Positions 1 through 64,000 of a DNA stretch of 64,000 nucleotides are shown piece by piece. The DNA comes from an uncultured Acidobacteriota bacterium. GTDB lineage: Bacteria > Acidobacteriota > Thermoanaerobaculia > UBA5066 > Gp7-AA6. The notes under the pieces are model-generated. The model had not been told where the DNA came from and made no database searches. It saw nothing but the letters and a program-made list of their open reading frames with translations. The translations under genes were made by a program, and so were the position numbers. The first letter of the stretch is position 1; the number at the start of each line of letters is the position of its first letter. The stretch is taken from contig CAVTON010000001.1 of assembly GCA_963736455.1 (NCBI GenBank), forward strand, positions 778,270-842,269. Direction: 5' to 3'.

Positions 1-230
1 TCGCGGCGATCGAACGCCACGGCCTCGCCGTCGAGCAGCAGCGTCCGATCCCGCAGGCTCGCGACCGCATCGGCGATGGCGCGAAAGGAGTCGGTCCGGT
101 CCCTGGCGTTGCGAGAGAGAAGCCGGACCCGCGCACCCTCCTTGTACGCGAGGATCCGGTAGCCGTCGTACTTCTCCTCGAAGACCCATCCCGGCCGGTC
201 GAACGGCTCGCCGACGAGCGTCGCGAGCAT
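1..230 (-). CDS. ATP-dependent DNA ligase, N-terminal fragment (gene continues beyond window start)
   Basis: Reverse complement from ATG (228-230) reads MLATLVGEPFDRPGWVFEEKYDGYRILAYKEGARVRLLSRNARDRTDSF...; KYDGYR is the ligase adenylation motif I (KxDG). There is no stop in the window, so it is absent from the ORF track. Confidence 0.55.
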   Translation of the reverse strand, partial: MLATLVGEPFDRPGWVFEEKYDGYRILAYKEGARVRLLSRNARDRTDSFRAIADAVASLRDRTLLLDGEAVAFDRR

Positions 231-357
231 TGGCCGCGCGCGAAACGGGATCCGGTCGCTCACGCGGCTGTCTCGCCGCGGCCTCTTTTTCGACGCCCGG
301 CCCCCGCGACGCTCGGCCCGGCCGCGGACGCGGCGTTTTCTCGCCGCGAGGGTCGTC

Positions 358-377
358 TACAATGGAACGAATTCATG
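358..377 (+). promoter_or_regulatory. Candidate -10 element (TACAAT, 358-363) about 11 nt upstream of the ATG at 375; a short-leader or leaderless start for the glycosylation operon
   Basis: TACAAT hexamer in an otherwise GC-rich 145-nt divergent intergenic region between the partial ligase (start 230, minus) and the DUF2298 gene (375, plus). This is sequence-only inference. Confidence 0.25.
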
Positions 378-2546
378 CGGGACATTCTGGCATGGGCCCT
401 CGCGACCGAGCTGATGGGCCTCGCCGTCCTGCCGCTGCTGCGCTCCTTCTTCGGCAACCGCCGCGACGCGGCGCTCCTGTCGCGGCCGGTGGGTCTCGCC
501 ATCGTCGCCTACGTCGGCTGGCTCCTCTCGATTCTGACCACGTTCGGCTTCCGCCGATTCACGATGATCGCGGCCCTCGGAGCCATCGCGGCCGTCGCGC
601 TCGCCGTGCGCCGGCGATCGGACCTGGATTCCGTCGCCCGGGCGCCGTGGTGGGGCCACGAGGAGAAACTCGGCGCGATCGTCTTCTGGTCGGCTTCGGC
701 GGTGTTTCTCCTCATCCGGGCGGCGGGTCCCGCGATCCTCGGCGCGGAGAAGTTCATGGATCTCGCCTTTCTCAACTCGCTGTCGCGCTACTCCACGATG
801 CCGCCCGCCGACCCGTGGATGGCGGGAAAGACCATCAACTACTACTACTGGGGATACCTGCTCGCCGCCGCGCAGGCGAAGCTCGCCGGCGTCGCGCCGC
901 TCATCGCCTACAACCTCGCCATCGCGACCTTCGCCGGCTCCTCGTTCGCGGCCGCGACGTGCCTCGGCTTGCGCCTCTCGCGCGGGCGCCTCGCGGTCGG
1001 CCTCGCGGCGGGCGGCGGCGCGGTGTTCGCCGGGAACGTGGCGGGGGCCTACGACGCCTGGTCGGCGCCCTTCGCGACCGATTTCGACTACTGGCACGCC
1101 TCGCGGGTCATCGGCCCCGAGAATTTCAAGACGATCAACGAGTTTCCTTTCTTCACGTTCTTCCACGCGGACCTGCATCCTCACCTCCTCGCATTTCCGT
1201 TCTTCATCGCGGCCTTCGCGGTGGCCCATCGTTGGGTCGAAGACGAGAACGCCCGCGGGCTCCGTGCGTGGCCCGGCCTCCTTCTCGTCGCGCTCGTGGC
1301 CGGGACGGCCCGCGCGGCGAACTTCTGGAACCTGCCGGCGATGGCGATTCTGCTCGCGGTCGGAGGCGCCTTCACCGCGACGCGCGGCGCCCGTCTTCCC
1401 TCGGTCCGCCAGGCGATCCTCGGCGGCCTCGCCGGCTTCGGGGTCTTCGTCGCCTCGCTGCTGCTCTTCTATCCCTACACGTCCTCCTTCGCCCTCGCCC
1501 AGCGCGGGCTCGGCCGCGCCACGATGTCCTCCGACATCCTCGAGTTTCTCGGCGTGTGGGGGATTCTCGTCGCCGTCTGCGCGGTCGGCCTCTGGCCATG
1601 GCTCTCGGAGGACTCCGAGCCGGCCCGCCGCCGGCGCAACTTCGGCCTCGCGGCGGCCGCGGCGGTCTCGGTCTTCGGCGCCCTCGCCCTCGGCAAGCCC
1701 GCTCTGTCGATCGTTCTCTTCCTCGCGCTGCTCGCGGCAAGGGCGGCCTGGCGCTCCCTTCGCTCCGCCGACGACGACGGGCCCGGGGTGTACGCCGCGT
1801 TTCTCGTGCTCCTCGGCCTCGGGATGATCGGCGGCTGCGAGCTCGTCTACTTCAAGGACACGTACGGCGAGAACCTTCAGCGGATGAACACGCTCTTCAA
1901 GTTCTACCTCCAGGCCTGGCCGCTCCTCGCGATCGGCGGCGCCGTCTTCGCGGCGCGGGCGTGGGATGCGGTCGGACGACGGAGCCGCGTCTTTCGAGCG
2001 GCCCTCGGCCTCTGCGCGCTGCTCGCGGCGCTCTGGCCCATCAACGTCACGGTCTCGCGCCTGCGACAGAGGGATGCCCTGTTTTCTCTCGACGCGCACG
2101 GACCGCTCGTGCGCCGGAACAAGGGGGACGCGGCCGTGATCGACTGGCTGCTGGCCAACGCCAAAGTCGGATCGGTGGTGCTCGAGGCATCGGGCGACCC
2201 GTACTCCGAATACGCTCGGATCTCGTCGCATACCGGGATCCCGACGGTTCTCGGCTGGGGAAACCACGAGGGTCTCTGGCGCTCGACCGCGACGGCCGAA
2301 GATCCGGAGGTCGCCGAGCGCGCCGCCCGCGTCCGGCTCTTCTACACGACGCCGGACGCGCGTGCCGCGTGGGAGATCCTCCAGAAGTACGGCGTGACCT
2401 ACGTGGTCCTCGGCGACATGGAGCGGAAGACCTACGGGTCGAATCCGGCCACCGCGGCGTTCCCGTTCCTGTACCCGGTCTTCGCATCCAACGGCACGGT
2501 GATCTTCTCGGTCTCGCAGCCCCGGCCGGCCGCGCCGGCGCGATGA
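375..2546 (+). CDS. DUF2298 / 'Chlor_Arch_YYY' (TIGR03662-like) polytopic membrane protein
   Basis: 723-aa ORF with many hydrophobic helices and the signature TINYYYWGYLLAAAQAKLAG, NEFPFFTFFHADLHPHLLAFPF and a C-terminal periplasmic-type segment (VLEASGDPYSEYARISSHTGIPTVLGWGNHE). It is paralogous to the middle domain of the 5610-10526 gene. Confidence 0.75.
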   Translation: MRDILAWALATELMGLAVLPLLRSFFGNRRDAALLSRPVGLAIVAYVGWLLSILTTFGFRRFTMIAALGAIAAVALAVRRRSDLDSVARAPWWGHEEKLGAIVFWSASAVFLLIRAAGPAILGAEKFMDLAFLNSLSRYSTMPPADPWMAGKTINYYYWGYLLAAAQAKLAGVAPLIAYNLAIATFAGSSFAAATCLGLRLSRGRLAVGLAAGGGAVFAGNVAGAYDAWSAPFATDFDYWHASRVIGPENFKTINEFPFFTFFHADLHPHLLAFPFFIAAFAVAHRWVEDENARGLRAWPGLLLVALVAGTARAANFWNLPAMAILLAVGGAFTATRGARLPSVRQAILGGLAGFGVFVASLLLFYPYTSSFALAQRGLGRATMSSDILEFLGVWGILVAVCAVGLWPWLSEDSEPARRRRNFGLAAAAAVSVFGALALGKPALSIVLFLALLAARAAWRSLRSADDDGPGVYAAFLVLLGLGMIGGCELVYFKDTYGENLQRMNTLFKFYLQAWPLLAIGGAVFAARAWDAVGRRSRVFRAALGLCALLAALWPINVTVSRLRQRDALFSLDAHGPLVRRNKGDAAVIDWLLANAKVGSVVLEASGDPYSEYARISSHTGIPTVLGWGNHEGLWRSTATAEDPEVAERAARVRLFYTTPDARAAWEILQKYGVTYVVLGDMERKTYGSNPATAAFPFLYPVFASNGTVIFSVSQPRPAAPAR

Positions 2547-3691
2547 AGATCCTGATGGCGGTCGACTATTACCGACCGCACGTCTCGGGCCTCACGATCT
2601 ACGTCGAACAGCTGGCCGAGGGACTCGCCCGGCGCGGGCACGCGGTGCGCGTCCTCGCCCATCGCCACCAGCCGGATCTGCCGCTCGAATCGGACGAGAA
2701 CGGGGTCCGCGTCGTCCGCGCCCCCGTGGCCGCGCGAATCGGCAAGGCGCTCGTCTCTCCCGCGATCCTCGCCCGGGCGCTGCGGGAGATCCCGCGAGCG
2801 GACGTGCTTCACCTGCATGCGCCGCTCGTCAACGCCGTGCCGCTGGCGTTTCTCGGCGCGACGCTCCGGGTGCCGATCGTCGTGACCTTTCACTGCGACC
2901 TGCAGTCGCCCCACGGCATCGGCCAGCGCTTCGTCGAGGTTGTGGCGCGGACCTCCCAGAACTTCGCCCTCGACCGCGCCGCGCGCGTCATCACGTACAC
3001 GGAGGACTATGCCCGGCATACCCGGCCGCTCGACGACCGTCTCGAGAAGGTCGGCTGGATCCTTCCCCCGGTCGCCGACCCGCCCGTGACCGGCCGGAGC
3101 GCCGGGGAGGTCCGCGAGCGTCTCGGCGTGCGCGGATCTCCGGTCCTGCTCTTTCTCGGCCGCTTCACCGAGGAGAAGGGCCTCCCCGTGCTCGTCCAGG
3201 CGTTCGATGCCGTGCGACGACGATTTCCGAACGCGGCGCTGCTGCTCGCCGGCGCGAAGAACGTGCCGGGCGAGTCGGTCCTCGAGAGGATCGGTTCGCG
3301 GCTCGACGACCCCGGGTCGGGCGTGGTCGCACCGGGCATCGTGCCGCCCGGAGAGATCGCGGATCTCTTCACCATTTCGGACGTTCTCGTCCTGCCCTCG
3401 ATCAACGCGACCGAGTCCTTCGGGCTGGTCCAGGTCGAGGCCATGCTGCGCGGAGTCCCGTCCGTGGCCTCGGACCTGCCCGGCGTGCGCCAACCGGTCC
3501 AACTGACCGGAATGGGCGAGATCGCGCCGATCGGGGACGCCGCCGGCCTCGCCCGGCAGATTCTTCGGGTGCTGGAGACGCCGGCGCGCTATCGCCGCCC
3601 GCGCGAACAGATCCGGGCGCTCTTCGAGCCGGAACGCACGCTGCGGGAGTACGAGGTCGAGTACGCGACGGCCATGAAGGGGCAACGGTGA
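2543..3691 (+). CDS. Glycosyltransferase family 4 (GT4, GT-B fold)
   Basis: The in-frame ATG at 2543 overlaps the upstream stop (ATGA). MKILMAVDYYRPHVSGLTIYVEQLAEGLARRGHAV... has the GT4 N-terminal signature, and the C-terminal part has the EX7E-like region (INATESFGLVQVEAMLRGVP). The 230-2542 part of the 1153-aa ORF is an out-of-frame artefact. Confidence 0.8.
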   Translation: MKILMAVDYYRPHVSGLTIYVEQLAEGLARRGHAVRVLAHRHQPDLPLESDENGVRVVRAPVAARIGKALVSPAILARALREIPRADVLHLHAPLVNAVPLAFLGATLRVPIVVTFHCDLQSPHGIGQRFVEVVARTSQNFALDRAARVITYTEDYARHTRPLDDRLEKVGWILPPVADPPVTGRSAGEVRERLGVRGSPVLLFLGRFTEEKGLPVLVQAFDAVRRRFPNAALLLAGAKNVPGESVLERIGSRLDDPGSGVVAPGIVPPGEIADLFTISDVLVLPSINATESFGLVQVEAMLRGVPSVASDLPGVRQPVQLTGMGEIAPIGDAAGLARQILRVLETPARYRRPREQIRALFEPERTLREYEVEYATAMKGQR

Positions 3692-4503
3692 GGCCACCCG
3701 TTCCCGTCGAGCGGATCCTTCGCAGCCACCTGCGGGAAATGCCCCTTCACCGCGTCCTCATGCGCACCATCGAGGCGCAGATCCTGTCTCAGACCGATTT
3801 CGCGAGGCCGATCCTCGACGTGGGCTGCGGCGACGGGCACTTCGGTTCGGTTCTCTTTCCCGAAGGAGCCGACGTGGGCCTCGATCCGGGCCTCGCCGAC
3901 CTTGCGGAAGCGCGGGATCGGCGCGTCTATCGCTTCACGACGGCGGCCGACTCCGGCGCGATGCCCTTTGCCGACGGCGCATTCGGGTCCGTCGTCTCCA
4001 ACTGCGTCTTCGAACACATCCCCGAGATCGAGAAGACGATCGCCGAGATCGGCCGCGTTCTGAGGCCGGGGGGCACGTTCGCGACGACCCTCATCGGACA
4101 GCACTTCCGGGACTTCCTGACCGACGCGCGGGCCTGGCGCCGTCTCGGACTCTCGGCAGCGCATCGCGCCTACGTGGACTGGTTCAATCACAAGTCGGTT
4201 CACTTCCACTTCGACCCGCCCGAAATCTGGCGCGCGCGGTTCGAAGCGGCGGGCCTGGAGGTCGTGCGCTGGCGGTACTACATGTCGCCCGACGCCATGC
4301 ATGCCTTCCACCGATACCACTACACGAGCCTTCCCCATCTGGTCGCGCGCAAGCTGACGGGCCGGTGGGTGCCGCTGCCCGGGCTGATGGACAACGCGTT
4401 CTGGATCCAACGCCTGCGGCGCTGGGTCGACGAACCCGAGCCGGAGGCCGGAGCCTGCATCGCGTTCGTGTGTAGGAGAATGCCCCAATCTCCTGTAAAA
4501 TGA
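3688..4503 (+). CDS. Class I SAM-dependent methyltransferase (Methyltransf_11-like)
   Basis: The GTG start overlaps the GT4 stop (GTGA). ILDVGCGDGHF (motif I), FGSVVSNCVFEHIPE and LRPGGTF motifs are present. Confidence 0.8.
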   Translation: MRPPVPVERILRSHLREMPLHRVLMRTIEAQILSQTDFARPILDVGCGDGHFGSVLFPEGADVGLDPGLADLAEARDRRVYRFTTAADSGAMPFADGAFGSVVSNCVFEHIPEIEKTIAEIGRVLRPGGTFATTLIGQHFRDFLTDARAWRRLGLSAAHRAYVDWFNHKSVHFHFDPPEIWRARFEAAGLEVVRWRYYMSPDAMHAFHRYHYTSLPHLVARKLTGRWVPLPGLMDNAFWIQRLRRWVDEPEPEAGACIAFVCRRMPQSPVK

Positions 4504-4535
4504 TCGGCTTAGGCTAGTTTTTCGTTGACGAAAAC

Positions 4536-5603
4536 ATGCGATTTTTGATCACCGGCGGAGCCGGTTTCATCGGCTCGAACGCCGCCCGGCGACTCCGTGC
4601 CGAGAAGCACGACGTCGTCGTGCTGGATAGCTTCATGCGCCCCGCTTCCGTCTTCAACCGAGCGTGGCTCGAGGCCCTCGACCCGAAGATCCGGTTGATC
4701 GAAGGCGACGTCCGCGACTCCGCCGCCCTCGCCCGCGTGCTCGCCGAACCCTTCGACGCCGTGCTCCACCTGGCGGGCCAGGTCGCCGTGACGACGTCGA
4801 TCGTGGATCCGGTCACCGACTGGGAGATCAATGCCCTCGGAACGTTCCGCCTGCTCGAGGCCCTGCGCCGGCGATACGCCGACGCCCCGGAGAAGGCGCC
4901 CCTCCTCCTGTATGCCTCGACCAACAAGGTCTACGGCCACCTCTCGATGGGAGAGGTCGTTCGGGAGGGCCGCTGGGACTTCCGCAGCCTGCCCCAGGGC
5001 GTCTCCGAGACCGAGCCGCTCTCCTTCGAGTCGCCGTACGGCTGCTCGAAAGGCGCGGCCGACCAGTACGTCATCGATTACCACCGCAGCTTCGGCCTTC
5101 CGACGGTCGCCCTGAGGCAGTCGTGCATCTACGGTCCCCGCCAGTTCGGCGAGGAAGACCAGGGCTGGGTCGCCTGGTTCGCGCTGGCCGCGGCGTTCGG
5201 CCTCCCGATCACGTTCTACGGCGACGGCCTGCAGGTGCGGGACCTTCTCTGGGTGGACGATCTCGTCGCGCTGTATCTCGCCGCGGCGGCCGACCCGCAG
5301 AAGGTCGCCGGCCGCGCCTACAACGTCGGAGGCGGACCGGCCTTTCGCCTGTCGCTCAAGGAGCTGATGGTCCTCCTCGAGAAGAAGCTCGGCAAGCCGA
5401 TCCCGATCGGATCGGCGCCGGCGCGGCTCGGAGACCAGCCCGTTTTCTACTGCAACGTGGATCGCGCCGCGCAGGACCTCGGCTGGCGTCCCCGCGTTTC
5501 GCCGGACGAGGGCGTCGACCGGCTGCTTTCCTGGATCGGCGGGAGCCGGGAGGAGATCGGCCGCTTCCTGACCCGCAAGGGCCTGAAGATCGCGGCCCCC
5601 TAG
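4536..5603 (+). CDS. NAD-dependent epimerase/dehydratase (extended SDR) family sugar-nucleotide enzyme
   Basis: MRFLITGGAGFIGSN Rossmann motif and YGCSKGAADQY (the catalytic YxxxK); 355 aa. Confidence 0.85.
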   Translation: MRFLITGGAGFIGSNAARRLRAEKHDVVVLDSFMRPASVFNRAWLEALDPKIRLIEGDVRDSAALARVLAEPFDAVLHLAGQVAVTTSIVDPVTDWEINALGTFRLLEALRRRYADAPEKAPLLLYASTNKVYGHLSMGEVVREGRWDFRSLPQGVSETEPLSFESPYGCSKGAADQYVIDYHRSFGLPTVALRQSCIYGPRQFGEEDQGWVAWFALAAAFGLPITFYGDGLQVRDLLWVDDLVALYLAAAADPQKVAGRAYNVGGGPAFRLSLKELMVLLEKKLGKPIPIGSAPARLGDQPVFYCNVDRAAQDLGWRPRVSPDEGVDRLLSWIGGSREEIGRFLTRKGLKIAAP

Positions 5604-5609
5604 CCTCCC

Positions 5610-8600
5610 GTGCCCAACCGCATGTCCCGCGATCGCGCCCGCGCGATCCTCTTCCTCCTGCTGGCGGCGGGAGCGGTCCTGCGGTTCCAGGGCCTGAACT
5701 GGGACGACGGCCACCATCTGCATCCGGACGAGCGCTTCATCTCGATGGTCGAGGAGAAGCTCGCGTTCCCGAAGTCCGCCGCCGAGTACTTCGACGCGAA
5801 GCGTTCGACGCTCGACCCTTACAACCGCGGCGAAGGATCCTTCGTCTACGGCACGCTGCCGATCGTGGTCGCGAAGGTCATCGCCCCGCTCTTCGGCCGC
5901 CGCGGCTACGACGGCACCTACCTGATCGGCCGGGGTCTGTCCGCGCTATTCGACCTCTTCACGGTCTGGCTCGTTTACCGGATGGCGCGCCGATTCGCGC
6001 ATCGCCGCGCCTCGCTCGTCGCGGCCGCCCTCTCGGCTTTCTGCGTGCTCGGGATTCAGCTGTCCCACTTCTGGGCCGTGGACACCTTCCTCACGACGTT
6101 CACCGCGGCCGCGCTGCTCGGCTCGGTGCGCATCGCCCAGAGAAAGGCGGGCTGGGGCGGCTGGGCCTTGACGGGCGCCGCGATCGGCCTGGCCGTGGCG
6201 TGCAAGATCACCGCGCTCGCCCTGCTGCTGCCGCTCGGCGTCGCGGCGCTCGCCGGCGCCCTCCGGGAGAAGGACGGCTTCGGCGCGGGGTTTCTCCGGG
6301 CCGTTCCCCGCGTTCTCCTGGCGCTCGGCGCCGCCGCCGCGACCATCCGCGTCTTCCTTCCGCACATCTTTCTCGGCCCGAGCCCCCTTTCGTTCCGGCT
6401 CGATCCCCGCTGGATCGAGGACCTGCGGCGGCTGAAGGCGCTGACGAGCTCGGTCGCGGGCTTCCCTCCGGCCCTCCAGTGGGCGGGCCGAACGGTGCTC
6501 TTTCCGATCGAGAACCTCGTGCTCTGGGGAGCGGGCGTCTTCTTCGGCGTCACGGCGCTCGTCGCCCTCGCGTGGGCCTCCGCGGCCGTCTGGCGCCGCC
6601 GCGCCTGGGATCTCGCGCCGCTGTGCGCCTACGTCCTCTTCCTCTTCGCGTACCACGGGCTCACTCTCGTCAAGTCGATCCGCTATCTCTACCCCGCCTA
6701 CCCCGCGCTCGCGGTCCTCGCCGGCGTCTTGCTGTCGCGGTGGATCGAGAGCGCGCGCCGGCCGCGCCTGGCGCGCGCGACGGCCCTCGCCGTCGTCGGC
6801 GGGACCGCCCTGTGGGCGTTCGCCTTCACCGCGATCTACCGCCGTCCCCAGTCGCGCGTCACCGCCACGCGCTGGATCTACGCCCACGTCCCTCCGCGGG
6901 AGCGCATCGTCAACGAGTCGTGGGACGACGGTCTTCCCCTGCCCATGCCGGGTTACGACCCGGGCGTCTACTCGGGACCGCCGCAGCTTCCCCTTTTCGA
7001 CCCCGACTCGCGGGAGAAAGCGGAGATCCTCGTCCGCAGCCTCGCCGAGACCGACTGGGTCGCCGTCACGTCCAACCGCGTCTACGCCAACGTGACGCGG
7101 GTGCCCGATGTTTTCCCCATGTCGATCGCCTACTACCGCGCGCTCTTCGACGGCAGCCTCGGGTTCGATCGCGCCGCGGATTTCACGTCGTATCCCTCGC
7201 TCGGACCGCTCCGCTTCCCGGACGATCGGGCCGAGGAGCAGTTCACCGTCTACGACCACCCGCGGGTCCTGCTGTTCCACAAGACGGCGCGCTTCTCGAA
7301 GGAGGCCGCCCGCCGGCTCCTGCTTTCGGCGATCCCTCGGACGCCGCCCACGATGAACGAATGGGAGAAGTGGCCGCGGTCCCTGCGGCGCGTCAGCGCG
7401 CCCGTGCGCCCCGATCACCGGCCCGAGGCCGAGTCTTCGGCGCCTTCGGTCGAGCCGGGCGAGACGGCCGGAAGCTCGCTCTACGCCGCCGCCGCCTGGT
7501 ACCTCGCCCTCGCGCTCGTTGGCCTCCTCGCGTGGCCGATCGTCTGGACGCTCTTTCCCCGCCTCGGGGACCGGGGCTTCGGGCTCTCGCGCCTCCTCGG
7601 GCTCGTCTTCACGACGTACGCGATGACCGTCGCCGTCACGTTCCATGCGCTCGGCAACGGGCGCCGCGCGGCGCTCGGGTGCCTCGCCGTGCTCGCGATC
7701 GTTTCCGCGTGGATCGGGCTGCGCGAGCGCTACGATCTCGCGCGCTTTCTGCGCGAGAACCGGCGCGCGCTCCTTCAGAGCGAGATCGTCTTCGCCGTCG
7801 GATTCCTGCTCTTCCTGGGACTCCGCGCGCTGAACCCCGAAATCTACTGGGGCGAAAAGCCCATGGACTTCTCGATCCTGAACATCCTCGTGCGGACGCG
7901 GTCGCTTCCCGCTTCCGACCCGTGGCTCGCCGGCGCGCCCCTCGGCTATTACACGTTTGGCCAGGAGATGGTCGTCTTCCTGACGTTCCTGACGAACCTG
8001 TCCACGCGATTCACGTTCAACCTCGCGTTCGGATTCCTCGGGGGAACGATTCTCCAGGGCGCGTATTCGCTGGCCCGCAACTGGGGAGGGCGCCTCCGCG
8101 CCGGGATCGCGGGCGCCGGCCTGACCCTGCTTCTCGGAAACCTCTCGGGCCTGCGCGAGTGGCTCATCCACAAGCGCGCGCTCGACTGGGACTACTTCTG
8201 GGCGACCTCGCGGGTCGTCAAGGACACGATCAACGAGTACCCCTTCTGGAGCCTGAGCTTCGCCGATTTGCACGCCCACGTTCTGGCGATCCCGATCTTT
8301 CTCGCCTTCGCCACCGCGGCGCTCCACCTGGTGCGCCTGCACATGGCGCCGGCGACGGGAACGCGCCCGCGGCTCGTGGCGGCGGCGCTGCTCGGCTTTC
8401 TCGGGGCGGCGCAGGCCCTGACCAACGCCTGGGACGTGCCTCTGCTGGCAGGCCTGCTCGCGGTCACGGCCCTCGCCGCGGCGCTGGCGGCGCAGCGTTT
8501 CACCGTCGCCGGCGTCGGCCGGGCGCTCGGCGCGCTCGCGATCTCCGCGGCGTCCGGGTACCTGCTCGCCCGGCCGCTGTGGGTCCGGGCCGGCGGGGCG

Positions 8601-10526
8601 CCGGGAATCGGCCGCAACCTCGAGCCGTCGGCGTCCGGGATCGACCAGGCGACGGTCTTCGGCCTGTTCTTCTTCCTCGCCCTGGCGTGGTGGCTGGCCG
8701 CCTCCTCCGAGAAGCTCGCGGCGCGCGGCCTGGGCCGCGGGCCCCGGTGGACGATCGGACTCGTCACGTCGGCCGCCCTCGCCGCACTGCTGTTCCTGCG
8801 CCCGAACGTCTTTCTCGGATGCGGCGTCGCGCTCTTCCTCGCCGCGTTCTTCCTGCTCGCCGAGGACCGCGACGATCGCCTCGCCCTCGGCTTCCTCGCG
8901 ACGGCCTTCTTCCTGGTTCTCTTCTGCCAGCGCCTCTACATCTACGACCGGATGAACACGTTCTTCAAGCTCTACCTCGAGGCCTGGCTTCTCTTCGCGA
9001 TCGGCACGGCCGTCCTCGTGTTCCGGCGCAACCGCCGCGGCATCCTGGACCGGTGGATCGTACCGGCGCGGGCGGCGGCGGTCCTGCTCGCCGCCGCGGC
9101 TCTCTTCACGAGCGCCACGGCCGGGCGAGCCGCCGTCAGCCGCCATTTCGCGCCGTACGGCGGACCGACGCTCGACGGCCTCCGTTATCTCGAGACGTTC
9201 CATCCCGGCGAGTCGCGCGCCGTGGCGTGGCTCCGGCGCAGCGTCGCCGGCACGCCGGTCATTCTCGAAGCGCAGGGTCCCTCCTACCAGGACTTCGCCC
9301 GCATCTCGATGCTGACGGGTCTGCCGACCGTCCTCGGATGGGACTACCACGTCAAGCAGCGCGGCAACGCCGAGTCCGAGATCGAGTCTCGCCGCCAGGC
9401 CGTCCGGGCCATGTACTCCGATCCGAACGCGGCCCGGATCGAGAGCCTCCTCGCGCGCTACCGCGTCGGCTACGTGTACGTCGGCTGGCTCGAGAAAAAG
9501 ACGTATCCGCCGGCCGGACTGCAGAAGTTCCGGACGGACCAGGAGCGATTCCAGAGCGTCTACGAGAACCCCGAGGCGCAGGTCTACCGCGTCGTCGGCG
9601 GACCGGCCCAGGACGTGCTCCTCCCGGCCAGGGAGGCGCTGCCGGAAACCTCGGCCGGCGCCCCCGCCCCGCCCGAGGACGAGCCCGAGGAGCGGCCCGC
9701 CATCCAGGCCGCCGCCGAGCCCGGCGCCGCGGCGTGGCCGAACCTGCACGAGCCTCGCGGCGCGGCCGTGGACGACCGCGGCCGGATCTGGATCGCGGAC
9801 TTCGGCCATTCGCGCCTGCGCGTCTTCGATCCCGATGGCGGCTTCCTCGGCGGATGGGGCGGCCGCGGCGCGGGCGAGTTCGGCTTCAAGGAGCTCTGCG
9901 GCGTCGCGATCCGGGGGGACGCGCTGTACGTCGCCGACACCTGGAACGGGCGCATCCAGGCCTTCACCGTCGAGGGGGTCCTGCGCGCCACGGCCGGCGA
10001 GCTCTACGGGCCCCGCGGAATCACGGTCGCCCCGGACGGCCGAGTCTGGGTCAGCGACACCGGCAACCACCGCGTGGTCTCCTTCGACGCGCTCCTCCAG
10101 GACCGGCACTCGTACGGACACAAGGGCGCCGGCCCGGGCGAATTCTCGAGCCCGACCGGCATCGCGGCCTCGCCATCCGGCGAGATCTACGTCGGAGACA
10201 CCGGGAATCGGAGGGTCCAGGTGCTCGGCGCGGACGGGACTCTCCGCGGCGCGTTCCCGTTCCCCGGTTGGGGCCCGAACGTCGAGCCGCACCTCGCGGT
10301 CGACGCGGACGGGACGCTGTGGGCCACGGACCCCGGAACGAACTCCGTCGTGGCGCTCGACTCCTCCGGCAAGCTCCTGCGCCGGATCGACGCCGACGCC
10401 GCCGGACAGAAGTTCTCGAATCCCACGGGTATCGCGATCGACAGGAAAAACCGTATCCTCTATGTCGTCAACTCCGGAAACGCTTCGGTTTCGAAGATTC
10501 CGCTCGGCGAGAGGAGGGCTTCTTGA
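5610..10526 (+). CDS. Giant 1638-aa membrane protein: N-terminal GT-C fold (PMT_2/GT39-like) glycosyltransferase module + DUF2298 'YYY' module + C-terminal NHL-repeat beta-propeller
   Basis: The N-terminus has a DE motif in the first loop (HLHPDERF) and PMT_2-like helices. The middle has LGYYTFGQEMVVF ... INEYPFWSLSFADLHAHVLAIPIF, paralogous to gene 375-2546. The C-terminus (about 9740-10520) has repeated NHL units (GRIWIADFGHSRLRVFDPDG; LYVADTWNGRIQAF; VWVSDTGNHRVVSF; IYVGDTGNRRVQVL). GTG start at 5610 (ATG alternative at 5622). Confidence 0.75.
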   Translation: MPNRMSRDRARAILFLLLAAGAVLRFQGLNWDDGHHLHPDERFISMVEEKLAFPKSAAEYFDAKRSTLDPYNRGEGSFVYGTLPIVVAKVIAPLFGRRGYDGTYLIGRGLSALFDLFTVWLVYRMARRFAHRRASLVAAALSAFCVLGIQLSHFWAVDTFLTTFTAAALLGSVRIAQRKAGWGGWALTGAAIGLAVACKITALALLLPLGVAALAGALREKDGFGAGFLRAVPRVLLALGAAAATIRVFLPHIFLGPSPLSFRLDPRWIEDLRRLKALTSSVAGFPPALQWAGRTVLFPIENLVLWGAGVFFGVTALVALAWASAAVWRRRAWDLAPLCAYVLFLFAYHGLTLVKSIRYLYPAYPALAVLAGVLLSRWIESARRPRLARATALAVVGGTALWAFAFTAIYRRPQSRVTATRWIYAHVPPRERIVNESWDDGLPLPMPGYDPGVYSGPPQLPLFDPDSREKAEILVRSLAETDWVAVTSNRVYANVTRVPDVFPMSIAYYRALFDGSLGFDRAADFTSYPSLGPLRFPDDRAEEQFTVYDHPRVLLFHKTARFSKEAARRLLLSAIPRTPPTMNEWEKWPRSLRRVSAPVRPDHRPEAESSAPSVEPGETAGSSLYAAAAWYLALALVGLLAWPIVWTLFPRLGDRGFGLSRLLGLVFTTYAMTVAVTFHALGNGRRAALGCLAVLAIVSAWIGLRERYDLARFLRENRRALLQSEIVFAVGFLLFLGLRALNPEIYWGEKPMDFSILNILVRTRSLPASDPWLAGAPLGYYTFGQEMVVFLTFLTNLSTRFTFNLAFGFLGGTILQGAYSLARNWGGRLRAGIAGAGLTLLLGNLSGLREWLIHKRALDWDYFWATSRVVKDTINEYPFWSLSFADLHAHVLAIPIFLAFATAALHLVRLHMAPATGTRPRLVAAALLGFLGAAQALTNAWDVPLLAGLLAVTALAAALAAQRFTVAGVGRALGALAISAASGYLLARPLWVRAGGAPGIGRNLEPSASGIDQATVFGLFFFLALAWWLAASSEKLAARGLGRGPRWTIGLVTSAALAALLFLRPNVFLGCGVALFLAAFFLLAEDRDDRLALGFLATAFFLVLFCQRLYIYDRMNTFFKLYLEAWLLFAIGTAVLVFRRNRRGILDRWIVPARAAAVLLAAAALFTSATAGRAAVSRHFAPYGGPTLDGLRYLETFHPGESRAVAWLRRSVAGTPVILEAQGPSYQDFARISMLTGLPTVLGWDYHVKQRGNAESEIESRRQAVRAMYSDPNAARIESLLARYRVGYVYVGWLEKKTYPPAGLQKFRTDQERFQSVYENPEAQVYRVVGGPAQDVLLPAREALPETSAGAPAPPEDEPEERPAIQAAAEPGAAAWPNLHEPRGAAVDDRGRIWIADFGHSRLRVFDPDGGFLGGWGGRGAGEFGFKELCGVAIRGDALYVADTWNGRIQAFTVEGVLRATAGELYGPRGITVAPDGRVWVSDTGNHRVVSFDALLQDRHSYGHKGAGPGEFSSPTGIAASPSGEIYVGDTGNRRVQVLGADGTLRGAFPFPGWGPNVEPHLAVDADGTLWATDPGTNSVVALDSSGKLLRRIDADAAGQKFSNPTGIAIDRKNRILYVVNSGNASVSKIPLGERRAS

Positions 10527-13216
10527 GCGAACCCGCGGCGGCGGCCTCGGACCCTGCACGGCTGTCGGCCCGGGTCCTCCTGTTCATCGCGACGCTGGCC
10601 GTCGCCGCCGCCCTCACGCGCTTCTGGGCGCTCGGGGACCGGCCGCTTCACCACGACGAGTCGATCCATGCCTACCAGTCGTACACGCTCTCGAAGGGCG
10701 GCGACTGGCGCTACGACCCGGCCTACCACGGTCCGTTCCTCTACTACCTCAACGCCCTCGTCTACAAGATTGCGGGCGCCTCGAACGTCACGGCGAGAAC
10801 GATGCCGGCCATCTTCGGCCTGATCCTGATCGCGTTCGCGTGGCCCCTGAGGCGGTGGATCGGGAACGGCGCGGCGGCCGTCTATGCCGTCTTCGTCCTG
10901 CTCTCGCCCCACTTTGCCTACTTCTCGCGCTTCATCCGGGAGGACCTCTATTCGCTCGTGTTCACTCTCGGCACGATCGTCGCCTTCCAGCGGTTCCTCG
11001 AAACGGACCGCTCGAAGTGGCTGATGCTCTCGGCCACGGCGTTCGCGTTCGCCGGCGTGACCAAGGAGAACGCCTACATGACGGGCGTTCTCTTCGTCGT
11101 CTACGGCGTGTGGTGCGCCCTCCGCGGCGCGGGCACCGCGGAAGGACCCCGCCCGGGCCAGGCCGTGGGACGGGCGCTATCGTGGGTGCTGGAGCGGATC
11201 GTCCCGATTCTTTCGGCGGCGCTGCTCTTCCTGGTCATCTGGGCTGGCATGTACTCGGCCTTCGGGAAGTACCCGGGCGACTGGCTCGCGATTCCGAAGG
11301 CGATCAAGTACTGGATGGGCCAGCACTCGATCGCCCGGATCCCCGGTCCCTGGTACTACTACTTCCCGCAGCTCTTCTTCTACGACACGGCGATCGTCTT
11401 CGCCGCCCTCTTCGCATTCTCGCGGCGCCAGTGGAAGACGGATCCGTTCCTGCGCGTGCTCGCGCGCTCGGCGGGGCCGATCGTCGCGTACCTCGTCCTG
11501 CGCCGGTTCGTTCCGGTGTTCGCGCCCCGTGCGATGGTCTGGATTGCGGTCATCGTCGTCGCCACCCTGATCCTGACACTGCGGCGCCCGAGCGCCGAGC
11601 CCGGCGGCCTGACGCCCTTCGTGCAGTTCATCGCCTTCTGGACCGTGGGCTCGCTCGCGATCTATGGCTGGGCCCGCGAGAAGGTGCCCTGGCTCACGGT
11701 CCACCCGCTGCTTCCCCTGACCATGCTCGCCGGGCTCGGCGTCGTCCGGCTCTGGTCGCAGCGCCGGCGCGCCTGGGCCGCGATCGCCCTCGCCGTCACC
11801 ATGCTCTTCGCCGTGGTCAACACGCGCGGGGCGTATCTGGCCTGCTTCCGGTACGGCGCGCACGACGTCGAGAAAGAGCCCGGGCACGCCGAGCTGCTCG
11901 CCTACGTTCAGACGACGAGGGACCTCGTCCGCGCGCTCCGGTCGGTCGAGATCGCGAAGGCGCGCATCCCCGCCGGTCAGCCGGTCGTGACCGTCGTCGG
12001 CGAGGCCGTGTGGCCGCTGACCTGGTACCTGAGGGACGACAACGTCACGTGGGCCTCGCGCATCGATCAGGCCTCGACACCCGTCATCATCGCCGACTGG
12101 GACCCGGAAGGGACGCTCGAAAAGCAGCTCGCGCCCAAGTACGACGCCAAACGGGTGCCGATCCGAGCCTGGTGGTTCCCGGACCCGCTCAAGGAGGGAA
12201 ACCTCGAGCGCCCCACGGTCGGCGACTGGCTGAGGCTATGGTGGGACCACCAGATCTGGGGAACGATCGGTTCCCAGGACGCGACGTTCTTCGTCCGCAA
12301 GGACCTCGCGGGCTCGGGTCCTCTCGAGCCGCTCCAGTTGACCGTGCAGGACACGTCCTCGCGCGACTACCCGGGCGAGGCGACGGAGCTGCCCGCGCCG
12401 CGTTCGATCGGGGTGGCGGGCAACGGACCGGCCCAGTTCGCGGAGCCGCGCGGCGTGGCGACGGACCCGAGCGGCAACGTCTACGTCGCCGACACGAAGA
12501 ACAGCCGCATCGAAGTCCTGGACGCCGCCGGCAACTTCCTGCGCGCGTTCGGGACGAAGGGCCCCGGTGACGGCCAGCTGAACGAGCCGTGCGGCGTCGC
12601 CGTCGGCCCCAATGGCGACGTCTACGTGGCCGACACGTGGAACCATCGCGTCGCGCGCTTCGGACCGGACGGGCAGTGGCGGGGCGCATGGGTCGATCCC
12701 GAGCGGGGCTTCTTCGGCCCGCGCGGCCTCACGCTCTCCGGCGGCTCGCTCTACGTCTCGGACACCGGAAACAAACGCATCGTCCGCTTCGACACCGCGA
12801 CGGGATCGGTGACCGGCCGCTGGGGCGGCGCCGGCTCCGGGCCGAGCCAGTTCGTCGAGCCCGTCGGTCTCGCGGCGGACCCGTCCGGCCGCATCTACGT
12901 CGCCGACACCGGAAACCACCGGATCCAGGTCTTCGACGCGGACGGCAAGTTCCTTCGCCAGTTCCCGGTCTTCGGCTGGAAAGACTTCTACACCGAGCCG
13001 TACCTCACGATCGGGCCATCCGACGCCGTGTTCGCGACCGACTCCTGGAAGGGGCGGATCGCGCAGTACGACGCGTCGGGGGCGCTCGTCCGCTCCTACA
13101 AGGCGGACGGACTGAAGCGTCCGACCGGGATCACGCGGGACGCCTTCGGACACGTGATCGTCACCGACCGCGACATGAACCGCGTCTTCATCTGGCCGAT
13201 CGACGCGTTTCGCTAA
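10523..13216 (+). CDS. TIGR03663-like GT-C fold (PMT_2 family) membrane glycosyltransferase fused to a C-terminal six-bladed NHL-repeat domain
   Basis: The only start downstream of the in-frame stop (TGA 9832-9834) is TTG at 10523, preceded by GGAGG and overlapping the upstream stop (TTGA). HHDESIHAYQSYTLSKGGDWRYDPAYHGPFLYY has the GT-C DE motif. From about 12440 there are NHL repeats (NVYVADTKNSRIEVLD; VYVADTWNHRVARF; LYVSDTGNKRIVRF; IYVADTGNHRIQVF). The upstream part of the 2850-aa ORF (4664-10522) is an alternative-frame artefact. Confidence 0.75.
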   Translation: MSEPAAAASDPARLSARVLLFIATLAVAAALTRFWALGDRPLHHDESIHAYQSYTLSKGGDWRYDPAYHGPFLYYLNALVYKIAGASNVTARTMPAIFGLILIAFAWPLRRWIGNGAAAVYAVFVLLSPHFAYFSRFIREDLYSLVFTLGTIVAFQRFLETDRSKWLMLSATAFAFAGVTKENAYMTGVLFVVYGVWCALRGAGTAEGPRPGQAVGRALSWVLERIVPILSAALLFLVIWAGMYSAFGKYPGDWLAIPKAIKYWMGQHSIARIPGPWYYYFPQLFFYDTAIVFAALFAFSRRQWKTDPFLRVLARSAGPIVAYLVLRRFVPVFAPRAMVWIAVIVVATLILTLRRPSAEPGGLTPFVQFIAFWTVGSLAIYGWAREKVPWLTVHPLLPLTMLAGLGVVRLWSQRRRAWAAIALAVTMLFAVVNTRGAYLACFRYGAHDVEKEPGHAELLAYVQTTRDLVRALRSVEIAKARIPAGQPVVTVVGEAVWPLTWYLRDDNVTWASRIDQASTPVIIADWDPEGTLEKQLAPKYDAKRVPIRAWWFPDPLKEGNLERPTVGDWLRLWWDHQIWGTIGSQDATFFVRKDLAGSGPLEPLQLTVQDTSSRDYPGEATELPAPRSIGVAGNGPAQFAEPRGVATDPSGNVYVADTKNSRIEVLDAAGNFLRAFGTKGPGDGQLNEPCGVAVGPNGDVYVADTWNHRVARFGPDGQWRGAWVDPERGFFGPRGLTLSGGSLYVSDTGNKRIVRFDTATGSVTGRWGGAGSGPSQFVEPVGLAADPSGRIYVADTGNHRIQVFDADGKFLRQFPVFGWKDFYTEPYLTIGPSDAVFATDSWKGRIAQYDASGALVRSYKADGLKRPTGITRDAFGHVIVTDRDMNRVFIWPIDAFR

Positions 13217-13223
13217 AGGCGCG

Positions 13224-15458
13224 ATGTCGAGCGTCCGCCGTTCCGACCCTGCCGCCGTAGATCCGCACCACTGGGCGTTGCTCGCCGCGACCGCGCTCCT
13301 CGCGTCCGTCGGTCCGGCGATCGTGGTCGCGGACCGCTGGTTCTCCCGGCGCAACACCGTCACGTTCCTGACCGCATTCGCGGATCGCTTCCCGTGGCTC
13401 GCCGACATCAACCTCCCTGTCTACGCGGCCGTCTTCGCGGCGGCGTTCGTGATTCTCGTCGCGCTGGCGGGACTTCGCCCTTCGGCGGGCCTTTCCGCCT
13501 GGAGGAACCGGATCGCCTTCGCCGAACGGCCGCGGCGCCCGAGTGCCCGCGGCCGCCAGCGGTCGCTGGCGACCTGGGTGGCCCTGTGCGGAGGAGCGGC
13601 AGCCACGCTGCTCTTCGCCCGCGTCGTGGTCGCGGGACGGATCCCCGGTCCGGGTCTCCTCACGGCGCTCGCGGCCCTCGGATTCGGCATGCTGCTGCGC
13701 GAGGTCTCGCTCGGCGCCCTCCGCCGTTTGTGGAACCGCAAGCGCGCCAATGTCGTCTCCATCGTCGCCGCCCACGTCACCACCATCCTCGCCTTCGCGA
13801 GCGTCCACACGTATCACCGCTTCGAGCGGCCGCTGATCGCCCTCGCCGTCCTGGCCGCCGCGAATCTCGCGGCACGCTGGAAGAAGACGGGACCCATCCC
13901 GCTGCTCGTTCTGGCCGCCGTCGTCCTCTATCTGTGGCGAATCGATTCCTGGTGGTTTGCGCTCGTGGGCGACGAGTACCGCAACTTCGACATCGCCTCG
14001 CTGATCCTGAAGCAGCACGACCGCGCCTACGTGCTTTCGCACCTCTTCCAGCTCGAAGGCGGACTCGAAGGCCTCGACCCCTACGCCTGTTCCCTCGTGC
14101 AGGCGGCCTCGATGCGACTGCTCGGCGTCAACAGCTTCGGCTGGAGGTTCAGCAGCCTCTACTGCGCGGCCCTGGCGCTGCCTTTCTTCTTCCGCTTCCT
14201 GCGGACCTTTCTCTCGCGGCGCGCGACGCTCGCGACGACCGTCGTGATGGCCGCGTCGCACTACATCATCGCCTTCGGCAAGATCGGCTACGACAAGTTC
14301 CAGGCGTATCTCGCCATGGCAATGCTCCTCGCCGCGGCGGCGTGCGCCGTGCGGACGCGCCGCATGATCGCCTTCGTGGGACTGGGATTCTCGGCGGCCC
14401 TCTGCTTCTACGTCTATCCCGCGGCGCTCTACGTCCTCCCGCTGCCCGCCTTTCTCCTGCTTCTCTACGTCCCCCCGAAGAGCCGCGCGGCGCTGGCCCG
14501 ATGGGGGATGGCGGGCCTCGTCTGCGCGCTGACGATCTTCCCTCTCCCCTTCCAGCCGACCTATTTCCCCGGCAAGAGGCCCGGCACCGTCTACTACAAC
14601 CCCGAGCTCATGAGCTCGACGAGCCGGCTCGTCCGCCATTTCTGGTCGAACGGCGTCTACGCCGCCTATTCGCCGGTCCTCCTCGGCTCCGAGGACCACT
14701 TCGTCACCAGCTCCTACCTCGACCCGCTGGCGGGGGCCCTCTTTCTCGTCGGAATCGCCTCGGCGCTCTGGCTCGTCCGGCGGGACCGCTTCGTCGCGTT
14801 TCTCGTCGTCAGCCTCGGATTCCTGCTGCTGCTCGGCGGCACGACGCACGACCGCGAATACCCGCCCACGACGCGTTTCTTCCTGCTGGTGCCCCTCTTC
14901 TGCATGATCGCGACCGCCGGGCTGTGGCGCCTCTTCGGACTGGCCGGCGAGAGCCGCTTCTCGACTCGGGCGCCCCGCGTCGCCCTGGCCGTGGTCCTTC
15001 TCGCCATCGTGACCCTCAACGTCGTCCAGGCCCATGTCGTGTCGGTCCGGCGCAGCGACGGCTACCAGGTCCTCGATCCCCTCGTGGTCCGTCTCGCGAC
15101 GCGCGCCGAAACCCTGCCTCCGGGACAACGGCCCCGGCTCGTCATGCTGGCGCCGGCCGCCACCGACGGCGACGGCATCGTCGTGATGCTCGGCGTCTAC
15201 GATCTGAAGGAGTCGGCCAGGCGGTTCGCGACCGTCGGGCTCGGCGCCGATGACTCGGGATTCCCCGAGCCGGCTCTCCTTTCGGAGCGGGACGCGGCGA
15301 TCTTCGTGGCTCCGCAGGTCCCCGCGCGGGCCCGGGCGCGCCTCGAGGGCGCGCTCGGTGCGGCCGGACGGGTCCCCTGCGCCGTGCGCACGACGACGGG
15401 CCAGGAGCGCTTCCGGCTCTGGACGTTTCCGGGCACGCCTTCGCTCTGCGCGGACTGA
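13224..15458 (+). CDS. Polytopic membrane protein, probable GT-C fold glycosyltransferase (ArnT/PMT_2-like)
   Basis: 744 aa with more than 10 predicted TM helices and an early-loop VGDEYRNF motif; last gene of the plus-strand island, 8 nt after the previous stop. Family assignment is by motif resemblance only. Confidence 0.55.
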   Translation: MSSVRRSDPAAVDPHHWALLAATALLASVGPAIVVADRWFSRRNTVTFLTAFADRFPWLADINLPVYAAVFAAAFVILVALAGLRPSAGLSAWRNRIAFAERPRRPSARGRQRSLATWVALCGGAAATLLFARVVVAGRIPGPGLLTALAALGFGMLLREVSLGALRRLWNRKRANVVSIVAAHVTTILAFASVHTYHRFERPLIALAVLAAANLAARWKKTGPIPLLVLAAVVLYLWRIDSWWFALVGDEYRNFDIASLILKQHDRAYVLSHLFQLEGGLEGLDPYACSLVQAASMRLLGVNSFGWRFSSLYCAALALPFFFRFLRTFLSRRATLATTVVMAASHYIIAFGKIGYDKFQAYLAMAMLLAAAACAVRTRRMIAFVGLGFSAALCFYVYPAALYVLPLPAFLLLLYVPPKSRAALARWGMAGLVCALTIFPLPFQPTYFPGKRPGTVYYNPELMSSTSRLVRHFWSNGVYAAYSPVLLGSEDHFVTSSYLDPLAGALFLVGIASALWLVRRDRFVAFLVVSLGFLLLLGGTTHDREYPPTTRFFLLVPLFCMIATAGLWRLFGLAGESRFSTRAPRVALAVVLLAIVTLNVVQAHVVSVRRSDGYQVLDPLVVRLATRAETLPPGQRPRLVMLAPAATDGDGIVVMLGVYDLKESARRFATVGLGADDSGFPEPALLSERDAAIFVAPQVPARARARLEGALGAAGRVPCAVRTTTGQERFRLWTFPGTPSLCAD

Positions 15459-15495
15459 CGCGCCGCCCGGGCCGGCTCCGCCCTTGCCGGGAGCG

Positions 15496-16065
15496 CTACA
15501 GGAACTTCAGCGTGCGAACGTGAATGTGACCGTCGCCGCCGGCCGGATTCCCGATCTCGACGCGGACCTTCTGGACAGGACCGGAGAGTCCCGGGAATTC
15601 GAGCTTGACGGTCGGATCCGGAGGCAGCGCGTGAAAGACCTGCGAGAAGGTCTTTTCCCCTCCCGCCGCAAGCGTCACCACGCACCTCAGGTCGATGTCC
15701 ATCGTGGCGGTCGTCACCTCGATGCCCTTGAGCATCCGGGGCTTCGAAAAAGTGAAAACGTACACGGCCGGATTGGCCTTCGTCGTGCGGGCGAGAGTGT
15801 CCAGCTTGTCGTCGAACAGATCCTGGACGCGCCCGATGTCGAGCGCGGAGTGCTCGACGGTCACGCTCTGACCGTCGATGTCCATGACGTCGCGGACCAT
15901 GCCCGCCGGGCTCCCTTCCCCGGATGCCGTAGGCACGGGGGCCGGAGCGGCCGAGGAGGCCGGCGCCGCGGACTCGCCCTTGCGACATCCCGGAAGGCTC
16001 AGCGCCAGTGCGACAACCGTCAGAGCGCCGCGCGCGAGCACACCGGTGCGGGTGTTCATCCTCAA
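15496..16065 (-). CDS. Lipoprotein, hypothetical
   Basis: Signal peptide with lipobox (ALALSLPGC); 189 aa; no recognisable domain. Confidence 0.55.
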   Translation of the reverse strand: MRMNTRTGVLARGALTVVALALSLPGCRKGESAAPASSAAPAPVPTASGEGSPAGMVRDVMDIDGQSVTVEHSALDIGRVQDLFDDKLDTLARTTKANPAVYVFTFSKPRMLKGIEVTTATMDIDLRCVVTLAAGGEKTFSQVFHALPPDPTVKLEFPGLSGPVQKVRVEIGNPAGGDGHIHVRTLKFL

Positions 16066-16210
16066 CTCCTTACGTATTGTCCATCTCGGGACCCTATTCT
16101 AGCCGACCCGCGAAGGACCGGATTTCGCTCGGAGAGCCCGAGGCAGCCGACGTGAGGCTCCGGAGCTGACTTCCGCGCCGCGCCGGAGCCGCACGGCAAC
16201 CCAGACGAAA

Positions 16211-16232
16211 CGGCCGGCCCGAAGGCCGGCCG
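16211..16232 (-). terminator. GC-rich hairpin terminator downstream of the SLH-like gene 16255-17037
   Basis: CGGCCGGCC-CGAA-GGCCGGCCG perfect stem-loop; on the minus strand it is followed by GTTTCGTCT. The 29-nt element gaaacggccggcccgaaggccggccgcga is repeated at 17105-17133. Confidence 0.5.
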
Positions 16233-16254
16233 CGAGGTGGGTCGGGAAATCCGA

Positions 16255-17037
16255 TCAGTCCGGCCAGTAGAGCCCGAGCGCCTTGGCGAGAAAGATCGCC
16301 ATCTGCCGGCGATTGACGGGGTTGTCCGGACAGTAGTTCCCGCCGCCGCAGCCGCCCGTGATTCCCGAGGCGGCGAGCGCCTCGATGTACTGGTACCCGA
16401 AGTCGGTCGTCGGCACGTCGCCGAACGTCGGCGTGGCCGGCGCCGGGCTGACGACGGTGTGCCACCAGACCTCGACGGAGCCGAAGTTGACGGAGCCGTC
16501 CACCGGCGCGCCGTCCTGCTCGTAGACGTCGAGCTGGAGGCTCGTGGCCGCGTTCGTCAAGAGCTGGTATCCCAGGGTGCTCGGGCTGTAATCCATGGCG
16601 CAGGGCGTGGTCGGGCCATGGGCGGAACTGACGAAGTCCTCGACCGTCACGTACGTCGAGCCGTCGGCCGGCTGGAAGTAGACCGCCACGCCGAGGTTCG
16701 CCCCCGCCTGATCGCAGGAACCCAGGCCGATCTGATCGATGACGGCGCCCGCAGGAAGAATGAGCGGCGCCGTGTTGTCGGCCGGGATCGCCAGGTCATA
16801 GCGAAAGAACGTATCCACATCCGAGGAGTAGCCCACTCCCGAGTCGATCGGGACAAAGCCGACGGACGAGACGGTCGACACGTTGGTCGTTCCGCCGAAC
16901 CCCGCAGGGCCCGCCGCCCTCGCACTCGGCTTTTGACGGACGCCGATCCGGCTGTGGACATGGGTCCGATGAGAGGCGCCGAGAGCGACGCCCGAGAGCA
17001 GAAGGGAGACCCCGACCGCCAGAATCTTTTTGGACAC
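16255..17037 (-). CDS. Secreted protein with C-terminal SLH-like (S-layer homology-like) domain
   Basis: Signal peptide. The C-terminus TPTFGDVPTTDFGYQYIEALAASGITGGCGGGNYCPDNPVNRRQMAIFLAKALGL fits the SLH pattern (F-DV...I..L...GI..G...P...VTR.Q.A.FL). It is a paralog of 17158-17955. Confidence 0.6.
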   Translation of the reverse strand: MSKKILAVGVSLLLSGVALGASHRTHVHSRIGVRQKPSARAAGPAGFGGTTNVSTVSSVGFVPIDSGVGYSSDVDTFFRYDLAIPADNTAPLILPAGAVIDQIGLGSCDQAGANLGVAVYFQPADGSTYVTVEDFVSSAHGPTTPCAMDYSPSTLGYQLLTNAATSLQLDVYEQDGAPVDGSVNFGSVEVWWHTVVSPAPATPTFGDVPTTDFGYQYIEALAASGITGGCGGGNYCPDNPVNRRQMAIFLAKALGLYWPD

Positions 17038-17109
17038 GAGTACCTCCTTGATGCACCGGATTCTATGCCCGGAGGCACTCTCCCTTCGACGGACAGGCTG
17101 AAAATGAAA

Positions 17110-17131
17110 CGGCCGGCCCGAAGGCCGGCCG
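17110..17131 (-). terminator. GC-rich hairpin terminator downstream of the SLH-like gene 17158-17955
   Basis: Identical CGGCCGGCCCGAAGGCCGGCCG hairpin, followed on the minus strand by GTTTCATTTTCAG (T-rich). Confidence 0.55.
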
Positions 17132-17157
17132 CGAAAGAATCGATTAGTGGATTTCGC

Positions 17158-17955
17158 CTACTCCCACTGGAGGCCGAGGGCCTTCGCCAGAAACACCGCC
17201 ATCTGACGCCGGGTCAGCGTCGCATCGGGGCAGTAGTTGCCGCCGCCGCATCCCGCCGTGATCCCGGAGCTGACCAGGGCTTCGATGTACTGGAAGCCCG
17301 GATCCGTCGTCGGGACGTCGCCAAAGGTGGGCGTCATGGGCGCCGGGCTGACTTGCAGAACGTAGTGGATGATGGCCCCGGCAATCCCCGTCGAGCCGTC
17401 GATGTCGGGAACGAAGACCACCAGGACGAACTGATTGTTGTTATTGTCGACCGTGAAGGGCGTGGTCAGCGAGGCCGAAAATCCGCCGCATCCGCCGCTG
17501 CCGGAGCTGGACACGGAGGTGATCAGCGTGGCGCCCGTTCCGTCCCAGCTCGTCGAGACGAGGTTCATGATGACGTCGTCGGTGGCGTTGGTGTCGCAGG
17601 CGTCGAGCTCTACACTCGTGATCGACGCGCCGGAGGGCAAGTGAGGCGAGGCGACGAAAGCGCTTCCTGCATTCGCCGTGGGATACCGGGCGTAAATGAG
17701 CCCAACCTGGGAGAGGTCGCTGTAGGTCGTGTCCGTATTGGCCGGGGAGAATTCGGTGGAGGACACCCGATAGAAGCTCGTATAGGTGGTGCCGTAAGTC
17801 TGGGGAAGTCTCGGAGGGGCGGCGATCGACGGAGCGGACGGTTGAGCCAGAATGGTCGGCGCACCCGCCGCGAGATTCTGTCCCTGGAGGCCCGAGACCG
17901 CAAGAAGCGACAGAAAGGCCGAAGCGAAGACAGCCCTCTTCACGGATATCGACAT
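17158..17955 (-). CDS. Secreted protein with C-terminal SLH-like domain (paralog of 16255-17037)
   Basis: Signal peptide; C-terminal 55 aa nearly identical to the neighbouring paralog (MTPTFGDVPTTDPGFQYIEALVSSGITAGCGGGNYCPDATLTRRQMAVFLAKALGL); AAGGAG-like RBS (aaggagaaaaaagatg). Confidence 0.6.
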   Translation of the reverse strand: MSISVKRAVFASAFLSLLAVSGLQGQNLAAGAPTILAQPSAPSIAAPPRLPQTYGTTYTSFYRVSSTEFSPANTDTTYSDLSQVGLIYARYPTANAGSAFVASPHLPSGASITSVELDACDTNATDDVIMNLVSTSWDGTGATLITSVSSSGSGGCGGFSASLTTPFTVDNNNNQFVLVVFVPDIDGSTGIAGAIIHYVLQVSPAPMTPTFGDVPTTDPGFQYIEALVSSGITAGCGGGNYCPDATLTRRQMAVFLAKALGLQWE

Positions 17956-18036
17956 CTTTTTTCTCCTTGTGATTCGCTCGATTCTAGCATCCGCGACGCG
18001 TGACGAGCGTCACACGCGGACCGCGCCCGCTGCCGG

Positions 18037-19395
18037 TCAGCTCCGGAACACCTTCTCCTCGGTCCCGTCCAGCCAGCGATCCACGAGCTCGACGCCCTGC
18101 ATGAGCGAGTGATCCTGGTTGCCGATCTCGTACTTCCACGAGCCGAAGCGGCCTCGCGAGAAGATCCCGCGAGGCTCGAGATAGGCGTGGATCGTCTCGA
18201 GCGCCGGATTCCGATCGACCGACGGGATCGGGTACGAGTGGCCGGCGTGGATGAGAAAGACCGTCTCGATCAGCGGAAGATCGGACGCTTGAAGGATTCC
18301 CTCGGCGACGAGGCCGTCCACGACGGCCTGGCCGAAGTCGCCCTCGGGCAGCGGCTTGAACTTCGAGTAGGACGTTTCGGTCAGGACCGAGAAGTACTTC
18401 GACGTGTCGCCGCCCGGAACGATCTCGGGAGAGTAGTTGGACAGGTACGTCATCCGGTAGAACGGCGTCTTCGGGTTCGGAAAGTAGATCCAGTTCTTGT
18501 CCGACGGCGAGGGGCGGCGCAGGCCGACGCCGGCCGAGAACAGCCGGTTGAAGAGGAGCGACTGCGCCGCCGCCCGGACCTTCGCCGGCGCGTGCGTCAG
18601 GCGCGCGACGAACGCGTCCAGGGGAATCGTCGTCAGCAACCGGTCGTAAGAGCGCGTCGTTCCGTCGGTGAACGCGATCTCGCGCTTCTCCTCGTCCACT
18701 GAGATCGCGCGCTTGTGGAAACGGATGCGGTCGTCGCCGAGAAACGGCACGACTCCCTTCCAGAGCCCGAGCGTTCCGCCGTGGAGGGGGTAGCCGAACT
18801 TCGCGTTGGGACCCCAGTCGGTCGTCTTCGGCACGACCGTCGTCTCGATCGCCTTGCGCCAGTCGACGACCGACACGCGCTCGGCGATCCAGTAGTAGCC
18901 CATCTCCTTCAGGGGCGTCGCCCAGACCTTGAAGTTGTAGGGGTTCATGAAGTGCTTCGCGACGCCCGATCCGAACTTCGCGAGGACCCACTCCTCGAAG
19001 TTGCGAAAGGCGCGGTCCTTGTCGATCGTCTGCGACTCGACGAGGCCGATCAGGCACTCGAGCATCGCTTTCTCGGGCAGCGACGAAAGGTGGTTCTGAA
19101 ACGGATACCGGACGTACTTGTCCTCGAACTTGATCCAGCTCTCGCGGTCGATCCAGCGAATCTGATCGCCGAGGACCTTCCCGAGGAAATCGTTGAAGTA
19201 CTTGTACCCCGAAAAGATGATGTGGCCCGACACGTCCCACGTCCATCCCTTCGGGTCCTTGAAGCTCGTGGCGAGGCCGCCGACCTGTCCCGACCTCTCG
19301 AAGATCTCGAAAGCGTCCTCGCCGCGCTCGCGGAGCCGGTACGCGGCGCCGAGGCCCGTCGGGCCCGCGCCGAGAATGACGATGCCGCCGCTCAC
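18037..19395 (-). CDS. glf: UDP-galactopyranose mutase, eukaryote-type (UDP-Galp to UDP-Galf)
   Basis: ILGAGPTGLGAAYRL FAD motif; GHIIFSGYKYFNDFL; YPFQNHLSSLP; FEEWVLAKFGSGVAKHFMNPYNFKVWA; C-terminal SRGRFGSWKYEIGNQDHSLMQGVELVD. These closely track the fungal/kinetoplastid-type UGM signature blocks. Confidence 0.85.
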   Translation of the reverse strand: MSGGIVILGAGPTGLGAAYRLRERGEDAFEIFERSGQVGGLATSFKDPKGWTWDVSGHIIFSGYKYFNDFLGKVLGDQIRWIDRESWIKFEDKYVRYPFQNHLSSLPEKAMLECLIGLVESQTIDKDRAFRNFEEWVLAKFGSGVAKHFMNPYNFKVWATPLKEMGYYWIAERVSVVDWRKAIETTVVPKTTDWGPNAKFGYPLHGGTLGLWKGVVPFLGDDRIRFHKRAISVDEEKREIAFTDGTTRSYDRLLTTIPLDAFVARLTHAPAKVRAAAQSLLFNRLFSAGVGLRRPSPSDKNWIYFPNPKTPFYRMTYLSNYSPEIVPGGDTSKYFSVLTETSYSKFKPLPEGDFGQAVVDGLVAEGILQASDLPLIETVFLIHAGHSYPIPSVDRNPALETIHAYLEPRGIFSRGRFGSWKYEIGNQDHSLMQGVELVDRWLDGTEEKVFRS

Positions 19396-20195
19396 TGGGC
19401 GGCCCGTCCCTTGGCGACGAGCCGCCGGAGCTGCTCGGCCTGCTTCATCTCGGCCCGGAGCTCGAAGAGGTAGCGGATCACGCGTGCGATCGTGCCCAGC
19501 ATCTTGAACGGACGATGGATGGACTGCCCGGCCTCGCGCGGGAAGTGCCGCACCACGACCTCGGTCACCTTCCAGCCGGCGATCCGGCAGCGCACGAAGA
19601 TCTCGTCGCCGACGAAGTTGATCCGGTGCTTGATCTCGATGCGGCGCGCGACGTCCCGCCGGAAGGCCCGGCAGCCGGCGTTGATGTCGTGGAGCGGCGA
19701 GCCCAGGATCCAGTGCGACAGGACGCGAAGGCCGCGCGAGAGGATGAGCCGTCCGAGCGGGTCGTGCCGGACCTTCTTCCAGCAGAAGACGACGTCGGCG
19801 CCGCGGTCGATCGCGTCGAGAAAGAGCGGCGCGTCGGCCATCGTGTGCTGGCCGTCGCCGTCGACGACCATCACGACCTCGCCCGGCACGTTCTGCAGCG
19901 CCGTCTCGGTCGCCACCGCGTAGCCCTTGTTGCCGTCGTGGTGGACGACGGAAACGCGCGGATCCTTCTTCGCGAGCTCTTCGGCGATCTCCCCCGTCCG
20001 GTCCCGGCTGCCGTCGTTGACGACGACGACGTGCCAGGTGAGGTCGGGGATCGCGGAGAGCGACGCGACGGCTTCGGCGACCGTCTTCGCGATCAGCTCT
20101 TCTTCGTTGTAGGCCAGGAACCCGACTCCGAAGCGCACCTTCGGCTCCGGCCGAGGGGGCGTCTGGACGCCCCCGACTTCGCGATCAGCGGCCAT
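19392..20195 (-). CDS. GT2 polyprenyl-phosphate sugar synthase (DPM1/GtrB-like)
   Basis: FLAYNEEELI ... VVVVNDGSRDRTGEIAEEL ... VVDGDGQH: canonical GT2 DXD region of dolichol/bactoprenol-phosphate hexose synthases. The stop overlaps the glf start by 4 nt. Confidence 0.8.
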   Translation of the reverse strand: MAADREVGGVQTPPRPEPKVRFGVGFLAYNEEELIAKTVAEAVASLSAIPDLTWHVVVVNDGSRDRTGEIAEELAKKDPRVSVVHHDGNKGYAVATETALQNVPGEVVMVVDGDGQHTMADAPLFLDAIDRGADVVFCWKKVRHDPLGRLILSRGLRVLSHWILGSPLHDINAGCRAFRRDVARRIEIKHRINFVGDEIFVRCRIAGWKVTEVVVRHFPREAGQSIHRPFKMLGTIARVIRYLFELRAEMKQAEQLRRLVAKGRAAQ

Positions 20196-21129
20196 AGATG
20201 ATCCATCCTGCAGTTGCCACCCAGCCCATCACGATGACCAGGAGCCACGGATCGTCCACGAGGAGGGCCTGGGTGGGGCTGCCCCCTCCGCCGCGGCGGT
20301 ACACGAGGTGAACGTAGCGCGCGAGGCCAAGAACGACGAACGGGATCGTCGCCGCGAGCGTCTGGCCGCGATAGCGCGCGACCGTCTCCGGGATGACGCT
20401 GTACGCGCTGTACGCCGACGCCGTCGCCAGGCCCGTGACGATGAAGAGATAGTCGAGCCCCTCGGCGCCGTAGGAGGCGAGTGCCGGCCGGTGCTCGGAG
20501 GAGGTCCGGTGGCCGGCGTGATGGAACTCCCACTGCCGCTTTCCGGCGACGAGGAAGAGCGCGAGCAGGTAGGCGCAGACGATCAGGAAGAGCGACGGGA
20601 AGACTTCCGCCAGCGCCGCCCCGGCGAGGGCGCGCAGCGGCATCCCCGCCGCGACGATCAGCGCCTCGAGGAAGGGAATGCCCTTGAGGACGAAGGAATA
20701 CGCGAGCATGAGCGCGGCGTACGCGGCGCACCACCGGCCGAACGCCGGCCGGAGGAGGAACGCAGCCCCGAGGCCTCCGACCTCGAGGACGACTGCACCC
20801 GCCACCGCGGCCGGGACGGACAATCGGCCGGACGCGAGCGGCCGGTGGCGCTTCTCGGGATGCGCGCGGTCGCGGTCGCGGTCCATGACGTCGTTGACGA
20901 GGTAGATGCCGCTCGCGATCGCGCTGAAGGCCGCGAATCCCGCCGCGGCGAGCACCCACCCTTCGGCCGCCTTGAGCGCTCCGCCGAAGAGAAACGGCAG
21001 CGGCAGGACGAGATTCTTGATCCACTGCTTCGGCCTCGCCGCCGCCGCGAGCGCGAGCAGAGATCGATCGGCGTGCGACCCTTCGGCCGGCACGACGCGA
21101 CCGGACGATGTCGCTGCCATTTCTCTCAT
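20185..21129 (-). CDS. UbiA-family prenyl-phosphate phosphoribosyltransferase (decaprenyl-phosphate 5-phosphoribosyltransferase/DPPR synthase-like)
   Basis: PKQWIKNLVLPLPFLFGG and YLVNDVMDRDRDRAHPEKRHRPLASGRLS (NDxxDxxxD followed by HP.KR.RP.A.G) match the Rv3806c-type DPPR synthase signature rather than UbiA/MenA/DGGGPS. 8-9 TM helices. The stop overlaps the GT2 start by 11 nt. Confidence 0.75.
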   Translation of the reverse strand: MREMAATSSGRVVPAEGSHADRSLLALAAAARPKQWIKNLVLPLPFLFGGALKAAEGWVLAAAGFAAFSAIASGIYLVNDVMDRDRDRAHPEKRHRPLASGRLSVPAAVAGAVVLEVGGLGAAFLLRPAFGRWCAAYAALMLAYSFVLKGIPFLEALIVAAGMPLRALAGAALAEVFPSLFLIVCAYLLALFLVAGKRQWEFHHAGHRTSSEHRPALASYGAEGLDYLFIVTGLATASAYSAYSVIPETVARYRGQTLAATIPFVVLGLARYVHLVYRRGGGGSPTQALLVDDPWLLVIVMGWVATAGWIIYGR

Positions 21130-21204
21130 TTTAAACGATTAACCCTCGATTGTCTCCTCGCCGCTGTAGGATTCTCGGCGGCTGAGCCGATAAGGAGTCC
21201 TCCC

Positions 21205-22527
21205 ATGCCGGAGCAGTACGTCGCCCGCGTCGTCGACCTGACGGATCCCGCCGCCCAGCGCATCCAGAACATGTCGATCGACGAGGCGCGCGCGCGCGTG
21301 GCGCGCGGCGATCCCGGGAGCGTGCGCGAGATCGACGGCTCGTTCTCACTCGTCGCCCGCGTCGGGCGCCGCGTCCGCCTCGCGCGATCGCTCGATCGGC
21401 CCCTGCGGTACTTCCTCGCCAAGGAAGCCGCCGGTCCGGCGCTCGTCGTCTCGGACCGCATCGACGCCATCCACGCCTTTCTCGAGAAGGAAGGCCTGGC
21501 CGCCCAATTCCATCCGAGCTACACGCGCATGGTGCCCGCGCACTACGTGGTAGATCTCGAGCTGATCGGCTGCCCCGACCCGTCACCGACGTACGAGCGC
21601 TACTTCACGCCGGCGCGCGCGGCGTTCTCCGCCGATCCCGCGGCGATCGGATCGGCGTACGTCGGAGCGCTGTGCGGGGAGATCGCGGGCTGGATCGAGA
21701 GGGTGCCCGCGCGCGACCCGATCGGAGTCGCCTTCTCCGGCGGGATCGACAGCGGCGCCGTGTTTCTCGCCGCCTGCCACGTCCTGCGCCGGCGGGGGGC
21801 CGACCTCGGCCGCCTGAAAGCGTTCACGCTCTCCGCCGGCGGAGGCGAGGACCTCGTGCAGGCCCGGACCTTCCTCGAGAGGCTCGGGCTCGGACTCTTT
21901 CTCGAGCCGATCGAGGTCGCGCCGGATGCCCTCGACCCGCTCGAGGCGGTTCGCGTCGTCGAGGACTACAAGCCGCTCGACGTCGAGTCGGCGACGATGG
22001 CGCTCGCGCTCTGCCGCGGAATTCGCGAGCGGTACCCGCAATGGCGCTTCCTCCTCGACGGCGACGGCGGCGATGAGAACCTGAAGGACTACCCGATCGA
22101 GGAGAACGCCGAGCTCACGATCCGGAGCGTGGTGAACAATCCCCTGCTCTACCAGGAGGGCTGGGGCGTCGGCCGGATGAAGCACTCCCTGACGTACTCG
22201 GGTGGCCAGAGCCGCTCGTACAGCCGCACCTACGCGCCTCTCCGGCGGTGCGGCTTCGAGGGGTTCAGCCCCTTCACGCGGCCGTCGGTCATCGAGATCG
22301 CCGAGGCCATCCCGTTTTCCGAGATGGCGGCCGGCGACACGGCCCGGCTCTATGCGATCAAGGGCGAGGTCGTCGCGCGGGGCATCGCGGAGATCACGGG
22401 CTTCGAGATGCCGGTGTTTCCGAAGCGCCGCTTCCAGCACGGCGCCGTCGGCGCTCACGCGGCCTCGCGCTTCGCGCCCTTCGGCGAGGCCGCCTACCGG
22501 TCGCACCTGCTCGCGCGCTACGCGTGA
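21205..22527 (+). CDS. Asparagine synthetase B-like ATP-dependent amidotransferase/amide synthetase (PP-loop; degenerate N-terminal domain without catalytic Cys)
   Basis: AAGGAG RBS 8 nt upstream of the ATG at 21205. VAFSGGIDSGAV PP-loop (SGGxDS). The N-terminal remnant DGSFSLVARVGRRVRLARSLDRPLRYF resembles the AsnB DGMFAF..ARDRFGIKPLYY block. It begins MPEQ... with no Cys2, as in beta-lactam-synthetase-type AsnB homologs. The upstream part of the 739-aa ORF is an artefact. Confidence 0.75.
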   Translation: MPEQYVARVVDLTDPAAQRIQNMSIDEARARVARGDPGSVREIDGSFSLVARVGRRVRLARSLDRPLRYFLAKEAAGPALVVSDRIDAIHAFLEKEGLAAQFHPSYTRMVPAHYVVDLELIGCPDPSPTYERYFTPARAAFSADPAAIGSAYVGALCGEIAGWIERVPARDPIGVAFSGGIDSGAVFLAACHVLRRRGADLGRLKAFTLSAGGGEDLVQARTFLERLGLGLFLEPIEVAPDALDPLEAVRVVEDYKPLDVESATMALALCRGIRERYPQWRFLLDGDGGDENLKDYPIEENAELTIRSVVNNPLLYQEGWGVGRMKHSLTYSGGQSRSYSRTYAPLRRCGFEGFSPFTRPSVIEIAEAIPFSEMAAGDTARLYAIKGEVVARGIAEITGFEMPVFPKRRFQHGAVGAHAASRFAPFGEAAYRSHLLARYA

Positions 22528-22534
22528 CCCCGTC

Positions 22535-23497
22535 TTGAGCTCCGCCTACCCGGCCGGGGACGCCGCGCGCGATCGGTGGATCCTGGAACGGCGGCCGCTC
22601 CGAAACGTTCGCGATCCGCGGCGCGCCTACGCCGCGCACTTCGAGCTCGAAGCGGCGGAAGCCGGCGAGGCGGTGCCGGTCGCCACGATCTTCCTGACGA
22701 ATCGCGAGTGCCCGTGGCGCTGCCTGATGTGCGACCTCTGGAAGAACACGCTGACCGGGACCGTGCCCTCCGGCGCGATCGCGGAACAGATCCGGGTCGC
22801 CCTGGCCGGACTCCCCGCGGCCCGCCGCGTCAAGCTCTACAACGCCGGGAGCTTCTTCGATCCGAAGGCGATTCCTCCCGGCGACCTCGACGAGATCGCG
22901 TCGCTCGTGAGCCCCTTCGAGCGCGTGGTCGTCGAGGCGCATCCGGCCCTCGTCGGCGAGTCCTGCCGGCGCTTCCACGACCTCGTCGGCCGGCGCCTCG
23001 AGGTCGCGATGGGGCTCGAGACGATCCATCCGGACGTCCTGCCGAGGCTGAACAAGCGGATGCCTCTCGACCGTTTCGCCGGGGCGGCGGCCTTTCTCCG
23101 CGACGCGGGAATCGCCCTGCGCGTCTTCGTCCTCGCGGGGCTTCCGTTCGTCGGCGAGGCCGAAGGCCTCGACGCCACGAAGCGGTCGATCTCCTGGGCC
23201 TTCGACCACGGCGCATCGTCGGTCGCCGTCATCCCCACGCGTTCGGGAAACGGCTCGCTCGAGGCACTCGCGGCGGCAGGAGACTTCGCCGAGCCCCGGC
23301 TTTCGGTGCTCGAGGACGCCGTGGATTTCGGCATCGGCCTCGGGCGGGGCCGCGTCTTCGCGGATCTCTGGGACCTCGGGCGGTTTCGCCGGTGCGGCGC
23401 CTGCTTCGAGACTCGCGCCGCGCGGCTGGCCGAGTCGAACCTCCGCCAGCGCGTCTCGGCCCGGGTCGCCTGTTCGGAGTGCGGAGGGCGGGCGTGA
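22535..23497 (+). CDS. Radical SAM enzyme
   Basis: CPWRCLMC (CxxxCxxC) cluster about 40 aa from the N-terminus; TTG start at 22535, 8 nt after the upstream stop; the stop overlaps the next gene's GTG. Confidence 0.7.
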   Translation: MSSAYPAGDAARDRWILERRPLRNVRDPRRAYAAHFELEAAEAGEAVPVATIFLTNRECPWRCLMCDLWKNTLTGTVPSGAIAEQIRVALAGLPAARRVKLYNAGSFFDPKAIPPGDLDEIASLVSPFERVVVEAHPALVGESCRRFHDLVGRRLEVAMGLETIHPDVLPRLNKRMPLDRFAGAAAFLRDAGIALRVFVLAGLPFVGEAEGLDATKRSISWAFDHGASSVAVIPTRSGNGSLEALAAAGDFAEPRLSVLEDAVDFGIGLGRGRVFADLWDLGRFRRCGACFETRAARLAESNLRQRVSARVACSECGGRA

Positions 23498-25062
23498 CGC
23501 ATCCCGTCGACGTCGCGGTGATCGGCTCCGGCTTCTCCGGCTCGCTCCTGGCCCTGATCGCGCGGCGTCTCGGGCGATCCGTCGTCCTCCTCGAGCGCGG
23601 CCGGCATCCGCGCTTTGCGATCGGAGAGTCGTCGTCGCCGCTGGCGAACCTGCTGCTCGAGGAGCTTGCGCGGCGGTACGACCTGCCGCGGGTGCGGCCG
23701 CTCTCCGCCTGGGGACCGTGGCGCCGCGCGTACCCCGAGGTCGGCTGCGGCCTGAAGCGCGGCTTCACCTTCTACGCGCACGAGGCGGGGCGGCCCCTTG
23801 CGGCCGATCCCGGCCGCCGCGACCAGCTCCTCGTGGCCGCGAGCCCGCACGACGAGGTCGCCGACACGCACTGGTATCGCCCCGACCTCGACCGCTTTCT
23901 CGCCCGGGAGGCCGAGAACGCCGGCGCGGAATACGTCGACGAGGCGGAGGCCGCCGTGGTTTCGCATGGACCGCACGGCTTCGTCCTGGCCGCATCGAGG
24001 CACGGCCGGCGTCGCGAATACCGCGCCCGTTTCGTCGTGGACGCGACCGGCCCGAACGGATTCCTCCAGCGCGCGTTGGGGCTCCCCGCTTCCTCGTTCG
24101 CGGCCATGCCCGCGACCGAGGGCCTGTGGGCGCACTTCACGGGAGTGGGACGGCTCGACGAGACGGCTCCCTCGCCTTGCCCCGACCGACCGCCCTATCC
24201 GATCGACGACGCCGCGGTCCATCACGTGTTCGCCGGCGGCTGGATCTGGGTCCTGCGCTTTGCGAATGGCGTCACGAGCGCCGGGGTCGCCGCCGAGCCG
24301 GCGCTCGGAAACGAGCTGCGGCTGTCCGACGGTGCGCCCGCGTGGGATCGCCTCCTCGAACGCCTCCCCACCGTCCGCGCCCAGTTTTCGGAGGCTCGGC
24401 CGGCCACCTCCTTCGTTCACCGCTCCGGCCTTCCCTTCCGCAGCGACGCGGCGGCCGGACCGGCCTGGGCCCTGATGCCCTCGGCGGCAGCCTTCGTCGA
24501 TCCGCTCCTCTCGACCGGGTTCCCGCTGACGCTTCTCGGCATCGAGCGCCTCGCCGCGGCCCTGGAAACGGAGTGGGGCCGGCCCGGCTTCGCGGCGAGA
24601 CTGCGCGAGCACGAGCGCCTCACCCTCTTCGAGGCGGACACGGCCGCCCTTCTCGTCGGGGCCCTGTACGCGACGTTTTCCGATTTCCCCGTCTTCGCCG
24701 CGCTCACGATGCTGTACTTCGCGGCCGCGAGCTACGCCGAAGCGGCGCGGCGGCTCAAGCGGCCGCAGCTTTCGGGCTCGTTTCTGTCGGGAGACCATCC
24801 CATCTTCGGGCCGGCATTGAAGGCCTGCTGCTCCACCGCCCTCGAGCGCGATGGCCGCCGCCGGGACGAGCTCCTCGCGATGGTCCGGCGGGCGATCGAA
24901 CCGCTCGACGTGATCGGGCTCTCCGACACGAGCCGGCGCAACTGGTACCCCGTCCTCGCGGAGGACCTGATCGCTTCGCGGGAGAAGCTCGGGGCCAGCC
25001 GGGAGGAGATCGAGGTCCTCCTGGAATCCCTGGCCGCCGCGCCCTCAGTGCATGGAATGTGA
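23494..25062 (+). CDS. FAD-dependent oxidoreductase, flavin-dependent halogenase / geranylgeranyl-reductase-like fold
   Basis: GGAGGG RBS, GTG start (GTGA overlap). VAVIGSGFSGSLLA dinucleotide-binding motif; FAIGESS; HVFAGGWIWVLRF resembles the WxWxIP block of flavin-dependent halogenases; 522 aa. Confidence 0.7.
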   Translation: MTHPVDVAVIGSGFSGSLLALIARRLGRSVVLLERGRHPRFAIGESSSPLANLLLEELARRYDLPRVRPLSAWGPWRRAYPEVGCGLKRGFTFYAHEAGRPLAADPGRRDQLLVAASPHDEVADTHWYRPDLDRFLAREAENAGAEYVDEAEAAVVSHGPHGFVLAASRHGRRREYRARFVVDATGPNGFLQRALGLPASSFAAMPATEGLWAHFTGVGRLDETAPSPCPDRPPYPIDDAAVHHVFAGGWIWVLRFANGVTSAGVAAEPALGNELRLSDGAPAWDRLLERLPTVRAQFSEARPATSFVHRSGLPFRSDAAAGPAWALMPSAAAFVDPLLSTGFPLTLLGIERLAAALETEWGRPGFAARLREHERLTLFEADTAALLVGALYATFSDFPVFAALTMLYFAAASYAEAARRLKRPQLSGSFLSGDHPIFGPALKACCSTALERDGRRRDELLAMVRRAIEPLDVIGLSDTSRRNWYPVLAEDLIASREKLGASREEIEVLLESLAAAPSVHGM

Positions 25063-26271
25063 GCCCATGCTCGAGAGCTCGAACGCGATCCTCATGAAGA
25101 CGTGGAAGGAGACCGGGTTTCGCGAGTAGACCGGGTCGAGCCGGTCCGTGAACCGGTAGAGCGTCACGTCGGCGCCGAGTCCCGTCGAGAGAAATGAGAC
25201 CACCGGGAAATTCCGCGCGTAGCCGAGCGTGGCGGCATCGACGCGAGTCCGGTCCGGCGGAACGCCCGGCGGCGGCTGGCTCTTGTGCACGAGCACGAAG
25301 AGGTCTCGATCGACCGCCTCGAGACGGCCGTAGATCGTGTTCCAGTGCCCGAACACCCAGTTCCACTCGAGGAGCGTCCCCCACGCGACCTCGCCGCTCT
25401 CCTCGTTGCGCCCCGTGATGAGCGATACGGCGAGCGACCCGTCCGGCAGGACCGTCTCGTAGGCGATCATTCCCGTCAGCCGGGTGAGGTCACCGGGCTC
25501 CGCCGCTTCCGGGTTGGTGAGATGTCCCCCCGAGACCTGCACCGTCCAGCCTTCCAACGGAGTCACCGTCAGCCGCCCCGAGAACGAATCGATCGCTCCC
25601 GCCTGGATGTTCCAGCGGTTCTCGTCGGGCTCGGCGCCGTGAAAGGCCGACCCCTCGAGGACCACGCTCCCCGAGGTCAGGCCGAGCGTCAGCACGTCGT
25701 AGGAGATGTGGGTCGAATCCTGGTTGTGATGCGAAAGAGGGGCCGTGGGATTCTCGAGGGCCGATGCGCGGTGAACGAACGCCGGGGGACCGAGCGCCGG
25801 CTCGCCGACGGCCGCGGCATAGAACGAAAGGCTCGTGTCGCGCGAGAGCTGCTTCTCCCAGGAGCCGGCGATCTGCGCGAAGAAGTCGTGGGGATGCTGC
25901 ACGTCCACGAGAAGCACGCCCTGGTTGGTCTCCCCGGTCTGGAAGAGCTCCGGGCTGCCGGGCGACGGGATCGTCGCCGGCTCGAGCGACAGCGTTCCGA
26001 GCAGGGTGAGCTTTCCGCCGAGAAACGAGCGCATCGCCATGCCCATGAAGTGGTTCTGCGACTCGAGCGCGTGGCCGCCGGAGGGCCCGCCCTGGTCGTC
26101 GTAGTTCACGAACATCCAGCCGTGGACCATCGTCATCCAGTGGTCCATCGCGGGCATGTCCTTCATGGCCTTCATCGGATCTGCGGGCGGCAGGCTCCCG
26201 CCCTCCTGCGCGTGGGCGCACATGACGAGGCCGAAACAGAAAACGAAAGCCATCGGGATTCGAACCGGCAT
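25045..26271 (-). CDS. Secreted hypothetical protein with Met/His-rich N-terminal motif
   Basis: Signal peptide (FVFCFGLVMCAHA), then PMKAMKDMPAMDHWMTMVHGWM (Met/His-rich, copper-site-like); no recognisable domain; 408 aa. Confidence 0.5.
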   Translation of the reverse strand: MPVRIPMAFVFCFGLVMCAHAQEGGSLPPADPMKAMKDMPAMDHWMTMVHGWMFVNYDDQGGPSGGHALESQNHFMGMAMRSFLGGKLTLLGTLSLEPATIPSPGSPELFQTGETNQGVLLVDVQHPHDFFAQIAGSWEKQLSRDTSLSFYAAAVGEPALGPPAFVHRASALENPTAPLSHHNQDSTHISYDVLTLGLTSGSVVLEGSAFHGAEPDENRWNIQAGAIDSFSGRLTVTPLEGWTVQVSGGHLTNPEAAEPGDLTRLTGMIAYETVLPDGSLAVSLITGRNEESGEVAWGTLLEWNWVFGHWNTIYGRLEAVDRDLFVLVHKSQPPPGVPPDRTRVDAATLGYARNFPVVSFLSTGLGADVTLYRFTDRLDPVYSRNPVSFHVFMRIAFELSSMGSHSMH

Positions 26272-26328
26272 TCCCTCTCCCCGTTGCCGGGCGGCGCCCG
26301 GCTGTCGCGAGACGAAAGCTCGCGCGGG

Positions 26329-26676
26329 TCAGAGGCGCCGGGCAGAGAGAACGGGAGGGCCGCCGAGGCTTCGCGCCTCCGTTCGGGCCGCCGGAGACTC
26401 GGGGAAAACAGCGAGGAGGACGGCGGCCCCGGAATGGCCGGCGAGGGGGGCCGCGATGGGCGCGCGAGTCGAATCGGTGACCGCGGGCGCGGCCGGGGCC
26501 GGCCGGGCGAGCGTGCCGTCACAGCCGCAGCAGGGCCCCGGCGCGAGCACCGGGATCGTGGCCGCATCGGACGACAGGGCGCAGCACGTCGGGCACAGCG
26601 CGGCAAGCGGCGCGGCGGCGAGGCCGAGGCCGAAGAGGACGGCGAGGACGAGGCGACGCGCGCGGTGAGAGATCAT
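26329..26676 (-). CDS. Small Cys-rich secreted protein, hypothetical
   Basis: 115 aa; signal peptide then CPTCC...PGPCCGCDG cysteine clusters; located 57 nt upstream of the Met-rich protein gene. It could be a GC-rich spurious ORF. Confidence 0.3.
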   Translation of the reverse strand: MISHRARRLVLAVLFGLGLAAAPLAALCPTCCALSSDAATIPVLAPGPCCGCDGTLARPAPAAPAVTDSTRAPIAAPLAGHSGAAVLLAVFPESPAARTEARSLGGPPVLSARRL

Positions 26677-26728
26677 CGGACCCCCCCGAGAACTCCGCCT
26701 CGGGAACGCGCATTCCCGACCGCGTGCA

Positions 26729-27604
26729 TCACTCTCCCCGCGTGAGCCGGCGATAGGTCCGCAGGTGCCGCAGCGCCTCCGCGGGCCGGCCCAGACGCTC
26801 GGCCAGAGCGGCCGCGTTGAAGTGCGCGTCGGCGTTGTCCGGATCGAGACGCACCGCGTGCTGGTATTCGAGCAGCGCCTCGGGCAGGCGGCGCAGGTCT
26901 TCGAGCGCGACGCCCAGGTTGAACGCCGCGGTCGCGTCCTCGGGCCGCAGCTCCAGCGCGCGGCGATAGAGGGGCTCGGCCGCCGCCGGCTCGCCCGACT
27001 CGTGCAGCAGCCGGCCGAGGTTCACGAGGGCATCGGTGTGATCGGGATCGAGCTCGAGCGCTCGCGCGTAGGCATCGCGGGCCTCGGCCGGGGAGGCCGG
27101 CTCGAGCTCGCAGGCCCATTCGTACCAGTCGTCGGCCGAGAGCTCCCCCGGGTCTTCCCGCGCCTCGCGAAGCGCCCGGCGTACCACGGGAGAGTTCTCC
27201 TGCGCGTCCGCGGCGCCGAAGTCGAAGAGGATCTGACCCGACTCCGGCTGCCAGCGCCGCGAGCCCTCCTCGACGACGATCCGGCTGCCCTCGGCGGCGA
27301 TCCGCACTCCCGTCAGCGGCCGGTTGGCCGGCATCTGCGCGCGCAGGCGTCGCAGGGCCCGTCGGATCCGTCGGTGAGGAACGCCCGCCTCGACGAGGCC
27401 TCCGGCCGTCCGCAGAAAGACCAGATCCTGGAACGAGAAGCGCCACCGGCGCCCGGCACCGCGCTCGGGAGAAAGGAATCCCGCGCGGACGTAGCCGCGC
27501 ACCCTCGAGTCCGGAACGGCGAGGAGCTTCGCGACTTCCCGGGTGGAGTAGCCCTTCAAGCCAATCTCAGGATACCCGAGATTGGCCCGTCGGGCGGCGG
27601 TCAA
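26729..27604 (-). CDS. MerR-family HTH domain + TPR-repeat protein
   Basis: N-terminal YSTREVAKLLAVPDSRVRGYVRAGFLSPER...WRFSFQDLVFLR fits the MerR HTH; the C-terminal half has TPR-like repeats (AYARALELDPDHTDALVNLGRLL...). Its ATG overlaps the Ku stop by 4 nt. Confidence 0.6.
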   Translation of the reverse strand: MTAARRANLGYPEIGLKGYSTREVAKLLAVPDSRVRGYVRAGFLSPERGAGRRWRFSFQDLVFLRTAGGLVEAGVPHRRIRRALRRLRAQMPANRPLTGVRIAAEGSRIVVEEGSRRWQPESGQILFDFGAADAQENSPVVRRALREAREDPGELSADDWYEWACELEPASPAEARDAYARALELDPDHTDALVNLGRLLHESGEPAAAEPLYRRALELRPEDATAAFNLGVALEDLRRLPEALLEYQHAVRLDPDNADAHFNAAALAERLGRPAEALRHLRTYRRLTRGE

Positions 27605-28494
27605 GCCTTGCGCGCCGACTCGCTTCTCATCTGCGCGACCCGGGCGGGCGCGCGCCTGGCAGGCTTGCGGGAAGACTCTCCGGCGGAGGCCGGCTTCGCC
27701 GAAGGAGCGGCCGCGGCCTCGGGCTTCTTCGCGAGGCTCGCCTTGAGGGCCTCCATCAGGTCGATGATCTGGCCGCCGCCCGCCTCGGGCGGGGCAATCG
27801 AAATGTCCTCGCCCTCGACCTTCTTCTGGATGAGCCCGAGAATCCGCTTCTTGACGTCGTCCTCGTAGGTCTCCGGCTTGAAGGCGTCCGTCGCGCGCTG
27901 GTCCACGAGCAGCTTGGCGAGGTCGAGCTCTTTCGCGCTGACCTCGGCCGATTCGACCGGGACGTCGGCGAACGATCGGACCTCGTCGGCGTAGTAGAGC
28001 TGCTGCATCACGATACCGCCGTCGAGCGGGCGCAGGAGAACGAGGTACTGCTTCCCGCGCGCCGCGTAGCGCGCCAGCGCGACTCGCCCGGTCTCCTGCA
28101 TCACCTTCGACAGCAGCGCGTACGCCTTGGCGCCGCCCTTGTCGGGGCCGACGTAGTAGGTGCGGTCGAAGTAGACCGGATCGACCTTCGCGATCGGGAC
28201 GAACTCGACGACCTCGATCGACTGTGTCGATTGCTCCTCGAGCGCCTTGAGCTCCTCGGGAGTGAAGGTGACGTAGCGGTCCTTCGAGAACTCGTAGCCC
28301 TTGACCATCTGGTCGCGGGGGACGACTTCGCCGTCCTTCGTGCAGAGATACTGCTGCTTCAGCCGCGCCCCGTCCTTACCGTGCAGCATGTTGAAGGAAA
28401 TGGCGGCCGACGCGTCCGCGGCCGCGTAGAGCTTGATCGGGATCGAGACCAGCCCGAAAGAGATCGTTCCCGCCGCTATAGGCCTTGCGCTCAT
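27601..28494 (-). CDS. ku: Ku protein (NHEJ DNA end-binding)
   Basis: MSARPIAAGTISFGLVSIPIKLYAA... is the canonical bacterial Ku N-terminus, with a Lys/Ala-rich C-terminal tail; 297 aa. The upstream 2.5 kb of the 1143-aa ORF is antisense to ligD and is an artefact. Confidence 0.9.
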   Translation of the reverse strand: MSARPIAAGTISFGLVSIPIKLYAAADASAAISFNMLHGKDGARLKQQYLCTKDGEVVPRDQMVKGYEFSKDRYVTFTPEELKALEEQSTQSIEVVEFVPIAKVDPVYFDRTYYVGPDKGGAKAYALLSKVMQETGRVALARYAARGKQYLVLLRPLDGGIVMQQLYYADEVRSFADVPVESAEVSAKELDLAKLLVDQRATDAFKPETYEDDVKKRILGLIQKKVEGEDISIAPPEAGGGQIIDLMEALKASLAKKPEAAAAPSAKPASAGESSRKPARRAPARVAQMRSESARKA

Positions 28495-28518
28495 AGGTTT
28501 AGGACCGACAAGGTTAAC

Positions 28519-31071
28519 ATGGCCCGGGGTCCGCCGAAGTTGTCGCTCGAAAAATACCGTCAGAAGCGCTCCGCCGATTCGACGCCCGAGCCCTTCGGGC
28601 GCGCCGGCCCGGGGCGTCCGCATCTCTTCGTGGTTCAGAAACATGCGGCCACGCGCCTGCACTACGACTTCCGCCTGGAGTGGGACGGGGTCCTGAAGTC
28701 CTGGGCCGTTCCCCAGGGCCCCTCGCCCGACCCCGCCGAGAAGAGGCTCGCGGTCGAGGTCGAGGACCATCCGGTCGAGTACGCCGATTTCGAAGGCGTC
28801 ATCCCCGAGGGCAACTACGGCGCCGGCGAGGTCATCGTCTGGGACCAGGGACGCTGGACGCCGCTCGCCGACCTCGACGAAGGGATGAAGAAGGGAAAGC
28901 TCCTCTTCGAGCTGTCCGGCTACAAGCTCCGCGGCCGCTGGACGCTCGTCCGCATGAAGACGAAGGGCAAGACCACGGGCAAAGAGTGGCTGCTGATCAA
29001 GGAGCGCGACGGGTTCGTGCGAAAGGGTCCGGAGGCGGCCTATCCGCAGGAGTCGATCTTCTCGGGACGCACGGTCGAGGACCTGGCCTCGGGCTCGAGC
29101 CGCGCGGCGGAGATTCGCGAGGAGCTCGTCCGGCTGGGGGCGCCCCGGCGCGAGGTGAGAATTCGGGACGTCAAGCTGATGCTCGCCGAGACCCGCGAGG
29201 CGGCGTTCACGCGGCCGGGCTGGATCTGGGAGCTCAAGTACGACGGCTATCGCCTCCTCGCCGGCCGCGAGGACGGGAAGCCGGCGCTGCGCTACCGCCA
29301 CGGCATGGACTCGACCGGGACGTTTCCCGAAATCGCCCGCGCGGTCGCGGCGCTTCCCTCCGAGAGCTTCATCCTCGACGGCGAGGTCGTGGTCCTCGAT
29401 GCGAAGTCTCAGCCGCGCTTCGGCCTGCTCCAGAAACGCGCGCTCCTTCAGCGCCGGCCCGACATCGATCGGGCCGCGGTCGAGCTTCCGGCCACGCTCT
29501 TCGCCTTCGACCTGCTCGCCTTCGAAGGCTTCGACCTGCGCCCGCTCCCGCTCGTTCAGCGCAAGGCGCTGCTTCGAAAGCTGCTGCCTCGCGCCGGTCC
29601 CGTGCGCTTTGCGGACGACGTCGCCGAGCGGGGCGACGATCTGCTCGCGGCCGCCGGCGAGCTCCACCTCGAAGGAGTCGTCGGCAAGAAGGCCGACTCG
29701 CCGTACCGGGGGGCGCGCTCCGGAGACTGGGTCAAGGTGAGGCTCGACCGGACCGGCGACTTCGCCGTCGTGGGCTACACGAAGCCGGATGGGGCGCGGT
29801 CCGGTTTCGGAGCGCTCCACCTCGCCTCGTGGCAGGACGGAGGCCTCGTCTATGCCGGCCGCGTCGGGACGGGCTTTTCCGAGAAACAGCTCGCCGAGCT
29901 CCACGGGCGCCTCTCGAAGAAAGCGCGTTCGTCTCCCGGATTCGGCGGCGCGGTTCCGACGGGGCGCGGCCACGTCTGGGTCGAGCCCGAGCTCGTCGTC
30001 GAGGTCAGGTTCAAGGAGCGGACGACCGACGGCCTCCTGCGCCACCCCGCGTTCCTGCGGGTCCGCGACGACAAGCCGATCGACGAGTGCGTTCGCGAGG
30101 ACGATCCGGGCGCCGGCGAGCCCGACGCCGCTCCGCCGGCCTCGGAGGCCGCCGCGCCGGCCCCGATCGAGCCCGAGGAGAAGACCGTTCCGTTTTCCAA
30201 CCTCACGAAGGTCTTCTGGCCCGACGAGGGATACACCAAGGGCGATCTGATCGACTACTACCGCGCGATCTCGCCGTGGCTCCTCCCCTACCTGAGGGAC
30301 CGCCCGCTCGTGATGACCCGTTACCCCGACGGCATCGCCGGAAAGTCGTTCTTCCAGAAGGACGCCCCGCACTTCGCGCCCGACTGGATCCGTCTCGAGC
30401 GCATCTGGAGCGAGCACGCCGAGCGCGAGATCGATTACTTCGTCTGCGACGACGTCGAGACCCTTCTCTACGTGGCGAACCTCGGGTCGATTCCCCTGCA
30501 CGTCTGGGCGAGCCGCGTGGCGTCGCCCGAGCGCCCCGACTGGTGCATCCTCGACCTCGATCCGAAGGGGGCGCCGTTCTCGCACGTCGTCGAGATCGCG
30601 AACGCGATTCACGTCCTCTGCGACGAGATCGGCCTTCCGAACTTCATCAAGACGAGCGGCGCCACGGGCCTTCACGTCCTGCTGCCCCTCGGCGGCCAGT
30701 GCACGCACGCCGAATCCCGGACGCTCGGCGAGATCCTCGCCCGCGCGATCGAGCAGGATCACGGGAAGGTCGCGACGACCGCGCGCATGCTCGGTTCGCG
30801 GGGCGGGAAGGTCTACGTCGACTATCTTCAGAACGGCCACGGCAAGACCATCGCCGGTCCGTTCTCGGCCCGGCCCGTTCCGGGCGCGACCTGCTCCGCG
30901 CCGCTCCGGTGGACCGAGGTCAACGCCAGGCTCGATCCGAGGAACTACACGATCAAGACCCTTCCGGCGCGCATGAAGCGCGCGAAGAACGACCCCCTGG
31001 CCCCGGTCCTCACGCTCAAACCGGACATCCACTCCGCCCTCGCGCGGCTGACGGAACGCCTCAGGAACTGA
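28519..31071 (+). CDS. ligD: Multidomain ATP-dependent DNA ligase LigD (phosphoesterase-ligase-polymerase order)
   Basis: N-terminal PE domain (FVVQKHAATRLHYDFRLE), ligase domain with motif I WIWELKYDGYRLLA, and a C-terminal primase-polymerase domain (LLPYLRDRPLVMTRYPDGI...SIPLHVW); 850 aa; ATG at 28519. Confidence 0.9.
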   Translation: MARGPPKLSLEKYRQKRSADSTPEPFGRAGPGRPHLFVVQKHAATRLHYDFRLEWDGVLKSWAVPQGPSPDPAEKRLAVEVEDHPVEYADFEGVIPEGNYGAGEVIVWDQGRWTPLADLDEGMKKGKLLFELSGYKLRGRWTLVRMKTKGKTTGKEWLLIKERDGFVRKGPEAAYPQESIFSGRTVEDLASGSSRAAEIREELVRLGAPRREVRIRDVKLMLAETREAAFTRPGWIWELKYDGYRLLAGREDGKPALRYRHGMDSTGTFPEIARAVAALPSESFILDGEVVVLDAKSQPRFGLLQKRALLQRRPDIDRAAVELPATLFAFDLLAFEGFDLRPLPLVQRKALLRKLLPRAGPVRFADDVAERGDDLLAAAGELHLEGVVGKKADSPYRGARSGDWVKVRLDRTGDFAVVGYTKPDGARSGFGALHLASWQDGGLVYAGRVGTGFSEKQLAELHGRLSKKARSSPGFGGAVPTGRGHVWVEPELVVEVRFKERTTDGLLRHPAFLRVRDDKPIDECVREDDPGAGEPDAAPPASEAAAPAPIEPEEKTVPFSNLTKVFWPDEGYTKGDLIDYYRAISPWLLPYLRDRPLVMTRYPDGIAGKSFFQKDAPHFAPDWIRLERIWSEHAEREIDYFVCDDVETLLYVANLGSIPLHVWASRVASPERPDWCILDLDPKGAPFSHVVEIANAIHVLCDEIGLPNFIKTSGATGLHVLLPLGGQCTHAESRTLGEILARAIEQDHGKVATTARMLGSRGGKVYVDYLQNGHGKTIAGPFSARPVPGATCSAPLRWTEVNARLDPRNYTIKTLPARMKRAKNDPLAPVLTLKPDIHSALARLTERLRN

Positions 31072-31771
31072 GGGCCGGTCCGAAGGACTTCAGAAACTCC
31101 GCGGCCAGGCGCGGCCCCGAGCCCGCGTCCTCGTGCTTGAAGAAGACGTACGCGTCGGACCAGGGCTGTGCGCGCACCCTCGCGGCCCACTCCGCGACCG
31201 CCGCGTCGTCGTAGTCCTGCCGGCGAAGGCGCAGGTATCCCCAGGGCGCCGTCGTCACGAGCGGCGTCGCGAGCTCCTCGTCCTCCGCCACGCACAGCGC
31301 CGCTCCGCGCGACCGCAGAGCCTCGAAGACGTCGTCCTCGAACCAGGAGGCGTGGCGGAACTCGAAGGCGGCGCGCCGGCCCTCCGGGATCGTCTCGAGA
31401 AACGCCTCGAGACGCGGGAGGTCCTTCTTGAGGTTCGGCGGCAGCTGGAAGAGCGCCGGACCGAGCCGGTCGCCGAGCGTGGAGGCGACGCCGAAGAAGT
31501 ACTCGACCTCCGAGCCGGCGTCTTTCAGCCGCTTGAAGTGCGTGATTCGCTGGGAGGCCTTCAGCACGAACCGAAAATCCGGGGAGACCTCCGCGGCCCA
31601 GCTCTCGAGCAGTGCGGGCTTCGGCATGCGATAGAAGGTGTTGTTGATCTCGACGGCGGGAAGCCGCTCGGCGTACCAGGCGAGCATCCGGTCCGCGGCC
31701 AGGTCCTCCGGATAGAAGCTCCCCTTCCACTCCTTGTAGCTGAAGCCGCTCGTCCCGGCGAGGACGCGCAT
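31061..31771 (-). CDS. DUF72 family protein
   Basis: MRVLAGTSGFSYKEWKGSFYP...FEFRHASWF is typical DUF72; 236 aa. Confidence 0.8.
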   Translation of the reverse strand: MRVLAGTSGFSYKEWKGSFYPEDLAADRMLAWYAERLPAVEINNTFYRMPKPALLESWAAEVSPDFRFVLKASQRITHFKRLKDAGSEVEYFFGVASTLGDRLGPALFQLPPNLKKDLPRLEAFLETIPEGRRAAFEFRHASWFEDDVFEALRSRGAALCVAEDEELATPLVTTAPWGYLRLRRQDYDDAAVAEWAARVRAQPWSDAYVFFKHEDAGSGPRLAAEFLKSFGPALSS

Positions 31772-31797
31772 GGGGAAACTCTATACTCTCCCGCTCC

Positions 31798-33312
31798 ATG
31801 TCCACGCCTCGTTTCGATCCGCGGCGCCGCCGCGTCGTGACGCTCGCGCTCATGCTCGTCACGGCTCTGGCGTCGTTCGAGTCGACGGTCGTCTCGACCG
31901 CGATGCCGACGATCATCGGAGACCTCGGCGGCCTGCCCCTCTACTCGTGGGTCTTCTCGATCTACCTCCTCGCGGCGACCGTCATGATGCCGATCTACGG
32001 GCGGCTCGCCGACATCTACGGACGGCGCCGAATCCTGCTGACCGCGATCTCGGTGTTCCTCTCCGGAGCGGTCGCGTGCAGCCTGGCGCGGTCGATGCCG
32101 CAGCTCATCGCGGCGCGCGGCCTTCAGGGCCTCGGAGCCGCGGGCCTCGTGCCGATCGCGCTGACGGTCTCGGGCGACCTCTTCTCGCTCGAGCAGCGCG
32201 CGAGAGTGCAGGGCCTGTTTTCGAGCGTCTGGGGCACCGCGAGCCTGATCGGGCCGCTGCTCGGCGCCTGGATGACGATGTCCTTCGGCTGGCGCTCGAT
32301 CTTTCGGATCAACATTCCGCTCGGCATCGTCGCGTTCATCCTGGTCGCGACGCAGATGATCGAGTCGCGCGATCGGCGCGGCGATCCGCTCGACCTGGCC
32401 GGCGCGGCGAGCCTCGCGGTCGGCGTGACGGCGCTGCTCTTCGCGGTGCTGCACCGGCCGGCCGGCGCGAAGGCGAGCCTGGCGCTGCGACTCGGACTGC
32501 TCGTTCTCGCGGCGGCCTCCCTGACCCTCTTCGCCCGGCTCCAGCTCCGGCGGCACCACCCCCTGATCCCTCCGCGGCTCTTCGCGCGGCTGGAGACGGC
32601 GGCGCCCTACCTCGGCGGCGTCCTGCTCGGGACCACGATCTTCGGCGTGGATACGTTCGTCCCGCTGTTCGTCCAGGGCGCGCGGGGAGGAACGGCCGGA
32701 GCCGCCGGCGCGGTCGTCACGCCTCTCGTCTTCTTCTGGGCGACCTCGGCGACGCTCGCGGCGCGCCTGATCGTGCGTTTCGGCTTCCGGAAAACGGCCC
32801 GCCTCGGTGCGATCCTGATCTTCGCCGGGCTCCTCTGGCTCGTGGCGGCGGCCTACCTCAACGCTTCCGTGCCCTGGATCTCGGCGGCGTGCGCGGTCGT
32901 CGGCGCCGGCCTCGGCCCTTCCTCGATGTCGCAGGTCCTGGGCATCCAGGCCGTCGTGGACGAGAGGGAGCGGGGCGTGGCGACGAGCCTCGTCCCGTTT
33001 TTCCGGGCGGTCGGCGGATCGATCGGCGTCGGCGCGCTCGGTGGACTGCTCGCCGCGGGCCTCGACCGGCGGCTCGGCCCCGCGGCGGAAACGGCGGGCC
33101 GGTTTCTCGCGACGGGCGAGAGCGGCGGCACGGGCGGAGCGATGGCGCCGGCGATGTTTCGGACGGCGATCGAGGGATCGCTCATCCCGGTCTTCGCGAT
33201 CCTCGCGGCGCTCGCGGTCGTCAACTTTCTCGCGGCGAGCCGGTTCCCCGAGCGCGAGGTCGCCGCGGGAGAGGTCGTGGTTCGACGCGATGTACCGCTT
33301 TCCTTCGATTGA
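31798..33312 (+). CDS. MFS transporter, DHA2 (EmrB/QacA-like, 14-TMS) family
   Basis: TALASFESTVVSTAMPTI, GRLADIYGRRRIL and RGLQGLGAAG motifs; 504 aa. Confidence 0.85.
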   Translation: MSTPRFDPRRRRVVTLALMLVTALASFESTVVSTAMPTIIGDLGGLPLYSWVFSIYLLAATVMMPIYGRLADIYGRRRILLTAISVFLSGAVACSLARSMPQLIAARGLQGLGAAGLVPIALTVSGDLFSLEQRARVQGLFSSVWGTASLIGPLLGAWMTMSFGWRSIFRINIPLGIVAFILVATQMIESRDRRGDPLDLAGAASLAVGVTALLFAVLHRPAGAKASLALRLGLLVLAAASLTLFARLQLRRHHPLIPPRLFARLETAAPYLGGVLLGTTIFGVDTFVPLFVQGARGGTAGAAGAVVTPLVFFWATSATLAARLIVRFGFRKTARLGAILIFAGLLWLVAAAYLNASVPWISAACAVVGAGLGPSSMSQVLGIQAVVDERERGVATSLVPFFRAVGGSIGVGALGGLLAAGLDRRLGPAAETAGRFLATGESGGTGGAMAPAMFRTAIEGSLIPVFAILAALAVVNFLAASRFPEREVAAGEVVVRRDVPLSFD

Positions 33313-34219
33313 GCTCGGCGTAACCGTAGACGAGGGCAAGACTCCTCCATGGGCGCCAGCGCGCGGCGAACCGCCGCATCGCCTCTTCCTTCGCCTTCTC
33401 TCTCCGGCCGAGCAGGCCCTGCGCGAGATACTTGACGACGCCGAGGTCGCCCGCGGGAAAGATGTCGGCTCGGCCGAGGCCTCGCAGCAGTGCGATCTCC
33501 GCGGTCCAGCGTCCGACGCCGTGAAATTCCGTCAGCCTTTCGATCGCGGTCTCGTCGTCGTGGATCTCCAGGTCGGCCTCGTCGAGCGCGCCGCGGTCGA
33601 ACGCTTCCGCCAGCCCCAGGATCGCCTTCGCCTTGGTATCGGAGAGGCGGAAACGCCGCATCGTCCGTACCGTCTCGGCGGAAAGGGCGCCCGGACGCGG
33701 GAAGGCGAAGTACGTCACGCCGCCGAAACGCGCACGCCGGCCGAACGTCTCGGCGAGGTCGCGCCGGATGTCGTACGCGAAGAGCAGATTGACCTGCTGG
33801 GCGAGGATCGCGGTGACGAGGGCCTCCCACAGCGACGGCACGCCGGCGGCCCTCAACCCTCGGAAGTCTCGGATGGCGGCGCCGATGACGCCGTCGCCCG
33901 CGAAGGCGCGATAAAAGGGGCGGACCGGCTGCGCCGCGCCCAGGGCTCGCCCCACGATCCGATCCGCCGCCGCGCGCGCCCCGGGAGAGCCCGCCTCGCG
34001 TCCCGAAAGGCCGATCGCGAGGACCGCGCGGTCCGGCGAGCCGCTTTGCGTCACTTCGAGCAGGACGCCGCTTCGCCCGACGGGCAGAAAGCGCCGGTAG
34101 GTCGTCCCGTCGAAACGATCCACGACCTCGGGAAACCGCGCGTAGCGCTCGGCCGTCAACGGGAGCGAATAGGGCCGCTCGGGAACCAGGCGTCGAACGA
34201 TGATTCGCTCGCGCGCCAT
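33221..34219 (-). CDS. alkA: DNA-3-methyladenine glycosylase II / HhH-GPD family (AlkA-like)
   Basis: HhH-GPD region LTEFHGVGRWTAEIALLRGLGRADIFPAGDLGV with a catalytic Asp; the 3' end overlaps the MFS gene by 92 nt (convergent), so the true stop may be earlier. Confidence 0.7.
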   Translation of the reverse strand: MARERIIVRRLVPERPYSLPLTAERYARFPEVVDRFDGTTYRRFLPVGRSGVLLEVTQSGSPDRAVLAIGLSGREAGSPGARAAADRIVGRALGAAQPVRPFYRAFAGDGVIGAAIRDFRGLRAAGVPSLWEALVTAILAQQVNLLFAYDIRRDLAETFGRRARFGGVTYFAFPRPGALSAETVRTMRRFRLSDTKAKAILGLAEAFDRGALDEADLEIHDDETAIERLTEFHGVGRWTAEIALLRGLGRADIFPAGDLGVVKYLAQGLLGRREKAKEEAMRRFAARWRPWRSLALVYGYAELNRRKAVHRVEPRPLPRRPRARGTGSPRES

Positions 34220-34305
34220 GCGTTCATCCTATCGCCGCCTCCCCGAACGCACTAAGCTCCGCTCCGAGGTCCCGAACGGCTCGTGTCCGTCGGGAGAAGC
34301 GCCGA

Positions 34306-34724
34306 TGAACTTTGCGCGTCTGTTGCTCGCCGCGGGTGCCGCCGACGTCGTGTACTTCGCACTCGGCTTCGCCTTTTTCGGCGTGGGACCCCTGCGCCAC
34401 GAGTTCGCCCGTTATCCCGCCGTCTATCGGCCCCAGGAGTCGATGAAGGGCGTGATGCCGGTGGGAATGGCCGGCATGGCCCTCGCGATGCTGGCCCTCG
34501 CGACCCTGTTCGCGATGATGGATCCCGGGAGGTCCGGATTCGCCGCGGGGGCGCGCTTCGGCGCGCTCGTGGGCGTCTTCTCGGTTTGCGCCTTCGTCGT
34601 GCACAACCACGTCAACCTCAACATCGGATGGCGGCTCACGCTGGGACAGGCGGTGGCCTACTTCGTGGAGTGGACGGCGGTCGGCATCACGATCGGCCTC
34701 GTCTATCGGCCGGCGAAGGGATAG
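34306..34724 (+). CDS. Small hypothetical membrane protein
   Basis: Probable start MNFARLLLAAG... inside the 174-aa ORF; 3-4 hydrophobic helices; no recognisable domain. Confidence 0.4.
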
Positions 34725-34757
34725 GCTCCCCGCCATACCGATGCGAAGGAGGCAGGG

Positions 34758-35120
34758 ATGCGTTTCCTCGTCCGGCTCCTCATCAATGCCGCGGCGCTCT
34801 GGGTCGCCGTCCGGATCATCCCCGGGATCAGCTACACCTCGGCCGACTGGGTTCCCTTTTTCGCCGTCGCCCTCCTCTTCGGCGTCGTCAACGCCTTCAT
34901 CCGCCCGGTCGTCAAGCTCCTCTCGCTTCCCCTCATCATCCTGACGCTCGGGCTCTTCGCCCTCGTCGTCAACGGCCTGATGCTGCTGCTGACGAGCCGG
35001 CTCTCCGAGGCCCTCGGCCTCCACTTCCACGTCGAAGGGTGCGGGACCGCGATCCTCGGCGCCCTCGTCGTCTCGATCGTCAGCGCGCTGCTGTCGATGT
35101 TCCTGGCGGAACCCGATTAA
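34758..35120 (+). CDS. PF04020-like (phage holin family IV / DUF360) small membrane protein
   Basis: 120 aa with 3-4 TM helices; LINAAALWVAVRIIPGI...FIRPVVKLLSLPLIILTLGLFALVVNGLML is typical of this family. Confidence 0.5.
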   Translation: MRFLVRLLINAAALWVAVRIIPGISYTSADWVPFFAVALLFGVVNAFIRPVVKLLSLPLIILTLGLFALVVNGLMLLLTSRLSEALGLHFHVEGCGTAILGALVVSIVSALLSMFLAEPD

Positions 35121-35253
35121 ACGTCGCCTCTCGGACTTCGAGCGGGCCGCTGCGCGGCCCGACCGAAGAGAGAGGGGACGTCGCGATGGGTCCACCTCCC
35201 GGGAAGTATCGCGGGTCCTTCGGACTTTCCTCGCTCACGCTTCCCGCCGCGAA

Positions 35254-36768
35254 CTAGCGGGTGATTTCCTCTCGCCGAATCGGAAGCCGGCCGCTGAGCT
35301 TCGCCAGTCTCCTCAACCGCTCCGCGAGCTCCGGGCGCCAGGCATCCGCGGGCGCTCGCCAACCCCAGTTGCCGGCGGGCTCGGAAGGCGTGTTCATGCG
35401 CGCCTCGCTGCCGAGGCCGAGCACGTCCTGGAGGGGCACGACCGCGCGGTCGGCGACCGAGCCGTAGGCGGCGCGAATGAGCGTCCATTCGATTTCGCGC
35501 CCATCGCCGCCGAGGTAGTCGAAGACGCGCTCCCGCTCCTCGGGTTTCAGGGCGGCATACCAGCCGCGCGCGGTGTCGTTGTCGTGCGTCCCCGTGTAGA
35601 CGACGCCATTCGGGACGTGGCGATGCGGCAGATATTCGCTGTCGGATCCGTAGAAGGCGAACTGCAGGACCTTCATCCCGGGAAAGCCCAGCTCGTCGAG
35701 CAGCGTCCGCACCGCGGGCGTGATGTCTCCCAGATCCTCGGCGAGAATCGGGAGGGGACCGAGGGCGGCGCGCGCCGCGTCGAAGAGACGCCGCCCCGGC
35801 CCCGGGACCCAGCGGCCTCCGAGCGCCGTCTTCTCGACCGCGGGGATCGACCAGTACGACTCGAAGGCGCGGAAGTGGTCGATGCGCAGCAGGTCGCAGG
35901 ACGCGAGGCACGAGCGGATGCGCGCGATCCACCAGGCGTAGCCTTCGTCCTCCAGACGGTCCCAGCGATAGAGGGGATTGCCCCAGAGCTGACCGGTCGT
36001 GCTGAAGTAGTCGGGAGGCACGCCGGCGACGTCGGTCGGACGCCCGGTTCCGTCGAGCTGGAAGAGGTCCTGGTTGCCCCAGACGTCCGCGCTGTCGTGG
36101 GCCACGTAGATGGGGATGTCTCCGATGAGCGCGATGCCGCGCCCGTGCGCCTCGCCGCGGAGGCTCTCCCACTGACGACGAAAGAGAAACTGCACGTAGC
36201 GGTGAAAGGCCATCTCGTCGGCGAGCTCCGCGTCGGCCGCCGCGAGCGCGTCCCGATCGCGGAACGCGAGATCCGGCCCCCAGTCGGTCCACGGACGCCC
36301 GCCCAGGCGCGCCTTGAGCGCGGCGAACCGCACCCAGTCCTCGAGCCAGGGCTTCTGCGCGGCGCCGCGCACGAACGCCAGGAGCTCCTCGCGCAGCGGC
36401 GATGAGCCGGCGGTCCCGGAGAAGCGCGTCCAGGATTCGCGCAGCAGCCGCTCCTTCCAGCCGCGGGCCGCGGAAAAGTCCACGCGCCCCCCCGCCCACG
36501 GCGCTTCGGCGAGGGCGCCGGAGGCGAGCAGGTCCTCCTCGACCAGGCGCTCGGGCGAGATCAGCAGCGGGTTGCCGGCAAACGCCGAGGCGCTCGTGTA
36601 GGGCGAGTGGCCGGCGCCCGTCGGACCGAGCGGGAGCACCTGCCACAGCGTCTGCCCCGCGGATTCGGCCCAGGCGAGGAAGCGCGCCGCGGAGGGGCCG
36701 AGATCGCCGACCGGCAAAGGTCCGGGCAGCGACGTCGGATGGAGGAGGATCCCGGCGCAGCGCGTCAT
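35254..36768 (-). CDS. malQ: 4-alpha-glucanotransferase (amylomaltase, GH77)
   Basis: GILLHPTSLPG ... LRIDHFRAF ... GTHDNDT signature blocks; 504 aa. Confidence 0.9.
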   Translation of the reverse strand: MTRCAGILLHPTSLPGPLPVGDLGPSAARFLAWAESAGQTLWQVLPLGPTGAGHSPYTSASAFAGNPLLISPERLVEEDLLASGALAEAPWAGGRVDFSAARGWKERLLRESWTRFSGTAGSSPLREELLAFVRGAAQKPWLEDWVRFAALKARLGGRPWTDWGPDLAFRDRDALAAADAELADEMAFHRYVQFLFRRQWESLRGEAHGRGIALIGDIPIYVAHDSADVWGNQDLFQLDGTGRPTDVAGVPPDYFSTTGQLWGNPLYRWDRLEDEGYAWWIARIRSCLASCDLLRIDHFRAFESYWSIPAVEKTALGGRWVPGPGRRLFDAARAALGPLPILAEDLGDITPAVRTLLDELGFPGMKVLQFAFYGSDSEYLPHRHVPNGVVYTGTHDNDTARGWYAALKPEERERVFDYLGGDGREIEWTLIRAAYGSVADRAVVPLQDVLGLGSEARMNTPSEPAGNWGWRAPADAWRPELAERLRRLAKLSGRLPIRREEITR

Positions 36769-36799
36769 GCTCGGCGAGCGCCGGAGGGCGCTGGCGCGG

Positions 36800-39343
36800 C
36801 TAGCCCGAGGACGTGTATCGCTTCGCTTCCCGGCTCCGGTCGCCCCACCACAGCATCATCCCCGTCTCGTTCGGGTGCGCCAGGGCCGCATGGAACGGGC
36901 GCACGCGCAGAGTGTAGCCGAGCCCTTCGCCCGAGGGCTTGCGGTGGGTGAGTCGAAAGACCCCGAGCTCGCCCTCGCGTCCGACGGGATCGAGCCTGAC
37001 CGGGCCGCCCGATTCGAGAGTCCCGTCGGCCTCGATCGGTCCCTCGAAGATCTCGACCGAGACGTCGCCGGAATCCAGCGGCCCGAGCGAGAGCCGCGCC
37101 TCGATCTCGAACGCCGCTGCCGGAGGGAGCGTCGCCGGGTCCGGCTCGATCGAGACGCCTTCGAAGCGGACGCCCGGCCAGGCGGCCCGGACGCGCCCCT
37201 TCCAGGCGACCAGCCGCTTCAGAGGCTCTCGTCCGACCTCCTTCATGGCGCGGCGGTGGAACGCGCCCGGCACGTAGCACTGCTCGAGATATTCCGAGAG
37301 CATCCGATCGGACGAGAAGGCCCGGGCCACCTTCGAGGCCGCTGCGATCATGCGGTCGATCCACCTCTGCGGCAGCCCCGAGGCGTCGCGATCGAAGAAC
37401 ATCGGGAGGACCCGCTTCTCGAGCACGTCGTACAGCGCCTGGGCGACGTCCTCGTCGCTCGCCTGATCCTTCGCCTCGCCGATGACGAAGCCGGCCTCGT
37501 CGTGCGGCGCCTCGTCCCACCAGCCGTCCAGGACCGAGAGATTCAGGGCGCCGTTCATCGCCGCCTTCATGCCGGAGGTGCCGGAGGCCTCGCGGGGGCG
37601 CTCGGGCGTGTTCAACCAGACGTCGCATCCGGCGACGAGCAGGCGCGCGAGCGCCATGTCGTAGTCGGGCAGGAACACGACCCGGCTCTTCAGCTCCGGA
37701 CGCTCGGCCGCCCGCGCCACCGTGCGCAGGAACTCCTTTCCCGCTTCGTCGCGCGGGTGGGCCTTGCCCGCGAAGAGGATCTGGACGGGCCGCCCGATCT
37801 GGTGGAGCAGGTACTCGAGACGCTTCGGCTCCCGGAAGAGGAGCGTGGCGCGCTTGTACGTGGCGAAGCGGCGCGCGAATCCGATGGTCAGCGCCCGCGG
37901 ATCGAGGAGTCCCGACGCCTCGGCGACCTCCTCCTCGTGGGCGCCGAGCCGCCGCTTCTCCTCCGCCAGCTTCTGCCGGCACGCCGCGACCAGACGGCCG
38001 CGCTGCTCCTCGTGGGCGTGCCAGAGCGCCCCCCGGTCGACGTCCTCGGGCTTGTCGAGAACGCCGGTCGCGGCGATCTCCGGCGCCGTCCACGTCGCTC
38101 CGTGGACGCCGTTGGTGATCGGCCGGATCGGCACCTCCGAGAGCGGCAGGTCGGGCATGACGCCGCGCCAGAGCCGGCGCGAGACGCCGGCGTGCAGCCG
38201 GGAGACGGCGTTCTGATGCGTCGAGAGCCGCATCGCGAGCACCGCCATGGAAAAGAGATCGCGCGACTGGTCGCCGACCTCGCGGCCGAGGTCGAAGAAC
38301 TCGTCGAACGAGATGGCGAGCTCGTTGACGTAGCCGCCGAAGTACTTCCACAGCAGCTCGGGCGTGAACACGTCGATGCCCGCCGGGACCGGCGTGTGCG
38401 TCGTGAAGATGTTCCCGGTCGTGGCGGCCTCCCGCGCCTCGGCAAACGAGAGGTGCTCCTCCTGGACGAGATGACGAATCTTCTCGAGCGAGACGAAGGC
38501 GGCGTGTCCCTCGTTGATGTGGCGGATCGTCGGCCAGATGCCGACTTTCTCGAGGGCGCGCGAGCCCCCGATGCCGAGGACGATCTCCTGCTGCAGGCGT
38601 GTCTCGTGGCCGCCTCCATAGAGACGCGCCGTGATCTCCCGGTCGGGGGGCTCGTTCTCGGGAAGATTCGAGTCGAGGAGGAGGAGCGGGACGCGGCCGA
38701 CCCGCGCCATGCGCACGAGCAGCTGAACGTTCCGGCCGGCCAGATCCACGGAGACGACCGGGGGACTCCCGTCCGGCGTCTCGGCGATCGAAAGAGGCAG
38801 ATCGTCGGGCTCCAGGATCGGGTACGCCTCGTTCTGCATCCCGTCGGCGTCCACGACCTGCCGGAAATATCCCTCGCGGTAGAAGATGCCGACGCCGCAG
38901 AGCGGCACGCCGATGTCGCTCGAGGACTTCAGGTGGTCGCCGGCGAGAACGCCCAGTCCCCCGGCGTAGATCGGCAGAATCTCGGTCAGGCCGAACTCGG
39001 CGGAGAAGTAGGCGATCCGCTCCCCCCGCGCGACCAGCTCCCGCGCCGCCGGATGCCTCGGCTCGGCCAGGTCCTCCTCGGTCAGCCGCCGCGTCGTCGC
39101 CAGGAGGTCCTCCTGGTACCGGGGGTCCTCGGCCGCCCGCCGGAGCCGTTCGGCCGGCGCTTCCCGGAAGAGGCGGACCGGATTTCCGCCGGAGCGCTTC
39201 CAGGCCTCCGGGTCGAGCATCTCGAAGAGCGCCCTCAGCTCCGGCCGCCACGTCCAACGGAGGTCGTGAGAGAGGGCGAAGAGGGGAAGGAGCTTTTCGG
39301 GAACGCCGGAAACCCGAAAGGCCTTTTCGAGAACGGGTGTCAA
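36800..39343 (-). CDS. glgP: Alpha-glucan phosphorylase (GT35, DUF3417-type N-terminus)
   Basis: YFSAEFGL...LPIYAGGLGVLAGDH and the PLP site EASGTSGMKAAMNGALNLS; 847 aa. Confidence 0.9.
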   Translation of the reverse strand: MTPVLEKAFRVSGVPEKLLPLFALSHDLRWTWRPELRALFEMLDPEAWKRSGGNPVRLFREAPAERLRRAAEDPRYQEDLLATTRRLTEEDLAEPRHPAARELVARGERIAYFSAEFGLTEILPIYAGGLGVLAGDHLKSSSDIGVPLCGVGIFYREGYFRQVVDADGMQNEAYPILEPDDLPLSIAETPDGSPPVVSVDLAGRNVQLLVRMARVGRVPLLLLDSNLPENEPPDREITARLYGGGHETRLQQEIVLGIGGSRALEKVGIWPTIRHINEGHAAFVSLEKIRHLVQEEHLSFAEAREAATTGNIFTTHTPVPAGIDVFTPELLWKYFGGYVNELAISFDEFFDLGREVGDQSRDLFSMAVLAMRLSTHQNAVSRLHAGVSRRLWRGVMPDLPLSEVPIRPITNGVHGATWTAPEIAATGVLDKPEDVDRGALWHAHEEQRGRLVAACRQKLAEEKRRLGAHEEEVAEASGLLDPRALTIGFARRFATYKRATLLFREPKRLEYLLHQIGRPVQILFAGKAHPRDEAGKEFLRTVARAAERPELKSRVVFLPDYDMALARLLVAGCDVWLNTPERPREASGTSGMKAAMNGALNLSVLDGWWDEAPHDEAGFVIGEAKDQASDEDVAQALYDVLEKRVLPMFFDRDASGLPQRWIDRMIAAASKVARAFSSDRMLSEYLEQCYVPGAFHRRAMKEVGREPLKRLVAWKGRVRAAWPGVRFEGVSIEPDPATLPPAAAFEIEARLSLGPLDSGDVSVEIFEGPIEADGTLESGGPVRLDPVGREGELGVFRLTHRKPSGEGLGYTLRVRPFHAALAHPNETGMMLWWGDRSREAKRYTSSG

Positions 39344-39392
39344 CTCGCCGGCTAGTGTAGCAGAGGCGAAACGAGCGCTAAGCCTCGATGGG

Positions 39393-41906
39393 TCAGTGGT
39401 CTGCGCGCGGTTCTGATTCCGGACCTTCGGTCACTTTGACGTCGAGCTTCCGGCCGAGCGAGAGAAACTTCCGGACCCACCTGGCGGCATCCTCGAAGCC
39501 CGAGGCGGCCTCCCGTCTGCGGGCGGCGAGCAGACCGCGCGAGAGCTGGTAGTAGGCATTCTGGACCTGCCAGAAATCCACTTCGAAGGGAAGCTGCCGG
39601 GCCAGATCCACGACCGCCTCGAGCTCCTCCAAGCGACCGAGCTCCGACGGGCTCGACCGCAGGCCCTCGGCCAGCCTCTCGAGGGCGAGCTCGACGGCGC
39701 GGCCGAGACCGTCCTCGTGCAGGGTGACACCCACTTCTCGCGCCTCGTCGAGCACCGCCGACCACCGGGAAGGATCCGGCACTTCGGCCTCGAGCGTCCG
39801 CCGGAGACTCGTATTGAGCGCGAGCTCGGCGGCCATCCGGAACCCGCGCGGCGAAGCGATGCCGTGGCTCGACAGGAAGCGCATGAGCGGAGCGTGCTCC
39901 TCGTAGATCTGCCGATACGCGGCGTCGGCCTCCTCGAGGACGGAGCGAAGGATGAAGGCGACGACCCGCTGCTGCTCGTCGCGGAAGAGAAGCCGCAGCG
40001 TGTAGGTTCCCGACCCGAAGACGCGATCCACCGTGCGAAGCGTCTCCGTCAGGTCGGCCTGACGGAACGGCTCTTCGATCGCCGCCGTGAGCCGTTCGTA
40101 CTCTGCCGCGCCGGGAAAATGGATCGCGCCGCCCGACAGGTTGTGGTCTCCGAGGTGCAGGACGCCATAGGCGATCTCCTCCGACTCCCCCGTGATCGCC
40201 GACTTCACGCGGGCGCGGCCCCGAGAGAGCCGGGCCCTCCCGCTCGAGAACAGCCGCGCGTCCAGCCGCTCCACGTCGTAGCAGTAGATCCGCGCGCTCT
40301 CGCCGTAATCGGAAAAGAGCGAGTTGACGCCGTAATGCGCCCCCACCTTCACGAGCGAAACGACCGCGGGCCGGACCGATTCCTCGTAGATGCGGCGGCC
40401 GTCGCCGGCCGCGGCGTCGTTGCTCTTCGCCTTCTCGAGGAGCGCGAGAAACGGCTCCTCCAGGCCGGGCCCGAAGAGCTCCCCCGAAAGCTGAAGCACT
40501 CGCCCGGCGTACTGGACCACCTGGCGCGCCTCGATTCCGCCGAGGTCGTCGAAAAACCAGCCGCAGCTCGTGTACATGAGCTGCGCGTGCCGCTGGAGCT
40601 CGAGGAGTCTCAGGGCCTCGATCCGCTCGGGGTCGCTCAAGGAGCGGGCGGCCTCGGCCGCGAGGAAGCGCTGCACGGATACGGGGCTGCGATCGAGCAG
40701 CACGTCGATGTAACCGTCGCGCGCCCGCCACGGATCGGCGAGCAGGGCGCCCGCCTTCGCCTCCCACAGCGGCGCCAGCGTGTCGCGGAGGGCGTCGAGG
40801 GCCGCTCGCAGGGGAGCGCGCCAGGCCTGCGACCAGCCGGGGTGGGCGCCCGTCTGACAGCCGCAGTCGCCCCTCCAGCGCTCGATCCCATGGGCGCAGC
40901 TCCACGACGTGTTCTCCACGATCGCGGCCTCGTGGGTCGGGGGATGTTTCTCGAGATACTCGCCGTAGTTCGTCAGCGTCGCCAGCTGCCGGGCCTCGAG
41001 CGTGTGCAGGGCGTAGGCGAGCGCCATGTCGCCGTGCCGGTGATGATGGCCATACGTCTCGCCGTCGGTCGCGATGTGCACGAGCTGGGGCCGGGCGGAG
41101 CCCTCGGCATACGCGCCGGCGAGCCGCTCGGCGAACCGCTCGCCCGCCGAGAGGAGTCGGTCGAACGCGACGGCGCGGGAGATCGGCCCGTCGTAGAAGA
41201 AGACGGCGAGCGAAGCCCCCGAGGGCAGCGACACGCGGTACGGCATCGTCGGGTCCACGCGATCCGGCGCGACGTCGCTCCACTTGGTCTCTCCGAGGGC
41301 GCGCACGCGGCCCGCCTGGTGCGGAGCGAGGATCGTGAAGGCGATCCCCTCCGCCGCGAGGGCCTCGAGCGTGGGCAGGTCCACCGCCGTCTCCGGCAGC
41401 CACATGCCCTCGGGCCGGCGCCCGAACCGGTGCGCGAACTCCCGCGCCCCCCAAATGACCTGCGTGCGCCGGTCGCGCGCGTTCGCGAGCGGCAGGATCA
41501 CGTGGTTGTAGGCCTGGGCGAGCGCCGATCCGTGGCCCCCGAAGCGGCGCACGCTCTCGGAGTCCGCCGCGAGGAGCGCCCGATAGACCTCGGGCTCCTT
41601 TTCCTCGAGCCACGACAGGAGCGTCGGGCCGAAATTGAAGCTCATCGAGGAGTAGTTGTTGACGATCTCGACGATCCGGTTCTCGCCATCGAGAATGCGG
41701 GCGTTGGCGTTCGGCGCGTAGCACTCGGCCGCGATCCGCGCGTTCCAATCGTGGTACGGGTATGCGCTGGGCTGGCCCTCGATCGACTCGAGCCACGGGT
41801 TCTCGCGCGGGGGCTGATAGAAATGGCCGTGGATGCAGACGTAGCGGACGTTTCGAGCGGCGCTCGACGCGTCCACGGAAGGAACGGAAGGTCGCGCCTC
41901 GGTCAT
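39393..41906 (-). CDS. Glycoside hydrolase family 57 protein with DUF3536 C-terminal region
   Basis: YVCIHGHFYQPPRENPW and HIATDGETYGHHH are GH57 catalytic-region hallmarks; 837 aa; ATG at 41906 overlaps the glgB stop by 4 nt. The upstream 2.1 kb of the 1557-aa ORF is an artefact. Confidence 0.85.
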   Translation of the reverse strand: MTEARPSVPSVDASSAARNVRYVCIHGHFYQPPRENPWLESIEGQPSAYPYHDWNARIAAECYAPNANARILDGENRIVEIVNNYSSMSFNFGPTLLSWLEEKEPEVYRALLAADSESVRRFGGHGSALAQAYNHVILPLANARDRRTQVIWGAREFAHRFGRRPEGMWLPETAVDLPTLEALAAEGIAFTILAPHQAGRVRALGETKWSDVAPDRVDPTMPYRVSLPSGASLAVFFYDGPISRAVAFDRLLSAGERFAERLAGAYAEGSARPQLVHIATDGETYGHHHRHGDMALAYALHTLEARQLATLTNYGEYLEKHPPTHEAAIVENTSWSCAHGIERWRGDCGCQTGAHPGWSQAWRAPLRAALDALRDTLAPLWEAKAGALLADPWRARDGYIDVLLDRSPVSVQRFLAAEAARSLSDPERIEALRLLELQRHAQLMYTSCGWFFDDLGGIEARQVVQYAGRVLQLSGELFGPGLEEPFLALLEKAKSNDAAAGDGRRIYEESVRPAVVSLVKVGAHYGVNSLFSDYGESARIYCYDVERLDARLFSSGRARLSRGRARVKSAITGESEEIAYGVLHLGDHNLSGGAIHFPGAAEYERLTAAIEEPFRQADLTETLRTVDRVFGSGTYTLRLLFRDEQQRVVAFILRSVLEEADAAYRQIYEEHAPLMRFLSSHGIASPRGFRMAAELALNTSLRRTLEAEVPDPSRWSAVLDEAREVGVTLHEDGLGRAVELALERLAEGLRSSPSELGRLEELEAVVDLARQLPFEVDFWQVQNAYYQLSRGLLAARRREAASGFEDAARWVRKFLSLGRKLDVKVTEGPESEPRADH

Positions 41907-44287
41907 TCTTCCGGTGAGAGCGCTTCCGGCAGGAGCCCCGCCGCCGCCGAGGCCGCGGCGGCCTCCGCAATCGGGCTCTCCTCGCCGGGCTTCAGGAAGA
42001 CGGCTCCGAGCGGCGGCAGCGTCAGCGAGAGGCTGTGCGAACGGCCGTGCGAGGGGACGGGCAGCGCGACCGCGCGGCCCCGGTTGCCCATGCCGCTGCC
42101 GCCGTAGACCTCCGCGTCGCTGTTGAGGATCTCGAGCCAGTCGCCCGCAAAATCCACACCGATCAGGTAGCCCGGGCGCGGAACGGGCGTGAAGTTGAAC
42201 ACGGCGGCAATCCGTTCGCGCGGGCCGCGGCCCCGGCGCTCGAGCGAAACCACGCTGTGATCGGCATCGTGGCAGTCGATCCACTCGAACCCGCGCGGGT
42301 CGAAGTCGAGAGCGTGGAGCGCCGGCTCGGCGGCATAGAGGCGGTTCAGATCGCGCACCCAGAGCTCGAGGCCCGCGTGCCGCGGCTCTCCGAGCAGGCT
42401 CCAGTCGAGGCTCGCGTCGTGGTTCCATTCGTTGCGCTGCCCGAACTCGCCTCCCATGAAGAGAAGCTTCTTGCCGGCCTCCGCCCACATGTAGGCGTAG
42501 AGAAGCCGCAGATTGGCGAACTTCTGCCAGTCGTCGCCCGGCATCTTCGAAAGGAGAGAGCGCTTCAGGTGCACGACCTCGTCGTGCGAGAGGGGCAGCA
42601 CGAAGTTCTCCGAGTACTGGTACATCCGCCGGAAGGTCAGCTCGTTGTGGTGGAACTTCCGGTGGATGGGGTCGAGCTCCATGTAGTCGAGCGTGTCGTT
42701 CATCCAGCCGAGGTCCCACTTCATGTCGAATCCGAGGCCGCCGACGTACGTGGGGCGCGACACCATCGGCCAGGCCGTCGACTCCTCGGCGATCATCAGG
42801 GTGTCGGGGTGACGCTCGCGCACCTCGTCGTTCAGGCGCCGCAGGAGCGAGATCGCCTCGAGGTTCTCCCAGCCGCCGTACCGATTGGGAATCCACTCCC
42901 CCGCCCTGCGCGAATAGTCGAGGTGCAGCATCGAGGCCACGGCGTCCACGCGGAGCCCGTCGGCGTGGTAGACCTCGAGCCAGTAGAGCGCCGACGAGAG
43001 CAGGAAGCTGCGCACCTCGTTGCGCCCGTAGTTGAAGATGCAGCTCGACCAGTCGGGGTGGTAGCCCTGGCGCCAGTCGGCATGCTCGTAGAGATGCGTG
43101 CCGTCGAAATACACCAGGCCGTGCTCGTCGGAGGGAAAGTGCGACGGCACCCAGTCGAGGATCACCCCGAGCCCGGCCTGGTGGAGCGTGTCCACGAGGT
43201 ACATGAAGTCCTGCGGAGTGCCGAAGCGGCCGGTCGGGGCGAAGAAGCCGGTGACCTGGTACCCCCAGGAGCCTGTGAACGGGTGCTCCATCACCGGGAG
43301 AAGCTCGACGTGCGTGAAGCCGAGGTCGAGCGCGTGCTGCGCCAGCGAGCGCGCCGCCTCCCGGTAGGTCAGCGAGCGATTGGCCTCCTCGGGAACGCGG
43401 CGCCAGGATCCGAGGTGCACCTCGTAGATCGAGATCGGCGCCGAGGGCGACTGTCTCGTGGCGCGGGCCGCGGTCCACTTCTCGTCGCGCCAGCGGTACC
43501 CGAGGTCCCAGACGAGCGAGCCCGTCCGCGGAGGCGTCTCCTGCCGCACGGCGTAGGGGTCCGCCTTGTCGACGCGGTACGCGTTCTCGCGCGAGGCGAT
43601 CCGGTACTTGTAGATCGCGCCGCGCTCGACACCCGGAACGAAGGCCTCCCAGATTCCGGAATTGCCGATCGCCTCCAGGGGATGGCGCGCCGCGTCCCAG
43701 CCGTTGAAATCGCCGACGACCGAGATGCTCGCGGCATTCGGCGCGAAGACGGCGAAAGAGGTCCCGGCGACTCCGTCCACGACGCGGAGGTGCGATCCCA
43801 GCCGTTCCCATAGACGGAGGTGCGTACCTTCGTTGAAGAGATGGAGATCCTCGGGAGTGAGCAGTGAGGCGTCGTAACGGGGAGCGCCGGCGTGCGCGAC
43901 CGAACCCTGTCGTCGTCTCTCGGCCAGATCGCCCTCCGTGTCGTCCGGCAGTGTACCGCGGCCATCGGGGATAATGCGCCGCCATGGACGGAACGGCGCT
44001 CGTCGTGTGCGACGGCCTCTTCGCGACCGCCAATGCGAAGACGGCGCACGGCCTCGTGCGCGGCACGGAGCGCTACCGCGTCGTCGGCGTCGTGGACGCG
44101 CCGTCGGCGGGACGGGATGCGGGCGAGGTGCTCGACGGCGTGAAGCGGGGCATTCCGGCCTTCGCCTCGATCGCCGACGCGCTGCGCGCGCTGCCCGGGA
44201 AGCCCGACTTCTGCGTCGTCGGCGTCGCGACCTCGGGCGGCCGCCTGACGCCGGGTCTGCGCGGCCTGATGGCCGAGGCGATCGCAT
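41903..44287 (-). CDS. glgB: 1,4-alpha-glucan branching enzyme (GH13, CBM48 N-terminus); start codon uncertain
   Basis: From about 43890 downward it reads TPEDLHLFNEGTHLRLWERLGSHL...FAVFAPNAASISVVGDFNGWD (CBM48), followed by the GH13 core. The first 130 aa of the ORF are Arg-rich junk overlapping the DUF1611 gene. No ATG/GTG/TTG lies near the homology-predicted N-terminus (CTG at 43925-43927, ATT/ATC at 43970-43975), so the true 5' end is probably about 43900-43930. Confidence 0.8.
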   Translation of the reverse strand: MRSPRPSGRADPASGGRPRSRRRRRRSRASRAARAARRRSRRRPECPASRRRAPRPHPVPPTARPRRRRRGSAPCRARGRAPSSHWRSRRGRRTRRAPFRPWRRIIPDGRGTLPDDTEGDLAERRRQGSVAHAGAPRYDASLLTPEDLHLFNEGTHLRLWERLGSHLRVVDGVAGTSFAVFAPNAASISVVGDFNGWDAARHPLEAIGNSGIWEAFVPGVERGAIYKYRIASRENAYRVDKADPYAVRQETPPRTGSLVWDLGYRWRDEKWTAARATRQSPSAPISIYEVHLGSWRRVPEEANRSLTYREAARSLAQHALDLGFTHVELLPVMEHPFTGSWGYQVTGFFAPTGRFGTPQDFMYLVDTLHQAGLGVILDWVPSHFPSDEHGLVYFDGTHLYEHADWRQGYHPDWSSCIFNYGRNEVRSFLLSSALYWLEVYHADGLRVDAVASMLHLDYSRRAGEWIPNRYGGWENLEAISLLRRLNDEVRERHPDTLMIAEESTAWPMVSRPTYVGGLGFDMKWDLGWMNDTLDYMELDPIHRKFHHNELTFRRMYQYSENFVLPLSHDEVVHLKRSLLSKMPGDDWQKFANLRLLYAYMWAEAGKKLLFMGGEFGQRNEWNHDASLDWSLLGEPRHAGLELWVRDLNRLYAAEPALHALDFDPRGFEWIDCHDADHSVVSLERRGRGPRERIAAVFNFTPVPRPGYLIGVDFAGDWLEILNSDAEVYGGSGMGNRGRAVALPVPSHGRSHSLSLTLPPLGAVFLKPGEESPIAEAAAASAAAGLLPEALSPEE

Positions 44288-45057
44288 CGGGAATGTCGCT
44301 CGTCAACGGCCTTCACGAGTTCCTCTCCGACGATCCGGCGCTCGCCGCCGAGGCCCTGCGCCGGGGAGTCACGATCCGAGACGTCCGCAAGACGCCGCCG
44401 CGCGCGGCGCTCCACTTCTGGAGCGGCGAGATCCTCACCGTGGAGGCGCCCCGCGTCGCCGTGCTCGGCACCGACTGCGCCCTCGGCAAGCGCACGACCG
44501 CGCGCTTTCTCCTGGAGGCCTGCCGCGCGGTCGGCCTGTCGACCGAGCTGATCTACACGGGTCAGACCGGCTGGATGCAGGGGGCGCCGTTCGGCTTCAT
44601 CCTCGATTCGGTTCCGAACGACTTCGTGTCGGGAGAGCTCGAGCACGCGATCGTGTCGTGCTGGAAGGAGCGCCGGCCCGAGCTCATTCTCATCGAAGGA
44701 CAGTCGGCGCTGCGCAACCCGTCGGGGCCGTGCGGATCCGAGATGATTCTCTCCGGCCGCGCCGCCGGCGTCATCCTCCAGCACGCCCCCGGCCGGACGT
44801 TCTACGAAGGCCTCGAAGAGTTCGGCCTCCGCATTCCGCCGGTCTCCGAAGAGATCGACCTGATCCGGCGGCTCGGCGCCCGGACGCTCGCCGTGACGCT
44901 CAACGGCGAGGGCATGACGCCCGAGGACCTGCGAAACGAGCAGCAACGGCTGCGCTGGAAGCTCGGAATTCCGGTCGTCCGGCCGCTCGAGGACGGGGTC
45001 GGCGAGCTGCTTCCGGCCGTCCGAGAATTTCTTGCGAGCGAGGCGAAGGCCTCGTGA
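43984..45057 (+). CDS. DUF1611 domain protein (P-loop-like, partner of dipeptide epimerases)
   Basis: MDGTALVVCDGLFATANAKTAHGLVRGTERYRVVGVVD is the typical DUF1611 N-terminus; 357 aa. Confidence 0.75.
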   Translation: MDGTALVVCDGLFATANAKTAHGLVRGTERYRVVGVVDAPSAGRDAGEVLDGVKRGIPAFASIADALRALPGKPDFCVVGVATSGGRLTPGLRGLMAEAIASGMSLVNGLHEFLSDDPALAAEALRRGVTIRDVRKTPPRAALHFWSGEILTVEAPRVAVLGTDCALGKRTTARFLLEACRAVGLSTELIYTGQTGWMQGAPFGFILDSVPNDFVSGELEHAIVSCWKERRPELILIEGQSALRNPSGPCGSEMILSGRAAGVILQHAPGRTFYEGLEEFGLRIPPVSEEIDLIRRLGARTLAVTLNGEGMTPEDLRNEQQRLRWKLGIPVVRPLEDGVGELLPAVREFLASEAKAS

Positions 45058-46136
45058 AGATCGTCCGCGCCACGAGCCGGCTCGAGGAGTTTCCGCTCAC
45101 GCGCCCCTACGCGATCGCCGGACAGCCGCCCCTCGCGTCGGTCGGCAACGTCTTCGTCCGGATCGAGACGGACTCGGGCCTCGTCGGTCTCGGCGCCGGC
45201 TCGCCCGGGGAGCACGTCACGGGCGAGAACCTGGAGACCTGCCGCGCCGCGCTCTCGGACGGCCGCCTCGACTGGCTCGTCGGCCGCGACGCCCGCGGGT
45301 TTCGCGCGCTTTGCCGCGAGGCGGCCGGACGCACGCCCGGCGCGCCCGCGGCCCGCGCCGCCGTGGACATCGCGCTCCACGACCTCGCCGCCCGCCACCT
45401 CGACCTGCCGCTCGCCGACCTGCTCGGGAGAGCCCACGAGGCGATGCCGACCTCCATCACGATCGGCATCAAGCCGGTCGCGGAAACCCTCGCCGAAGCC
45501 GACGAGTACCTCGGCCGCGGATTCCGCGTCCTGAAGGTGAAGATCGGAGACGCGCTGGACGCCGACATCGAGCGGCTGACGAAGCTGCGCGAGCGAGCCG
45601 GTGCGGGCCCCGCGATCCGCGTGGACGCCAACGTCGGCTACACGATCGAGGAGACCGCCCGCTTCTTCGAACGAACCTCGTCGCTTTCGATCGAGCTCGT
45701 GGAGCAGCCCGTGCCGCGCGAGGCGTTCGAGCAGATCCGGACGCTGACCCCGCGGCGGCGCGCCCGGATCGCCGCCGACGAGAGCCTCCACGACGAGCGG
45801 GACGCGCTGGCGCTCGCCTCGCCGCCCGGCGAACCGGCGTGCGGGATCTACAACATCAAGCTCATGAAGTGCGGCGGCGTCCGGCCGGCGATGCGCATCG
45901 CCGCGATCGCCGAGACCGCGGGCGTCTCCCTGATGTGGGGCTGCATGGACGAGAGCCGCGTTTCGATCGCGGCGGCGCTCCACGCCGCCTTCGCCTCCCC
46001 CGCCACGCGGTTCCTCGACCTCGACGGCTCGCTCGATCTCGCCCGCGACCTCGCGACCGGAGGCTTCACGCTCGAAGACGGCGTGATGCGCACGACCGAG
46101 GCGCCGGGACTGGGGGTCCGGGAGGTCGAATCGTGA
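45054..46136 (+). CDS. Enolase-superfamily dipeptide epimerase (L-Ala-D/L-Glu epimerase-like)
   Basis: GTG start overlapping the DUF1611 stop (GTGA). Metal-ligand blocks IRVDANVGYT ... ELVEQP ... IAADES ... IKLMKCGG (the catalytic Lys); 360 aa. Confidence 0.8.
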   Translation: MKIVRATSRLEEFPLTRPYAIAGQPPLASVGNVFVRIETDSGLVGLGAGSPGEHVTGENLETCRAALSDGRLDWLVGRDARGFRALCREAAGRTPGAPAARAAVDIALHDLAARHLDLPLADLLGRAHEAMPTSITIGIKPVAETLAEADEYLGRGFRVLKVKIGDALDADIERLTKLRERAGAGPAIRVDANVGYTIEETARFFERTSSLSIELVEQPVPREAFEQIRTLTPRRRARIAADESLHDERDALALASPPGEPACGIYNIKLMKCGGVRPAMRIAAIAETAGVSLMWGCMDESRVSIAAALHAAFASPATRFLDLDGSLDLARDLATGGFTLEDGVMRTTEAPGLGVREVES

Positions 46137-46266
46137 CGTCCGGGAAATCCAGGGCGCGGCCGCGGCGTTTCGAATACACTCCGTCGGTCTTGCCGGAGAC
46201 TGCGGACTGATCAATACCAAGCTCGCGAACCGCTACGAGATCCTCGGGGAGCTCGGGCGCGGTGGA

Positions 46267-49200
46267 ATGGGCGTCGTCTACCGCGCCCGCGATCCGCTGC
46301 TGAATCGGGAGGTGGCGGTCAAGCTGATTCCCTCGGCGGACCTGACCCCCGAGCTCGAGGAGCGGTTTCAGCGCGAGGCGCAGCTGGTCGCGCAGATGGA
46401 CCATCCCTCGATCGTTCCGATCTACGACCTCGGACGTCACGAGGGCTCCCTCTTCTTCGTCATGCCGGTGGCGAGCGGCACCAACCTGCTGCGCCTGATC
46501 CGGGACCAGTCCCTGCACCTCGGCGAGGTCGTCGACCTCGGCATTCAGGCCGCCGAAGCGCTCGACTACAGCCACTCGCGGGGCGTCGTGCACCGCGACA
46601 TCAAGCCCGCCAACATCATGGTCACCCGCGACGACGGTGCGAGCGTGCGGGTCCGCGTCATGGATTTCGGCCTCGCCCACTCCTCGACGGAGTCGCGGCT
46701 GACAAAAACGGGCACGCTCGTCGGAACGGTCGCGTACCTTTCGCCGGAGCAGGTCGCCTCGAGGGCCTTCGACGGCCGCTCCGACATCTACTCGCTCGGC
46801 GTCGTGCTCTACGAGTGCCTCATCGGCGAGCCGCCGTTCACCGGCGAGGTGCAATCCATCCTGTACCGCATCGTCCACGAGATTCCTCAGCCGCCGCGGG
46901 CCCTCGGGGCCGAGATCCGGGAGGAGCTGCAGGACATCATCCTGCGCTGCCTGGAAAAGGATGCCGCCCGGCGGCCGCAGAAGGCGGGCCAGGTCGCCGA
47001 CGCCCTGAGGCGCCACAAGTCGAGCCTCGCGACGGACGAGTTCCGGATGTCGGTCGCCCTCTCCGCGAGCCGGACGATCTCGCGGCCGGCCCTCTCGCTG
47101 TTCATCGGGCGCGAGAAGGAGTTCGCGGAGCTGCAGCGCCGCCTGAACGCCGCCCTGTCGGGCGACTGTCAGTTCGCCGTGGTGGCGGGAGAACCGGGAA
47201 TCGGGAAGACGCGCCTCCTCGAGGAGCTCAAGAACCTCGCGCAGGCGCGCAAGATACGCGTTCTCTACGGGAGGTTCGTCGAGCAGGACCGGTCCTTCTC
47301 GTATCAGGGATTCTCCGAGATCATCCAGGATTACTTCCGCTCGCGCGACGCGAACTCGCCGGGAGAGCGGCCCGACTTCTCGGATCTCGCCGCCGACCTG
47401 ATCGCTCTGTTCCCGCAGCTCTCCGAGGTCTCCGAATTGCGCGCCGCCGTCGGCGGCGACTCGCGAATCGCGGTGCCCGCCGCCGAGCGGAAGGTCGAGG
47501 ATCGCATCCAGATCTTCGAGCTGCTCGCCCGGACGATGGCGCGCATCGCTGGCGGCAAGCCCCTCGTCCTCATCCTCGAGAATCTCCACGGGGCCGAGAT
47601 TTCGATCGAGGCCCTGCAGTACGTCGTCCGCCGGCTCGGGCCCACGCCGACGCTGATCGTCGGCAGCTATCGCCAGACCGAAACGGATCGCCGGCACCCG
47701 TTGACGAAGATGCTCGACTCCTTCGTCGACGATCCCCGTTTCGTCTCCCTGACGCTTCCGCCCTTCTCGCCGTCGGAGCATCGGGCCCTGGTCGAGTCGC
47801 TCGTCGGCGCCCCGAGGGTCTCGGACGAGCTGGCTCTCAGGCTGCGCGACGCGACCGAGGGGAATCCCTTCTTCACGAAGGAGCTCATCCGCTCCCTCGT
47901 CGAGTCGGGAGGCATCGCGCGCGACGACACCGGCGGCTGGAGCTTCTCGAAGGAGGCGGAGATCTCGGCCGACGCCCTGCCGGCGACGATCCAGCAGGCC
48001 GTCGAGAAGCGCGTCGAGCGGCTGCCGGAAGAGCTGCGCGACCTTCTCTCGATTGCCTCCGTCCTGGGGAAGTCGTTCGACTCCCGCGACCTCGAGACCA
48101 TGGCCGAAGGAGCGAAGGGAATCGAGGACTCGATCGACCGGCTGATTCTCGAGGGCATCCTGGAGGAGGACCGCGAATCCCGCGGCGACCGGCTGACGTT
48201 CGCCAGCGGCATCGTCCGCGACGTTCTCTACGGAGCCCTCTCGCGCCGGCGGCGGAGGTCCCTCCATCGCAAGTACGCCGAGCTCATCGAGCAGCGCTCG
48301 GCCGGCCGGCTCGAGCGCGTCTACCCGGAGCTCGTCCACCACTACTGGCAGGGCGACGTGCCGGAGAAGACCGTCGACTACGCGTTGAAGCTCGCGCGGA
48401 AGTCGCTCGACACCTTCAACCCGGAAGACGCGATCCGCGTCGCGAAGATCGCGCTCGAATTCCTCGAGGACGAGGACTGGTCGGGGGACGCGTCCCTCGA
48501 GGGCGAGGCGCGCCTGATGCACGCCCAGGGCCTGCGCATGACCGGAAACGTCGACGGCGCCCTGCGCGAGGCGGAGGCCGCCGCGAAGGTGTTCGACGCG
48601 GCCAGACAGCCGGCCCGATCGGTCGCGGCCACCCTGTTCGCCGCCGAGGCCGCGTGGCAGGCGCGCCGGATCGACGACGCCCGGCGCTGGGTCGAGCGGG
48701 GGATCGACGCCGCTCGCTCGGCGAATGAAAACGGCGCCCTCGTCAAGCTGCTGTCTCTCGGGGCGACCGTCGCGAACCTTCGCGGCGAGCACGCGCGAGC
48801 GACGGCGTACCAGGCCGAGATGGGAGCCCTGGCGCCCGGAGAGCCGTCGCCCGGCGAGGAGGAGATTCCGCGCGGCGGCACGCTCATCGTGGCCATGCCG
48901 AGCCCCGTGGCCGCGACCGAGCCGGCGATCTACGACACGACCGAGGAGCACGAAGTCCTCGCCAACGTCTTCGAGACCCTGGTCACCGTCGACCCCCAGG
49001 GAAACCTGGCCCCCCAGCTCTGCGAGCGCTGGACCATGCTGAACGGCGGCGGCGCGATGGAGCTTCACCTGAGGCGAGGCGTTCTCTTCTCGGACGGATC
49101 CGTGCTGAACGCGGCCGCCGCAAAGTCCGCCCTCGAGCGCTCGATCCGGCTGTCGCGCGAAGTCCTGCCGGCCGCGTTCACCGCCGTCGAGGGGGTGGGC

Positions 49201-51885
49201 GACTTTCTCGACGGAAAGGCTCCGGCCGTTTCCGGGATCGAAGCGGCCTCCGACGACGTGCTCCGCATCCGGCTCGTCCATCCCGTACCGATTCTGCCGT
49301 CCCTGCTGACGGACGGCCGCACCGCGATCGCGGCGGCCGGAGCGGGAGGTCCGGGCCCGCCGCTCGGAACGGGCCCCTTCCAGCTCGCCTCGCATTCGCC
49401 CGAGGCGACCGTGCTCGAGCGCAACCCGCGGTACTGGAAACCTCCCGGACCGCCGCTCGACCGCATCGAGTTTCGAGCTTCCATGTCGCCGGCCGAGATC
49501 GCCGAGGGAATCCGGACGGGGCGGATCGACGTCGCCCGCGACCTGCTCCCCCAGGATCTCGAAAGCCTCCTGCGGGAGCCTCGCCTGAGGGGCGGCCTGG
49601 TGGAGACGATCAAGAAGAACGCGTACTTCGCGGTCTTTCACCAGGCGGGCGTGGCGGGCTCGAATCCCGCCCTGCGGGCGGCCCTCGCGGGACTCGCGCG
49701 GACACAGGATTTCGTCTGGGGCGCTCTCGGACGCTTCGCGCTGCCCGCGACGGGCGTCATTCCGCCCGGGATCCTCGGCCATGACCCCGGCCGCCGCCAA
49801 CCTCACCTCCCGCGCGAGAAGGCGCTCGAGATGATTCGCTCGGCGGGCTTCGCGGGACCCGTGCGTTTGCGAGCGGTGATCCATCCCATCCTGCAGAACC
49901 AGTACGCGGCCCTCACGCAGGCGCTCCTGCGCCTGTGGTCCGACGTGGGCGTCGAGGTCGAGGTGGCGACGACGGCCATGCCCGCCTACCTCGACGCCTG
50001 GAACGCCGCCTCGGGCGTCGACCTGCTCATCGGACGCTGGATCGCCGACTACGACGACCCGGACAACTTCACGCACAACCTCTTCCATTCGGTCAACGGC
50101 CGGCTGCGGACATACTTCTCCTCTCCGGAGATGGACCAGCTGCTCGAAGAAGCCCGCGCCGAGCCTCGGTCCGCCGCGCGCGAGACCCTGTACCGGAGAA
50201 TCGAGCACAGCCTTCTCGATCCGGGAATCCTCATCCCTCTCTTCCACGACGTCGCCTACCGCATCGCGAGCCCGGCCGTCCGAGGAATTCAGCTGCACAC
50301 GACCGCGCCCTACGTCAACTACGCCGAACTCGGGAAGGCCTCGGCGGCGCCCGCGGCGGAAGCGCCGGAACACGGGATCGGGGGCGGGGTCCTGCACGTC
50401 CCGATCCAGGGGGTCGTCCGCAGCCTCGACATCTCGTTGACGAGCACCGTCGAGCAGGCCGACGTTCTGCCGAGCATCTTCGAGACGCTGACCTGGGCCA
50501 TCGAAGGAACCCGCATCGTGCCCTGGCTCGCCTCGGAGGTCCTCATGGAGAACGGAGGCTCGCGCTTCCGGATCCGCCTCCAGTCGGGTGTGCGATTCCA
50601 TGACGGGCGCCGGCTCACGGCTCGCGATGTCCGCCACTCCTGGGAGCGCCTGCTCCTGAGTCCGGCGAGCGAGAGCCGCTACGTCCTCTCGGTCATCCGG
50701 GGCGCCGGGCGCCTCCTCGACGCAACGGCCTCGGACCTCGCCGGGTTCCACATCCTGTCGCCGACGGAATTCGTGGTGGATCTCGACAACCCGGTCCCCT
50801 TCTTCCCGGCGATGATCTCGTACGCCGCCACGGCCATCGTTCCGGAAGGAACCGCGGCGATCGGCCCGAGCGTCCGCGAGGGCGCCATCGGCACCGGCGC
50901 CTTCCGAGTCGTCAGCTTCGAGCCGGGCCGGCGCCTCGAGCTCGAGCGCAACCCCCATTACTGGCGCGCCGACCGCCCGCGCGCCGACGGCGTAGTCTTC
51001 CACCTCGGTCTGCCGCCCGAAGAGGTTCGCAACGAGTTCCTGGCCGGCCGGCTCTCGATCGCGCGCGACCTGCTTCCGGCCGACGCGGAGGCCTTTCGTC
51101 ACGATCCGCGGTTCGCTTCCGGCTATCGCGAGAGCCCTCGCCTCACGACGTACATCGTGACGTTCAGCACCCGCCGCGGTCCGCTGCGCGACGCCGAGGC
51201 ACGCCGCGGCGTGCTTCGAGCGCTCAAGACGGCCGGGCTCGTGCGCCGCACCCTCGGACGCCTGGCGATCCCGGCGCACGGCCTGATTCCGCCGGGCCTT
51301 CTCGGCTACTCGGCCAGCCCGCCGGATTCCGGCCGGCGCGCGGCCGGCGACTCGTCCCCCTCGGACAGCTCGGTCGAGGCCACGGTCTCGCGCGAGACCG
51401 TCGACCTGGCGGCCGCGGTGCACCCGATCTTCTTCGGCGAGTTCGCGAATTACTTCAAGGAGCTCAATGAGGCGTTCCGGGAGATCGGCTATCGCCTCCG
51501 GCCGGCCAACCAGACCATGGCCGAATACCTCAAGCTCTCCGATGCGGGTGATGCGGACGTCGACGTCGGCCGCTGGACGGCGGACTACCCGGATACGGAC
51601 ACGTTCGCGTTCGGCTGCCTCCACACCTCGTCGGGGGCGTACCGGAATTACCTCGGGTCACCGGAGCTCGATCGCCTCGCGGAACGGGGGCGCGTCGAGA
51701 TCGACCCGCGCGTGCGGCACTCGGTGTACCGGCAGGTCGAGGAGCTGATCGCGCGGGACGCTCTCATGCTGCCGCTCTTCCACGATCAGGTCTATTGCTT
51801 CGCTCGGCCCGAGCTCCAGGGCCTGACCACGATCGGCCAGTCGAACGCCGTCATCCCCTACGAAGACCTCTGGATCCGGCGCTGA
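46267..51885 (+). CDS. Multidomain Ser/Thr protein kinase - STAND/AAA ATPase - TPR-like region - 2x SBP_bac_5 (OppA/DppA-like solute-binding) domains (1872 aa; true start probably about 60 nt upstream)
   Basis: Kinase: GRGGMGVVYRARD...AVKLI...HRDIKPANIMV...DFGLA...GTVAYLSPE. Walker A: VVAGEPGIGKTRLLEEL. SBP5 #1 from about 48875 (GGTLIVAMPS...MELHLRRGVLFSDGSVLNAAAAKSALERSI). SBP5 #2 from about 50383 (FRIRLQSGVRFHDGRRLTARDVRHSWERLL). The upstream in-frame sequence INTKLANRYEILGELGR (46210-46266) continues the kinase N-terminus but contains no ATG/GTG/TTG (only CTG at 46207). Confidence 0.8.
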   Translation: MGVVYRARDPLLNREVAVKLIPSADLTPELEERFQREAQLVAQMDHPSIVPIYDLGRHEGSLFFVMPVASGTNLLRLIRDQSLHLGEVVDLGIQAAEALDYSHSRGVVHRDIKPANIMVTRDDGASVRVRVMDFGLAHSSTESRLTKTGTLVGTVAYLSPEQVASRAFDGRSDIYSLGVVLYECLIGEPPFTGEVQSILYRIVHEIPQPPRALGAEIREELQDIILRCLEKDAARRPQKAGQVADALRRHKSSLATDEFRMSVALSASRTISRPALSLFIGREKEFAELQRRLNAALSGDCQFAVVAGEPGIGKTRLLEELKNLAQARKIRVLYGRFVEQDRSFSYQGFSEIIQDYFRSRDANSPGERPDFSDLAADLIALFPQLSEVSELRAAVGGDSRIAVPAAERKVEDRIQIFELLARTMARIAGGKPLVLILENLHGAEISIEALQYVVRRLGPTPTLIVGSYRQTETDRRHPLTKMLDSFVDDPRFVSLTLPPFSPSEHRALVESLVGAPRVSDELALRLRDATEGNPFFTKELIRSLVESGGIARDDTGGWSFSKEAEISADALPATIQQAVEKRVERLPEELRDLLSIASVLGKSFDSRDLETMAEGAKGIEDSIDRLILEGILEEDRESRGDRLTFASGIVRDVLYGALSRRRRRSLHRKYAELIEQRSAGRLERVYPELVHHYWQGDVPEKTVDYALKLARKSLDTFNPEDAIRVAKIALEFLEDEDWSGDASLEGEARLMHAQGLRMTGNVDGALREAEAAAKVFDAARQPARSVAATLFAAEAAWQARRIDDARRWVERGIDAARSANENGALVKLLSLGATVANLRGEHARATAYQAEMGALAPGEPSPGEEEIPRGGTLIVAMPSPVAATEPAIYDTTEEHEVLANVFETLVTVDPQGNLAPQLCERWTMLNGGGAMELHLRRGVLFSDGSVLNAAAAKSALERSIRLSREVLPAAFTAVEGVGDFLDGKAPAVSGIEAASDDVLRIRLVHPVPILPSLLTDGRTAIAAAGAGGPGPPLGTGPFQLASHSPEATVLERNPRYWKPPGPPLDRIEFRASMSPAEIAEGIRTGRIDVARDLLPQDLESLLREPRLRGGLVETIKKNAYFAVFHQAGVAGSNPALRAALAGLARTQDFVWGALGRFALPATGVIPPGILGHDPGRRQPHLPREKALEMIRSAGFAGPVRLRAVIHPILQNQYAALTQALLRLWSDVGVEVEVATTAMPAYLDAWNAASGVDLLIGRWIADYDDPDNFTHNLFHSVNGRLRTYFSSPEMDQLLEEARAEPRSAARETLYRRIEHSLLDPGILIPLFHDVAYRIASPAVRGIQLHTTAPYVNYAELGKASAAPAAEAPEHGIGGGVLHVPIQGVVRSLDISLTSTVEQADVLPSIFETLTWAIEGTRIVPWLASEVLMENGGSRFRIRLQSGVRFHDGRRLTARDVRHSWERLLLSPASESRYVLSVIRGAGRLLDATASDLAGFHILSPTEFVVDLDNPVPFFPAMISYAATAIVPEGTAAIGPSVREGAIGTGAFRVVSFEPGRRLELERNPHYWRADRPRADGVVFHLGLPPEEVRNEFLAGRLSIARDLLPADAEAFRHDPRFASGYRESPRLTTYIVTFSTRRGPLRDAEARRGVLRALKTAGLVRRTLGRLAIPAHGLIPPGLLGYSASPPDSGRRAAGDSSPSDSSVEATVSRETVDLAAAVHPIFFGEFANYFKELNEAFREIGYRLRPANQTMAEYLKLSDAGDADVDVGRWTADYPDTDTFAFGCLHTSSGAYRNYLGSPELDRLAERGRVEIDPRVRHSVYRQVEELIARDALMLPLFHDQVYCFARPELQGLTTIGQSNAVIPYEDLWIRR

Positions 51886-51897
51886 GAGGCGGCGAGG

Positions 51898-54471
51898 CTA
51901 GTCCGGAGAGGTCCCGCTCCGGATCCGCAGCGATCCCTCCTCGACCCAGTGGGCGAGCACTCGGCGGATGCGGTAGGAGTCGCTCGCCACGACCGCCTCG
52001 CAATCGACCGGGGTCGCGCCCTGGCTCACCCGCTCCCAGAGCGCCTGCAGAACGCTGCCGTCCTTCTCGCCGGGGAACGGAGTGGCCGCAACCCCCGTCC
52101 GCTCCAGCCGGACCGCGTCGGGCACCAGCACGGCGGCCTCCTGGAATTCGTCGTACCGGCGCATCGCCTCGAGGGTGAGCGGAAGAACCTCGCGGACCGC
52201 TTCCGCCGACGGGGGCGGCTCGCCTTTGACGAAGCTGAACTGGCCCGGAACGGGTTTTTCGAAGAGCTGGTAGAAGGCGTTTTCGCCCTGCAGGTGTCCG
52301 CGGCGGATGTCTGTCAGCTTTCCTCCGCGCAGTGCGATGCGGGCGAAGACGTCGCCGCCTTTCGGCCCTCGCAGCGTCAACGACCCGGAGGCGGAAGACT
52401 CGGCCAGGCTCTGCAGCAACGCGGGCAGGCCGAACACCTCGAGATCGCCCTGGAGGCTCGCGGCGGAGGCTTCGGGCGCTCCCGGAGCGGCCGGGACGGT
52501 CTCGGCGGCGGCGGGCTCCGCGGGCTTTGGCCGATCGAACCCCGAGAGCGCTTTCTTTGCGGCGCGTCCCGCGTCCTGCGCGCCGAACCGCGAGGCCATT
52601 TCCTCGAGCGCACGGCGGACGGAGGGCGCCGGCGTGCTCGCCAGCGCTTCTACGATGCGCACCAGGTTCTGATCGTTCTGCCGCAGCGTCATGCCGAGAA
52701 GCTTGAACGGGAGATTCGCCTTCAGGAGCGCGAGCAGCTGGTCGACGGTCTCGGTGTCCTCCGACATGTCCTGCCCGCCGAGCTCGGAGAGCCGCGCGAC
52801 CGTGTCCCCGAGCTGGGGCTGCTTGCGCCCGGCGTGGTCGATGAGCGCCCGGCGGGCTCGCGGGGCGGGAAGCTTGCCGAGCGTCGCGGCGACCCGGTCG
52901 AGCAGGGCCCGCAGGTCCTTGGCCTCGTACGGCGCGCCCTCGGGCTCGGCGAGCATGCCCTCGAGCTCGAAGAGCATCTGGGTCAGACCCTGCTCGGCGC
53001 GTTCGTCCTTGTACTGGGCGAGGGTCGCAACGGCTTCCTTGACCAGGACGAGGGGCAGGCCGAGCTGCGCGTGGCGCAGGACCACGTCGCTCTCTTCCTC
53101 GAAAGAGGCCTCGGGACTCTTCGGGATGCGGCGCAGGAGGTAAACGAGGTTGCGGCGGTAGAACCACTCCTCGTCGTCGACGGCCCGGGAAGGAACCCGG
53201 CTCAGCTCATGGTAGGCGGTCGCGCGGGCCGCCGCACCGTGGACCTCGAGCAACGCGAGGATCAGCCGGCGGCGGTCGCGCTTCTGCTCGCGGCGCAGCT
53301 CCTCGAGCAGGCCCTCCGGGCGAAAGGCGGTGAAGAACTGGAGGACCTTGCGCAGCAGCGAGTGCTGCTCCGGTTTCTCGGTGAACTTGCGCAGCTGCTC
53401 GCCGTCGAGCGTGTCTCCGAGCCGCCGGCGGACCAGCTCGACCGTTCCCGCATCCACCTTCTTCTCCGACGTCAGCCGGTCGGCGAGCTCGAGCATCGAG
53501 ACGGCCTGGGGGAGCGAGCCTTCGTTGAAGCGATCGATGCCCGCCCGGACCATCTCCTGGAAGCGCTTCCCGGCCTCGACGGGATCCTCGGCGTCGGCGA
53601 TGATGCGCCGCATCGCGCCGAGCGCCCCGGACTCGGGGACGGATGGCGCGCCCGCGGCGGAGGGCAAGGCCGGCATCACCCAGCCCGGGAGGGTCTGCGA
53701 GAGCGCCCGGAAGATGCTGTCGGTTCCCGCCTCGAGGCCCATCTGCTTCAGACGCGCGAGGTGCGCTTCGAGCTCCCCGGCCGAATGCGCGCTGCGTGCC
53801 GCGAAGGCCAGGGCCTCGCTCGCGCCGGGAGCGAGGGGGACGGGCGCGCCCGCGGGGACGACCGAGCCGAGCGCGGAGGCCGGAGCCGCCGCTCCCCCGG
53901 CCGGCCTCGCGAGGCCGCCCTGCGCCTCCAGGCGCTCCAGCACCAGGGAAAAGCGATGCAGCGTGTCGGCCTGCGTCTCTGCCGAGCCGGACGGCGCGGC
54001 GGAGCCCGCCGCGGCGGCGGAGGCGCTCGAGCGAGGCCCGCTGCCTTCGGTCGGCGCCTGTCGAAAGATGTTCTGAGCCTGGGAGATCGATGCCGGAGCT
54101 TCTCCGAGCCGCCCGAGGTTCTCGAGAAGCATCGCCCGGTCCTCCGCCGGGCACAACTGGAGGATCAGCGGACGCAGACCCGCCAGATAGGCCTCCAGGG
54201 GCTCGCGGGGCACGAGCCGGAACTCCGCCATCATCTGGATCTTCTTGAGCGTGTGGAACAGGTAGTCGGACACCGGAACGGCCGCGGCGCTGCCCCTCCG
54301 ATACTGCGCGCCCGTCCACGCCCGGATCGCGTCGGCGACGACGTCGGGCGGATATTTCATGAGCAGCTGCACCGAGTCCGCCACGATCAGGGGCGCGACC
54401 GCATCGGACAGGTACTGCTGCAGCTCGATCAGAGCCTCCTGCAGCTCCGGATTGGGCGGCTGGGCCGACAA
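51898..54471 (-). CDS. Large hypothetical protein with C-terminal DUF4388-like domain
   Basis: 857 aa; low-complexity Ala/Pro-rich middle; C-terminus GDLEVFGLPALLQSLAESSASGSLTLRGPKGGDVFARIALRGGKLTDI...GENAFYQLFEKPVPGQFSF matches the DUF4388 pattern. Confidence 0.5.
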   Translation of the reverse strand: MSAQPPNPELQEALIELQQYLSDAVAPLIVADSVQLLMKYPPDVVADAIRAWTGAQYRRGSAAAVPVSDYLFHTLKKIQMMAEFRLVPREPLEAYLAGLRPLILQLCPAEDRAMLLENLGRLGEAPASISQAQNIFRQAPTEGSGPRSSASAAAAGSAAPSGSAETQADTLHRFSLVLERLEAQGGLARPAGGAAAPASALGSVVPAGAPVPLAPGASEALAFAARSAHSAGELEAHLARLKQMGLEAGTDSIFRALSQTLPGWVMPALPSAAGAPSVPESGALGAMRRIIADAEDPVEAGKRFQEMVRAGIDRFNEGSLPQAVSMLELADRLTSEKKVDAGTVELVRRRLGDTLDGEQLRKFTEKPEQHSLLRKVLQFFTAFRPEGLLEELRREQKRDRRRLILALLEVHGAAARATAYHELSRVPSRAVDDEEWFYRRNLVYLLRRIPKSPEASFEEESDVVLRHAQLGLPLVLVKEAVATLAQYKDERAEQGLTQMLFELEGMLAEPEGAPYEAKDLRALLDRVAATLGKLPAPRARRALIDHAGRKQPQLGDTVARLSELGGQDMSEDTETVDQLLALLKANLPFKLLGMTLRQNDQNLVRIVEALASTPAPSVRRALEEMASRFGAQDAGRAAKKALSGFDRPKPAEPAAAETVPAAPGAPEASAASLQGDLEVFGLPALLQSLAESSASGSLTLRGPKGGDVFARIALRGGKLTDIRRGHLQGENAFYQLFEKPVPGQFSFVKGEPPPSAEAVREVLPLTLEAMRRYDEFQEAAVLVPDAVRLERTGVAATPFPGEKDGSVLQALWERVSQGATPVDCEAVVASDSYRIRRVLAHWVEEGSLRIRSGTSPD

Positions 54472-54567
54472 GCTCTCTCCGTGTCTCTTCTTAGTCTAAC
54501 TCAAAGAGAGCGAAGAAGATAGACGTCGAACCGGAAATCGAAGCCGGACGCAGCGGCCCGCGGAAGT

Positions 54568-55650
54568 CTAGGCCGGCGAGATGGTCAGATCGCCGCTCGA
54601 GGTGCGGACCCGAATGTGCGCGCCCCCCGAGCCGCGCCGGTATCCGACGACGCGATCGGAATGGCTGATCTCCGTTCCGTCGGAAAACCGCACGTCCATG
54701 TCTCCGCTGGACTGGTCGGCATCCACGTCGAAGCTCATCCCCTCCGGCAGGCGCAGCGAGACGTCGCCGCTCGAGGTCCGAATCCGCGCATCGCGCAGCC
54801 CGGTGCCGGCGGCCTCGAAGGTCACATCGCCGGAGCTGGCCCGCGCCGAGAACTCCTGGAGGTCGGCGTCCGTCAGGCGGATGTCCCCCGAGGTGGAGTC
54901 GAACTCCGCGCGGCGGGCCTTGACCGAGCGCAGCCCGACGTCGCCGGAGTTCGTGTGAAAGGAGAGGGAGTCGCCCTCGAAGCCCTCGAGATCGCAGTCG
55001 CCGCTCGAAAAATCGGACGACCAGCTCCCCTTGATGTCGCGGGCGCGGATGTCGCCGGAAGAGCCCTCGAGGGTCAGCTTCCCGTCGAGGCGGCGCAGGC
55101 GCAGGTCCGCGCTCGACACCCGGAAGGCGAGCTCGCCCCGAATCCCGTCCGCGTCCACACGTCCCACGAGATTCGCAAAGGCGGCCGAGACGCTCGCCGC
55201 CGGAACGCGCACGTCCAGGTCCGCGTAGACCGAGGACCCGCGGCCGCGATTGATCCGCACGCGGTGTCCGTCGTACTCGTAGGATTCCGAGCTCGACCAT
55301 CCGAAGAAGCCGTCGTCGTCCCCGCGCTCCCGATAGCGGAACGTCGAGATCCTGTCGTACGGATACCGGACACGCAGGGTCGCCTCGCCGTTTCCTCCGC
55401 TCACGCGCTCGAGCCGGACGGCGTCGGCGAGCTCCGCGGTGTCGGCATGGACCGTGGCCACGATCTCGATCGCGGAACCCGTCCCCGCCGTGATCCGCAT
55501 CGTTCCGAGCAGATTCTCGACCGCGAAACGGGAGGCGTCGGCCCCGGTCAGCTCGGCGCGGACGGTCCGGACCGTTTCCGCCCGAACCGGAGGAGCGGAA
55601 GCCAGCAGCGCACCCAGGGCGAGGACCGACGACAGCACCGATACACGCAT
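54568..55650 (-). CDS. DUF4097-family secreted beta-rich protein (putative adhesin-like)
   Basis: Signal peptide; repeated SSGDI/SGDV beta-strand units (SSGDIRARDIKG, TSGDIRLTDADL, SSGDVSLRLPEG, SSGDLTISPA) typical of DUF4097/DUF4098. Confidence 0.6.
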   Translation of the reverse strand: MRVSVLSSVLALGALLASAPPVRAETVRTVRAELTGADASRFAVENLLGTMRITAGTGSAIEIVATVHADTAELADAVRLERVSGGNGEATLRVRYPYDRISTFRYRERGDDDGFFGWSSSESYEYDGHRVRINRGRGSSVYADLDVRVPAASVSAAFANLVGRVDADGIRGELAFRVSSADLRLRRLDGKLTLEGSSGDIRARDIKGSWSSDFSSGDCDLEGFEGDSLSFHTNSGDVGLRSVKARRAEFDSTSGDIRLTDADLQEFSARASSGDVTFEAAGTGLRDARIRTSSGDVSLRLPEGMSFDVDADQSSGDMDVRFSDGTEISHSDRVVGYRRGSGGAHIRVRTSSGDLTISPA

Positions 55651-55784
55651 GAATCCTCCGGGGCGCCCGGGTCGGGGCGCCGTAATTCCGGTTACGCCCC
55701 ATGGGGAGAAAGGTTCCCGGATTTCTGGCGATCGGAGCCATCCGGGAAACCTTTCGGGCGGGCATGCGTACCTGAGACCGAAAG

Positions 55785-55816
55785 GCTAAAAAATTCGCAC
55801 ATGCTAATTTTTTAGC
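55785..55816. promoter_or_regulatory. AT-rich dyad (candidate BlaI-family operator) upstream of blaI
   Basis: GCTAAAAAATT-cgcacatgct-AATTTTTTAGC: 11-bp perfect inverted arms around a CATG-centred core, 29 nt upstream of the blaI ATG, in a genome that is about 70% GC. Confidence 0.45.
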
Positions 55817-55844
55817 AGTAAGCTTTGGACGGAGGGCCCGCCGG

Positions 55845-56237
55845 ATGGCCGCGAAAAAGCCCGTCTCCAACTTCTCGCGCCGGGAACGCCAGATCATGGA
55901 AGTGCTCTACCGCGACCGCCAGGCCACGGCGGGCGAGGTGCTCGAACGCCTTCCGGATCCCCCGGGTTACTCGGCCGTCCGCGCCCTGCTCCGCATCCTC
56001 GAGAACAAGGGGCACGTCCGCCACCAGATCGACGGAAACCGGTACGTCTACGAGCCGCGCCTGACCCGCGAGCGCGCGGGACGGCCCGCCCTCGCGGGCG
56101 TGATCGAAACGTTCTTCGACGGCTCGACCGAAAAGGCCGTGGCCGCCCTGCTCGACCTTTCCCGCGCCGACCTCTCGGAAGCCGACTTCGACCGCCTGTC
56201 CGATCTGATCGAACGGGCTCGACTGGAGGGACGCTGA
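55845..56237 (+). CDS. blaI: BlaI/MecI/CopY-family transcriptional repressor
   Basis: SRRERQIMEVLYRDRQATAGEVLERLPDPPGYSAVRALLRILENKGHVRHQIDGNRYVYEP winged-helix penicillinase-repressor signature; 130 aa; GGAGGG RBS. Confidence 0.85.
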   Translation: MAAKKPVSNFSRRERQIMEVLYRDRQATAGEVLERLPDPPGYSAVRALLRILENKGHVRHQIDGNRYVYEPRLTRERAGRPALAGVIETFFDGSTEKAVAALLDLSRADLSEADFDRLSDLIERARLEGR

Positions 56238-56238
56238 C

Positions 56239-58602
56239 ATGGACCTGCTCACCTCGCTGACTTCGATCTCGGCCGGCATCGCGGTCCGGGCAACCATCCT
56301 GTTCGCGGCGACGGCGGCCGCGCTTTTCGTCCTGAGGCGGGCGAGCGCCGCGACCCGGCATCGGGTCGCCACCCTGGGGCTCGCCGCCGGCCTCCTCCTG
56401 CCCCTGCTCTCGCTCGCGCTGCCCCGCATCCCGGTCGGGCTGCTCTCGCGCTTTGGGTCAGACGGCGCCGCCTCCTCGCCGGGCCGCGGGCTCTGGCTCG
56501 TCGCCTTCTGGACGGTGGGCACCCTCGTCGTCGGCGCGCGCGTCGCGGTGGGATGGTCCCGTGTGCGCCGCCTCGCCCGGGACGCCTCGACCCTGACGGA
56601 CGCGGAGTGGATCGCCGAGAGAGACGAGGCTTCCCGCCGTCTCGCCGTCCCCCGGCCGGTCGCGCTGAAGGAGAGCGAAGACGTTCCGGTCGCCATCACG
56701 TCCGGCTGGCGCCGTCCGCTGCTCCTCGTGGGCCGGGCCGCGCGCGACTGGGCGGTCGAGCGCCGCCGCGTCGTGCTTCTGCACGAGCTCGCTCACGTCA
56801 AGCGCGCCGACTGGCCCGCGCTCCTTCTCACCGAGGCCGCGGTGGCGCTCTACTGGTTCCATCCCCTCGCGCTCTGGCTCGGCCGGCGCGTGCGCAGGGA
56901 GGCGGAGCAGGCCTGCGACGAGATGGTGATCGCGGCGGGAACGAAGCCCTCGGTCTACGCCGGGCACCTGCTCGGGATCTTCCGCTCCGTCGGCGCCCCG
57001 CATCCGGCGGTGCCCGCGCTCGCCATCGCCCGTCCTCATCATTTCGAGGCACGCCTGCGCGCGATCCTCGACCCGGCGGCGCCGGGCGGCAAGGGCATGA
57101 ACGCGATGGGACGCCTCGCCGTCGCCGGACTGGCGGCGGCGAGCGCCGCCGTCCTGGCCTTCGAGCCGCCGCCGCCGCACCCCGTGAGTCTCCGGTCCGC
57201 GAGCTGTGTCCTGGCCGCGTCCGGAGCGGGAGCGCCTGCGGGTTCCGATGACGTCCCGTGCCGCAAGAAACACGAGACCCGGATCGAGAGCGTGGCGGTC
57301 CAGACCCGCGAGCATCGGATCGAGATCCGGCGGACGGCCACGCAGGAGCGCACGCAGATCGACGAGCGCACCGTCACCGACGAATCGCAGGCGCCGGCGC
57401 TTCCGGAACCGGGCGCGAGCTTCCCCGCAATCTGGCGGGTGGACGCGGGCTCGGCGCCCCGGTCCGACATGGGATTCGTGAAGGCTTCCAACTCGCGCAA
57501 GACCCCCCGCGACGGGAGCGACTGGTACGGGCGGGGCATGGACCTCCACAACGGCGGCCACTACGAGAAGGCGATCGAAGCCTTCGAGAAGGCGATCGAG
57601 GACGGCTATCGCGAGGACGCGGCGAGCTACAACATCGCGTGCGGCTATGCCCTTCTCGGAGACAAGGACAAGGCGTTCGAGTGGCTGCACAAGGCGATGG
57701 ATGAAGGCTTCGACCTCGCGTCCTACCTCAGGAGTGACGACGACCTCGAGGACCTCCACGGCGACCCGCGCTGGGCCGAGATCAAGGCCGCGGCGCGCGA
57801 TCAGAAGTCGAGCGAGGCGCAGGCCGAGGCGCGCCGCGCCTCGACGCGGTACGAGCACCTCGTCGCGCGCAATCCCGAGAGCGGCGAGCCGTACTTCGAC
57901 ATGGGGCGCGAGCTCCTTCGCGCGGACGTCTACGACCTCGCGGCCAGGGCCTATGAGGCCTCGGCCGCGCACGGCTATCGCGTCTCGACCTCCCTCTACA
58001 ACGAAGCGTGCGCCCGATCGCTCGCCGGCCAGAAGGCCGAGGCCCTCGATCTGCTCCGGAAGGCGCTCGACGCCGGATTCGATCAGCCCGACCTCTTCGA
58101 CAAGGACGACGACCTCGACAACGTGCGTAGCGACCCGCATTTCGCGGCGCTCGCCGCCGAAGCGGAGGAGCTCTCTCTTCCCGGCTACGGCGTCGGACCC
58201 TGGAACTGGAACTCCCGTTCGAACCGCGCGAAGTGGCGTGACGCCGCGAAGCGCTTCCTCGCGTACGCCGACAAGCATCCGCAGTCCGGGCGCGCCTGGT
58301 ACAACGCCGGATTCTCCCTGCTCGCCGGCGACCGCGCCGACGAGGCCGCGGCGCCGTTCCGGAAGGCCCTGGATCTCGGCTACCGCAAGGACACGACGAT
58401 GTACAACCTCGCCTGCACGTACGCGCGGCTCGATCAGAAGGACCAGGCTTTCGACTGGCTCTTCAAGGCCCTCGACGCCGGCTTCGACGAGCAGTGGACA
58501 CTGCGGCACGACGACGACCTCGACAATCTGCGAGGCGACAGCCGGTACCGCAAGGCGGTCGAGATCGCGCGGGCGCGGGACCGGCAGGCCGAAAAGGACT
58601 AG
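56239..58602 (+). CDS. BlaR1/MecR1-like M56-peptidase signal transducer with non-canonical C-terminal repeat sensor domain
   Basis: Starts 2 nt after the blaI stop. 4 N-terminal TM helices, M56 zinc motif VLLHELAHVKRAD and downstream EQACDE. The C-terminal about 360 aa consist of three ~100-aa TPR-like repeats (…YNIACGYALLGDKDKAFEWLHKAMDEGFD…DDDLEDLHGDPRW / …YNEACARSLAGQKAEALDLLRKALDAGFD…DDDLDNVRSDPHF / …YNLACTYARLDQKDQAFDWLFKALDAGFD…DDDLDNLRGDSRY) in place of a penicillin-binding domain. Confidence 0.8.
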   Translation: MDLLTSLTSISAGIAVRATILFAATAAALFVLRRASAATRHRVATLGLAAGLLLPLLSLALPRIPVGLLSRFGSDGAASSPGRGLWLVAFWTVGTLVVGARVAVGWSRVRRLARDASTLTDAEWIAERDEASRRLAVPRPVALKESEDVPVAITSGWRRPLLLVGRAARDWAVERRRVVLLHELAHVKRADWPALLLTEAAVALYWFHPLALWLGRRVRREAEQACDEMVIAAGTKPSVYAGHLLGIFRSVGAPHPAVPALAIARPHHFEARLRAILDPAAPGGKGMNAMGRLAVAGLAAASAAVLAFEPPPPHPVSLRSASCVLAASGAGAPAGSDDVPCRKKHETRIESVAVQTREHRIEIRRTATQERTQIDERTVTDESQAPALPEPGASFPAIWRVDAGSAPRSDMGFVKASNSRKTPRDGSDWYGRGMDLHNGGHYEKAIEAFEKAIEDGYREDAASYNIACGYALLGDKDKAFEWLHKAMDEGFDLASYLRSDDDLEDLHGDPRWAEIKAAARDQKSSEAQAEARRASTRYEHLVARNPESGEPYFDMGRELLRADVYDLAARAYEASAAHGYRVSTSLYNEACARSLAGQKAEALDLLRKALDAGFDQPDLFDKDDDLDNVRSDPHFAALAAEAEELSLPGYGVGPWNWNSRSNRAKWRDAAKRFLAYADKHPQSGRAWYNAGFSLLAGDRADEAAAPFRKALDLGYRKDTTMYNLACTYARLDQKDQAFDWLFKALDAGFDEQWTLRHDDDLDNLRGDSRYRKAVEIARARDRQAEKD

Positions 58603-59267
58603 GAGCGAGGAACTCCGGGCGGAACGCCCGGCGGCTTCCCTGACGCGAGGCGCTCGAGATCCTTCGGCTCGTCGAGATCCGCCAGCCGGTCGGCGGGCCA
58701 CGAAACGGTCCGGGCGTGGCCGCGGCGGCGCCGGATGATCTCGCGGCCCGGTTCGTCGCCCTCGGCGATCTCCGCAAATAGCGGGCGCGCATAGAGCGTC
58801 GGCGGCGCCGCGACGCCGCCGTAGTCGGAGAGGACGAGTGGGGCGCCGGTTTCCCGGTGAAGGGCGGCGACGGCTCCGATCATCTCGGCCGTCACGTACG
58901 GCATGTCCGCAAGAATCACCACGGCGGCGCCGGCCTCATCCGGGACCGCCGCGATTCCGGCACGAAAGGACGAAGCCTGACCGCTCGCGTGCTGCGCATG
59001 GAAGAGCGGCCGGAAGGGGACGCCGTCCAGCGCCCGTCGGACGCGCTCCGCTTCGTGCCCGAGGACGACGATCACGGGGTCGAGCCCGGCATCGGCCGCC
59101 GCTCGCGCCGCCCGCGCCACGAGGGTTTCTCCATCGACGCGCAGGAGCAGCTTGTTGACGCCCATTCGCGTCGAGGAGCCCGCGGCGAGGACGACCGCGG
59201 CGATGCCGTACTCCCCGGCCTCAGGCGGCATGGGAATCAACGTACACCGGCCGTCCCGGAGGGTCAA
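58599..59267 (-). CDS. MobA-like NTP transferase domain protein (molybdenum cofactor cytidylyl/guanylyltransferase-like)
   Basis: AAVVLAAGSSTRMGVNKLL nucleotide-binding motif; the start may be at the internal Met (59231); convergent 4-nt overlap with the blaR1-like stop. Confidence 0.6.
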   Translation of the reverse strand: MTLRDGRCTLIPMPPEAGEYGIAAVVLAAGSSTRMGVNKLLLRVDGETLVARAARAAADAGLDPVIVVLGHEAERVRRALDGVPFRPLFHAQHASGQASSFRAGIAAVPDEAGAAVVILADMPYVTAEMIGAVAALHRETGAPLVLSDYGGVAAPPTLYARPLFAEIAEGDEPGREIIRRRRGHARTVSWPADRLADLDEPKDLERLASGKPPGVPPGVPRS

Positions 59268-59305
59268 CGCGCCGGCCGATTTCTGCCGTGCCGTAAGATT
59301 TCGGA

Positions 59306-60421
59306 ATGCCCGACACCGAGATCGCGGTCATCGGGGCGGGCGTCGTCGGCCTCGCGGTGGCGGCCCGTCTCGCTGCCGAGCATCCCGGGCTGATTGTTCT
59401 CGAACGCAATCCCCGGCACGGGATGGAGACGTCGAGCCGCAACAGCCAGGTCATCCACGCGGGTATCTACTATCCGGCCGGATCGCTCAAGGCCCGTTTC
59501 TGCGTCGAAGGCCGCGAGCGCGTCTACGAACTCTGCCGCCGCCACGACATCCCGCACGCGAAGCTCGGCAAGATCATCACCGCGTCGGTTCCCGAGGAGC
59601 TTCCGGCGCTGGATGCGATCGAGGCGGCCGCACAACAGAACGGCGTCGTGCTCCAGCGACTGTCGGCAACGGAGGCGCGCGCCCTCGAGCCGAACATGCG
59701 GACGGCCGGCGCGCTGCTGTCGCCCGAGTCGGGCATCGTGGATGCGCACGGCCTCATGGATGCGCTGCTCGCGCGGGCGGCGGCGGGCGGCGCGATCTTC
59801 CAGCCCCGCGCGCCGGTCGTGAACGTCGAGCGCGTTTCCGATGGATACCGGATCACCGTCGGCGGCGCGTCGGGAACGGAATCGTTCACCGCCGAGCGCG
59901 TCGTCAACGCCGCGGGGCTCGAGGCCGACTCGATCGCCGCCCTCGCGGGGATCGACGTCGACGCGGCCGGCTACCGCCAGCATCTCTGCAAGGGCAGCTA
60001 CTTCTCGGCCGCGCCGCGATGCGCCAGGCTCGTCTCGCGCCTGGTCTATCCCGTTCCCGCGCGCGAGAGCCTGGGCGTCCACGTGGTCCTCGACACGGGG
60101 GGCCGGATGCGCTTCGGGCCGGACGCGGAGTTCCTGGCGGATCGCCGCTACGACTATCGCGTGGATCCGTCGAGGCGCACGGCGTTCGCCGAGGCGGCCC
60201 GGCGCCTCCTGCCAAGCATCCGCGACGAAGACCTCGAGCCCGACATCAGCGGGATCCGACCGAAGCTGCAGGTCCGGGGCGGCCCGTTCCGCGACTTCGT
60301 CGTCGCCGAGGAGTCGGCGCGTGGGCTACCCGGTTTCTACGATCTCATCGGCATCGAATCGCCCGGCCTGACCGCCGCTCCGGCGATCGCCGAAGAGATC
60401 GCGCGCCTGATCCGGGGTTAG
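59306..60421 (+). CDS. lhgO: L-2-hydroxyglutarate oxidase/dehydrogenase-like FAD-dependent oxidoreductase
   Basis: IAVIGAGVVGLAVAARL ... VLERNPRHGMETSSRNSQVIHAGIYYPAGSLKA is characteristic of LhgO/YgaF; 371 aa. Confidence 0.75.
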   Translation: MPDTEIAVIGAGVVGLAVAARLAAEHPGLIVLERNPRHGMETSSRNSQVIHAGIYYPAGSLKARFCVEGRERVYELCRRHDIPHAKLGKIITASVPEELPALDAIEAAAQQNGVVLQRLSATEARALEPNMRTAGALLSPESGIVDAHGLMDALLARAAAGGAIFQPRAPVVNVERVSDGYRITVGGASGTESFTAERVVNAAGLEADSIAALAGIDVDAAGYRQHLCKGSYFSAAPRCARLVSRLVYPVPARESLGVHVVLDTGGRMRFGPDAEFLADRRYDYRVDPSRRTAFAEAARRLLPSIRDEDLEPDISGIRPKLQVRGGPFRDFVVAEESARGLPGFYDLIGIESPGLTAAPAIAEEIARLIRG

Positions 60422-60799
60422 AAGGGGGCCCTCACGCGTGCCCTGTCCCGCGGGAGAGGGGGTAACAGAGCTCGTCACGCCCATCTCTCCAACCGCTCGC
60501 GGCGTGAGAAGTCACCCGAGCGAAGCGAAGGTGGAGGCTCACGCCGCGGGAGCCGCAGCGTACCCCGGTTTCTACGATCTCATCGGCATCGAATCGCCCG
60601 GCCTGACCGCCGCTCCGGCGATCGCCGAAGAGATCGCGCGCCTGATCCGCGGTTAGAAGAGGGGCCCCTCACCCCTGCCCTCTCCCGCCGGGAGAGGGGG
60701 TGAGAGCTCGTCACGCCCACCTCTCCAAACAGCTCGCGGCGTGAGAAGTCACCCGAGCGAAGCGAAGGTGGAGGCTCACGCCGCGGGAGCCGCAGCGTA
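60332..60799. repeat. Tandem direct duplication, 2 x about 235 bp (about 93% identical), containing the last about 27 codons of lhgO plus about 150 bp of structured downstream sequence; a third partial copy of the cgagcgaagcgaagg core is at about 60865
   Basis: 60332-60566 and 60567-60799 align base-for-base, for example ggtttctacgatctcatcggcatcgaatcgcccggcctgaccgccgctccggcgatcgccgaagagatcgcgcgcctgatcc(g/c)gggttagaag. Each copy carries a 10-bp perfect hairpin gcggcgtgag-N27-ctcacgccgc. The ORF 60438-60656 is the duplicated lhgO tail. Confidence 0.7.
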
Positions 60800-60912
60800 G
60801 CGAGGGGTCAGGCGTCCGGTCGAGCCCGCATCCGGGCGAGCCGGACGCCGGTGCGCCCCAAAGGGGCGCAGACCCCGAGCGAAGCGAAGGCGACGGCAGC
60901 GGCGGCGACGGC

Positions 60913-62262
60913 CTAGAAATCGATCGAAGCCTGCGCCCCGAGCACGAGAGCGTTCGGGATCTGGCCCGTGGCGGCGGGCCGGATGACCCACTGGACGTCG
61001 GGCTGGAAACGGAACCAGCGGGTGATCTCGACACCGTAGTTCCACTCGAGCACGAGCTCGAACGTCTGGCCGGATACGGTGCGGTCGACCCATGTCGCGG
61101 CGAAGCCCTGCGTGTCGTAGGGACGGCACGCGAGCAGGCCGTTGGCCACCAGGCCGCCGAATGCCGCGACGTCGTTGACCGTCCCCGATCCCTGCGCCCA
61201 GCTCACTCCCCCGAGAACGGTGACGCCGGCCGGGACCTCGGCGACGCCGCGGCCCCGCGGCATGCTCTCGGTCAACGCCTGGTCCAGGAGGACGTACGCG
61301 CCGCCCTTCGCATCGCCGCGGCCGGCGATCGAGCGCATGAACGCCGCCGGCGCGCCCGAGGAGAGCGGCGGAGCCCGAGTCGGCGCCGCGGAAGAAAGCG
61401 GCGCGGATGCCGCCTCGTCCTGCGTCTGATACCACCCGCCGAGCTTGTAGTGCCCGGGCAGACCCGGCGCGTCGCCGCCGCGCACGTACCAGATCTCGCC
61501 GACGATCGCGGTGCCGGTCGAGCCGGCCGTGGACCAGTCGAAGCCGTGCGTGTCGGACAGCGTCGGGTTGACCTCGAAGGCGCCGACCTGCGCGAGAAGC
61601 TCGGGACGCGGTTTCCAGCGCACGCGACCCGCCCAGGCGGGCACGGGGAAGTACGGCATGTTGAGGTTCTGGGCGATTCCGCCCGGGTAGCCGCAGAAGC
61701 CGTTGTTCATGAACACGCAGTAGAGAGGCGACGTGGCGAAATCGCTCGCCGGGTACCGTCCCGCGACGACGTCCCACGCGCCTCCGGCGAACGACTGCTC
61801 GAGCGTGAGCTCGGTCAGGCGATAGGTCTCGGTGGGCCCGTAGATCTGCTGAACGGTGAAGATGTTTCCGATGTACGACTGCGACAGGCTGGTGCCGTCG
61901 CGGTTGGTGAAGATGAAATGGAGGCTGCCCCCCTTCCATGAAACGAGCCTCTGGAAATCGAGGTCGATCGAGAGATTGAGACTGTCGGTGTAGGTGAAGC
62001 CCTGCCGCTGCCCGCCGACCGGATTGCCCGCGAGGTTCGTCCAGTATTCGAAGGCGATCCTGACGCCGCTCTCCGCGAGCCGGGTCCGCGCCCCGCCCCA
62101 GTCGCCCGTCAGCTCGGTCTCGTTGGCGAGCTTCCGGAGATTCTGGGCGGCGAGGGGAATCGCCAGGAAGAACAGGGGCGCAAACGCCGCCAGCCGCGCC
62201 AGGCTCTGGCTCGCCCCGGGCCGGCATTCGGCGGTCATGCGCGGCTTCATTATCGCGCGCAC
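60913..62262 (-). CDS. Carbohydrate-selective porin, OprB family
   Basis: Signal peptide (FAPLFFLAIPLAAQ), then the OprB-like N-terminal block LTGDWGGARTRLAESGVRIAFEYWTNLAGNPVGG and a beta-barrel terminal Phe (SIDF). Confidence 0.7.
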   Translation of the reverse strand: MRAIMKPRMTAECRPGASQSLARLAAFAPLFFLAIPLAAQNLRKLANETELTGDWGGARTRLAESGVRIAFEYWTNLAGNPVGGQRQGFTYTDSLNLSIDLDFQRLVSWKGGSLHFIFTNRDGTSLSQSYIGNIFTVQQIYGPTETYRLTELTLEQSFAGGAWDVVAGRYPASDFATSPLYCVFMNNGFCGYPGGIAQNLNMPYFPVPAWAGRVRWKPRPELLAQVGAFEVNPTLSDTHGFDWSTAGSTGTAIVGEIWYVRGGDAPGLPGHYKLGGWYQTQDEAASAPLSSAAPTRAPPLSSGAPAAFMRSIAGRGDAKGGAYVLLDQALTESMPRGRGVAEVPAGVTVLGGVSWAQGSGTVNDVAAFGGLVANGLLACRPYDTQGFAATWVDRTVSGQTFELVLEWNYGVEITRWFRFQPDVQWVIRPAATGQIPNALVLGAQASIDF

Positions 62263-62318
62263 CGTCCTCGCAAGAGACGGACGGCGCGTTCCTCGATATG
62301 CTCCGGGCGAGGGACTCC

Positions 62319-64000
62319 ATGAATCGACGCACGTTCGTCAAGCGCATCGGCGCACTGCCCCTCCTCTCGAGGCTGGGATGGCTCGCTGCGGTTCCGGGGC
62401 GCGGCGCGGGTGCGGTGCCCTTCCGCCGGGTCCGGCCCTCCGACCCGGGCTGGCCTTCTGCCGAGAAGTGGGCTCGCCTCAAGGACCAGGTCGGAGGCCG
62501 CCTGATTGCGGTGACCTCTCCGCTCGAGCCATGCACGCGCGCCCCCGGAAGCGCCGCGTGCGCCTCGCGCCTGGAGGAAATGAAGAATCCGTACTTCATC
62601 GGCGATCAGGCCGGGGGCACGCAGCTCTCCGGATGGCTCGGCGCGTGGACGTCCTCGCCGAGCGCATACGCGGTCGAAGCCCGCCGGACCGAGGACGTCG
62701 TCGCGGCGGTCAACTTCGCCCGCGAAAACCGCCTGCGTCTCGTCGTGAAGGGCGCCGGCCACAGCTATCTCGGCACGTCGAATGCGCCGGACTCGCTCCT
62801 CGTCTGGACGCACGACATGCGCGCGATCCGGCTCCACGAGGCGTTCGTGCCGGAGGGCTGCCGGACGCCGCCCGTGCCGGCGGTCACGATCGAGCCCGGC
62901 GCGCGCTGGATCGAGGCCTACGACGCCGTCACGACGAAGGGAGGCCGCTACGTTCAGGGGGGCGGCTGCTGCACCGTCGGCGTCGTCGGCCTGCTTTCCG
63001 GCGGAGGCTTCGGCAGTTTCTCGAAGTTCTACGGAATGGCCGCCGCATACCTGCTCGAGGCCGAGATCGTCACCGCCGACGGCCGCACCCTGATCGCCAA
63101 CGCCTGCTCCCAGCCCGATCTCTTCTGGTCTCTGAAGGGCGGCGGAGGGGGAACGTTCGGCATCGTCACCCGGGTGACGCTCGCGACCCATGCCCTGCCT
63201 GAGACCTTCGGGGCCGTCAGCGGAAAGGTCAAGGCCGCGTCGGATGCGGCGTATCGCCGGCTCGTTCTCGAATTCATGCGCTTCTACGAGAAGTCGCTCT
63301 TCAATCCGCACTGGGGCGAGCAGGCGACCTTTGGTCCGGACAATACGCTCGGGATCCACGTGCTGGCCGCGGGATTGAGCGACGACGCCGCGGAGGCGAC
63401 CTGGAAGCCTCTCCGCGAATTCCTGGCGGCATCGCCGGCCGACTTTCAGATCGTCGAACCGATTCGGGTGGGCACGACCGCCGCCCGAAACTGGTGGGAC
63501 TACGAGTGGCGCCGCCAGCACTCTCCGGACGCGATGATGGCGGATCCGCGGCCGGGTGCTCCGGCTTCGAACGTCTGGTGGTCCGACAACTCCGGCGAGG
63601 CCGACGCGTTCCTGTACGGCTACGAGTCGCTGTGGCTGCCCGCACCCCTCCTTCGAAACCCGGAGCGGCTCGCCAGCGCGATCTACGACGCTTCGCGGCA
63701 CTTCGAGGTCCAGCTTCACTTCAACAAGGGGCTCGGCGGGGCGCCGGCCGAGCGGGTCGCCGCGGCCCGCGAAACGGCGACCAATCCCGCCGTTCTCGAC
63801 GCCTTTGCCCTCGCCATCATCGCGACCGGCGTTTCCCACAGAAATCCCGGCATCGCGGGCCACGAGCCGGACATCACTCGGGGCAAAGCCGACGCGGCCG
63901 CGATCACGGCGGCGGCCGACGCGCTGCGCGCGATCGTTCCGGACGCCGGCTCCTACGCGAACGAGAGCAACTACTTCGACGGCGCCTTCCAGAAGTCCTA
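62319..64000 (+). CDS. FAD-linked oxidase (FAD_binding_4/PCMH, BBE-like) with Tat signal peptide; 3' end beyond the window
   Basis: ATG at 62319: MNRRTFVKRIGALPLLSRLGWLAAVPG (twin-Arg motif) ... VVKGAGHSYLG ... GGGCCTVGVVGLLSGGGFGSFSKFYGMAAAYLLEAEIVTADG (FAD-binding PCMH). No stop before the window end, so it is absent from the ORF track. The overlapping track ORFs 61994-63202(+) and 62250-63863(-) are artefacts. Confidence 0.7.
   Translation, partial: MNRRTFVKRIGALPLLSRLGWLAAVPGRGAGAVPFRRVRPSDPGWPSAEKWARLKDQVGGRLIAVTSPLEPCTRAPGSAACASRLEEMKNPYFIGDQAGGTQLSGWLGAWTSSPSAYAVEARRTEDVVAAVNFARENRLRLVVKGAGHSYLGTSNAPDSLLVWTHDMRAIRLHEAFVPEGCRTPPVPAVTIEPGARWIEAYDAVTTKGGRYVQGGGCCTVGVVGLLSGGGFGSFSKFYGMAAAYLLEAEIVTADGRTLIANACSQPDLFWSLKGGGGGTFGIVTRVTLATHALPETFGAVSGKVKAASDAAYRRLVLEFMRFYEKSLFNPHWGEQATFGPDNTLGIHVLAAGLSDDAAEATWKPLREFLAASPADFQIVEPIRVGTTAARNWWDYEWRRQHSPDAMMADPRPGAPASNVWWSDNSGEADAFLYGYESLWLPAPLLRNPERLASAIYDASRHFEVQLHFNKGLGGAPAERVAAARETATNPAVLDAFALAIIATGVSHRNPGIAGHEPDITRGKADAAAITAAADALRAIVPDAGSYANESNYFDGAFQKS

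Follow-up and report, generated by a model that had tools for sequence, protein, structure and literature searches.

Organization of the locus

The window, a 64,000-nucleotide stretch of DNA from an uncultured Thermoanaerobaculia bacterium (Acidobacteriota), carries seven plus-strand genes (g1 to g7, 375-15458), three minus-strand genes (h1 to h3) and a convergent minus-strand operon (h4 to h6, 18037-21129):

375..2546 (+), g1, 723 aa: DUF2298/TIGR03662 ("YYY") membrane protein with a predicted GT-C fold and an AglB-like C-terminal globular domain
2543..3691 (+), g2, 382 aa: GT4 (GT-B) cytoplasmic glycosyltransferase
3688..4503 (+), g3, 271 aa: class I SAM-dependent methyltransferase (Pfam Methyltransf_11/23/25)
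4536..5603 (+), g4, 355 aa: extended SDR, nearest to CDP-tyvelose 2-epimerase (Pfam Epimerase)
5610..10526 (+), g5: single 1638-aa chain with three modules
5610..6839 (+), g5 module 1, aa 1-410: PMT_2-like GT-C module, HPDER after the first TM helix
7485..9593 (+), g5 module 2, aa 626-1328: second DUF2298/TIGR03662 module
9729..10526 (+), g5 module 3, aa ~1374-1638: NHL-repeat beta-propeller
10523..13216 (+), g6, 897 aa: TIGR03663 (Agl23 family) membrane module (aa 22-509) and NHL propeller (aa 627-890)
13224..15458 (+), g7, 744 aa: accessory GT-C enzyme, ArnT/ALG-like core after about six extra helices, GDE at 249-251
15496..16059 (-), h1, ~187 aa: predicted lipoprotein (LSLPGC), Ala/Pro/Ser linker and a domain without family match
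16255-17061 (-), h2, and 17158-17958 (-), h3: paralogues, each secreted and with an SLH-like domain at the C-terminus
18037..19395 (-), h4, 452 aa: homologue of eukaryote-type UDP-galactopyranose mutase (UGM)
19392..20195 (-), h5, 267 aa: GT2 without a predicted TM helix, like polyprenyl/dolichyl-phosphate sugar synthases
20185..21129 (-), h6, 314 aa: UbiA-superfamily enzyme, homologue of decaprenyl-phosphate phosphoribosyltransferase (DPPRS/PPPRS)

The seven plus-strand genes of the initial annotation were backed by a plot of GC content at third codon positions (0.84-0.94 for the called frame) and contained no internal stops. The stop/start overlaps that it reported, ATGA at 2543 (g1-g2), GTGA at 3688 (g2-g3) and TTGA at 10523 (g5-g6), are present and were called identically in a relative ~90-93% identical; the remaining gaps (g3-g4, g4-g5, g6-g7) measure 32, 6 and 7 nt. 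In the convergent operon, the h4 start overlaps the h5 stop by 4 nt, and h5 overlaps the 3' end of h6 by 11 nt. Terminator-like hairpins lie at 17132-17109 and 16228-16211, with the same hairpin 3' of each of h2 and h3. Neither the promoter scan nor the Rfam scan of the window yielded a match.

The gene set had been called an island. GC content is 0.67-0.72 across the entire window, so the cluster is not compositionally distinct. Because GC is uniform and synteny takes in a flanking ligase gene, we rejected horizontal acquisition; the cluster is not an island in the horizontal-transfer sense.

Membrane modules with a predicted GT-C fold

All five large GT-C/DUF2298 modules that had been proposed were recovered with Pfam or NCBIfam matches above cut-off, g7 barely so (PMT_2, 28.6 bits against 26.1). 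g1 scored 325 bits with DUF2298 (Pfam cut-off 27.8) and 501 bits with TIGR03662 (cut-off 300). In g5, a TIGR03662 match of 444 bits at aa 626-1328 (cut-off 300) and a Pfam DUF2298 match of 270 bits (cut-off 27.8) are accompanied by PMT_2 (55.9 bits, aa 110-216) and Pfam NHL repeats (~aa 1374-1634), the latter matching NHL propellers in the PDB down to 2e-34. The described fusion of PMT_2-like, DUF2298 and NHL modules in one 1638-aa chain is therefore genuine, and 50 of the 59 related loci keep the three modules in a single frame without stops. g6 matched TIGR03663 with 323.5 bits (aa 22-509, NCBIfam cut-off 126) and PMT_2 with 49 bits; its ~450-aa extramembrane domain includes the NHL propeller (aa 627-890), which matched a TRIM71-type NHL structure in the PDB at 1e-63. 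The hydropathy profile of g6 contains ~13 hydrophobic segments, a 13-segment pattern that fits an ArnT-like N-in/C-out topology.

Sequence searches of the PDB returned no match for g1 or g7 and only NHL propellers for g5 and g6. Structure comparison, on the other hand, superposed the predicted core of g1 on solved GT-C enzymes, with AftA, AftB and AftD among the structural matches, and g7 gave the same pattern; judged by these models, both proteins have the GT-C fold. The fold of g6 and of the N-terminal module of g5 is suggested by their placement in Pfam PMT_2, and that of the g5 DUF2298 module by its 33% identity to g1, in a pairwise alignment where EKPMD, DPW, TINEYPF, ADLHAH and RMNT are seen. 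No pair among the DUF2298, g7 and TIGR03663 families reached significance in profile-profile comparison (probability <6% throughout), so the kinship of these three GT-C families rests on fold, not sequence.

The GT-C modules contain invariant acidic and histidine residues in long loops, and conserved acidic residues open the first long, predicted extracytoplasmic loop in g1, g5, g6 and g7. In g1 the motif is E125-K-F-M-D129, invariant in 43 sequences, with EKPMD as its counterpart in the g5 DUF2298 module; the N-terminal module of g5 has HPDER at 38-42 (D40-E41). HHDESIH at 43-49 of g6 is invariant in 35 sequences, as are D45, E46, H69-G70-P71, R33 and R40; an invariant DE, an HGP and two Arg near the N-terminus are what we take, from the TIGRFAMs description, to be the hallmarks of TIGR03663. 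In g7, G249 and D250 of the GDE motif (249-251) are invariant in 47 sequences and E251 is kept in at least 90%. An early-loop D/E motif had been ascribed to every module. Acidic motifs do occur in all of them; they are early only in g6 and the N-terminal module of g5, standing after the fourth helix in the DUF2298 modules and after about the seventh in g7. Fold homology and loop charge suggest that these motifs are periplasmic; the loop-charge counts agree with this placement but are weakly informative, and positive-inside analysis on AF2 helices was noisy.

Across the DUF2298 family, invariant E, D, E, H, R and K residues fall in predicted loops. The YYYxG motif (N155-YYYWG-160 in g1) is invariant in the g1 family, whereas the g5 module has YYTFG only; in a diverse DUF2298 alignment only the middle tyrosine is invariant. 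DUF2298/TIGR03662 comprises 6420 clusters at 50% identity, and we found no functionally tested member reported in the searchable literature. The statement that these proteins have no demonstrated substrate accordingly holds for TIGR03662/DUF2298. It does not extend to TIGR03663, now the Agl23 family, for which genetic and in vitro lipid-linked-oligosaccharide flipping data exist (Lu 2020, as related in PMC11182771); the flippase activity data given there concern the H. hispanica protein only.

We also considered DUF2298 as an oligosaccharyltransferase. The family is not so filed: when 43 DUF2298 members were compared with Pfam at permissive thresholds, STT3 gave no match at E <= 10, and there were three weak PMT and three DUF6541 matches. 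The WWD.G motif (WWDYG type) was not found in g1 or g5. We rejected this assignment, the likeness being structural only.

Candidate donor-synthesis and cytoplasmic enzymes

The presence of a GT4, a SAM methyltransferase and an NAD sugar epimerase between the membrane modules was confirmed by Pfam (g2, g3 and g4). g2 matched Glycos_transf_1 and Glyco_trans_4_4; among solved structures it is closest to mycobacterial PimA, in an alignment confined to the C-terminal half (1.3e-18). g4 matched PDB entries 9rl0 (1.2e-85) and 1orr (9e-77), with GalE and RmlB at ~1e-35.

The initial annotation ended the system at 15458 and proposed looking for co-occurrence with polyprenyl-phosphate sugar synthases. 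Such homologues, h6 and h5, lie within the window itself together with the UGM homologue h4, and they are syntenic in most related species; the system thus reaches beyond 15458 to the convergent operon. The three best NCBIfam matches of h6 are all DPPRS models (182, 180 and 140 bits, each under its own cut-off), and h6 aligned over its full length with PDB entry 8j8j, the DPPRS of M. tuberculosis (2.9e-34), and retains the NDxxDxxxD motif. Among NCBIfam models h5 scored highest with NF041391 (dolichyl-phosphate hexose transferase), its 80 bits lying far below the cut-off of 375, and the best PDB relatives of h5, ArnC (6e-15), Pyrococcus DPMS (3e-14) and GtrB, are all polyprenyl-phosphate glycosyltransferases. 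h4 matched the UGMs of T. cruzi (4dsg, 1.6e-95) and A. fumigatus (~5e-94), both over the full length. No HAD or PAP2 phosphatase domain was found in any gene at positions 1-26316, no GtrA, MATE or SMR-type flippase in the cluster, and no match to DprE1 (FAD_binding_4), DprE2 or Arabinose_trans among the window genes scanned.

Conservation of the cluster

We counted syntenic genes in species-representative genomes, scoring the downstream side in the 48 Acidobacteriota loci whose sequence continues for 9 kb or more past g6 and the upstream side in 53 loci. The core genes g1, g2, g5 and g6 and the h4-h6 trio are syntenic in species-level relatives. Upstream of g6 we found g5 in 51-53 loci, g1 in 46, g2 in 44, and g3 and g4 in 28 each; downstream, GT2 was present in 45, UbiA in 42 and UGM in 39, with all three in 36. 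Identity of the trio among relatives (71-96%) exceeds that of the GT-C genes, and the trio stays near g6 despite differing intervening genes, following it directly in several species and at a distance of 2-6 kb in others. The gene cluster is thus real and conserved in uncultured soil Acidobacteria. g7, present in 6 of 48 related loci, is an accessory gene and the least conserved member. The predicted lipoprotein h1, which had no match in Pfam, NCBIfam or the PDB, occurs in 29 of 48 loci and often adjoins g6 in relatives. h2 and h3 (SLH, 29.6 and 31.9 bits) occur in 12-15 of 48; they are variable neighbours and possible candidate acceptors.

In Binatia, small GT2 genes and a PMT-like GT-C flank g6-like genes. 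Among 45 diverse metagenomic DUF2298 loci, a TIGR03663-like gene was found in 22, a PMT_2-like gene in 20 and a small GT2 in 15, but UbiA in only 2 and UGM in only 3, so the link of UbiA and UGM to DUF2298 is lineage-specific. In some relatives, an AI-2E-family permease lies between UbiA and GT2, and UGM was not detected in those loci. We therefore ruled out furanose donors as a general explanation of DUF2298: both the rarity of UbiA and UGM near DUF2298 outside Thermoanaerobaculia and the UGM-less permease variants stand against it.

Comparison with known systems

A close parallel in layout is the three-component extracytoplasmic pentofuranose system of Citrobacter youngae O1/O2, in which a PPPRS, a flippase and a GT-C enzyme act with an SDR epimerase (Kelly et al. 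2024, PMC11127046). Shared features are a UbiA-type polyprenyl phosphoribose synthase (here h6), an optional cytoplasmic SDR epimerase altering the pentofuranose, and a GT-C enzyme drawing on polyprenyl-P-sugar and equipped with an additional, periplasmic binding domain. In contrast to those systems, h6 (314 aa) has no fused phosphatase domain, the locus has no MATE flippase, a GT2 synthase and a UGM are added, and the single GT136 is replaced by five GT-C modules assigned to DUF2298, TIGR03663 and PMT_2-like families. The pentofuranose systems are also an add-on for O-antigen side chains, whereas the present locus is stand-alone and conserved.

A second comparison is with mycobacterial assembly of arabinogalactan and lipoarabinomannan. 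We take its genes to include UbiA/DPPRS (Rv3806c), Glf, GlfT2, PimA and the Emb and Aft GT-C enzymes. As in that pathway, a DPPRS homologue, a UGM, a GT2 and a GT4 cluster here with several GT-C enzymes bearing predicted periplasmic accessory domains. The likeness to AftA, AftB and AftD is at the level of fold only, and the locus has no DprE1/DprE2, Pfam Arabinose_trans or Emb-type family. Unlike GlfT2, h5 is short and ArnC/DPMS-like; the UGM is of eukaryotic type, and the host is a Gram-negative-type acidobacterium.

In Haloarcula hispanica, Agl22 is a GT2 dolichyl-P-hexose synthase and Agl23 a TIGR03663 protein, according to the account of Lu 2020 in PMC11182771. Set against that account, g6 passes the TIGR03663 model, h5 scores best in NCBIfam with the model for the haloarchaeal dolichyl-phosphate hexose transferase, and a GT2 gene stands beside g6-like genes in two bacterial phyla; g6 differs in its extra NHL propeller, and the carrier here would be a bacterial polyprenol.

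With PMT (GT39), ArnT (GT83) and STT3/AglB/PglB (GT66) the modules have the general GT-C fold in common, as well as acidic residues opening the first long, predicted extracytoplasmic loop, and DUF2298 also has the AglB-like C-terminal globular domain. Sequence similarity to these enzymes is absent or marginal, and DUF2298 and g7 have extra N-terminal helices ahead of the GT-C core. Unlike PMT and STT3, the modules have neither MIR domains nor the WWDYG motif; the PMT model PF02366 had no match, and MIR was not found, among the window proteins, but PF02366 matches some g6 relatives. Finally, the locus would share the logic of GtrA/GtrB/GtrC O-antigen glucosylation, in which a GT2 makes a polyprenyl-P-hexose that is flipped and transferred by a GT-C enzyme outside the cytoplasm. 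It differs in having no GtrA, in the absence of the GtrB C-terminal TM helices from h5, and in its many more GT-C modules, which belong to other families.

A proposed extracytoplasmic glycosylation pathway

We think it fairly probable that the plus-strand operon (375-15458) and the convergent minus-strand operon (18037-21129) form a conserved Thermoanaerobaculia machine for extracytoplasmic glycosylation from polyprenyl-monophosphate-linked donors, which probably include furanoses. The initial annotation had proposed a dedicated machine for periplasmic glycan synthesis or protein O-glycosylation. The donor trio supports such a machine; the fusion architecture, which had been offered as evidence, is not special, as it is common in DUF2298, where many members reach 1400-2700 aa. 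Since five GT-C modules adjoin genes for lipid-linked sugar donors, assembly of an envelope glycan outside the cytoplasm is likely, and the product is most likely a cell-envelope glycan of this kind; glycans, lipoglycans and proteins are all conceivable acceptors.

At the cytoplasmic face, h6 would transfer phosphoribose from PRPP to polyprenyl phosphate, an activity suggested by its demonstrated homology. h5 would make a polyprenyl-phosphate hexose, which may be galactofuranose because the h5 gene is translationally linked to the UGM gene h4. The C2-epimerase-like SDR g4, together with g3 and g2, might widen the range of donors or assemble a primer in the cytoplasm. The lipid-linked sugars would then reach the periplasmic leaflet; Agl23-like g6 is the only member from a family with flippase data and a candidate for this step. 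The five GT-C modules (g1, two in g5, g6 and g7) may pass the sugars to the envelope acceptor through their invariant acidic loop residues, with the polyprenyl-P-sugar synthase homologues of the conserved neighbouring operon pointing to lipid-phosphate donors. The NHL propellers and AglB-like C-terminal domains would bind the acceptor in the periplasm.

The GT-C modules might instead act as PMT or oligosaccharyltransferases do, on secreted envelope proteins such as h1, h2 and h3 and not on a polysaccharide or lipoglycan. We regard this as the lesser possibility, though one of some weight: Pfam STT3 is unmatched, PMT is weak in 3 of 43 members, WWDYG and MIR are missing as noted, h2 and h3 accompany the cluster in just 12-15 of 48 loci, and five GT-C modules with two or more donor pathways suit polymer building at least equally well. 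Rather improbable is a reading of g6 as purely a flippase or scramblase for lipid-linked sugars, with DUF2298 in some other GT-C-fold role (polymerase, ligase, scaffold or lipid-carrier recycler). The loop with invariant DE and HGP that characterizes catalytic GT-C enzymes is retained in g6, whose large extramembrane domain with propeller would be superfluous for a flippase; the family-wide invariant loop residues of DUF2298 are likewise enzyme-like.

That the two operons are unrelated, the UbiA-GT2-UGM trio serving another pathway such as O-antigen or capsule, is a reading to which we give little credence. In its favour, the operons are transcribed separately from opposite strands, three variable genes that have terminators of their own lie between them here, and the UbiA/UGM link is missing from most DUF2298 loci outside Thermoanaerobaculia. 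Against it, their adjacency outlives rearrangement (36 of 48 loci have the whole trio), g6-like genes of another phylum (Binatia) likewise have a GT2 as immediate neighbour, and the donor class that the trio would make is exactly what GT-C enzymes need. An ArnT/ArnC-type modification of lipid A or LPS core in a diderm acidobacterium is very unlikely, as ArnA, ArnB, ArnD, ArnE and ArnF genes were not found among the genes scanned, g7 is so poorly conserved, and the size of the propeller and C-terminal domains points to macromolecular acceptors.

Returning to extracytoplasmic glycosylation by both operons, the locus gives DUF2298/TIGR03662 a concrete, testable context: a predicted GT-C fold, invariant candidate catalytic residues and specific lipid-linked donor genes nearby. 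A broader scheme is speculative and in our view improbable as a whole. DUF2298 would be a very large and hitherto unclassified GT-C glycosyltransferase family with an oligosaccharyltransferase-like C-terminal domain; combined with an Agl23-type protein and a small GT2, it would make up a module of ancient origin for extracytoplasmic glycosylation, common to Archaea, Chloroflexi and Acidobacteria. In Thermoanaerobaculia this module would have recruited a PRPP-dependent polyprenyl-phosphoribose synthase, a eukaryote-type UGM and a single-enzyme C2-epimerase (in place of DprE1/DprE2) for a furanose-rich, arabinogalactan-like envelope polymer (Galf with Ribf or Araf) in a Gram-negative-type host, possibly via a polyprenyl-phosphate-galactofuranose donor; we found no such donor reported in the literature searched. 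Should the furanose reading be right, arabinogalactan-like biosynthetic logic would exist outside Actinobacteria, in abundant uncultured soil Acidobacteria. The locus also bears on whether Agl23-type proteins are flippases, transferases or both, g6 having an intact catalytic-type loop together with a predicted periplasmic propeller.

Gene structure of the locus

In this window of 70% GC, long spurious ORFs are common, and a codon-position GC plot was therefore used for the gene calls. Third-position GC was 0.84–0.94 in exactly the frames that the initial annotation had assigned to seven plus-strand genes, g1–g7 (375–15458), and each of the seven was open from its given start to its given stop. 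The three 4-nt start/stop overlaps reported there (ATGA at 2543, GTGA at 3688 and TTGA at 10523) were present, and the other intergenic gaps measured 32, 6 and 7 nt. Searches with Pfam and NCBIfam bore out all of its domain calls, including the fusion of PMT_2, TIGR03662 and NHL modules on the single 1638-aa chain of g5. Its delimitation of the system at 375–15458 was correct for these genes but incomplete, as a packed minus-strand operon (18037–21129), with 11- and 4-nt overlaps between its genes, belongs to it too.

Genes of the locus
plus strand: g1, DUF2298 and TIGR03662 ('YYY' family; Pfam, NCBIfam)
plus strand: g2, GT4 (Pfam/NCBIfam)
plus strand: g3, SAM methyltransferase (Pfam/NCBIfam)
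4536–5603, plus strand: g4, extended SDR (Pfam/NCBIfam)
plus strand: g5, PMT_2, TIGR03662 and NHL
plus strand: g6, TIGR03663 (Agl23 family), PMT_2 and NHL (Pfam/NCBIfam)
plus strand: g7, PMT_2, marginal match (Pfam/NCBIfam)
15496–16059, minus strand: h1, lipoprotein-like, ~187 aa, LSLPGC followed by an Ala/Pro/Ser linker
16255–17061, minus strand: h2, secreted, paralogous to h3, C-terminal SLH-like tail
17158–17958, minus strand: h3, secreted, paralogous to h2, C-terminal SLH-like tail
18037–19395, minus strand: h4, homologue of UDP-galactopyranose mutase (UGM)
within 18037–21129, minus strand: h5, GT2
20185–21129, minus strand: h6, UbiA superfamily

Fold and conserved residues of the membrane modules

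PDB sequence searches matched the NHL propellers of g5 and g6 strongly to solved NHL domains and found no relatives of the membrane parts of g1, g5, g6 or g7. We modelled g1 and g7 with AlphaFold2 (pLDDT 86 and 91, respectively; pTM 0.91 for both), and the predicted structures place both proteins in the GT-C fold. Foldseek with the g1 model, as an independent check, returned DPY19 (4e-8) and AglB (2.6e-6), and the g7 model likewise matched GT-C structures (ALG12, 15.8; ArnT, 14.5). Profile–profile comparison of the DUF2298, g7 and TIGR03663 families detected no sequence homology among the three. The acceptor of these enzymes could be a protein: g1 finds its best structural neighbours among PMT and OST enzymes, its C-terminal domain resembles that of AglB, and its TINE motif is TIXE-like. 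Against a protein acceptor, g1 had no STT3 HMM match and lacked the WWDYG motif.

The acidic motifs picked out in the initial annotation were invariant or near-invariant in our family alignments of g1, g6 and g7. E125-K-x-M-D129 was kept in 43 g1 relatives (EKPMD is the equivalent in the g5 module), and HHDESIH and HGP were kept in 35 g6 relatives. In the GDE motif of g7, G249 and D250 were invariant across 47 relatives and E251 occurred in at least 90%; the N-terminal module of g5 contains HPDER. Placement of the motif in an early loop held for the g5 N-terminal module and g6 only; extra helices precede the GT-C core in DUF2298 (three) and g7 (about six). From fold homology, we infer that the acidic loops are periplasmic; loop charges agreed with this orientation, but weakly. 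With its 13 segments, the hydropathy profile of g6 agrees with an ArnT-like topology (N-in/C-out); the NHL propeller would then be periplasmic.

A wider alignment of DUF2298 members (28–37% identical) retained few invariant residues, among them E125, D146 (DPW), E256 (TINE), H268, R503/N505 (RMNT), K509 and H631-E632, a pattern typical of an enzyme. It could be argued that g6 is only a flippase and that DUF2298 is non-catalytic; the apparently catalytic-type invariant residues and the large predicted periplasmic domains speak against this reading.

Homologues of lipid-linked sugar synthases

The initial annotation had proposed looking for co-occurring polyprenyl-phosphate sugar synthases, and homologues of such enzymes, h6 and h5, lie within the same window. 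The three best NCBIfam matches of h6 were decaprenyl-phosphate phosphoribosyltransferase models. In the PDB, h6 aligned over its full length with 8j8j, M. tuberculosis DPPRS (2.9e-34), and the Asp-rich motif is preserved. The top family match of h5, a 267-aa GT2 protein without a TM helix, was a haloarchaeal dolichyl-phosphate hexose transferase model, and its nearest solved relatives (ArnC, Pyrococcus DPMS and GtrB) are all polyprenyl-phosphate glycosyltransferases. h4 is a full-length homologue of eukaryotic UGM (1.6e-95; T. cruzi and A. fumigatus, ~1e-95), and no bacterial Glf structure was among its PDB matches at E ≤ 0.01. By sequence comparison, h6, h5 and h4 are thus homologues of DPPRS, polyprenyl-phosphate sugar synthases and UGM, respectively. 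On the plus strand, the match of g4 to CDP-tyvelose 2-epimerase (1.2e-85) was far better than its matches to GalE and RmlB (~1e-35). A C2 epimerase beside a phosphoribose-lipid synthase could in principle allow a one-enzyme conversion of Ribf to Araf without DprE1/DprE2.

Conservation of the locus in relatives

One genome per GTDB species was scanned with the g6 family, yielding 552 relatives, the closest ~91% identical. The best 80 came from uncultured Acidobacteriota/Thermoanaerobaculia MAGs and nine MAGs carrying one of the labels Candidatus Binatia, delta proteobacterium and Bacterium HR30 (the 'Binatia group'), and their loci were searched with the window proteins by tblastn. Upstream sequence sufficed at 53 Acidobacteriota loci; of these, 51–53 had g5, 46 had g1, 44 had g2, 28 had g3 and 28 had g4. 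In 50 of 59 loci, a single stop-free frame spanned all three modules of g5. Where at least 9 kb of downstream sequence was available (48 loci), GT2 was found in 45, UbiA in 42, UGM in 39 and the whole trio in 36. The trio was the best-conserved part of the locus (71–96% identity, the range also of h4 across Thermoanaerobaculia species), and it remains beside g6, either abutting it or with variable genes between. A homologue of h1 occurred near g6 in 29/48 loci, sometimes on the strand of g6; the SLH genes occurred in 12–15 of 48 and g7 in only 6.

ArnT-type lipid A modification could also be proposed as the function, but other arn genes are absent at the locus, and the ArnT-like g7 is its least conserved gene. 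That the plus- and minus-strand operons are unrelated is made less likely by their adjacency, which survives rearrangements in relatives. The term 'island' used initially does not hold: with GC flat along the window and synteny in relatives extending to the flanking ligase gene, this is a vertically inherited core locus.

No UGM was detected in a few relatives' loci, including L066, in which an AI-2E-family permease gene (PF01594; 16649–17794, minus strand) lies between the UbiA and GT2 genes. This permease is a candidate lipid-sugar flippase, and a UbiA–GT2 spacing of 2.1–2.3 kb points to a like gene order in three further loci (L041, L052 and L069). In the Binatia group, the genes flanking a g6-like TIGR03663+NHL gene encode small GT2 enzymes and a PMT-like GT-C protein, and no DUF2298, UbiA or UGM was found at these loci. 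At one such locus, L075 (Candidatus Binatia, 3724–13662), where DUF2298 is absent, the gene for a TIGR03663+NHL protein (35% identity with g6) is flanked by genes for a GFO/IDH/MocA oxidoreductase, an 884-aa PMT-like GT-C protein and three small GT2 enzymes. At 1766–4684 in the 93%-identical relative L002, ~8 kb upstream of g1 and outside the start of our window, lie genes for two methyltransferases and another small protein of the PMT_2 family (393 aa).

The DUF2298 family at large comprised 6420 representatives at 50% identity (E ≤ 1e-3). Many are multi-module proteins of 1400–2700 aa, so fusion is a habit of the family. Neighbours in 45 diverse metagenomic DUF2298 loci (each ≥12 kb; GC 0.29–0.70) were TIGR03663-like (22), PMT_2-like (20), small GT2 (15) and NHL (11) genes; UbiA-like genes occurred in 2/45 and UGM-like genes in 3/45, the UGM matches all being weak. 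These counts define a general module of DUF2298, TIGR03663 and GT2, to which the phosphoribose/furanose genes are a Thermoanaerobaculia addition.

Proposed pathway

The extracytoplasmic glycosylation proposed initially was essentially right; among the known systems of this kind that depend on polyprenyl-phosphate sugars, the locus represents an uncharacterised variant. The nearest described logic is that of the three-component systems of Kelly et al. 2024, in which a polyprenyl phosphoribose synthase is combined with a flippase and a GT-C enzyme, and an SDR epimerase alters the pentofuranose (PMC11127046). The earlier statement that TIGR03662 and TIGR03663 lack a demonstrated substrate is out of date for the latter, and stands for TIGR03662/DUF2298, for which our literature search returned passing mentions only. 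TIGR03663 is now named after Haloarcula hispanica Agl23, which is described as a putative flippase for hexose-P-dolichol, the product of the GT2 enzyme Agl22; purified Agl23 is reported to flip M5GN2-PP-Dol in liposomes, and Agl23 to rescue yeast rft1 (PMC11182771).

In the pathway that we propose, h6 would convert PRPP to polyprenyl-P-ribofuranose(-5-P) and h5 would make a polyprenyl-P-hexose, the hexose possibly being Galf from h4; our literature search returned nothing on a polyprenyl-phosphate galactofuranose donor. g4, g3 and g2 may diversify the donor or build a primer. The lipid-linked sugars would then be flipped, perhaps by g6, and moved by the five GT-C modules onto an envelope acceptor that the NHL propellers and C-terminal domains would hold. 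No phosphoribose phosphatase, classical flippase or DprE1/DprE2 was found at the locus. An arabinogalactan-like furanan is an unlikely product. The sole clue to the acceptor is the neighbouring secreted proteins, with their predicted Ala/Pro/Ser/Thr-rich linkers. The C-terminal domain of h1 had no Pfam, NCBIfam or PDB match; h2 and h3 have a common tail (...FGDVPTTD.G.QYIEAL..SGIT.GCGGGNYCP...), and each is trailed by its own copy of one hairpin terminator, CGGCCTTCGGGCCGGCCG, with a T-rich tail. The main value of the locus is a testable biochemical context for the large DUF2298 family and for bacterial Agl23-like proteins.

Other genes in the window

Divergent from the UbiA gene, 21131–25062 (plus strand; gene starts approximate) encodes asparagine-synthase-like, radical SAM (RaSEA-like, 75 bits) and FAD (geranylgeranyl-reductase family, 61 bits; also halogenase-like) proteins, and the asparagine-synthase-like gene adjoins UbiA in 11/48 loci. 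A 1122-aa LigD (27703–31071, plus strand) combines phosphoesterase, ligase and primase-polymerase domains with ~300 extra N-terminal residues; the second ATP-dependent DNA ligase gene (3–356, minus strand), the syntenic one, is divergent from g1 and truncated by the window start. A glycogen/alpha-glucan gene run (35254–43951, minus strand) includes GH77 4-alpha-glucanotransferase, DUF3417 phosphorylase-like, GH57+DUF3536 and GlgB-like branching enzyme genes. At 46096–51885 (plus strand), a 1929-aa fusion protein has two solute-binding domains (SBP_bac_5) together with an AAA_16 ATPase and a Ser/Thr kinase domain.

Follow-up and report, generated by a model that had tools for sequence, protein, structure and literature searches.

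Do the putative sugar-donor genes in the genome of a soil acidobacterium of the class Thermoanaerobaculia (Acidobacteriota) feed the GT-C/NHL glycosyltransferases encoded beside them, as a preliminary description of the locus had proposed, and which of the surrounding genes belong to such a system? In the window, the 64,000-nucleotide stretch of DNA analysed here (70% G+C), gene models were picked by third-position GC, yielding 17 genes within 375-26253 and confirming those described earlier at their positions (Table 1). The plus-strand genes between 375 and 15458 are separated by -4, -4, 41, 6, -4 and 61 bp; on the minus strand G13 overlaps G12 by 11 bp and G12 overlaps G11 by 4 bp. Five components make up the core: on the GT-C side a DUF2298/YYY GT-C protein and an Agl23-family/NHL protein, and on the donor side a UDP-galactopyranose mutase (UGM) together with GT2 and UbiA enzymes. 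Accessory or variable genes are G2-G4, G7-G10 and G14-G16.

Table 1. Genes of the locus, with positions in the window, strand, assignment and the basis for it.
Gene	Position	Strand	Assignment	Basis
G1	375..2546	+	Stand-alone DUF2298/Chlor_Arch_YYY membrane protein	TIGR03662, 501 bits vs 300 cutoff
G2	2543..3691	+	GT4 (GT-B) cytoplasmic glycosyltransferase, accessory	Glycos_transf_1, Glyco_trans_4_4
G3	3688..4503	+	SAM-dependent methyltransferase, accessory	Methyltransf_11/23/25
G4	4545..5603	+	GalE/RmlB-like SDR epimerase/dehydratase, accessory	Epimerase, E 9e-52
G5	5610..10526	+	PMT_2 GT-C, DUF2298/YYY GT-C and C-terminal NHL beta-propeller fusion, 1638 aa	Pfam/TIGR03662
G6	10523..13216	+	Agl23-family PMT_2-like membrane module and NHL propeller, 897 aa	TIGR03663
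G7	13278..15458	+	Polytopic membrane protein, variable cassette, 726 aa	Weak PMT_2, 28.7 bits vs 26.1
G8	15496..16065	-	Lipoprotein, galactose-binding-like beta-sandwich domain, variable cassette	LPGC lipobox, weak ANAPC10 match
G9	16255..17037	-	Secreted, one C-terminal SLH domain, subclade accessory	SLH 29.7 bits vs 20.8; signal peptide
G10	17158..17955	-	Secreted, one C-terminal SLH domain, subclade accessory	SLH 31.9 bits vs 20.8; signal peptide
G11	18037..19395	-	UGM, eukaryotic type	Full-length PDB matches to solved eukaryotic UGMs
G12	19392..20195	-	Soluble or peripheral GT2, polyprenyl-phosphate glycosyltransferase type (Dpm1/ArnC/GtrB/Agl22-like)	NCBIfam and PDB matches
G13	20185..21129	-	UbiA-family polyprenyl-phosphate phosphoribosyltransferase-like (DPPRS/PPPRS-like)	PDB, NCBIfam, motifs
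G14-G16	21205..25062	+	Asn-synthase-like/radical SAM/FAD protein operon	Family matches

The three donor-synthesis identities proposed earlier, a DPPRS-like UbiA enzyme, a polyprenyl-P-sugar GT2 and a UGM, hold at family level. Judged by its sequence, G11 is a real UGM, although one of the eukaryotic type, as in fungi and trypanosomes. Its PDB matches 4dsg (E 1.6e-95) and 3uka (5e-94) cover the full length, the PDB search returned no bacterial Glf/UGM structure at E<=0.01, there is no Pfam GLF match, and the family is recognisable only via solved eukaryotic UGMs. Relative to AfUGM, 14 of 15 active-site positions, whose roles have been described (PMC3322874, PMC3624792), are kept: G57, H58, R84, Y97, F99, Q100, R173, W302, Y304, R314, Y388, R416, Y422 and N426 of G11 correspond to G62, H63, R91, Y104, F106, Q107, R182, W315, Y317, R327, Y419, R447, Y453 and N457, and the sole change is G61 to S56. 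G11 is about 40-45% identical over its full length to the UGMs of A. fumigatus, T. cruzi and Leishmania, and shares with eukaryotic UGMs the His loop, both catalytic arginines and Trp315, a residue called eukaryote-specific in the literature (PMC3322874). It differs from them in the serine that replaces G61, in its length (452 aa vs roughly 480-520 aa, with some eukaryotic inserts missing), in its bacterial host and in its operon context.

G12 is the only nucleotide-sugar transferase nearby in the core. Among NCBIfam models it matches the haloarchaeal Dol-P-hexose transferase best (9e-23, residues 28-240) and after that PgfS, ArnC, AglJ and PpgS, all under their curated cutoffs (80 vs 375 bits); the PDB search returned ArnC and DPMS (5e-15, residues 21-246) and no GlfT2. 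The protein carries DGD at 112 and lacks TM segments, and its whole catalytic domain aligns only with polyprenyl-P-utilising GT2 enzymes. We propose that G12 is a polyprenyl-P-Galf synthase, a sugar specificity not readable from sequence. If this is correct, the donor is possibly polyprenyl-P-Galf, a lipid-linked sugar that we did not find described; no literature that we found names a lipid-phosphate-linked Galf donor.

For G13, the best solved relative is DPPRS (8j8j, 3e-34), and the NCBIfam DPPRS models match at 1.8e-53, yet their scores (182 and 180 bits) fall short of the cutoffs (234 and 207). The protein carries N79-D80-x-x-D83-x-x-x-D87 and R198-x-x-E201, motifs whose residues have assigned roles (PMC11127046), and is 38% identical to a Geobacter UbiA protein (locus L085). 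It clusters with DPPRS and at family level appears DPPRS-like.

Five GT-C-like modules are encoded in the window, two of them within G5. G1, the one for which the fold is shown, combines a GT-C fold with a C-terminal globular domain, OST-like, and its fold neighbours include AftA, AftB and AftD. In G5 the PMT_2 match spans residues 110-216, DUF2298/TIGR03662 626-1328 (444 bits vs 300) and NHL about 1380-1630. G6 scores 323 bits against the TIGR03663 cutoff of 126, with PMT_2 at E 8e-13 and NHL at E 1e-44, the NHL domain matching the TRIM71 and PknD propellers. First-loop DE motifs occur in both proteins (HPDER at residue 40 of G5; HHDES in G6, which also has YHGP). By analogy, G6 is a candidate flippase and/or GT-C transferase for lipid-linked donors. 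Relatives encode NHL proteins that stand alone behind a hydrophobic N-terminal anchor, in keeping with a periplasmic placement of the NHL modules. G7, with about 14 hydrophobic segments, has a homologue in just 8 of 54 loci, its place being taken in relatives by other 10-12-TM proteins. The GT4 gene G2 is found in locus L089, where the methyltransferase gene G3 is colinear, and both are missing from the compact locus L090. G4 has the motifs TGGAGFIG and Y165xxxK and scores under the cutoffs of the GalE and dTDP-glucose dehydratase models; a possible role is to provide UDP-Galp or, like ORF13 of Citrobacter youngae, to epimerise a pentose attached to lipid (PMC11127046).

We favor, with a probability of about one half, a model in which the conserved core is an extracytoplasmic (periplasmic) furanosylation system that uses lipid-linked furanose donors. 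G11 would convert UDP-Galp to UDP-Galf in the cytoplasm, a step strongly supported by homology, and G12, translationally coupled to it, would transfer Galf from UDP-Galf to polyprenyl phosphate, yielding polyprenyl-P-Galf. G13, going by its relatives, would use PRPP to make polyprenyl-P-ribofuranose-5-P, from which a phosphatase not found in the locus would take off the 5-phosphate. The lipid-linked furanoses would then reach the periplasmic face, and here the Agl23-family module of G6 is the only candidate in the core, as its archaeal homologue suggests. Finally, GT-C modules (those of G1, G6 and G7, the pair in G5, and their counterparts from variable cassettes) would pass the sugars to acceptors engaged by periplasmic NHL propellers or beta-sandwich modules; secreted proteins or a glycan at the cell surface may serve as acceptor.

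The proposal that donor synthesis feeds the GT-C/NHL enzymes is supported by a linkage conserved across the class, but gains nothing from the loci of other lineages. The GT2 adjoins the UGM in 82/82 loci, the UbiA enzyme is present in 76/76, and no more than 10 kb from the UGM there is a G6 homologue in 49-51 of 54 loci and a G5 homologue in 47 of 54, although the spacing ranges from 1.6 to 10.4 kb and cassettes and flanks differ among loci; L090 consists of the five core genes only. The UGM is linked more tightly to the GT-C side than to flanking genes (91% vs 55%). Within the lineage, co-location of the donor and GT-C genes is beyond chance. Among 84 loci from other lineages, in contrast, this UGM type sits in classical polysaccharide loci: none encodes a YYY or Agl23 GT-C, a G13-like UbiA is present in only one, and in two a GT2 with weak similarity to G12 lies about 10 kb off. 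The loci of other phyla have initiating phosphoglycosyltransferase, Wzx/Wzy or ABC exporter genes, none of which was found at this locus in profile searches. Co-location with GT-C enzymes is thus not general to this UGM family and is without independent phylogenetic replication. Since the linkage is seen inside one class only, and since Ku (retained in 29/53 loci) and MerR-TPR on the flanks keep synteny with the UGM as well, part of it may be inherited gene order.

This last point leads to an alternative in which each block acts independently of its neighbour: the GT-C/NHL proteins would be PMT/ArnT-like enzymes using a polyprenyl-P-hexopyranose (Man, Glc) made elsewhere, and the UbiA-GT2-UGM block would make something else, for example a cytoplasmic intermediate or a glycolipid that bears Galf or Ribf. 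It is favored by the finding that no lineage other than Thermoanaerobaculia shows the UGM with these GT-C families. To our knowledge, TIGR03662/TIGR03663 pairs occur in Chloroflexi and Archaea, and their TIGRFAM descriptions state no UGM link. However, the linkage outlasts cassette turnover, altered flanks and compaction to five genes, and the locus has neither another donor synthase for the five GT-C modules nor another evident consumer of the lipid-linked products. We consider this alternative unlikely.

Similarly low odds attach to the idea that the product of G12, as with archaeal Agl22, is a polyprenyl-P-hexopyranose (Glc or Gal) for the Agl23-like/GT-C enzymes, with UDP-Galf going to G2 or to a Leloir Galf-transferase elsewhere. 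The top family match of G12 favors this, and in every other lineage examined the enzymes supplied by the UGM are of the Leloir kind (GT2, GT4 or GT9). Yet the G12/G11 coding overlap and the invariance of the pair speak against it, the L090 block is without a GT4 or other Leloir transferase, and in Geobacter and Desulfonatronovibrio the GT2s that adjoin the UGM show no relation to G12.

The mycobacterial arabinogalactan cluster Rv3805c-Rv3809c runs in the order aftB, ubiA/DPPRS, Rv3807c phosphatase, glfT2, glf. The suggested analogy to this pathway is a loose one: the logic of UbiA, GT2 and UGM next to GT-C furanosyltransferases is common to both, as are the ties of G13 to DPPRS and of G1 to the Aft enzymes, whereas the UGM here is not a Glf orthologue, the GT2 is Dpm1-like and not a GlfT2 orthologue, and searches here gave no DprE1/E2 pair, no PAP2 or Rv3807c-type phosphatase and no galactan polymerase of the GlfT type. 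Moreover, mycobacteria add Galf in the cytoplasm from UDP-Galf. Systems that combine PPPRS, a flippase and a GT-C (PMC11127046) and the archaeal Agl22/Agl23 pair are closer analogues. The C. youngae pentofuranose side-chain system comprises ORF15 PPPRS, ORF14 MATE flippase, ORF12 GT136 GT-C and, variably, ORF13 SDR epimerase (Kelly et al. 2024, PMC11127046). Here too, a PPPRS-like UbiA protein with NDxxDxxxD and RxxE lies beside GT-Cs bearing extra periplasmic binding domains and near a GalE-like SDR, donors would be lipid monophosphate-linked, and Und-PP assembly machinery is absent. The locus differs in lacking both a HAD/PRP phosphatase domain and a MATE flippase, in GT-Cs of the DUF2298/YYY and Agl23/PMT_2 families, and in periplasmic modules that are NHL propellers rather than a CBM; in addition, a UGM and a Dpm1-like GT2 in the same operon imply a hexofuranose donor too. 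The Gtr, ArnC-ArnT and PpgS-Rv3779 systems for periplasmic modification pair a GT2 polyprenyl-P-sugar synthase with a small flippase and one GT-C, whereas here there are several GT-C modules, a coupled UGM, a G12 without TM anchor and no GtrA/SMR-type flippase. In Haloarcula hispanica, as described in PMC11182771, Agl22 is a Dol-P-hexose synthase and Agl23 a putative hexose-P-Dol flippase (Lu et al. 2020), and purified archaeal Agl23 moves lipid-linked oligosaccharide in liposomes. The same pairing of lipid-P-hexose synthesis with use outside the membrane may exist here, G6 passing the Agl23 cutoff; the differences are the bacterial host, the NHL propeller on G6, a presumably furanose sugar and a G12 far under the equivalog cutoff.

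The machinery had also been suggested to build a pyruvylated secondary cell-wall polymer or to glycosylate the two SLH proteins, with G14-G16 modifying the product, which we regard as improbable: G9 and G10 do have genuine single SLH domains, lie between the blocks and occur at the locus in up to 19 of 28 near-subclade genomes, G10 with 22% Ser+Thr, but the far subclade keeps the core with SLH genes in at most 1/26 loci and G14-G16 in 1/28, a scan of 41 proteins from the window turned up no pyruvyltransferase of the csaB type, and each SLH gene has a terminator-like hairpin of its own (16228-16211 for G9; for G10 a 10-bp GC-rich hairpin with a T-run, 17132-17109).

G9 and G10, 38% identical, occur in 18/28 and 19/28 near-subclade loci and in 0/26 and 1/26 far-subclade loci, and in L019, L073, L075 and L084 the SLH genes have moved to the opposite side of the operon; the core therefore does not rely on them. 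They are also not all that parts the blocks, G8 being a third small gene between. G14-G16, found in 27/33 near-subclade loci, are an accessory neighbour outside the conserved system, and conservation of the whole 25-kb arrangement reduces to the donor/GT-C link, which survives rearrangement. Neither G14 nor G15 has PDB relatives, and a Ser/Thr kinase takes the place of G14-G16 in L003, L004 and L090. G8-like domains occur in 28/54 loci; the G8 model (pLDDT 69) has weak fold matches to APC10, F5/8-C and CBM32/29, and the protein shares 35% identity with the domain that ends a GT-C-like protein of 687 aa in L004 at its C terminus.

Our analysis leads us to propose that a eukaryote-type UDP-galactopyranose mutase (UGM) and a Dpm1/Agl22-like GT2 make polyprenyl-P-Galf, and that periplasmic GT-C enzymes of the DUF2298/YYY and Agl23 families use this lipid together with polyprenyl-P-ribofuranose. 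We put the probability of this reading at roughly one in three. Gene models were picked by third-position GC because the window is 70% G+C, and were then scanned against Pfam and NCBIfam. The three blocks of the preliminary description, a GT-C/NHL glycosyltransferase island, a furanose-donor block and a divergent operon, were recovered where it had placed them (see the table). In the G1-G7 unit the intergenic gaps are -4, -4, 41, 6, -4 and 61 bp, and the coding regions of G11, G12 and G13 overlap one another. G17 overlaps the end of G16 convergently by 18 bp; proteins at the equivalent position in the homologous loci L003 and L090 match Phenol_MetA_deg, an outer-membrane channel-like family.

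Features of the window and of compared loci, with occurrence among Thermoanaerobaculia loci that have enough flanking sequence
Feature	Sequence	Positions	Strand	Assignment	Loci with feature
ATP-dependent ligase fragment	window	1-263	-		
G1-G7 unit	window	375-15458	+		
G1	window		+	DUF2298 / Chlor_Arch_YYY	
G2	window		+	GT4	
G3	window		+	methyltransferase	
G4	window		+	GalE/RmlB-like SDR	
G5	window		+	PMT_2 + YYY + NHL, 1638 aa	47/54 (within 10 kb)
G6	window		+	TIGR03663 'Agl23' + NHL, 897 aa	49-51/54 (within 10 kb)
G7	window		+	weak PMT_2	8/54
G8	window		-	lipoprotein	
G9, G10	window		-	paralogous secreted proteins, one C-terminal SLH domain each	near subclade 19/28; far subclade <=1/26
Hairpins after SLH genes	window	17132-17109; 16228-16211	-		
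G11	window	18037-19395	-	UGM	
G12	window	19392-20195	-	GT2	82/82
G13	window	20185-21129	-	UbiA	76/76
G14-G16	window	21205-25062	+	divergent from G13	28/61 overall; near subclade 27/33, far subclade 1/28
G17	window	25045-26253	-	no family match	
Ku	window	27601-28494	-	flanking gene	29/53
LigD, full	window	28519-31071	+		
Alpha-glucan cluster	window	35254-43780	-		
Kinase fusion	window	46267-51885		1872 aa	
FAD_binding_4 protein	window	62298-64000		>567 aa	
10-12-TM cassette protein	L001	11396-13351			
10-12-TM cassette protein	L002	13247-15205			
10-12-TM cassette protein	L004	11357-15362			
Frame-shifted pieces	L002	8342-9209			
Three-gene LigD	L089, L090	6434-9944			
Polytopic protein/UbiA pair	L085 (CP072789.1)	1-2339			

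That G11 is a UGM making UDP-Galf is, on sequence grounds, well supported. A PDB sequence search matched its residues 4-447 to solved eukaryotic UGMs (E 1.6e-95 and 5e-94) and returned no bacterial UGM (Glf) chain at E<=0.01. The matching entries, 4dsg and the 3uk*/3ut* series, we take to be the T. cruzi and A. fumigatus enzymes. Eukaryotic and prokaryotic UGMs share 14-18% identity (PMC3624792). The N-terminus of G11 carries the FAD motif GxGxxG as GAGPTG, and 14 of 15 active-site positions of the A. fumigatus enzyme are identical, the exception being G61, which is S56 in G11. Those kept include, in A. fumigatus numbering, the His-loop His, the catalytic Arg182 and Arg327, Trp315, Tyr317, Tyr419, Tyr453 and Asn457; Trp315 is not conserved in prokaryotic UGMs (PMC3322874, PMC3624792). 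Pfam gave only Amino_oxidase and NAD_binding_8, with no PF03275 (GLF) match at E<=0.01, a miss that the PDB search overturns, so the original call of a UGM holds and can be narrowed to the eukaryotic type. Public sources annotate the protein as 'protoporphyrinogen oxidase'. A carotenoid reading of the UbiA, GT2 and amine-oxidase-like trio can be set aside, as the matches to CrtI and phytoene desaturase reach no further than the N-terminal ~50-90 residues, at 1e-5 or weaker. In L005, from the species representative nearest to the window genome, the UGM is 97% identical.

The adjoining GT2, G12, is a protein of 267 aa without a TM segment and with its GT-A DxD motif at D112-G-D114. Its exact sequence gave no match in public assemblies. 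In NCBIfam and PDB, residues 26-246 align only with haloarchaeal Dol-P-hexose transferase, PgfS, ArnC, AglJ, PpgS and DPMS, whereas the remaining GT2 families match just the N-terminal half; the enzymes that match over the whole catalytic domain all glycosylate polyprenyl phosphates. The 4-bp overlap with the UGM gene and the invariant adjacency to it suggest that UDP-Galf would be the donor. The UbiA protein, G13, is by far closest to the DPPRS models of NCBIfam and to 8j8j, a DPPRS structure; of the UbiA families other than DPPRS, the next one is far weaker (3e-12). It carries an NDxxDxxxD motif in loop II (N79, D80, D83, D87) and RxxE in loop IV (R198, E201), the motifs mutated in ORF15 of the Citrobacter youngae pentofuranose side-chain genes, from which the residue roles are taken (PMC11127046). 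The first motif alone does not discriminate for DPPRS/PPPRS because it is common to other UbiA enzymes. The top NCBIfam score of G12 is 80.3 bits against an equivalog cutoff of 375, and G13 scores 181.9, 179.8 and 140.7 bits against DPPRS cutoffs of 234, 207 and 474; since both lie under every curated equivalog cutoff, we treat them as family relatives rather than confirmed members. Neither a 5-phosphate phosphatase (HAD/PRP domain or PAP2) nor the DprE1/DprE2 pair needed for Araf was found among G1-G17, L001-L004, L089 and L090. The FAD_binding_4 protein at the far end of the window was considered as DprE1 and rejected: it lies 41 kb away, runs past the window end and has no ALO domain match.

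On the acceptor side, G1 and G7 have no sequence relatives in the PDB. The AF2 model of G1 is confident (pLDDT 86, pTM 0.91), all seven of its Foldseek matches at E<=0.001 are GT-C enzymes, and its C-terminal globular domain is like that of AglB; as modelled, the polytopic TM core clearly has a GT-C fold. Both G1 (501 bits) and G5 (444 bits) exceed the TIGR03662 cutoff of 300, and G6 (323 bits) exceeds the TIGR03663 cutoff of 126. The YYYxG and DE/HGP signatures of the Chlor_Arch_YYY/Agl23 pair are present, DE and HGP being kept in G6. Acidic, putatively catalytic motifs, HPDER in G5, HHDES in G6 and the invariant E125 and D129 in G1, fall in a candidate first extracytoplasmic loop, the topology being putative. 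In all the window holds five GT-C-like modules, and the only lipid-linked-donor synthases near them are G12 and G13. PMC11182771 describes archaeal Agl23 as a putative hexose-P-Dol flippase and reports that the purified protein moved lipid-linked oligosaccharide in liposomes. Our literature search returned nothing on the function of DUF2298. The cassettes of L001, L002 and L004 encode further proteins of 634-687 aa, each with 10-12 TM segments and none matched by Pfam. Those of 651, 652 and 634 aa are 50-58% identical among themselves, and the 687-aa protein of L004 combines an FFCDEAV loop with a G8-like domain at its C-terminus. All of them are probably additional, uncatalogued GT-C-like enzymes.

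The window belongs to Thermoanaerobaculia (Acidobacteriota), and the comparison within this class covered 82 non-redundant loci with UGMs of 71-97% identity. A genome scan by UGM alignment used clade-specific patterns and therefore yielded this class only. UGM and G6 are 1.6 to 10.4 kb apart, depending on the locus, and the cassette between UGM and the GT-C genes turns over, with other 10-12-TM proteins, stand-alone NHL proteins, a Methyltransf_21 gene, SLH proteins and G8-like domains. L089 keeps the order G1-GT4-methyltransferase-SDR-G5, and the compact locus L090 has DUF2298, Agl23-like/NHL and UGM-GT2-UbiA, with nothing else. This set defines the core, and G2-G4, G7-G10 and G14-G16 are shown to be accessory. 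Conservation of the whole 25-kb arrangement, as first envisaged, stands for the donor block with G5 and G6 but not for the SLH genes and G14-G16, which are accessories of a subclade. In several long-read MAGs (L002 and other MFD loci), UbiA, G6 and G14-G16 appear split into frame-shifted pieces, which are probably assembly indels and not pseudogenes; in called-gene tables such indels can look like the loss of a gene.

The preliminary description had also tied the glycan genes to a pyruvylated secondary cell-wall polymer bearing SLH proteins, and had cast G14-G16 as the modification operon of the system. Neither proposal fits the distribution of these genes, which are largely those of the near subclade, one of two groups of Thermoanaerobaculia loci; in the far subclade a Ser/Thr kinase takes the place of G14-G16. 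CsaB (PS_pyruv_trans) was not found among the 41 window proteins scanned. The single SLH domains of G9 and G10 score 29.7 and 31.9 bits (cutoff 20.8), and the two proteins are 38% identical. Downstream of each gene stands an identical GC-rich hairpin, CGGCCTTCGGGCCGGCCG, and then a T-rich stretch, a sequence pattern that fits tandem duplication of an SLH gene with its terminator. A single-sequence model of G8, of moderate confidence and with weak fold matches, serves as a hint only; its domain resembles a beta sandwich of the galactose-binding or CBM-like kind. G14 is an Asn-synthase-like PP-loop protein and G15 a RaSEA-like radical SAM protein, both without sequence relatives in the PDB; G16 is an FAD protein with similarity to QhpG, geranylgeranyl reductase and halogenases.

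The eukaryote-type UGM family reaches well beyond this class, with 985 prokaryotic clusters (50% identity) at E<=1e-30 and members in Geobacter (including Geobacter sulfurreducens), Pelotalea, Desulfonatronovibrio, Omnitrophota and CPR bacteria. They carry public names such as 'protoporphyrinogen/coproporphyrinogen oxidase' or 'FAD-dependent oxidoreductase', probably a systematic misannotation, through which Galf synthesis goes unnoticed in many genomes, including those of Geobacter; we found nothing in the literature on bacterial members. We compared 84 other-lineage loci (L085-L088, L091-L170), from context look-ups and a metagenome scan. There the UGM sits in classical surface-polysaccharide loci with Wzm/Wzt, GT4, GT9, Stealth, Bac_transf, WecG, Wzy_C or sulfotransferase genes, and none of the 84 has a YYY or Agl23 GT-C. 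A G13-like UbiA occurs in Geobacter alone (38% identity), and a weakly G12-like GT2 lies ~10 kb from the UGM in two loci (L113, L135), which belong to the classical Wzy-type or sulfated-polysaccharide kind and contain no GT-C genes. The UGM-adjacent GT2 genes of Geobacter and Desulfonatronovibrio are unrelated to G12. Since these loci do not repeat the linkage seen in the window, we regard it as an innovation of one lineage, and it is here, for want of independent phylogenetic replication, that the functional inference is weakest. The contrast nonetheless helps the model: other lineages pair UGM with Und-PP assembly and export, whereas the acidobacterial locus lacks those functions and has GT-C enzymes only. 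In Geobacter sulfurreducens (L085), a 547-aa polytopic protein overlaps the PPPRS-like UbiA, and the pair heads a Wzm/Wzt O-polysaccharide-type locus that also contains the UGM; it is a candidate pentofuranose three-component system.

We envision a scenario in which the UGM produces UDP-Galf, the well-supported step, and G12, judged by its family, overlap and invariance, would put Galf on polyprenyl phosphate. G13 would form polyprenyl-P-Ribf-5-P, for which the required phosphatase is missing from the locus. By analogy with archaea, flipping may be provided or assisted by the Agl23-like module of G6, and the GT-C modules would then pass furanoses to periplasmic acceptors held by the NHL propellers or beta-sandwich modules. 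In this last step the GT-C fold is demonstrated for G1 alone, from its model; the remainder we infer. G4 could supply UDP-Galp or act like the lipid-pentose epimerase ORF13. Among known systems, the window locus comes nearest to the pentofuranose systems of PPPRS, flippase and GT-C (PMC11127046), Gtr/ArnC-ArnT-type modification and archaeal Agl22/Agl23; the mycobacterial aftB-ubiA-glfT2-glf cluster is a looser likeness. Like the three-component system (PPPRS, MATE/SMR flippase and GT136 GT-C; PMC11127046), the window locus has a PPPRS-like enzyme, but it has no MATE or SMR gene, and its GT-C enzymes, judged by Pfam/TIGR models, fall in other families. It further differs from known systems in coupling a eukaryote-type UGM to a Dpm1-like GT2, in its YYY and Agl23 GT-C families bearing NHL propellers, in its many GT-C modules, and in having no dedicated flippase and no phosphatase.

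In every case known to us, Galf reaches glycans by way of Leloir transferases that take it from UDP-Galf at the cytoplasmic or Golgi side. We found no paper naming a lipid-phosphate-linked Galf donor, although an absent phrase is weak evidence. Such a donor, used outside the membrane, would open a new branch of furanose glycobiology and carry the three-component paradigm, defined recently for pentofuranoses, over to a hexofuranose. We know of no function for DUF2298/Chlor_Arch_YYY proteins; the locus offers them and the bacterial Agl23 homologues specific candidate donors and a testable context. If the proposal is true, it would give the first donor assignment for the YYY and Agl23 families, which are widespread in archaea, Chloroflexi and Acidobacteriota, and would mean that bacteria use an Agl23-type protein for flipping, transfer or both. 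The locus also bears on soil biology: Thermoanaerobaculia, mostly uncultured, are abundant in soil and, as far as we are aware, have no described envelope glycans.

The remainder of the window, with NHEJ genes, alpha-glucan metabolism, a kinase, BlaR and an OprB porin, is unrelated to the glyco-locus. The NHEJ genes bracket the glyco-island, the ligase fragment lying upstream and Ku with full LigD downstream. In L089 and L090 LigD is divided into three genes (phosphoesterase, ligase and Prim-Pol) that adjoin G1, and the L089 Prim-Pol gene bears a radical SAM domain. The alpha-glucan cluster comprises a GH77 4-alpha-glucanotransferase, a glucan phosphorylase, a GH57/DUF3536 protein and a branching-enzyme-like GH13, and the kinase fusion joins a Ser/Thr protein kinase, an AAA_16 ATPase and a family-5 solute-binding-protein domain.

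Follow-up and report, generated by a model that had tools for sequence, protein, structure and literature searches.

C-terminal NHL propellers on two membrane proteins of a putative envelope-glycosylation cluster in Thermoanaerobaculia

The attachment of an extracytoplasmic accessory domain to a GT-C glycosyltransferase is a known principle. In the TMTC proteins, protein substrates are selected by TPR repeats. TMTC1-4 are O-mannosyltransferases of the PMT clan of GT-C enzymes in which an 11-TM domain is followed by lumenal C-terminal TPR repeats (PMC7801869, PMC6801728). In mycobacterial EmbC and AftD and in the GT136 enzyme ORF12 of Citrobacter youngae, a C-terminal periplasmic CBM binds the acceptor polysaccharide; their donor comes from a polyprenyl-phosphate phosphoribosyl synthase of UbiA type (PMC3044687; PMC11127046).

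The locus described here, part of a 64-kb window (the whole stretch of DNA that was analysed), encodes two adjacent polytopic proteins, A and B, each ending in an NHL propeller. The N-terminal module of A shares the 11-TM layout of the TMTC proteins, which are in contrast eukaryotic, carry TPR solenoids and lack a YYY module. With EmbC, AftD and ORF12 the locus has in common the order of a polytopic GT-C domain followed by a C-terminal periplasmic beta-rich module, as well as a UbiA-like gene nearby; the module is an Ig-like/lectin-like CBM in those enzymes and a six-bladed NHL propeller here, with no sequence relationship between the two. ArnT (GT83) and ALG12 (GT22) are more distant, with 11-19% identity and no propeller, and their substrates (lipid A and the N-glycan precursor) are not implied for A or B. 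The propellers of PknD and the TRIM-NHL proteins are joined to other partners, a kinase and RING/B-box domains, respectively; the ligands of TRIM NHL domains are cytosolic RNAs or proteins.

To our knowledge, functional work on the families TIGR03662 and TIGR03663 is confined to studies of Haloarcula Agl23. The Agl23 protein of Haloarcula hispanica has been described as a flippase (PMC11182771). B resembles it in passing the TIGR03663 model, in bearing the DE and HGP signatures of the family, in having a TIGR03662 (YYY) gene next to it and in sharing its locus with an Agl22-like GT2. B differs in being a bacterial protein facing a diderm periplasm and in its propeller, which is absent from TIGR03663 representatives of about 560-600 aa, the proteins covered by this comparison.

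Architecture and predicted topology of proteins A and B

The two proteins comprise the following parts, all on the + strand:

5610..10526, +: protein A, 1638 aa, PMT_2, DUF2298/Chlor_Arch_YYY and NHL propeller in a single ORF
5610..6839, +: A residues 1-410, 11-TM PMT_2-type GT-C module (Pfam PMT_2)
6840..7472, +: A residues 411-621, soluble inter-module domain, predicted periplasmic (no hydrophobic segments)
7473..9140, +: A residues 622-1177, DUF2298/YYY membrane module, about 16 TM (TIGR03662)
9141..9734, +: A residues 1178-1375, putatively periplasmic alpha/beta domain, then linker (secondary structure, sequence)
9735..10523, +: A residues 1376-1638, six-bladed NHL propeller
10523..13216, +: protein B, 897 aa, TIGR03663 (Agl23-family) membrane protein with NHL propeller
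10523..11857, +: B residues 1-445, 13-TM GT-C-fold domain
11858..12400, +: B residues 446-626, putatively periplasmic alpha/beta domain of the TIGR03663 core with the linker VQDTSxRDYP (model)
12401..13213, +: B residues 627-897, six-bladed NHL propeller

The gene ends at 10526 and 13216 given in the preliminary description of this DNA hold, as two + strand ORFs stop there, while its start coordinate of 9740 approximates the start of the propeller of A (nt 9735) and is not the start of a gene. Translation of A may begin at GTG 5610 or ATG 5622, both being possible. The TTG start of B overlaps the stop of A (TTGA) and is preceded by GAGAGGAGG; orthologues of B have ATG at the same position.

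The same description had read NHL repeats at both C-termini, and this was confirmed. Pfam NHL (PF01436) matches A with E=1.8e-35 (119.6 bits) and B with 1e-44 (148.8 bits), far above the gathering threshold of 20, and both C-termini form a closed six-bladed fold that can be superposed on solved NHL domains. Among PDB sequences, the best match of B is the TRIM71 NHL domain (E=1e-63). The two propellers, the only ones of NHL type within the window, share 41% identity in register over 248 residues.

The membrane domain of B structurally matches solved GT-C enzymes. Its first periplasmic loop contains invariant H43-H44-D45-E46 (D45-E46 at nt 10655-10660) and H69-G70-P71; D45-E46 is invariant in 69 sequences, and R136/R139 are invariant as well. 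TIGR03663 scores 323.5 bits on B (cut-off 126.25) and covers model positions 4-433 of 435. The TIGRFAMs description of this family, namely an invariant DE dipeptide, an HGP tripeptide, two Arg near the N-terminus and a co-occurring TIGR03662 gene, fits B in each respect (D45-E46, H69-G70-P71, R136/R139, and both A and a free-standing YYY protein in the operon). The VQDTSxRDYP linker of B is conserved, and NHL-less TIGR03663 representatives of about 560-600 aa align to residues 16-596.

On A, Pfam assigned PMT_2 (55.9 bits), DUF2298 (270 bits) and the above NHL match, and TIGR03662 scored 444.4 bits against a cut-off of 300.25. The family consensus loop SYYYFG reads GYYTFG in A, where GEKPMD and EYPFWSLSFADLHAH are also conserved loops of the YYY module; the AF2 model covering it has a pLDDT of 87.6. 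Residues 1178-1330 form the alpha/beta domain and residues 1331-1375 a flexible linker rich in Pro/Glu/Ala (pLDDT<50 at model residues 752-767). Both proteins had been called GT-C proteins, which is correct for B by its fold and for the PMT_2 module of A; the propeller of A, however, adjoins the YYY module and not the PMT_2 module. No likeness to GT-C was detectable in the YYY module of A, and the sequence and structure searches did not demonstrate a GT-C fold for it.

Topology was assigned manually, using the helices of the models and the positive-inside rule. In GT-C enzymes, a DxD/DE motif follows TM1 shortly in the first extracytoplasmic loop, and the N-terminus lies inside and the C-terminus outside with an odd number of TM helices, the 11-TM layout being the 1-6-4 topology (PMC6801728), with which the predicted topologies of A and B agree. 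B would have 13 helices with alternating Arg/Lys-rich loops (RRW110, ETDRSK160, 205-225, SRRQWK300, RRPS355, QRRR414) and D45-E46 in the first outer loop. A would have 11 + 16 helices. Its PMT_2 module, with 11 TM counted from charge-free segments and alternating Arg/Lys-rich loops, matches the 1-6-4 arrangement, with a cytoplasmic N-terminus and Asp40-Glu41 (nt 5727-5732) in the first periplasmic loop. Because of this 11-TM count, residues 411-621 are placed in the periplasm; entry and exit of the YYY module are both predicted to be periplasmic from helices and loop charges, its last cytoplasmic loop being FRRNRRGILDRW. The prediction thus places both propellers in the periplasm, where the acidic first loop also lies.

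This placement is supported independently by free NHL paralogues of related clusters, since these carry lipoprotein signals. Extra NHL genes occur in 38 of 80 related loci; at least 26 of these genes encode a lipobox signal, and others a single-TM anchor. As a prediction from helix counts, loop charges and these paralogues, an extracytoplasmic rather than cytoplasmic location of the propellers was therefore upheld. The free copies also bear on the idea that the propellers are sensors gating the membrane enzymes on a periplasmic signal, a role suggested for PknD's extracellular NHL domain. We regard this as highly improbable, as a signalling output domain is absent and free lipoproteins have nothing to regulate in cis.

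Gene cluster and distribution of the fusion

Genes that putatively make or use lipid-linked sugars surround A and B:

375..2546, +: free-standing DUF2298/TIGR03662 (solo YYY) protein, 723 aa, first gene of the operon (Pfam, NCBIfam)
2543-3691, +: GT4 glycosyltransferase (Pfam)
3688-4503, +: SAM methyltransferase (Pfam)
4536-5603, +: SDR sugar epimerase/dehydratase (Pfam)
13224..15458, +: protein C, 744 aa, PMT_2-type GT-C without propeller (Pfam PMT_2, 28.6 bits)
18037-19395, -: FAD oxidoreductase (Pfam/NCBIfam matches below curated cut-offs)
19392-20195, -: GT2 polyprenyl-phosphate hexose synthase-like gene (Pfam/NCBIfam matches below curated cut-offs)
20185-21129, -: UbiA-family prenyl-phosphate phosphoribosyltransferase-like gene (Pfam/NCBIfam matches below curated cut-offs)

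The solo YYY protein (TIGR03662, 501 bits) is syntenic in related loci, as are the GT4, methyltransferase and SDR genes (2543..5603), which overlap or are closely spaced. Among the five membrane modules of the operon, BLAST related only solo YYY and the YYY module of A (34% identity). The gene order solo YYY, GT4, (methyltransferase), (SDR), A, B recurs in almost every one of the 80 species loci whose flanks are long enough, and A is a single ORF of about 1620-1670 aa in most related loci. Protein C, which starts 7 nt past B, was found in just 9 of 49 long related loci. The convergent operon 18037..21129 (UbiA, GT2 and oxidoreductase genes) adjoins B in 42-47 of these 49 and probably encodes makers of lipid-linked sugar donors; its conserved adjacency could be plain lineage synteny. 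SLH proteins and a 189-aa lipoprotein are further neighbours of A and B.

Resemblance to Agl23 raises another reading of B, in which it would be mainly a flippase/scramblase of polyprenyl-phosphate sugars like the archaeal protein, with the propeller handing the flipped donor to downstream periplasmic transferases. The model on which B scores 323 bits belongs to an NCBI family named after Agl23, and the best match of the nearby conserved GT2 is, below threshold, a haloarchaeal dolichyl-phosphate hexose transferase. In liposomes, purified HhAgl23 moves M5GN2-PP-Dol, and in yeast Agl23 rescues rft1-delta (PMC11182771). Since Agl23 is reported as a translocator of lipid-linked sugars, B may not itself glycosylate anything. 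Against this stand the complete GT-C fold of B and its invariant Asp-Glu after TM1, essential for transfer in characterised GT-C enzymes, and a soluble propeller would hardly be expected to handle a lipid embedded in the membrane; we consider this reading rather unlikely.

Genomes of at least 80 species of Thermoanaerobaculia carry the NHL fusion in conserved synteny, and the same ORFs and fusion junctions in these genomes rule out a one-off fusion or assembly artefact. The organisms carrying it are uncultured soil and sediment bacteria. Among 4524 cluster representatives matching TIGR03663 at E<=1e-3, an NHL propeller was found in 53 of the best 150 (local hmmsearch with an NHL HMM built from alignment A1; 134 aligned). 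Pfam searches of ten long representatives without strong NHL and of the NHL-bearing P0372 gave PMT_2/PMT, weak NHL in two and one sub-threshold Fibrinogen_BP, and detected no other accessory domain in these eleven. The fusion also occurs in Chloroflexota, where a TIGR03663-NHL protein was found without a YYY-NHL neighbour. In the relatives, the propeller is fused to TIGR03663, YYY or PMT_2 or is a free lipoprotein of the same cluster, and is an exchangeable unit of the system.

Our literature searches did not find a published description of an NHL fusion to GT-C, DUF2298, TIGR03662 or TIGR03663, and the NHL version of a GT-C accessory domain is undescribed in the literature searched. The architecture had been said not to be a described feature of characterised PMT/ArnT/AftA-type enzymes, which agrees with our finding no characterised GT-C enzyme or paper with it, yet it is common, as the 80 or more species and the third of the best TIGR03663 representatives that carry it show. 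A built-in extracytoplasmic domain for acceptor binding, as had been proposed, would likewise belong to an established GT-C theme (the CBMs of EmbC/AftD and of GT136 ORF12, the TPRs of TMTC).

Candidate roles of the propellers

Over 68 loci, the mean identity of B was 66.8% in the propeller and 63.0% in the membrane domain, and that of A was 64.2% in the propeller and 65.3% in the membrane domains. The propellers are conserved as well as the membrane domains, which we read, at the level of sequence, as selection. Residues W706, R734 and W819 of B are invariant across all NHL types of the system.

Some NHL-type propellers are enzymes, among them PAL, Vgb lyase and lactonases. Propellers of a lyase, lactonase or esterase type (PAL, Vgb, SMP-30/gluconolactonase) might trim or modify the glycan after transfer. 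The matches to such families are far weaker than those to non-catalytic TRIM NHL domains and mostly below family cut-offs, and the conserved positions comprise the structural NHL consensus together with one Arg and two Trp; a conserved set of metal ligands is absent. A catalytic role is very unlikely.

A rough neighbour-joining distance tree placed A-type and B-type propellers in separate clades, B-type being nested among divergent TIGR03663-NHL proteins; the propeller of A as a recent copy of that of B is not supported by this tree. Distinct, separately conserved clades of non-interchangeable copies are also what assembly or scaffold modules might show. Such modules would bind one another or further envelope proteins and not an acceptor, so joining the membrane enzymes into one periplasmic machine or anchoring that machine at the wall or the outer membrane. 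The number of NHL paralogues per cluster (two to four, fused and free), the translational coupling of A and B and the role of TRIM-type NHL domains as typical interaction modules point the same way, whereas the Chloroflexota protein with no YYY-NHL neighbour indicates that the propellers of A and B need not form a fixed pair. We hold a scaffold role possible, though on the unlikely side.

By analogy with the systems above, docking of an acceptor or a partner is the most likely role of the propellers. We favour, at a probability of roughly one half, a conserved envelope-glycosylation cluster of the acidobacterial Thermoanaerobaculia in which lipid-linked sugars would be used periplasmically and the propellers would be non-catalytic docking modules. 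Judged from their sequences, A and B are its central inner-membrane proteins, the long-noted TIGR03662/TIGR03663 partner pair. Polyprenyl-phosphate-linked sugars would be made in the cytoplasm by the GT2, the UbiA-type phosphoribosyltransferase-like enzyme, GT4, SDR and methyltransferase, donor-pathway assignments that rest on sub-threshold family matches. A, B, C and the solo YYY protein would use these sugars on the periplasmic side of the membrane. Positioned after the last outward-running helix and the alpha/beta domain of A and B, the propellers would hold a partner subunit or an acceptor, be it an envelope glycan or a folded protein, beside the membrane active sites.

Propellers on three membrane modules and on free lipoproteins, in two to four copies per cluster, also lead to a bolder and quite doubtful reading, in which they would be the periplasmic recognition apparatus of an undescribed, lineage-wide glycosylation system of Thermoanaerobaculia and Chloroflexota. 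Such a system might, as one possibility, be a bacterial equivalent of the domain-specific protein O-glycosylation of the TMTC type or, as another, a multi-propeller platform threading an envelope polymer past several lipid-donor-dependent transferases. If this reading were true, characterising the system would at the same time reveal the function of the TIGR03662/TIGR03663 pair.

With the fusion, a beta-propeller joins the known GT-C accessory domains (CBM, TPR, MIR). TIGR03662 (DUF2298/YYY) and TIGR03663 are large families, and the fusion is relevant to the question of whether proteins of the Agl23 type act as transferases, as flippases or as both. The propeller is a soluble, easily expressed handle by which the acceptor or partner could be found and the pathway hence defined.

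NHL propellers at the ends of proteins A and B

Domain searches revealed that NHL repeats (Pfam PF01436) close both protein A (E=1.8e-35) and protein B (E=1e-44), as the preliminary description had read from the sequence, and these were the only NHL propellers found within the 64-kb window. The two propellers align in register with 41% identity. When B was compared with every PDB sequence, the NHL domain of TRIM71 gave the top match (E=1e-63). Both proteins are encoded in a closely packed operon on the + strand (375-15458; ORFs assigned with Pfam and NCBIfam) of a genome with 70% G+C:

375-2546, +, free-standing (solo) DUF2298/TIGR03662 "YYY" membrane protein
2543-3691, +, GT4 glycosyltransferase
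3688-4503, +, SAM methyltransferase
4536-5603, +, SDR sugar epimerase/dehydratase
5610-10526, +, protein A, 1638 aa
10523-13216, +, protein B, 897 aa
13224-15458, +, protein C, 744 aa, PMT_2 only

The start codon of B is a TTG that overlaps the stop codon of A, with GAGAGGAGG just before it; orthologues of B carry ATG at the equivalent position.

Propellers and membrane domains are equally constrained (mean identity 66.8% for the propeller and 63.0% for the membrane domains of B; 64.2% and 65.3%, respectively, for A). A-type and B-type propellers fall into separate clades in a rough NJ tree. In A, the propeller follows a linker of ~45 Pro/Glu/Ala-rich residues (window 9600-9734) modeled with pLDDT<50, and the linker of B (window 12323-12400) holds a conserved VQDTSxRDYP motif, which suggests that the propeller of B is held in a fixed orientation.

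Binding is favored over catalysis because the nearest structures are non-enzymatic TRIM NHL domains, with enzymatic propellers scoring clearly lower, and because beyond the repeat consensus only W706, R734, W819 and P826 are conserved in all propeller types. Catalytic propellers are very unlikely, and a sensor function is the most improbable of the propeller roles considered. It is also unlikely, to a lesser degree, that the propellers serve as scaffold or assembly modules. As a speculation within the binding interpretation, W706 and W819 would suit sugar stacking.

Membrane modules and predicted topology

Protein B is a member of TIGR03663 (323.5 bits against the NCBIfam cut-off of 126), and in its model an alpha/beta domain (446-620) comes after 13 TM helices. 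Invariant in 69 homologues are H43-H44-D45-E46, right after TM1, and H69-G70-P71. In GT-C enzymes an acidic motif defines the first extracytoplasmic loop (PMC6801728), and the HHDE of B fits this motif. NCBI names TIGR03663 "flippase activity-associated protein Agl23"; the sole member studied so far is Agl23 of Haloarcula, which is reported to translocate lipid-linked sugars (PMC11182771). That B itself is an Agl23-like translocator appears rather doubtful.

Protein A is a triple fusion, in which the propeller is preceded by:

A 1-410, 11-TM PMT_2 module with D40-E41 after TM1
A 411-621, soluble domain
A 622-1177, ~16-TM Chlor_Arch_YYY/DUF2298 module (TIGR03662, 444 bits)

The YYY module is followed by an alpha/beta domain, a low-confidence Pro/Glu/Ala-rich linker and the propeller. 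Comparison by hhalign found no similarity between the YYY module and the membrane profile of B, and the YYY family profile had no significant match in the PDB. The label of two GT-C proteins given in the preliminary description consequently holds for the fold of B and the N-terminal module of A, and neither comparison identified the propeller-bearing YYY module as GT-C. Loops of the YYY family are strongly conserved in A (NPEIYWGEKPMDF...GYYTFG, window 7833-7970, A 742-787; FWSLSFADLHAHVL, window 8244-8285, A 879-892); they are predicted to lie on the periplasmic side and, in a family that has no solved structure, have the look of a site for catalysis or metal binding.

The topology of both proteins was derived by hand. 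In B, Arg/Lys-rich loops (RRW110, ETDRSK160, 205-225, SRRQWK300, RRPS355, QRRR414) alternate with conserved loops (EL1 with D45-E46, SRFIRED, TKE, QH..R..GPWYYY, AREKVPW), which therefore places the N-terminus in and, after 13 TM helices, the C-terminus out. Protein A is predicted to have 11 TM helices (N-in, C-out) and then a YYY module starting and ending outside, with FRRNRRGILDRW as its final cytoplasmic loop. These assignments are consistent with the general GT-C layout (PMC6801728) and with ArnT as structural match. Independent support comes from extra NHL genes, present one or two per cluster in 38 of 80 related loci as free-standing ORFs of ~335-350 aa, with a lipoprotein signal (e.g., ...LALAPALAC-KKGE, ...AAAASAC-RKPE) or a single N-terminal anchor and then a Pro/Ala-rich linker; at least 26 of them match the lipobox pattern. 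As these relatives bear such signals or anchors, NHL propellers of this type are exported, and the periplasmic location proposed earlier for the propellers of A and B holds as a prediction. The extra genes sit between A and B or right after B (L003 12636-13736; L041 5215-6003 and 8363-9421; L039 about 10420-11433), with a maximum of four propellers per cluster.

Distribution and modularity of the fusion

A search with residues 1-620 of B returned 603 proteins; among the 120 matches listed (down to 55% identity), nearly all are ~820-930 aa long with NHL, and those named belong to Thermoanaerobaculia or Acidobacteriota. A relative is encoded in 204 species-representative genomes, the best 80 of which are all Acidobacteriota or Thermoanaerobaculia MAGs; in these 80 the match takes in the propeller as far as B residue ~891-897 wherever the contig is complete, and nearly all loci with sufficient flank keep the order solo YYY, GT4, (MT), (SDR), A, B. 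In most related loci the A orthologue is encoded by one uninterrupted ORF, about 1620-1670 aa long. Variants include YYY with NHL and no PMT_2 (L032, L033, L049 and many ~1030-1100-aa database proteins), PMT_2 with NHL and no YYY (L028), and PMT_2 with YYY and no NHL. The L028 variant (2648-5482) is a 945-aa paralogue in which PMT_2 and its periplasmic domain are joined straight to the propeller, beside a full-length A orthologue. The 80 loci together have 75 NHL fusions to the TIGR03663 module, 62 to YYY and five to PMT_2, the remainder being free-standing.

When 1.84 billion cluster representatives were searched exhaustively, 4524 TIGR03663 relatives emerged, and 53 of the 150 best representatives (29-40% identity) carry a C-terminal NHL propeller. 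Representatives of ~600 aa without NHL align across B residues 16-596, so that the core is complete in itself and the propeller an addition to it. The named NHL-bearing examples outside Thermoanaerobaculia are Chloroflexota (MBI3287095.1, HLJ65980.1). In one of these, the Chloroflexota locus L081 (GCA_035295425.1, 8075-12766), a divergent TIGR03663-NHL protein lies next to a second PMT_2 gene and has no YYY neighbor; the surroundings (SecA, RF-1, sigma factor) are unrelated, so the fusion moves independently of the other genes in the acidobacterial cluster. In public databases A/B-type proteins bear automatic names ignoring the propeller.

Proposed role in extracytoplasmic glycosylation

Downstream lies a convergent operon (18037-21129, -; Pfam/NCBIfam) of a UbiA-family gene, a GT2 and an FAD amine-oxidase-like oxidoreductase, whose family matches are all under the curated cut-offs: the top match of UbiA is decaprenyl-phosphate phosphoribosyltransferase (182 bits, cut-off 234) and that of the GT2, mostly 72-97% identical among related loci, is haloarchaeal dolichyl-phosphate hexose transferase. 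The trio resembles the donor-making side described for extracytoplasmic glycosylation systems (PMC11127046) and may be the source of lipid-linked donors, either pentose or hexose. It adjoins B in 42-47 of 49 long related loci, an adjacency that could be mere lineage synteny. Two paralogous small proteins (16255-17037 and 17158-17955, -), each having a single SLH (S-layer homology) domain at the C-terminus, recur in ~20 of 49 related loci; they may be anchored to the wall or are candidates for substrates. Present in 30 of the 49 is a 189-aa protein (15496-16065, -) whose N-terminal signal, LSLPGC, is lipoprotein-like and which had no match in Pfam or NCBIfam.

We propose that the cluster would make polyprenyl-phosphate-linked sugars in the cytoplasm, that A, B, C and the solo YYY protein would use them on the periplasmic face, and that the NHL propellers would be non-catalytic docking modules keeping an acceptor or partner near the membrane active sites. 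This reading as a whole, given a probability of roughly 0.5, joins features observed or predicted here (fold, blade number, membrane side, conservation, modularity) to putative donors, a putative acceptor and putative binding.

An NHL propeller as GT-C accessory domain was not found in the literature searched, in agreement with the earlier claim that this architecture is undescribed for characterized enzymes; in that literature only two papers mention DUF2298, and neither, to judge by title and abstract, is a functional study of it. That GT-C enzymes can carry an accessory domain outside the cytoplasm is, however, an established principle: EmbC binds arabinan through its C-terminal CBM (PMC3044687), CBMs are also present in AftD and in GT136 ORF12, where the CBM binds the O-antigen acceptor (PMC11127046), and TMTC1-4 carry lumenal TPRs (PMC7801869), whereas A and B bear an NHL propeller in place of a CBM or TPR. 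The NHL fusion is real, widespread and unstudied, and in principle unsurprising.
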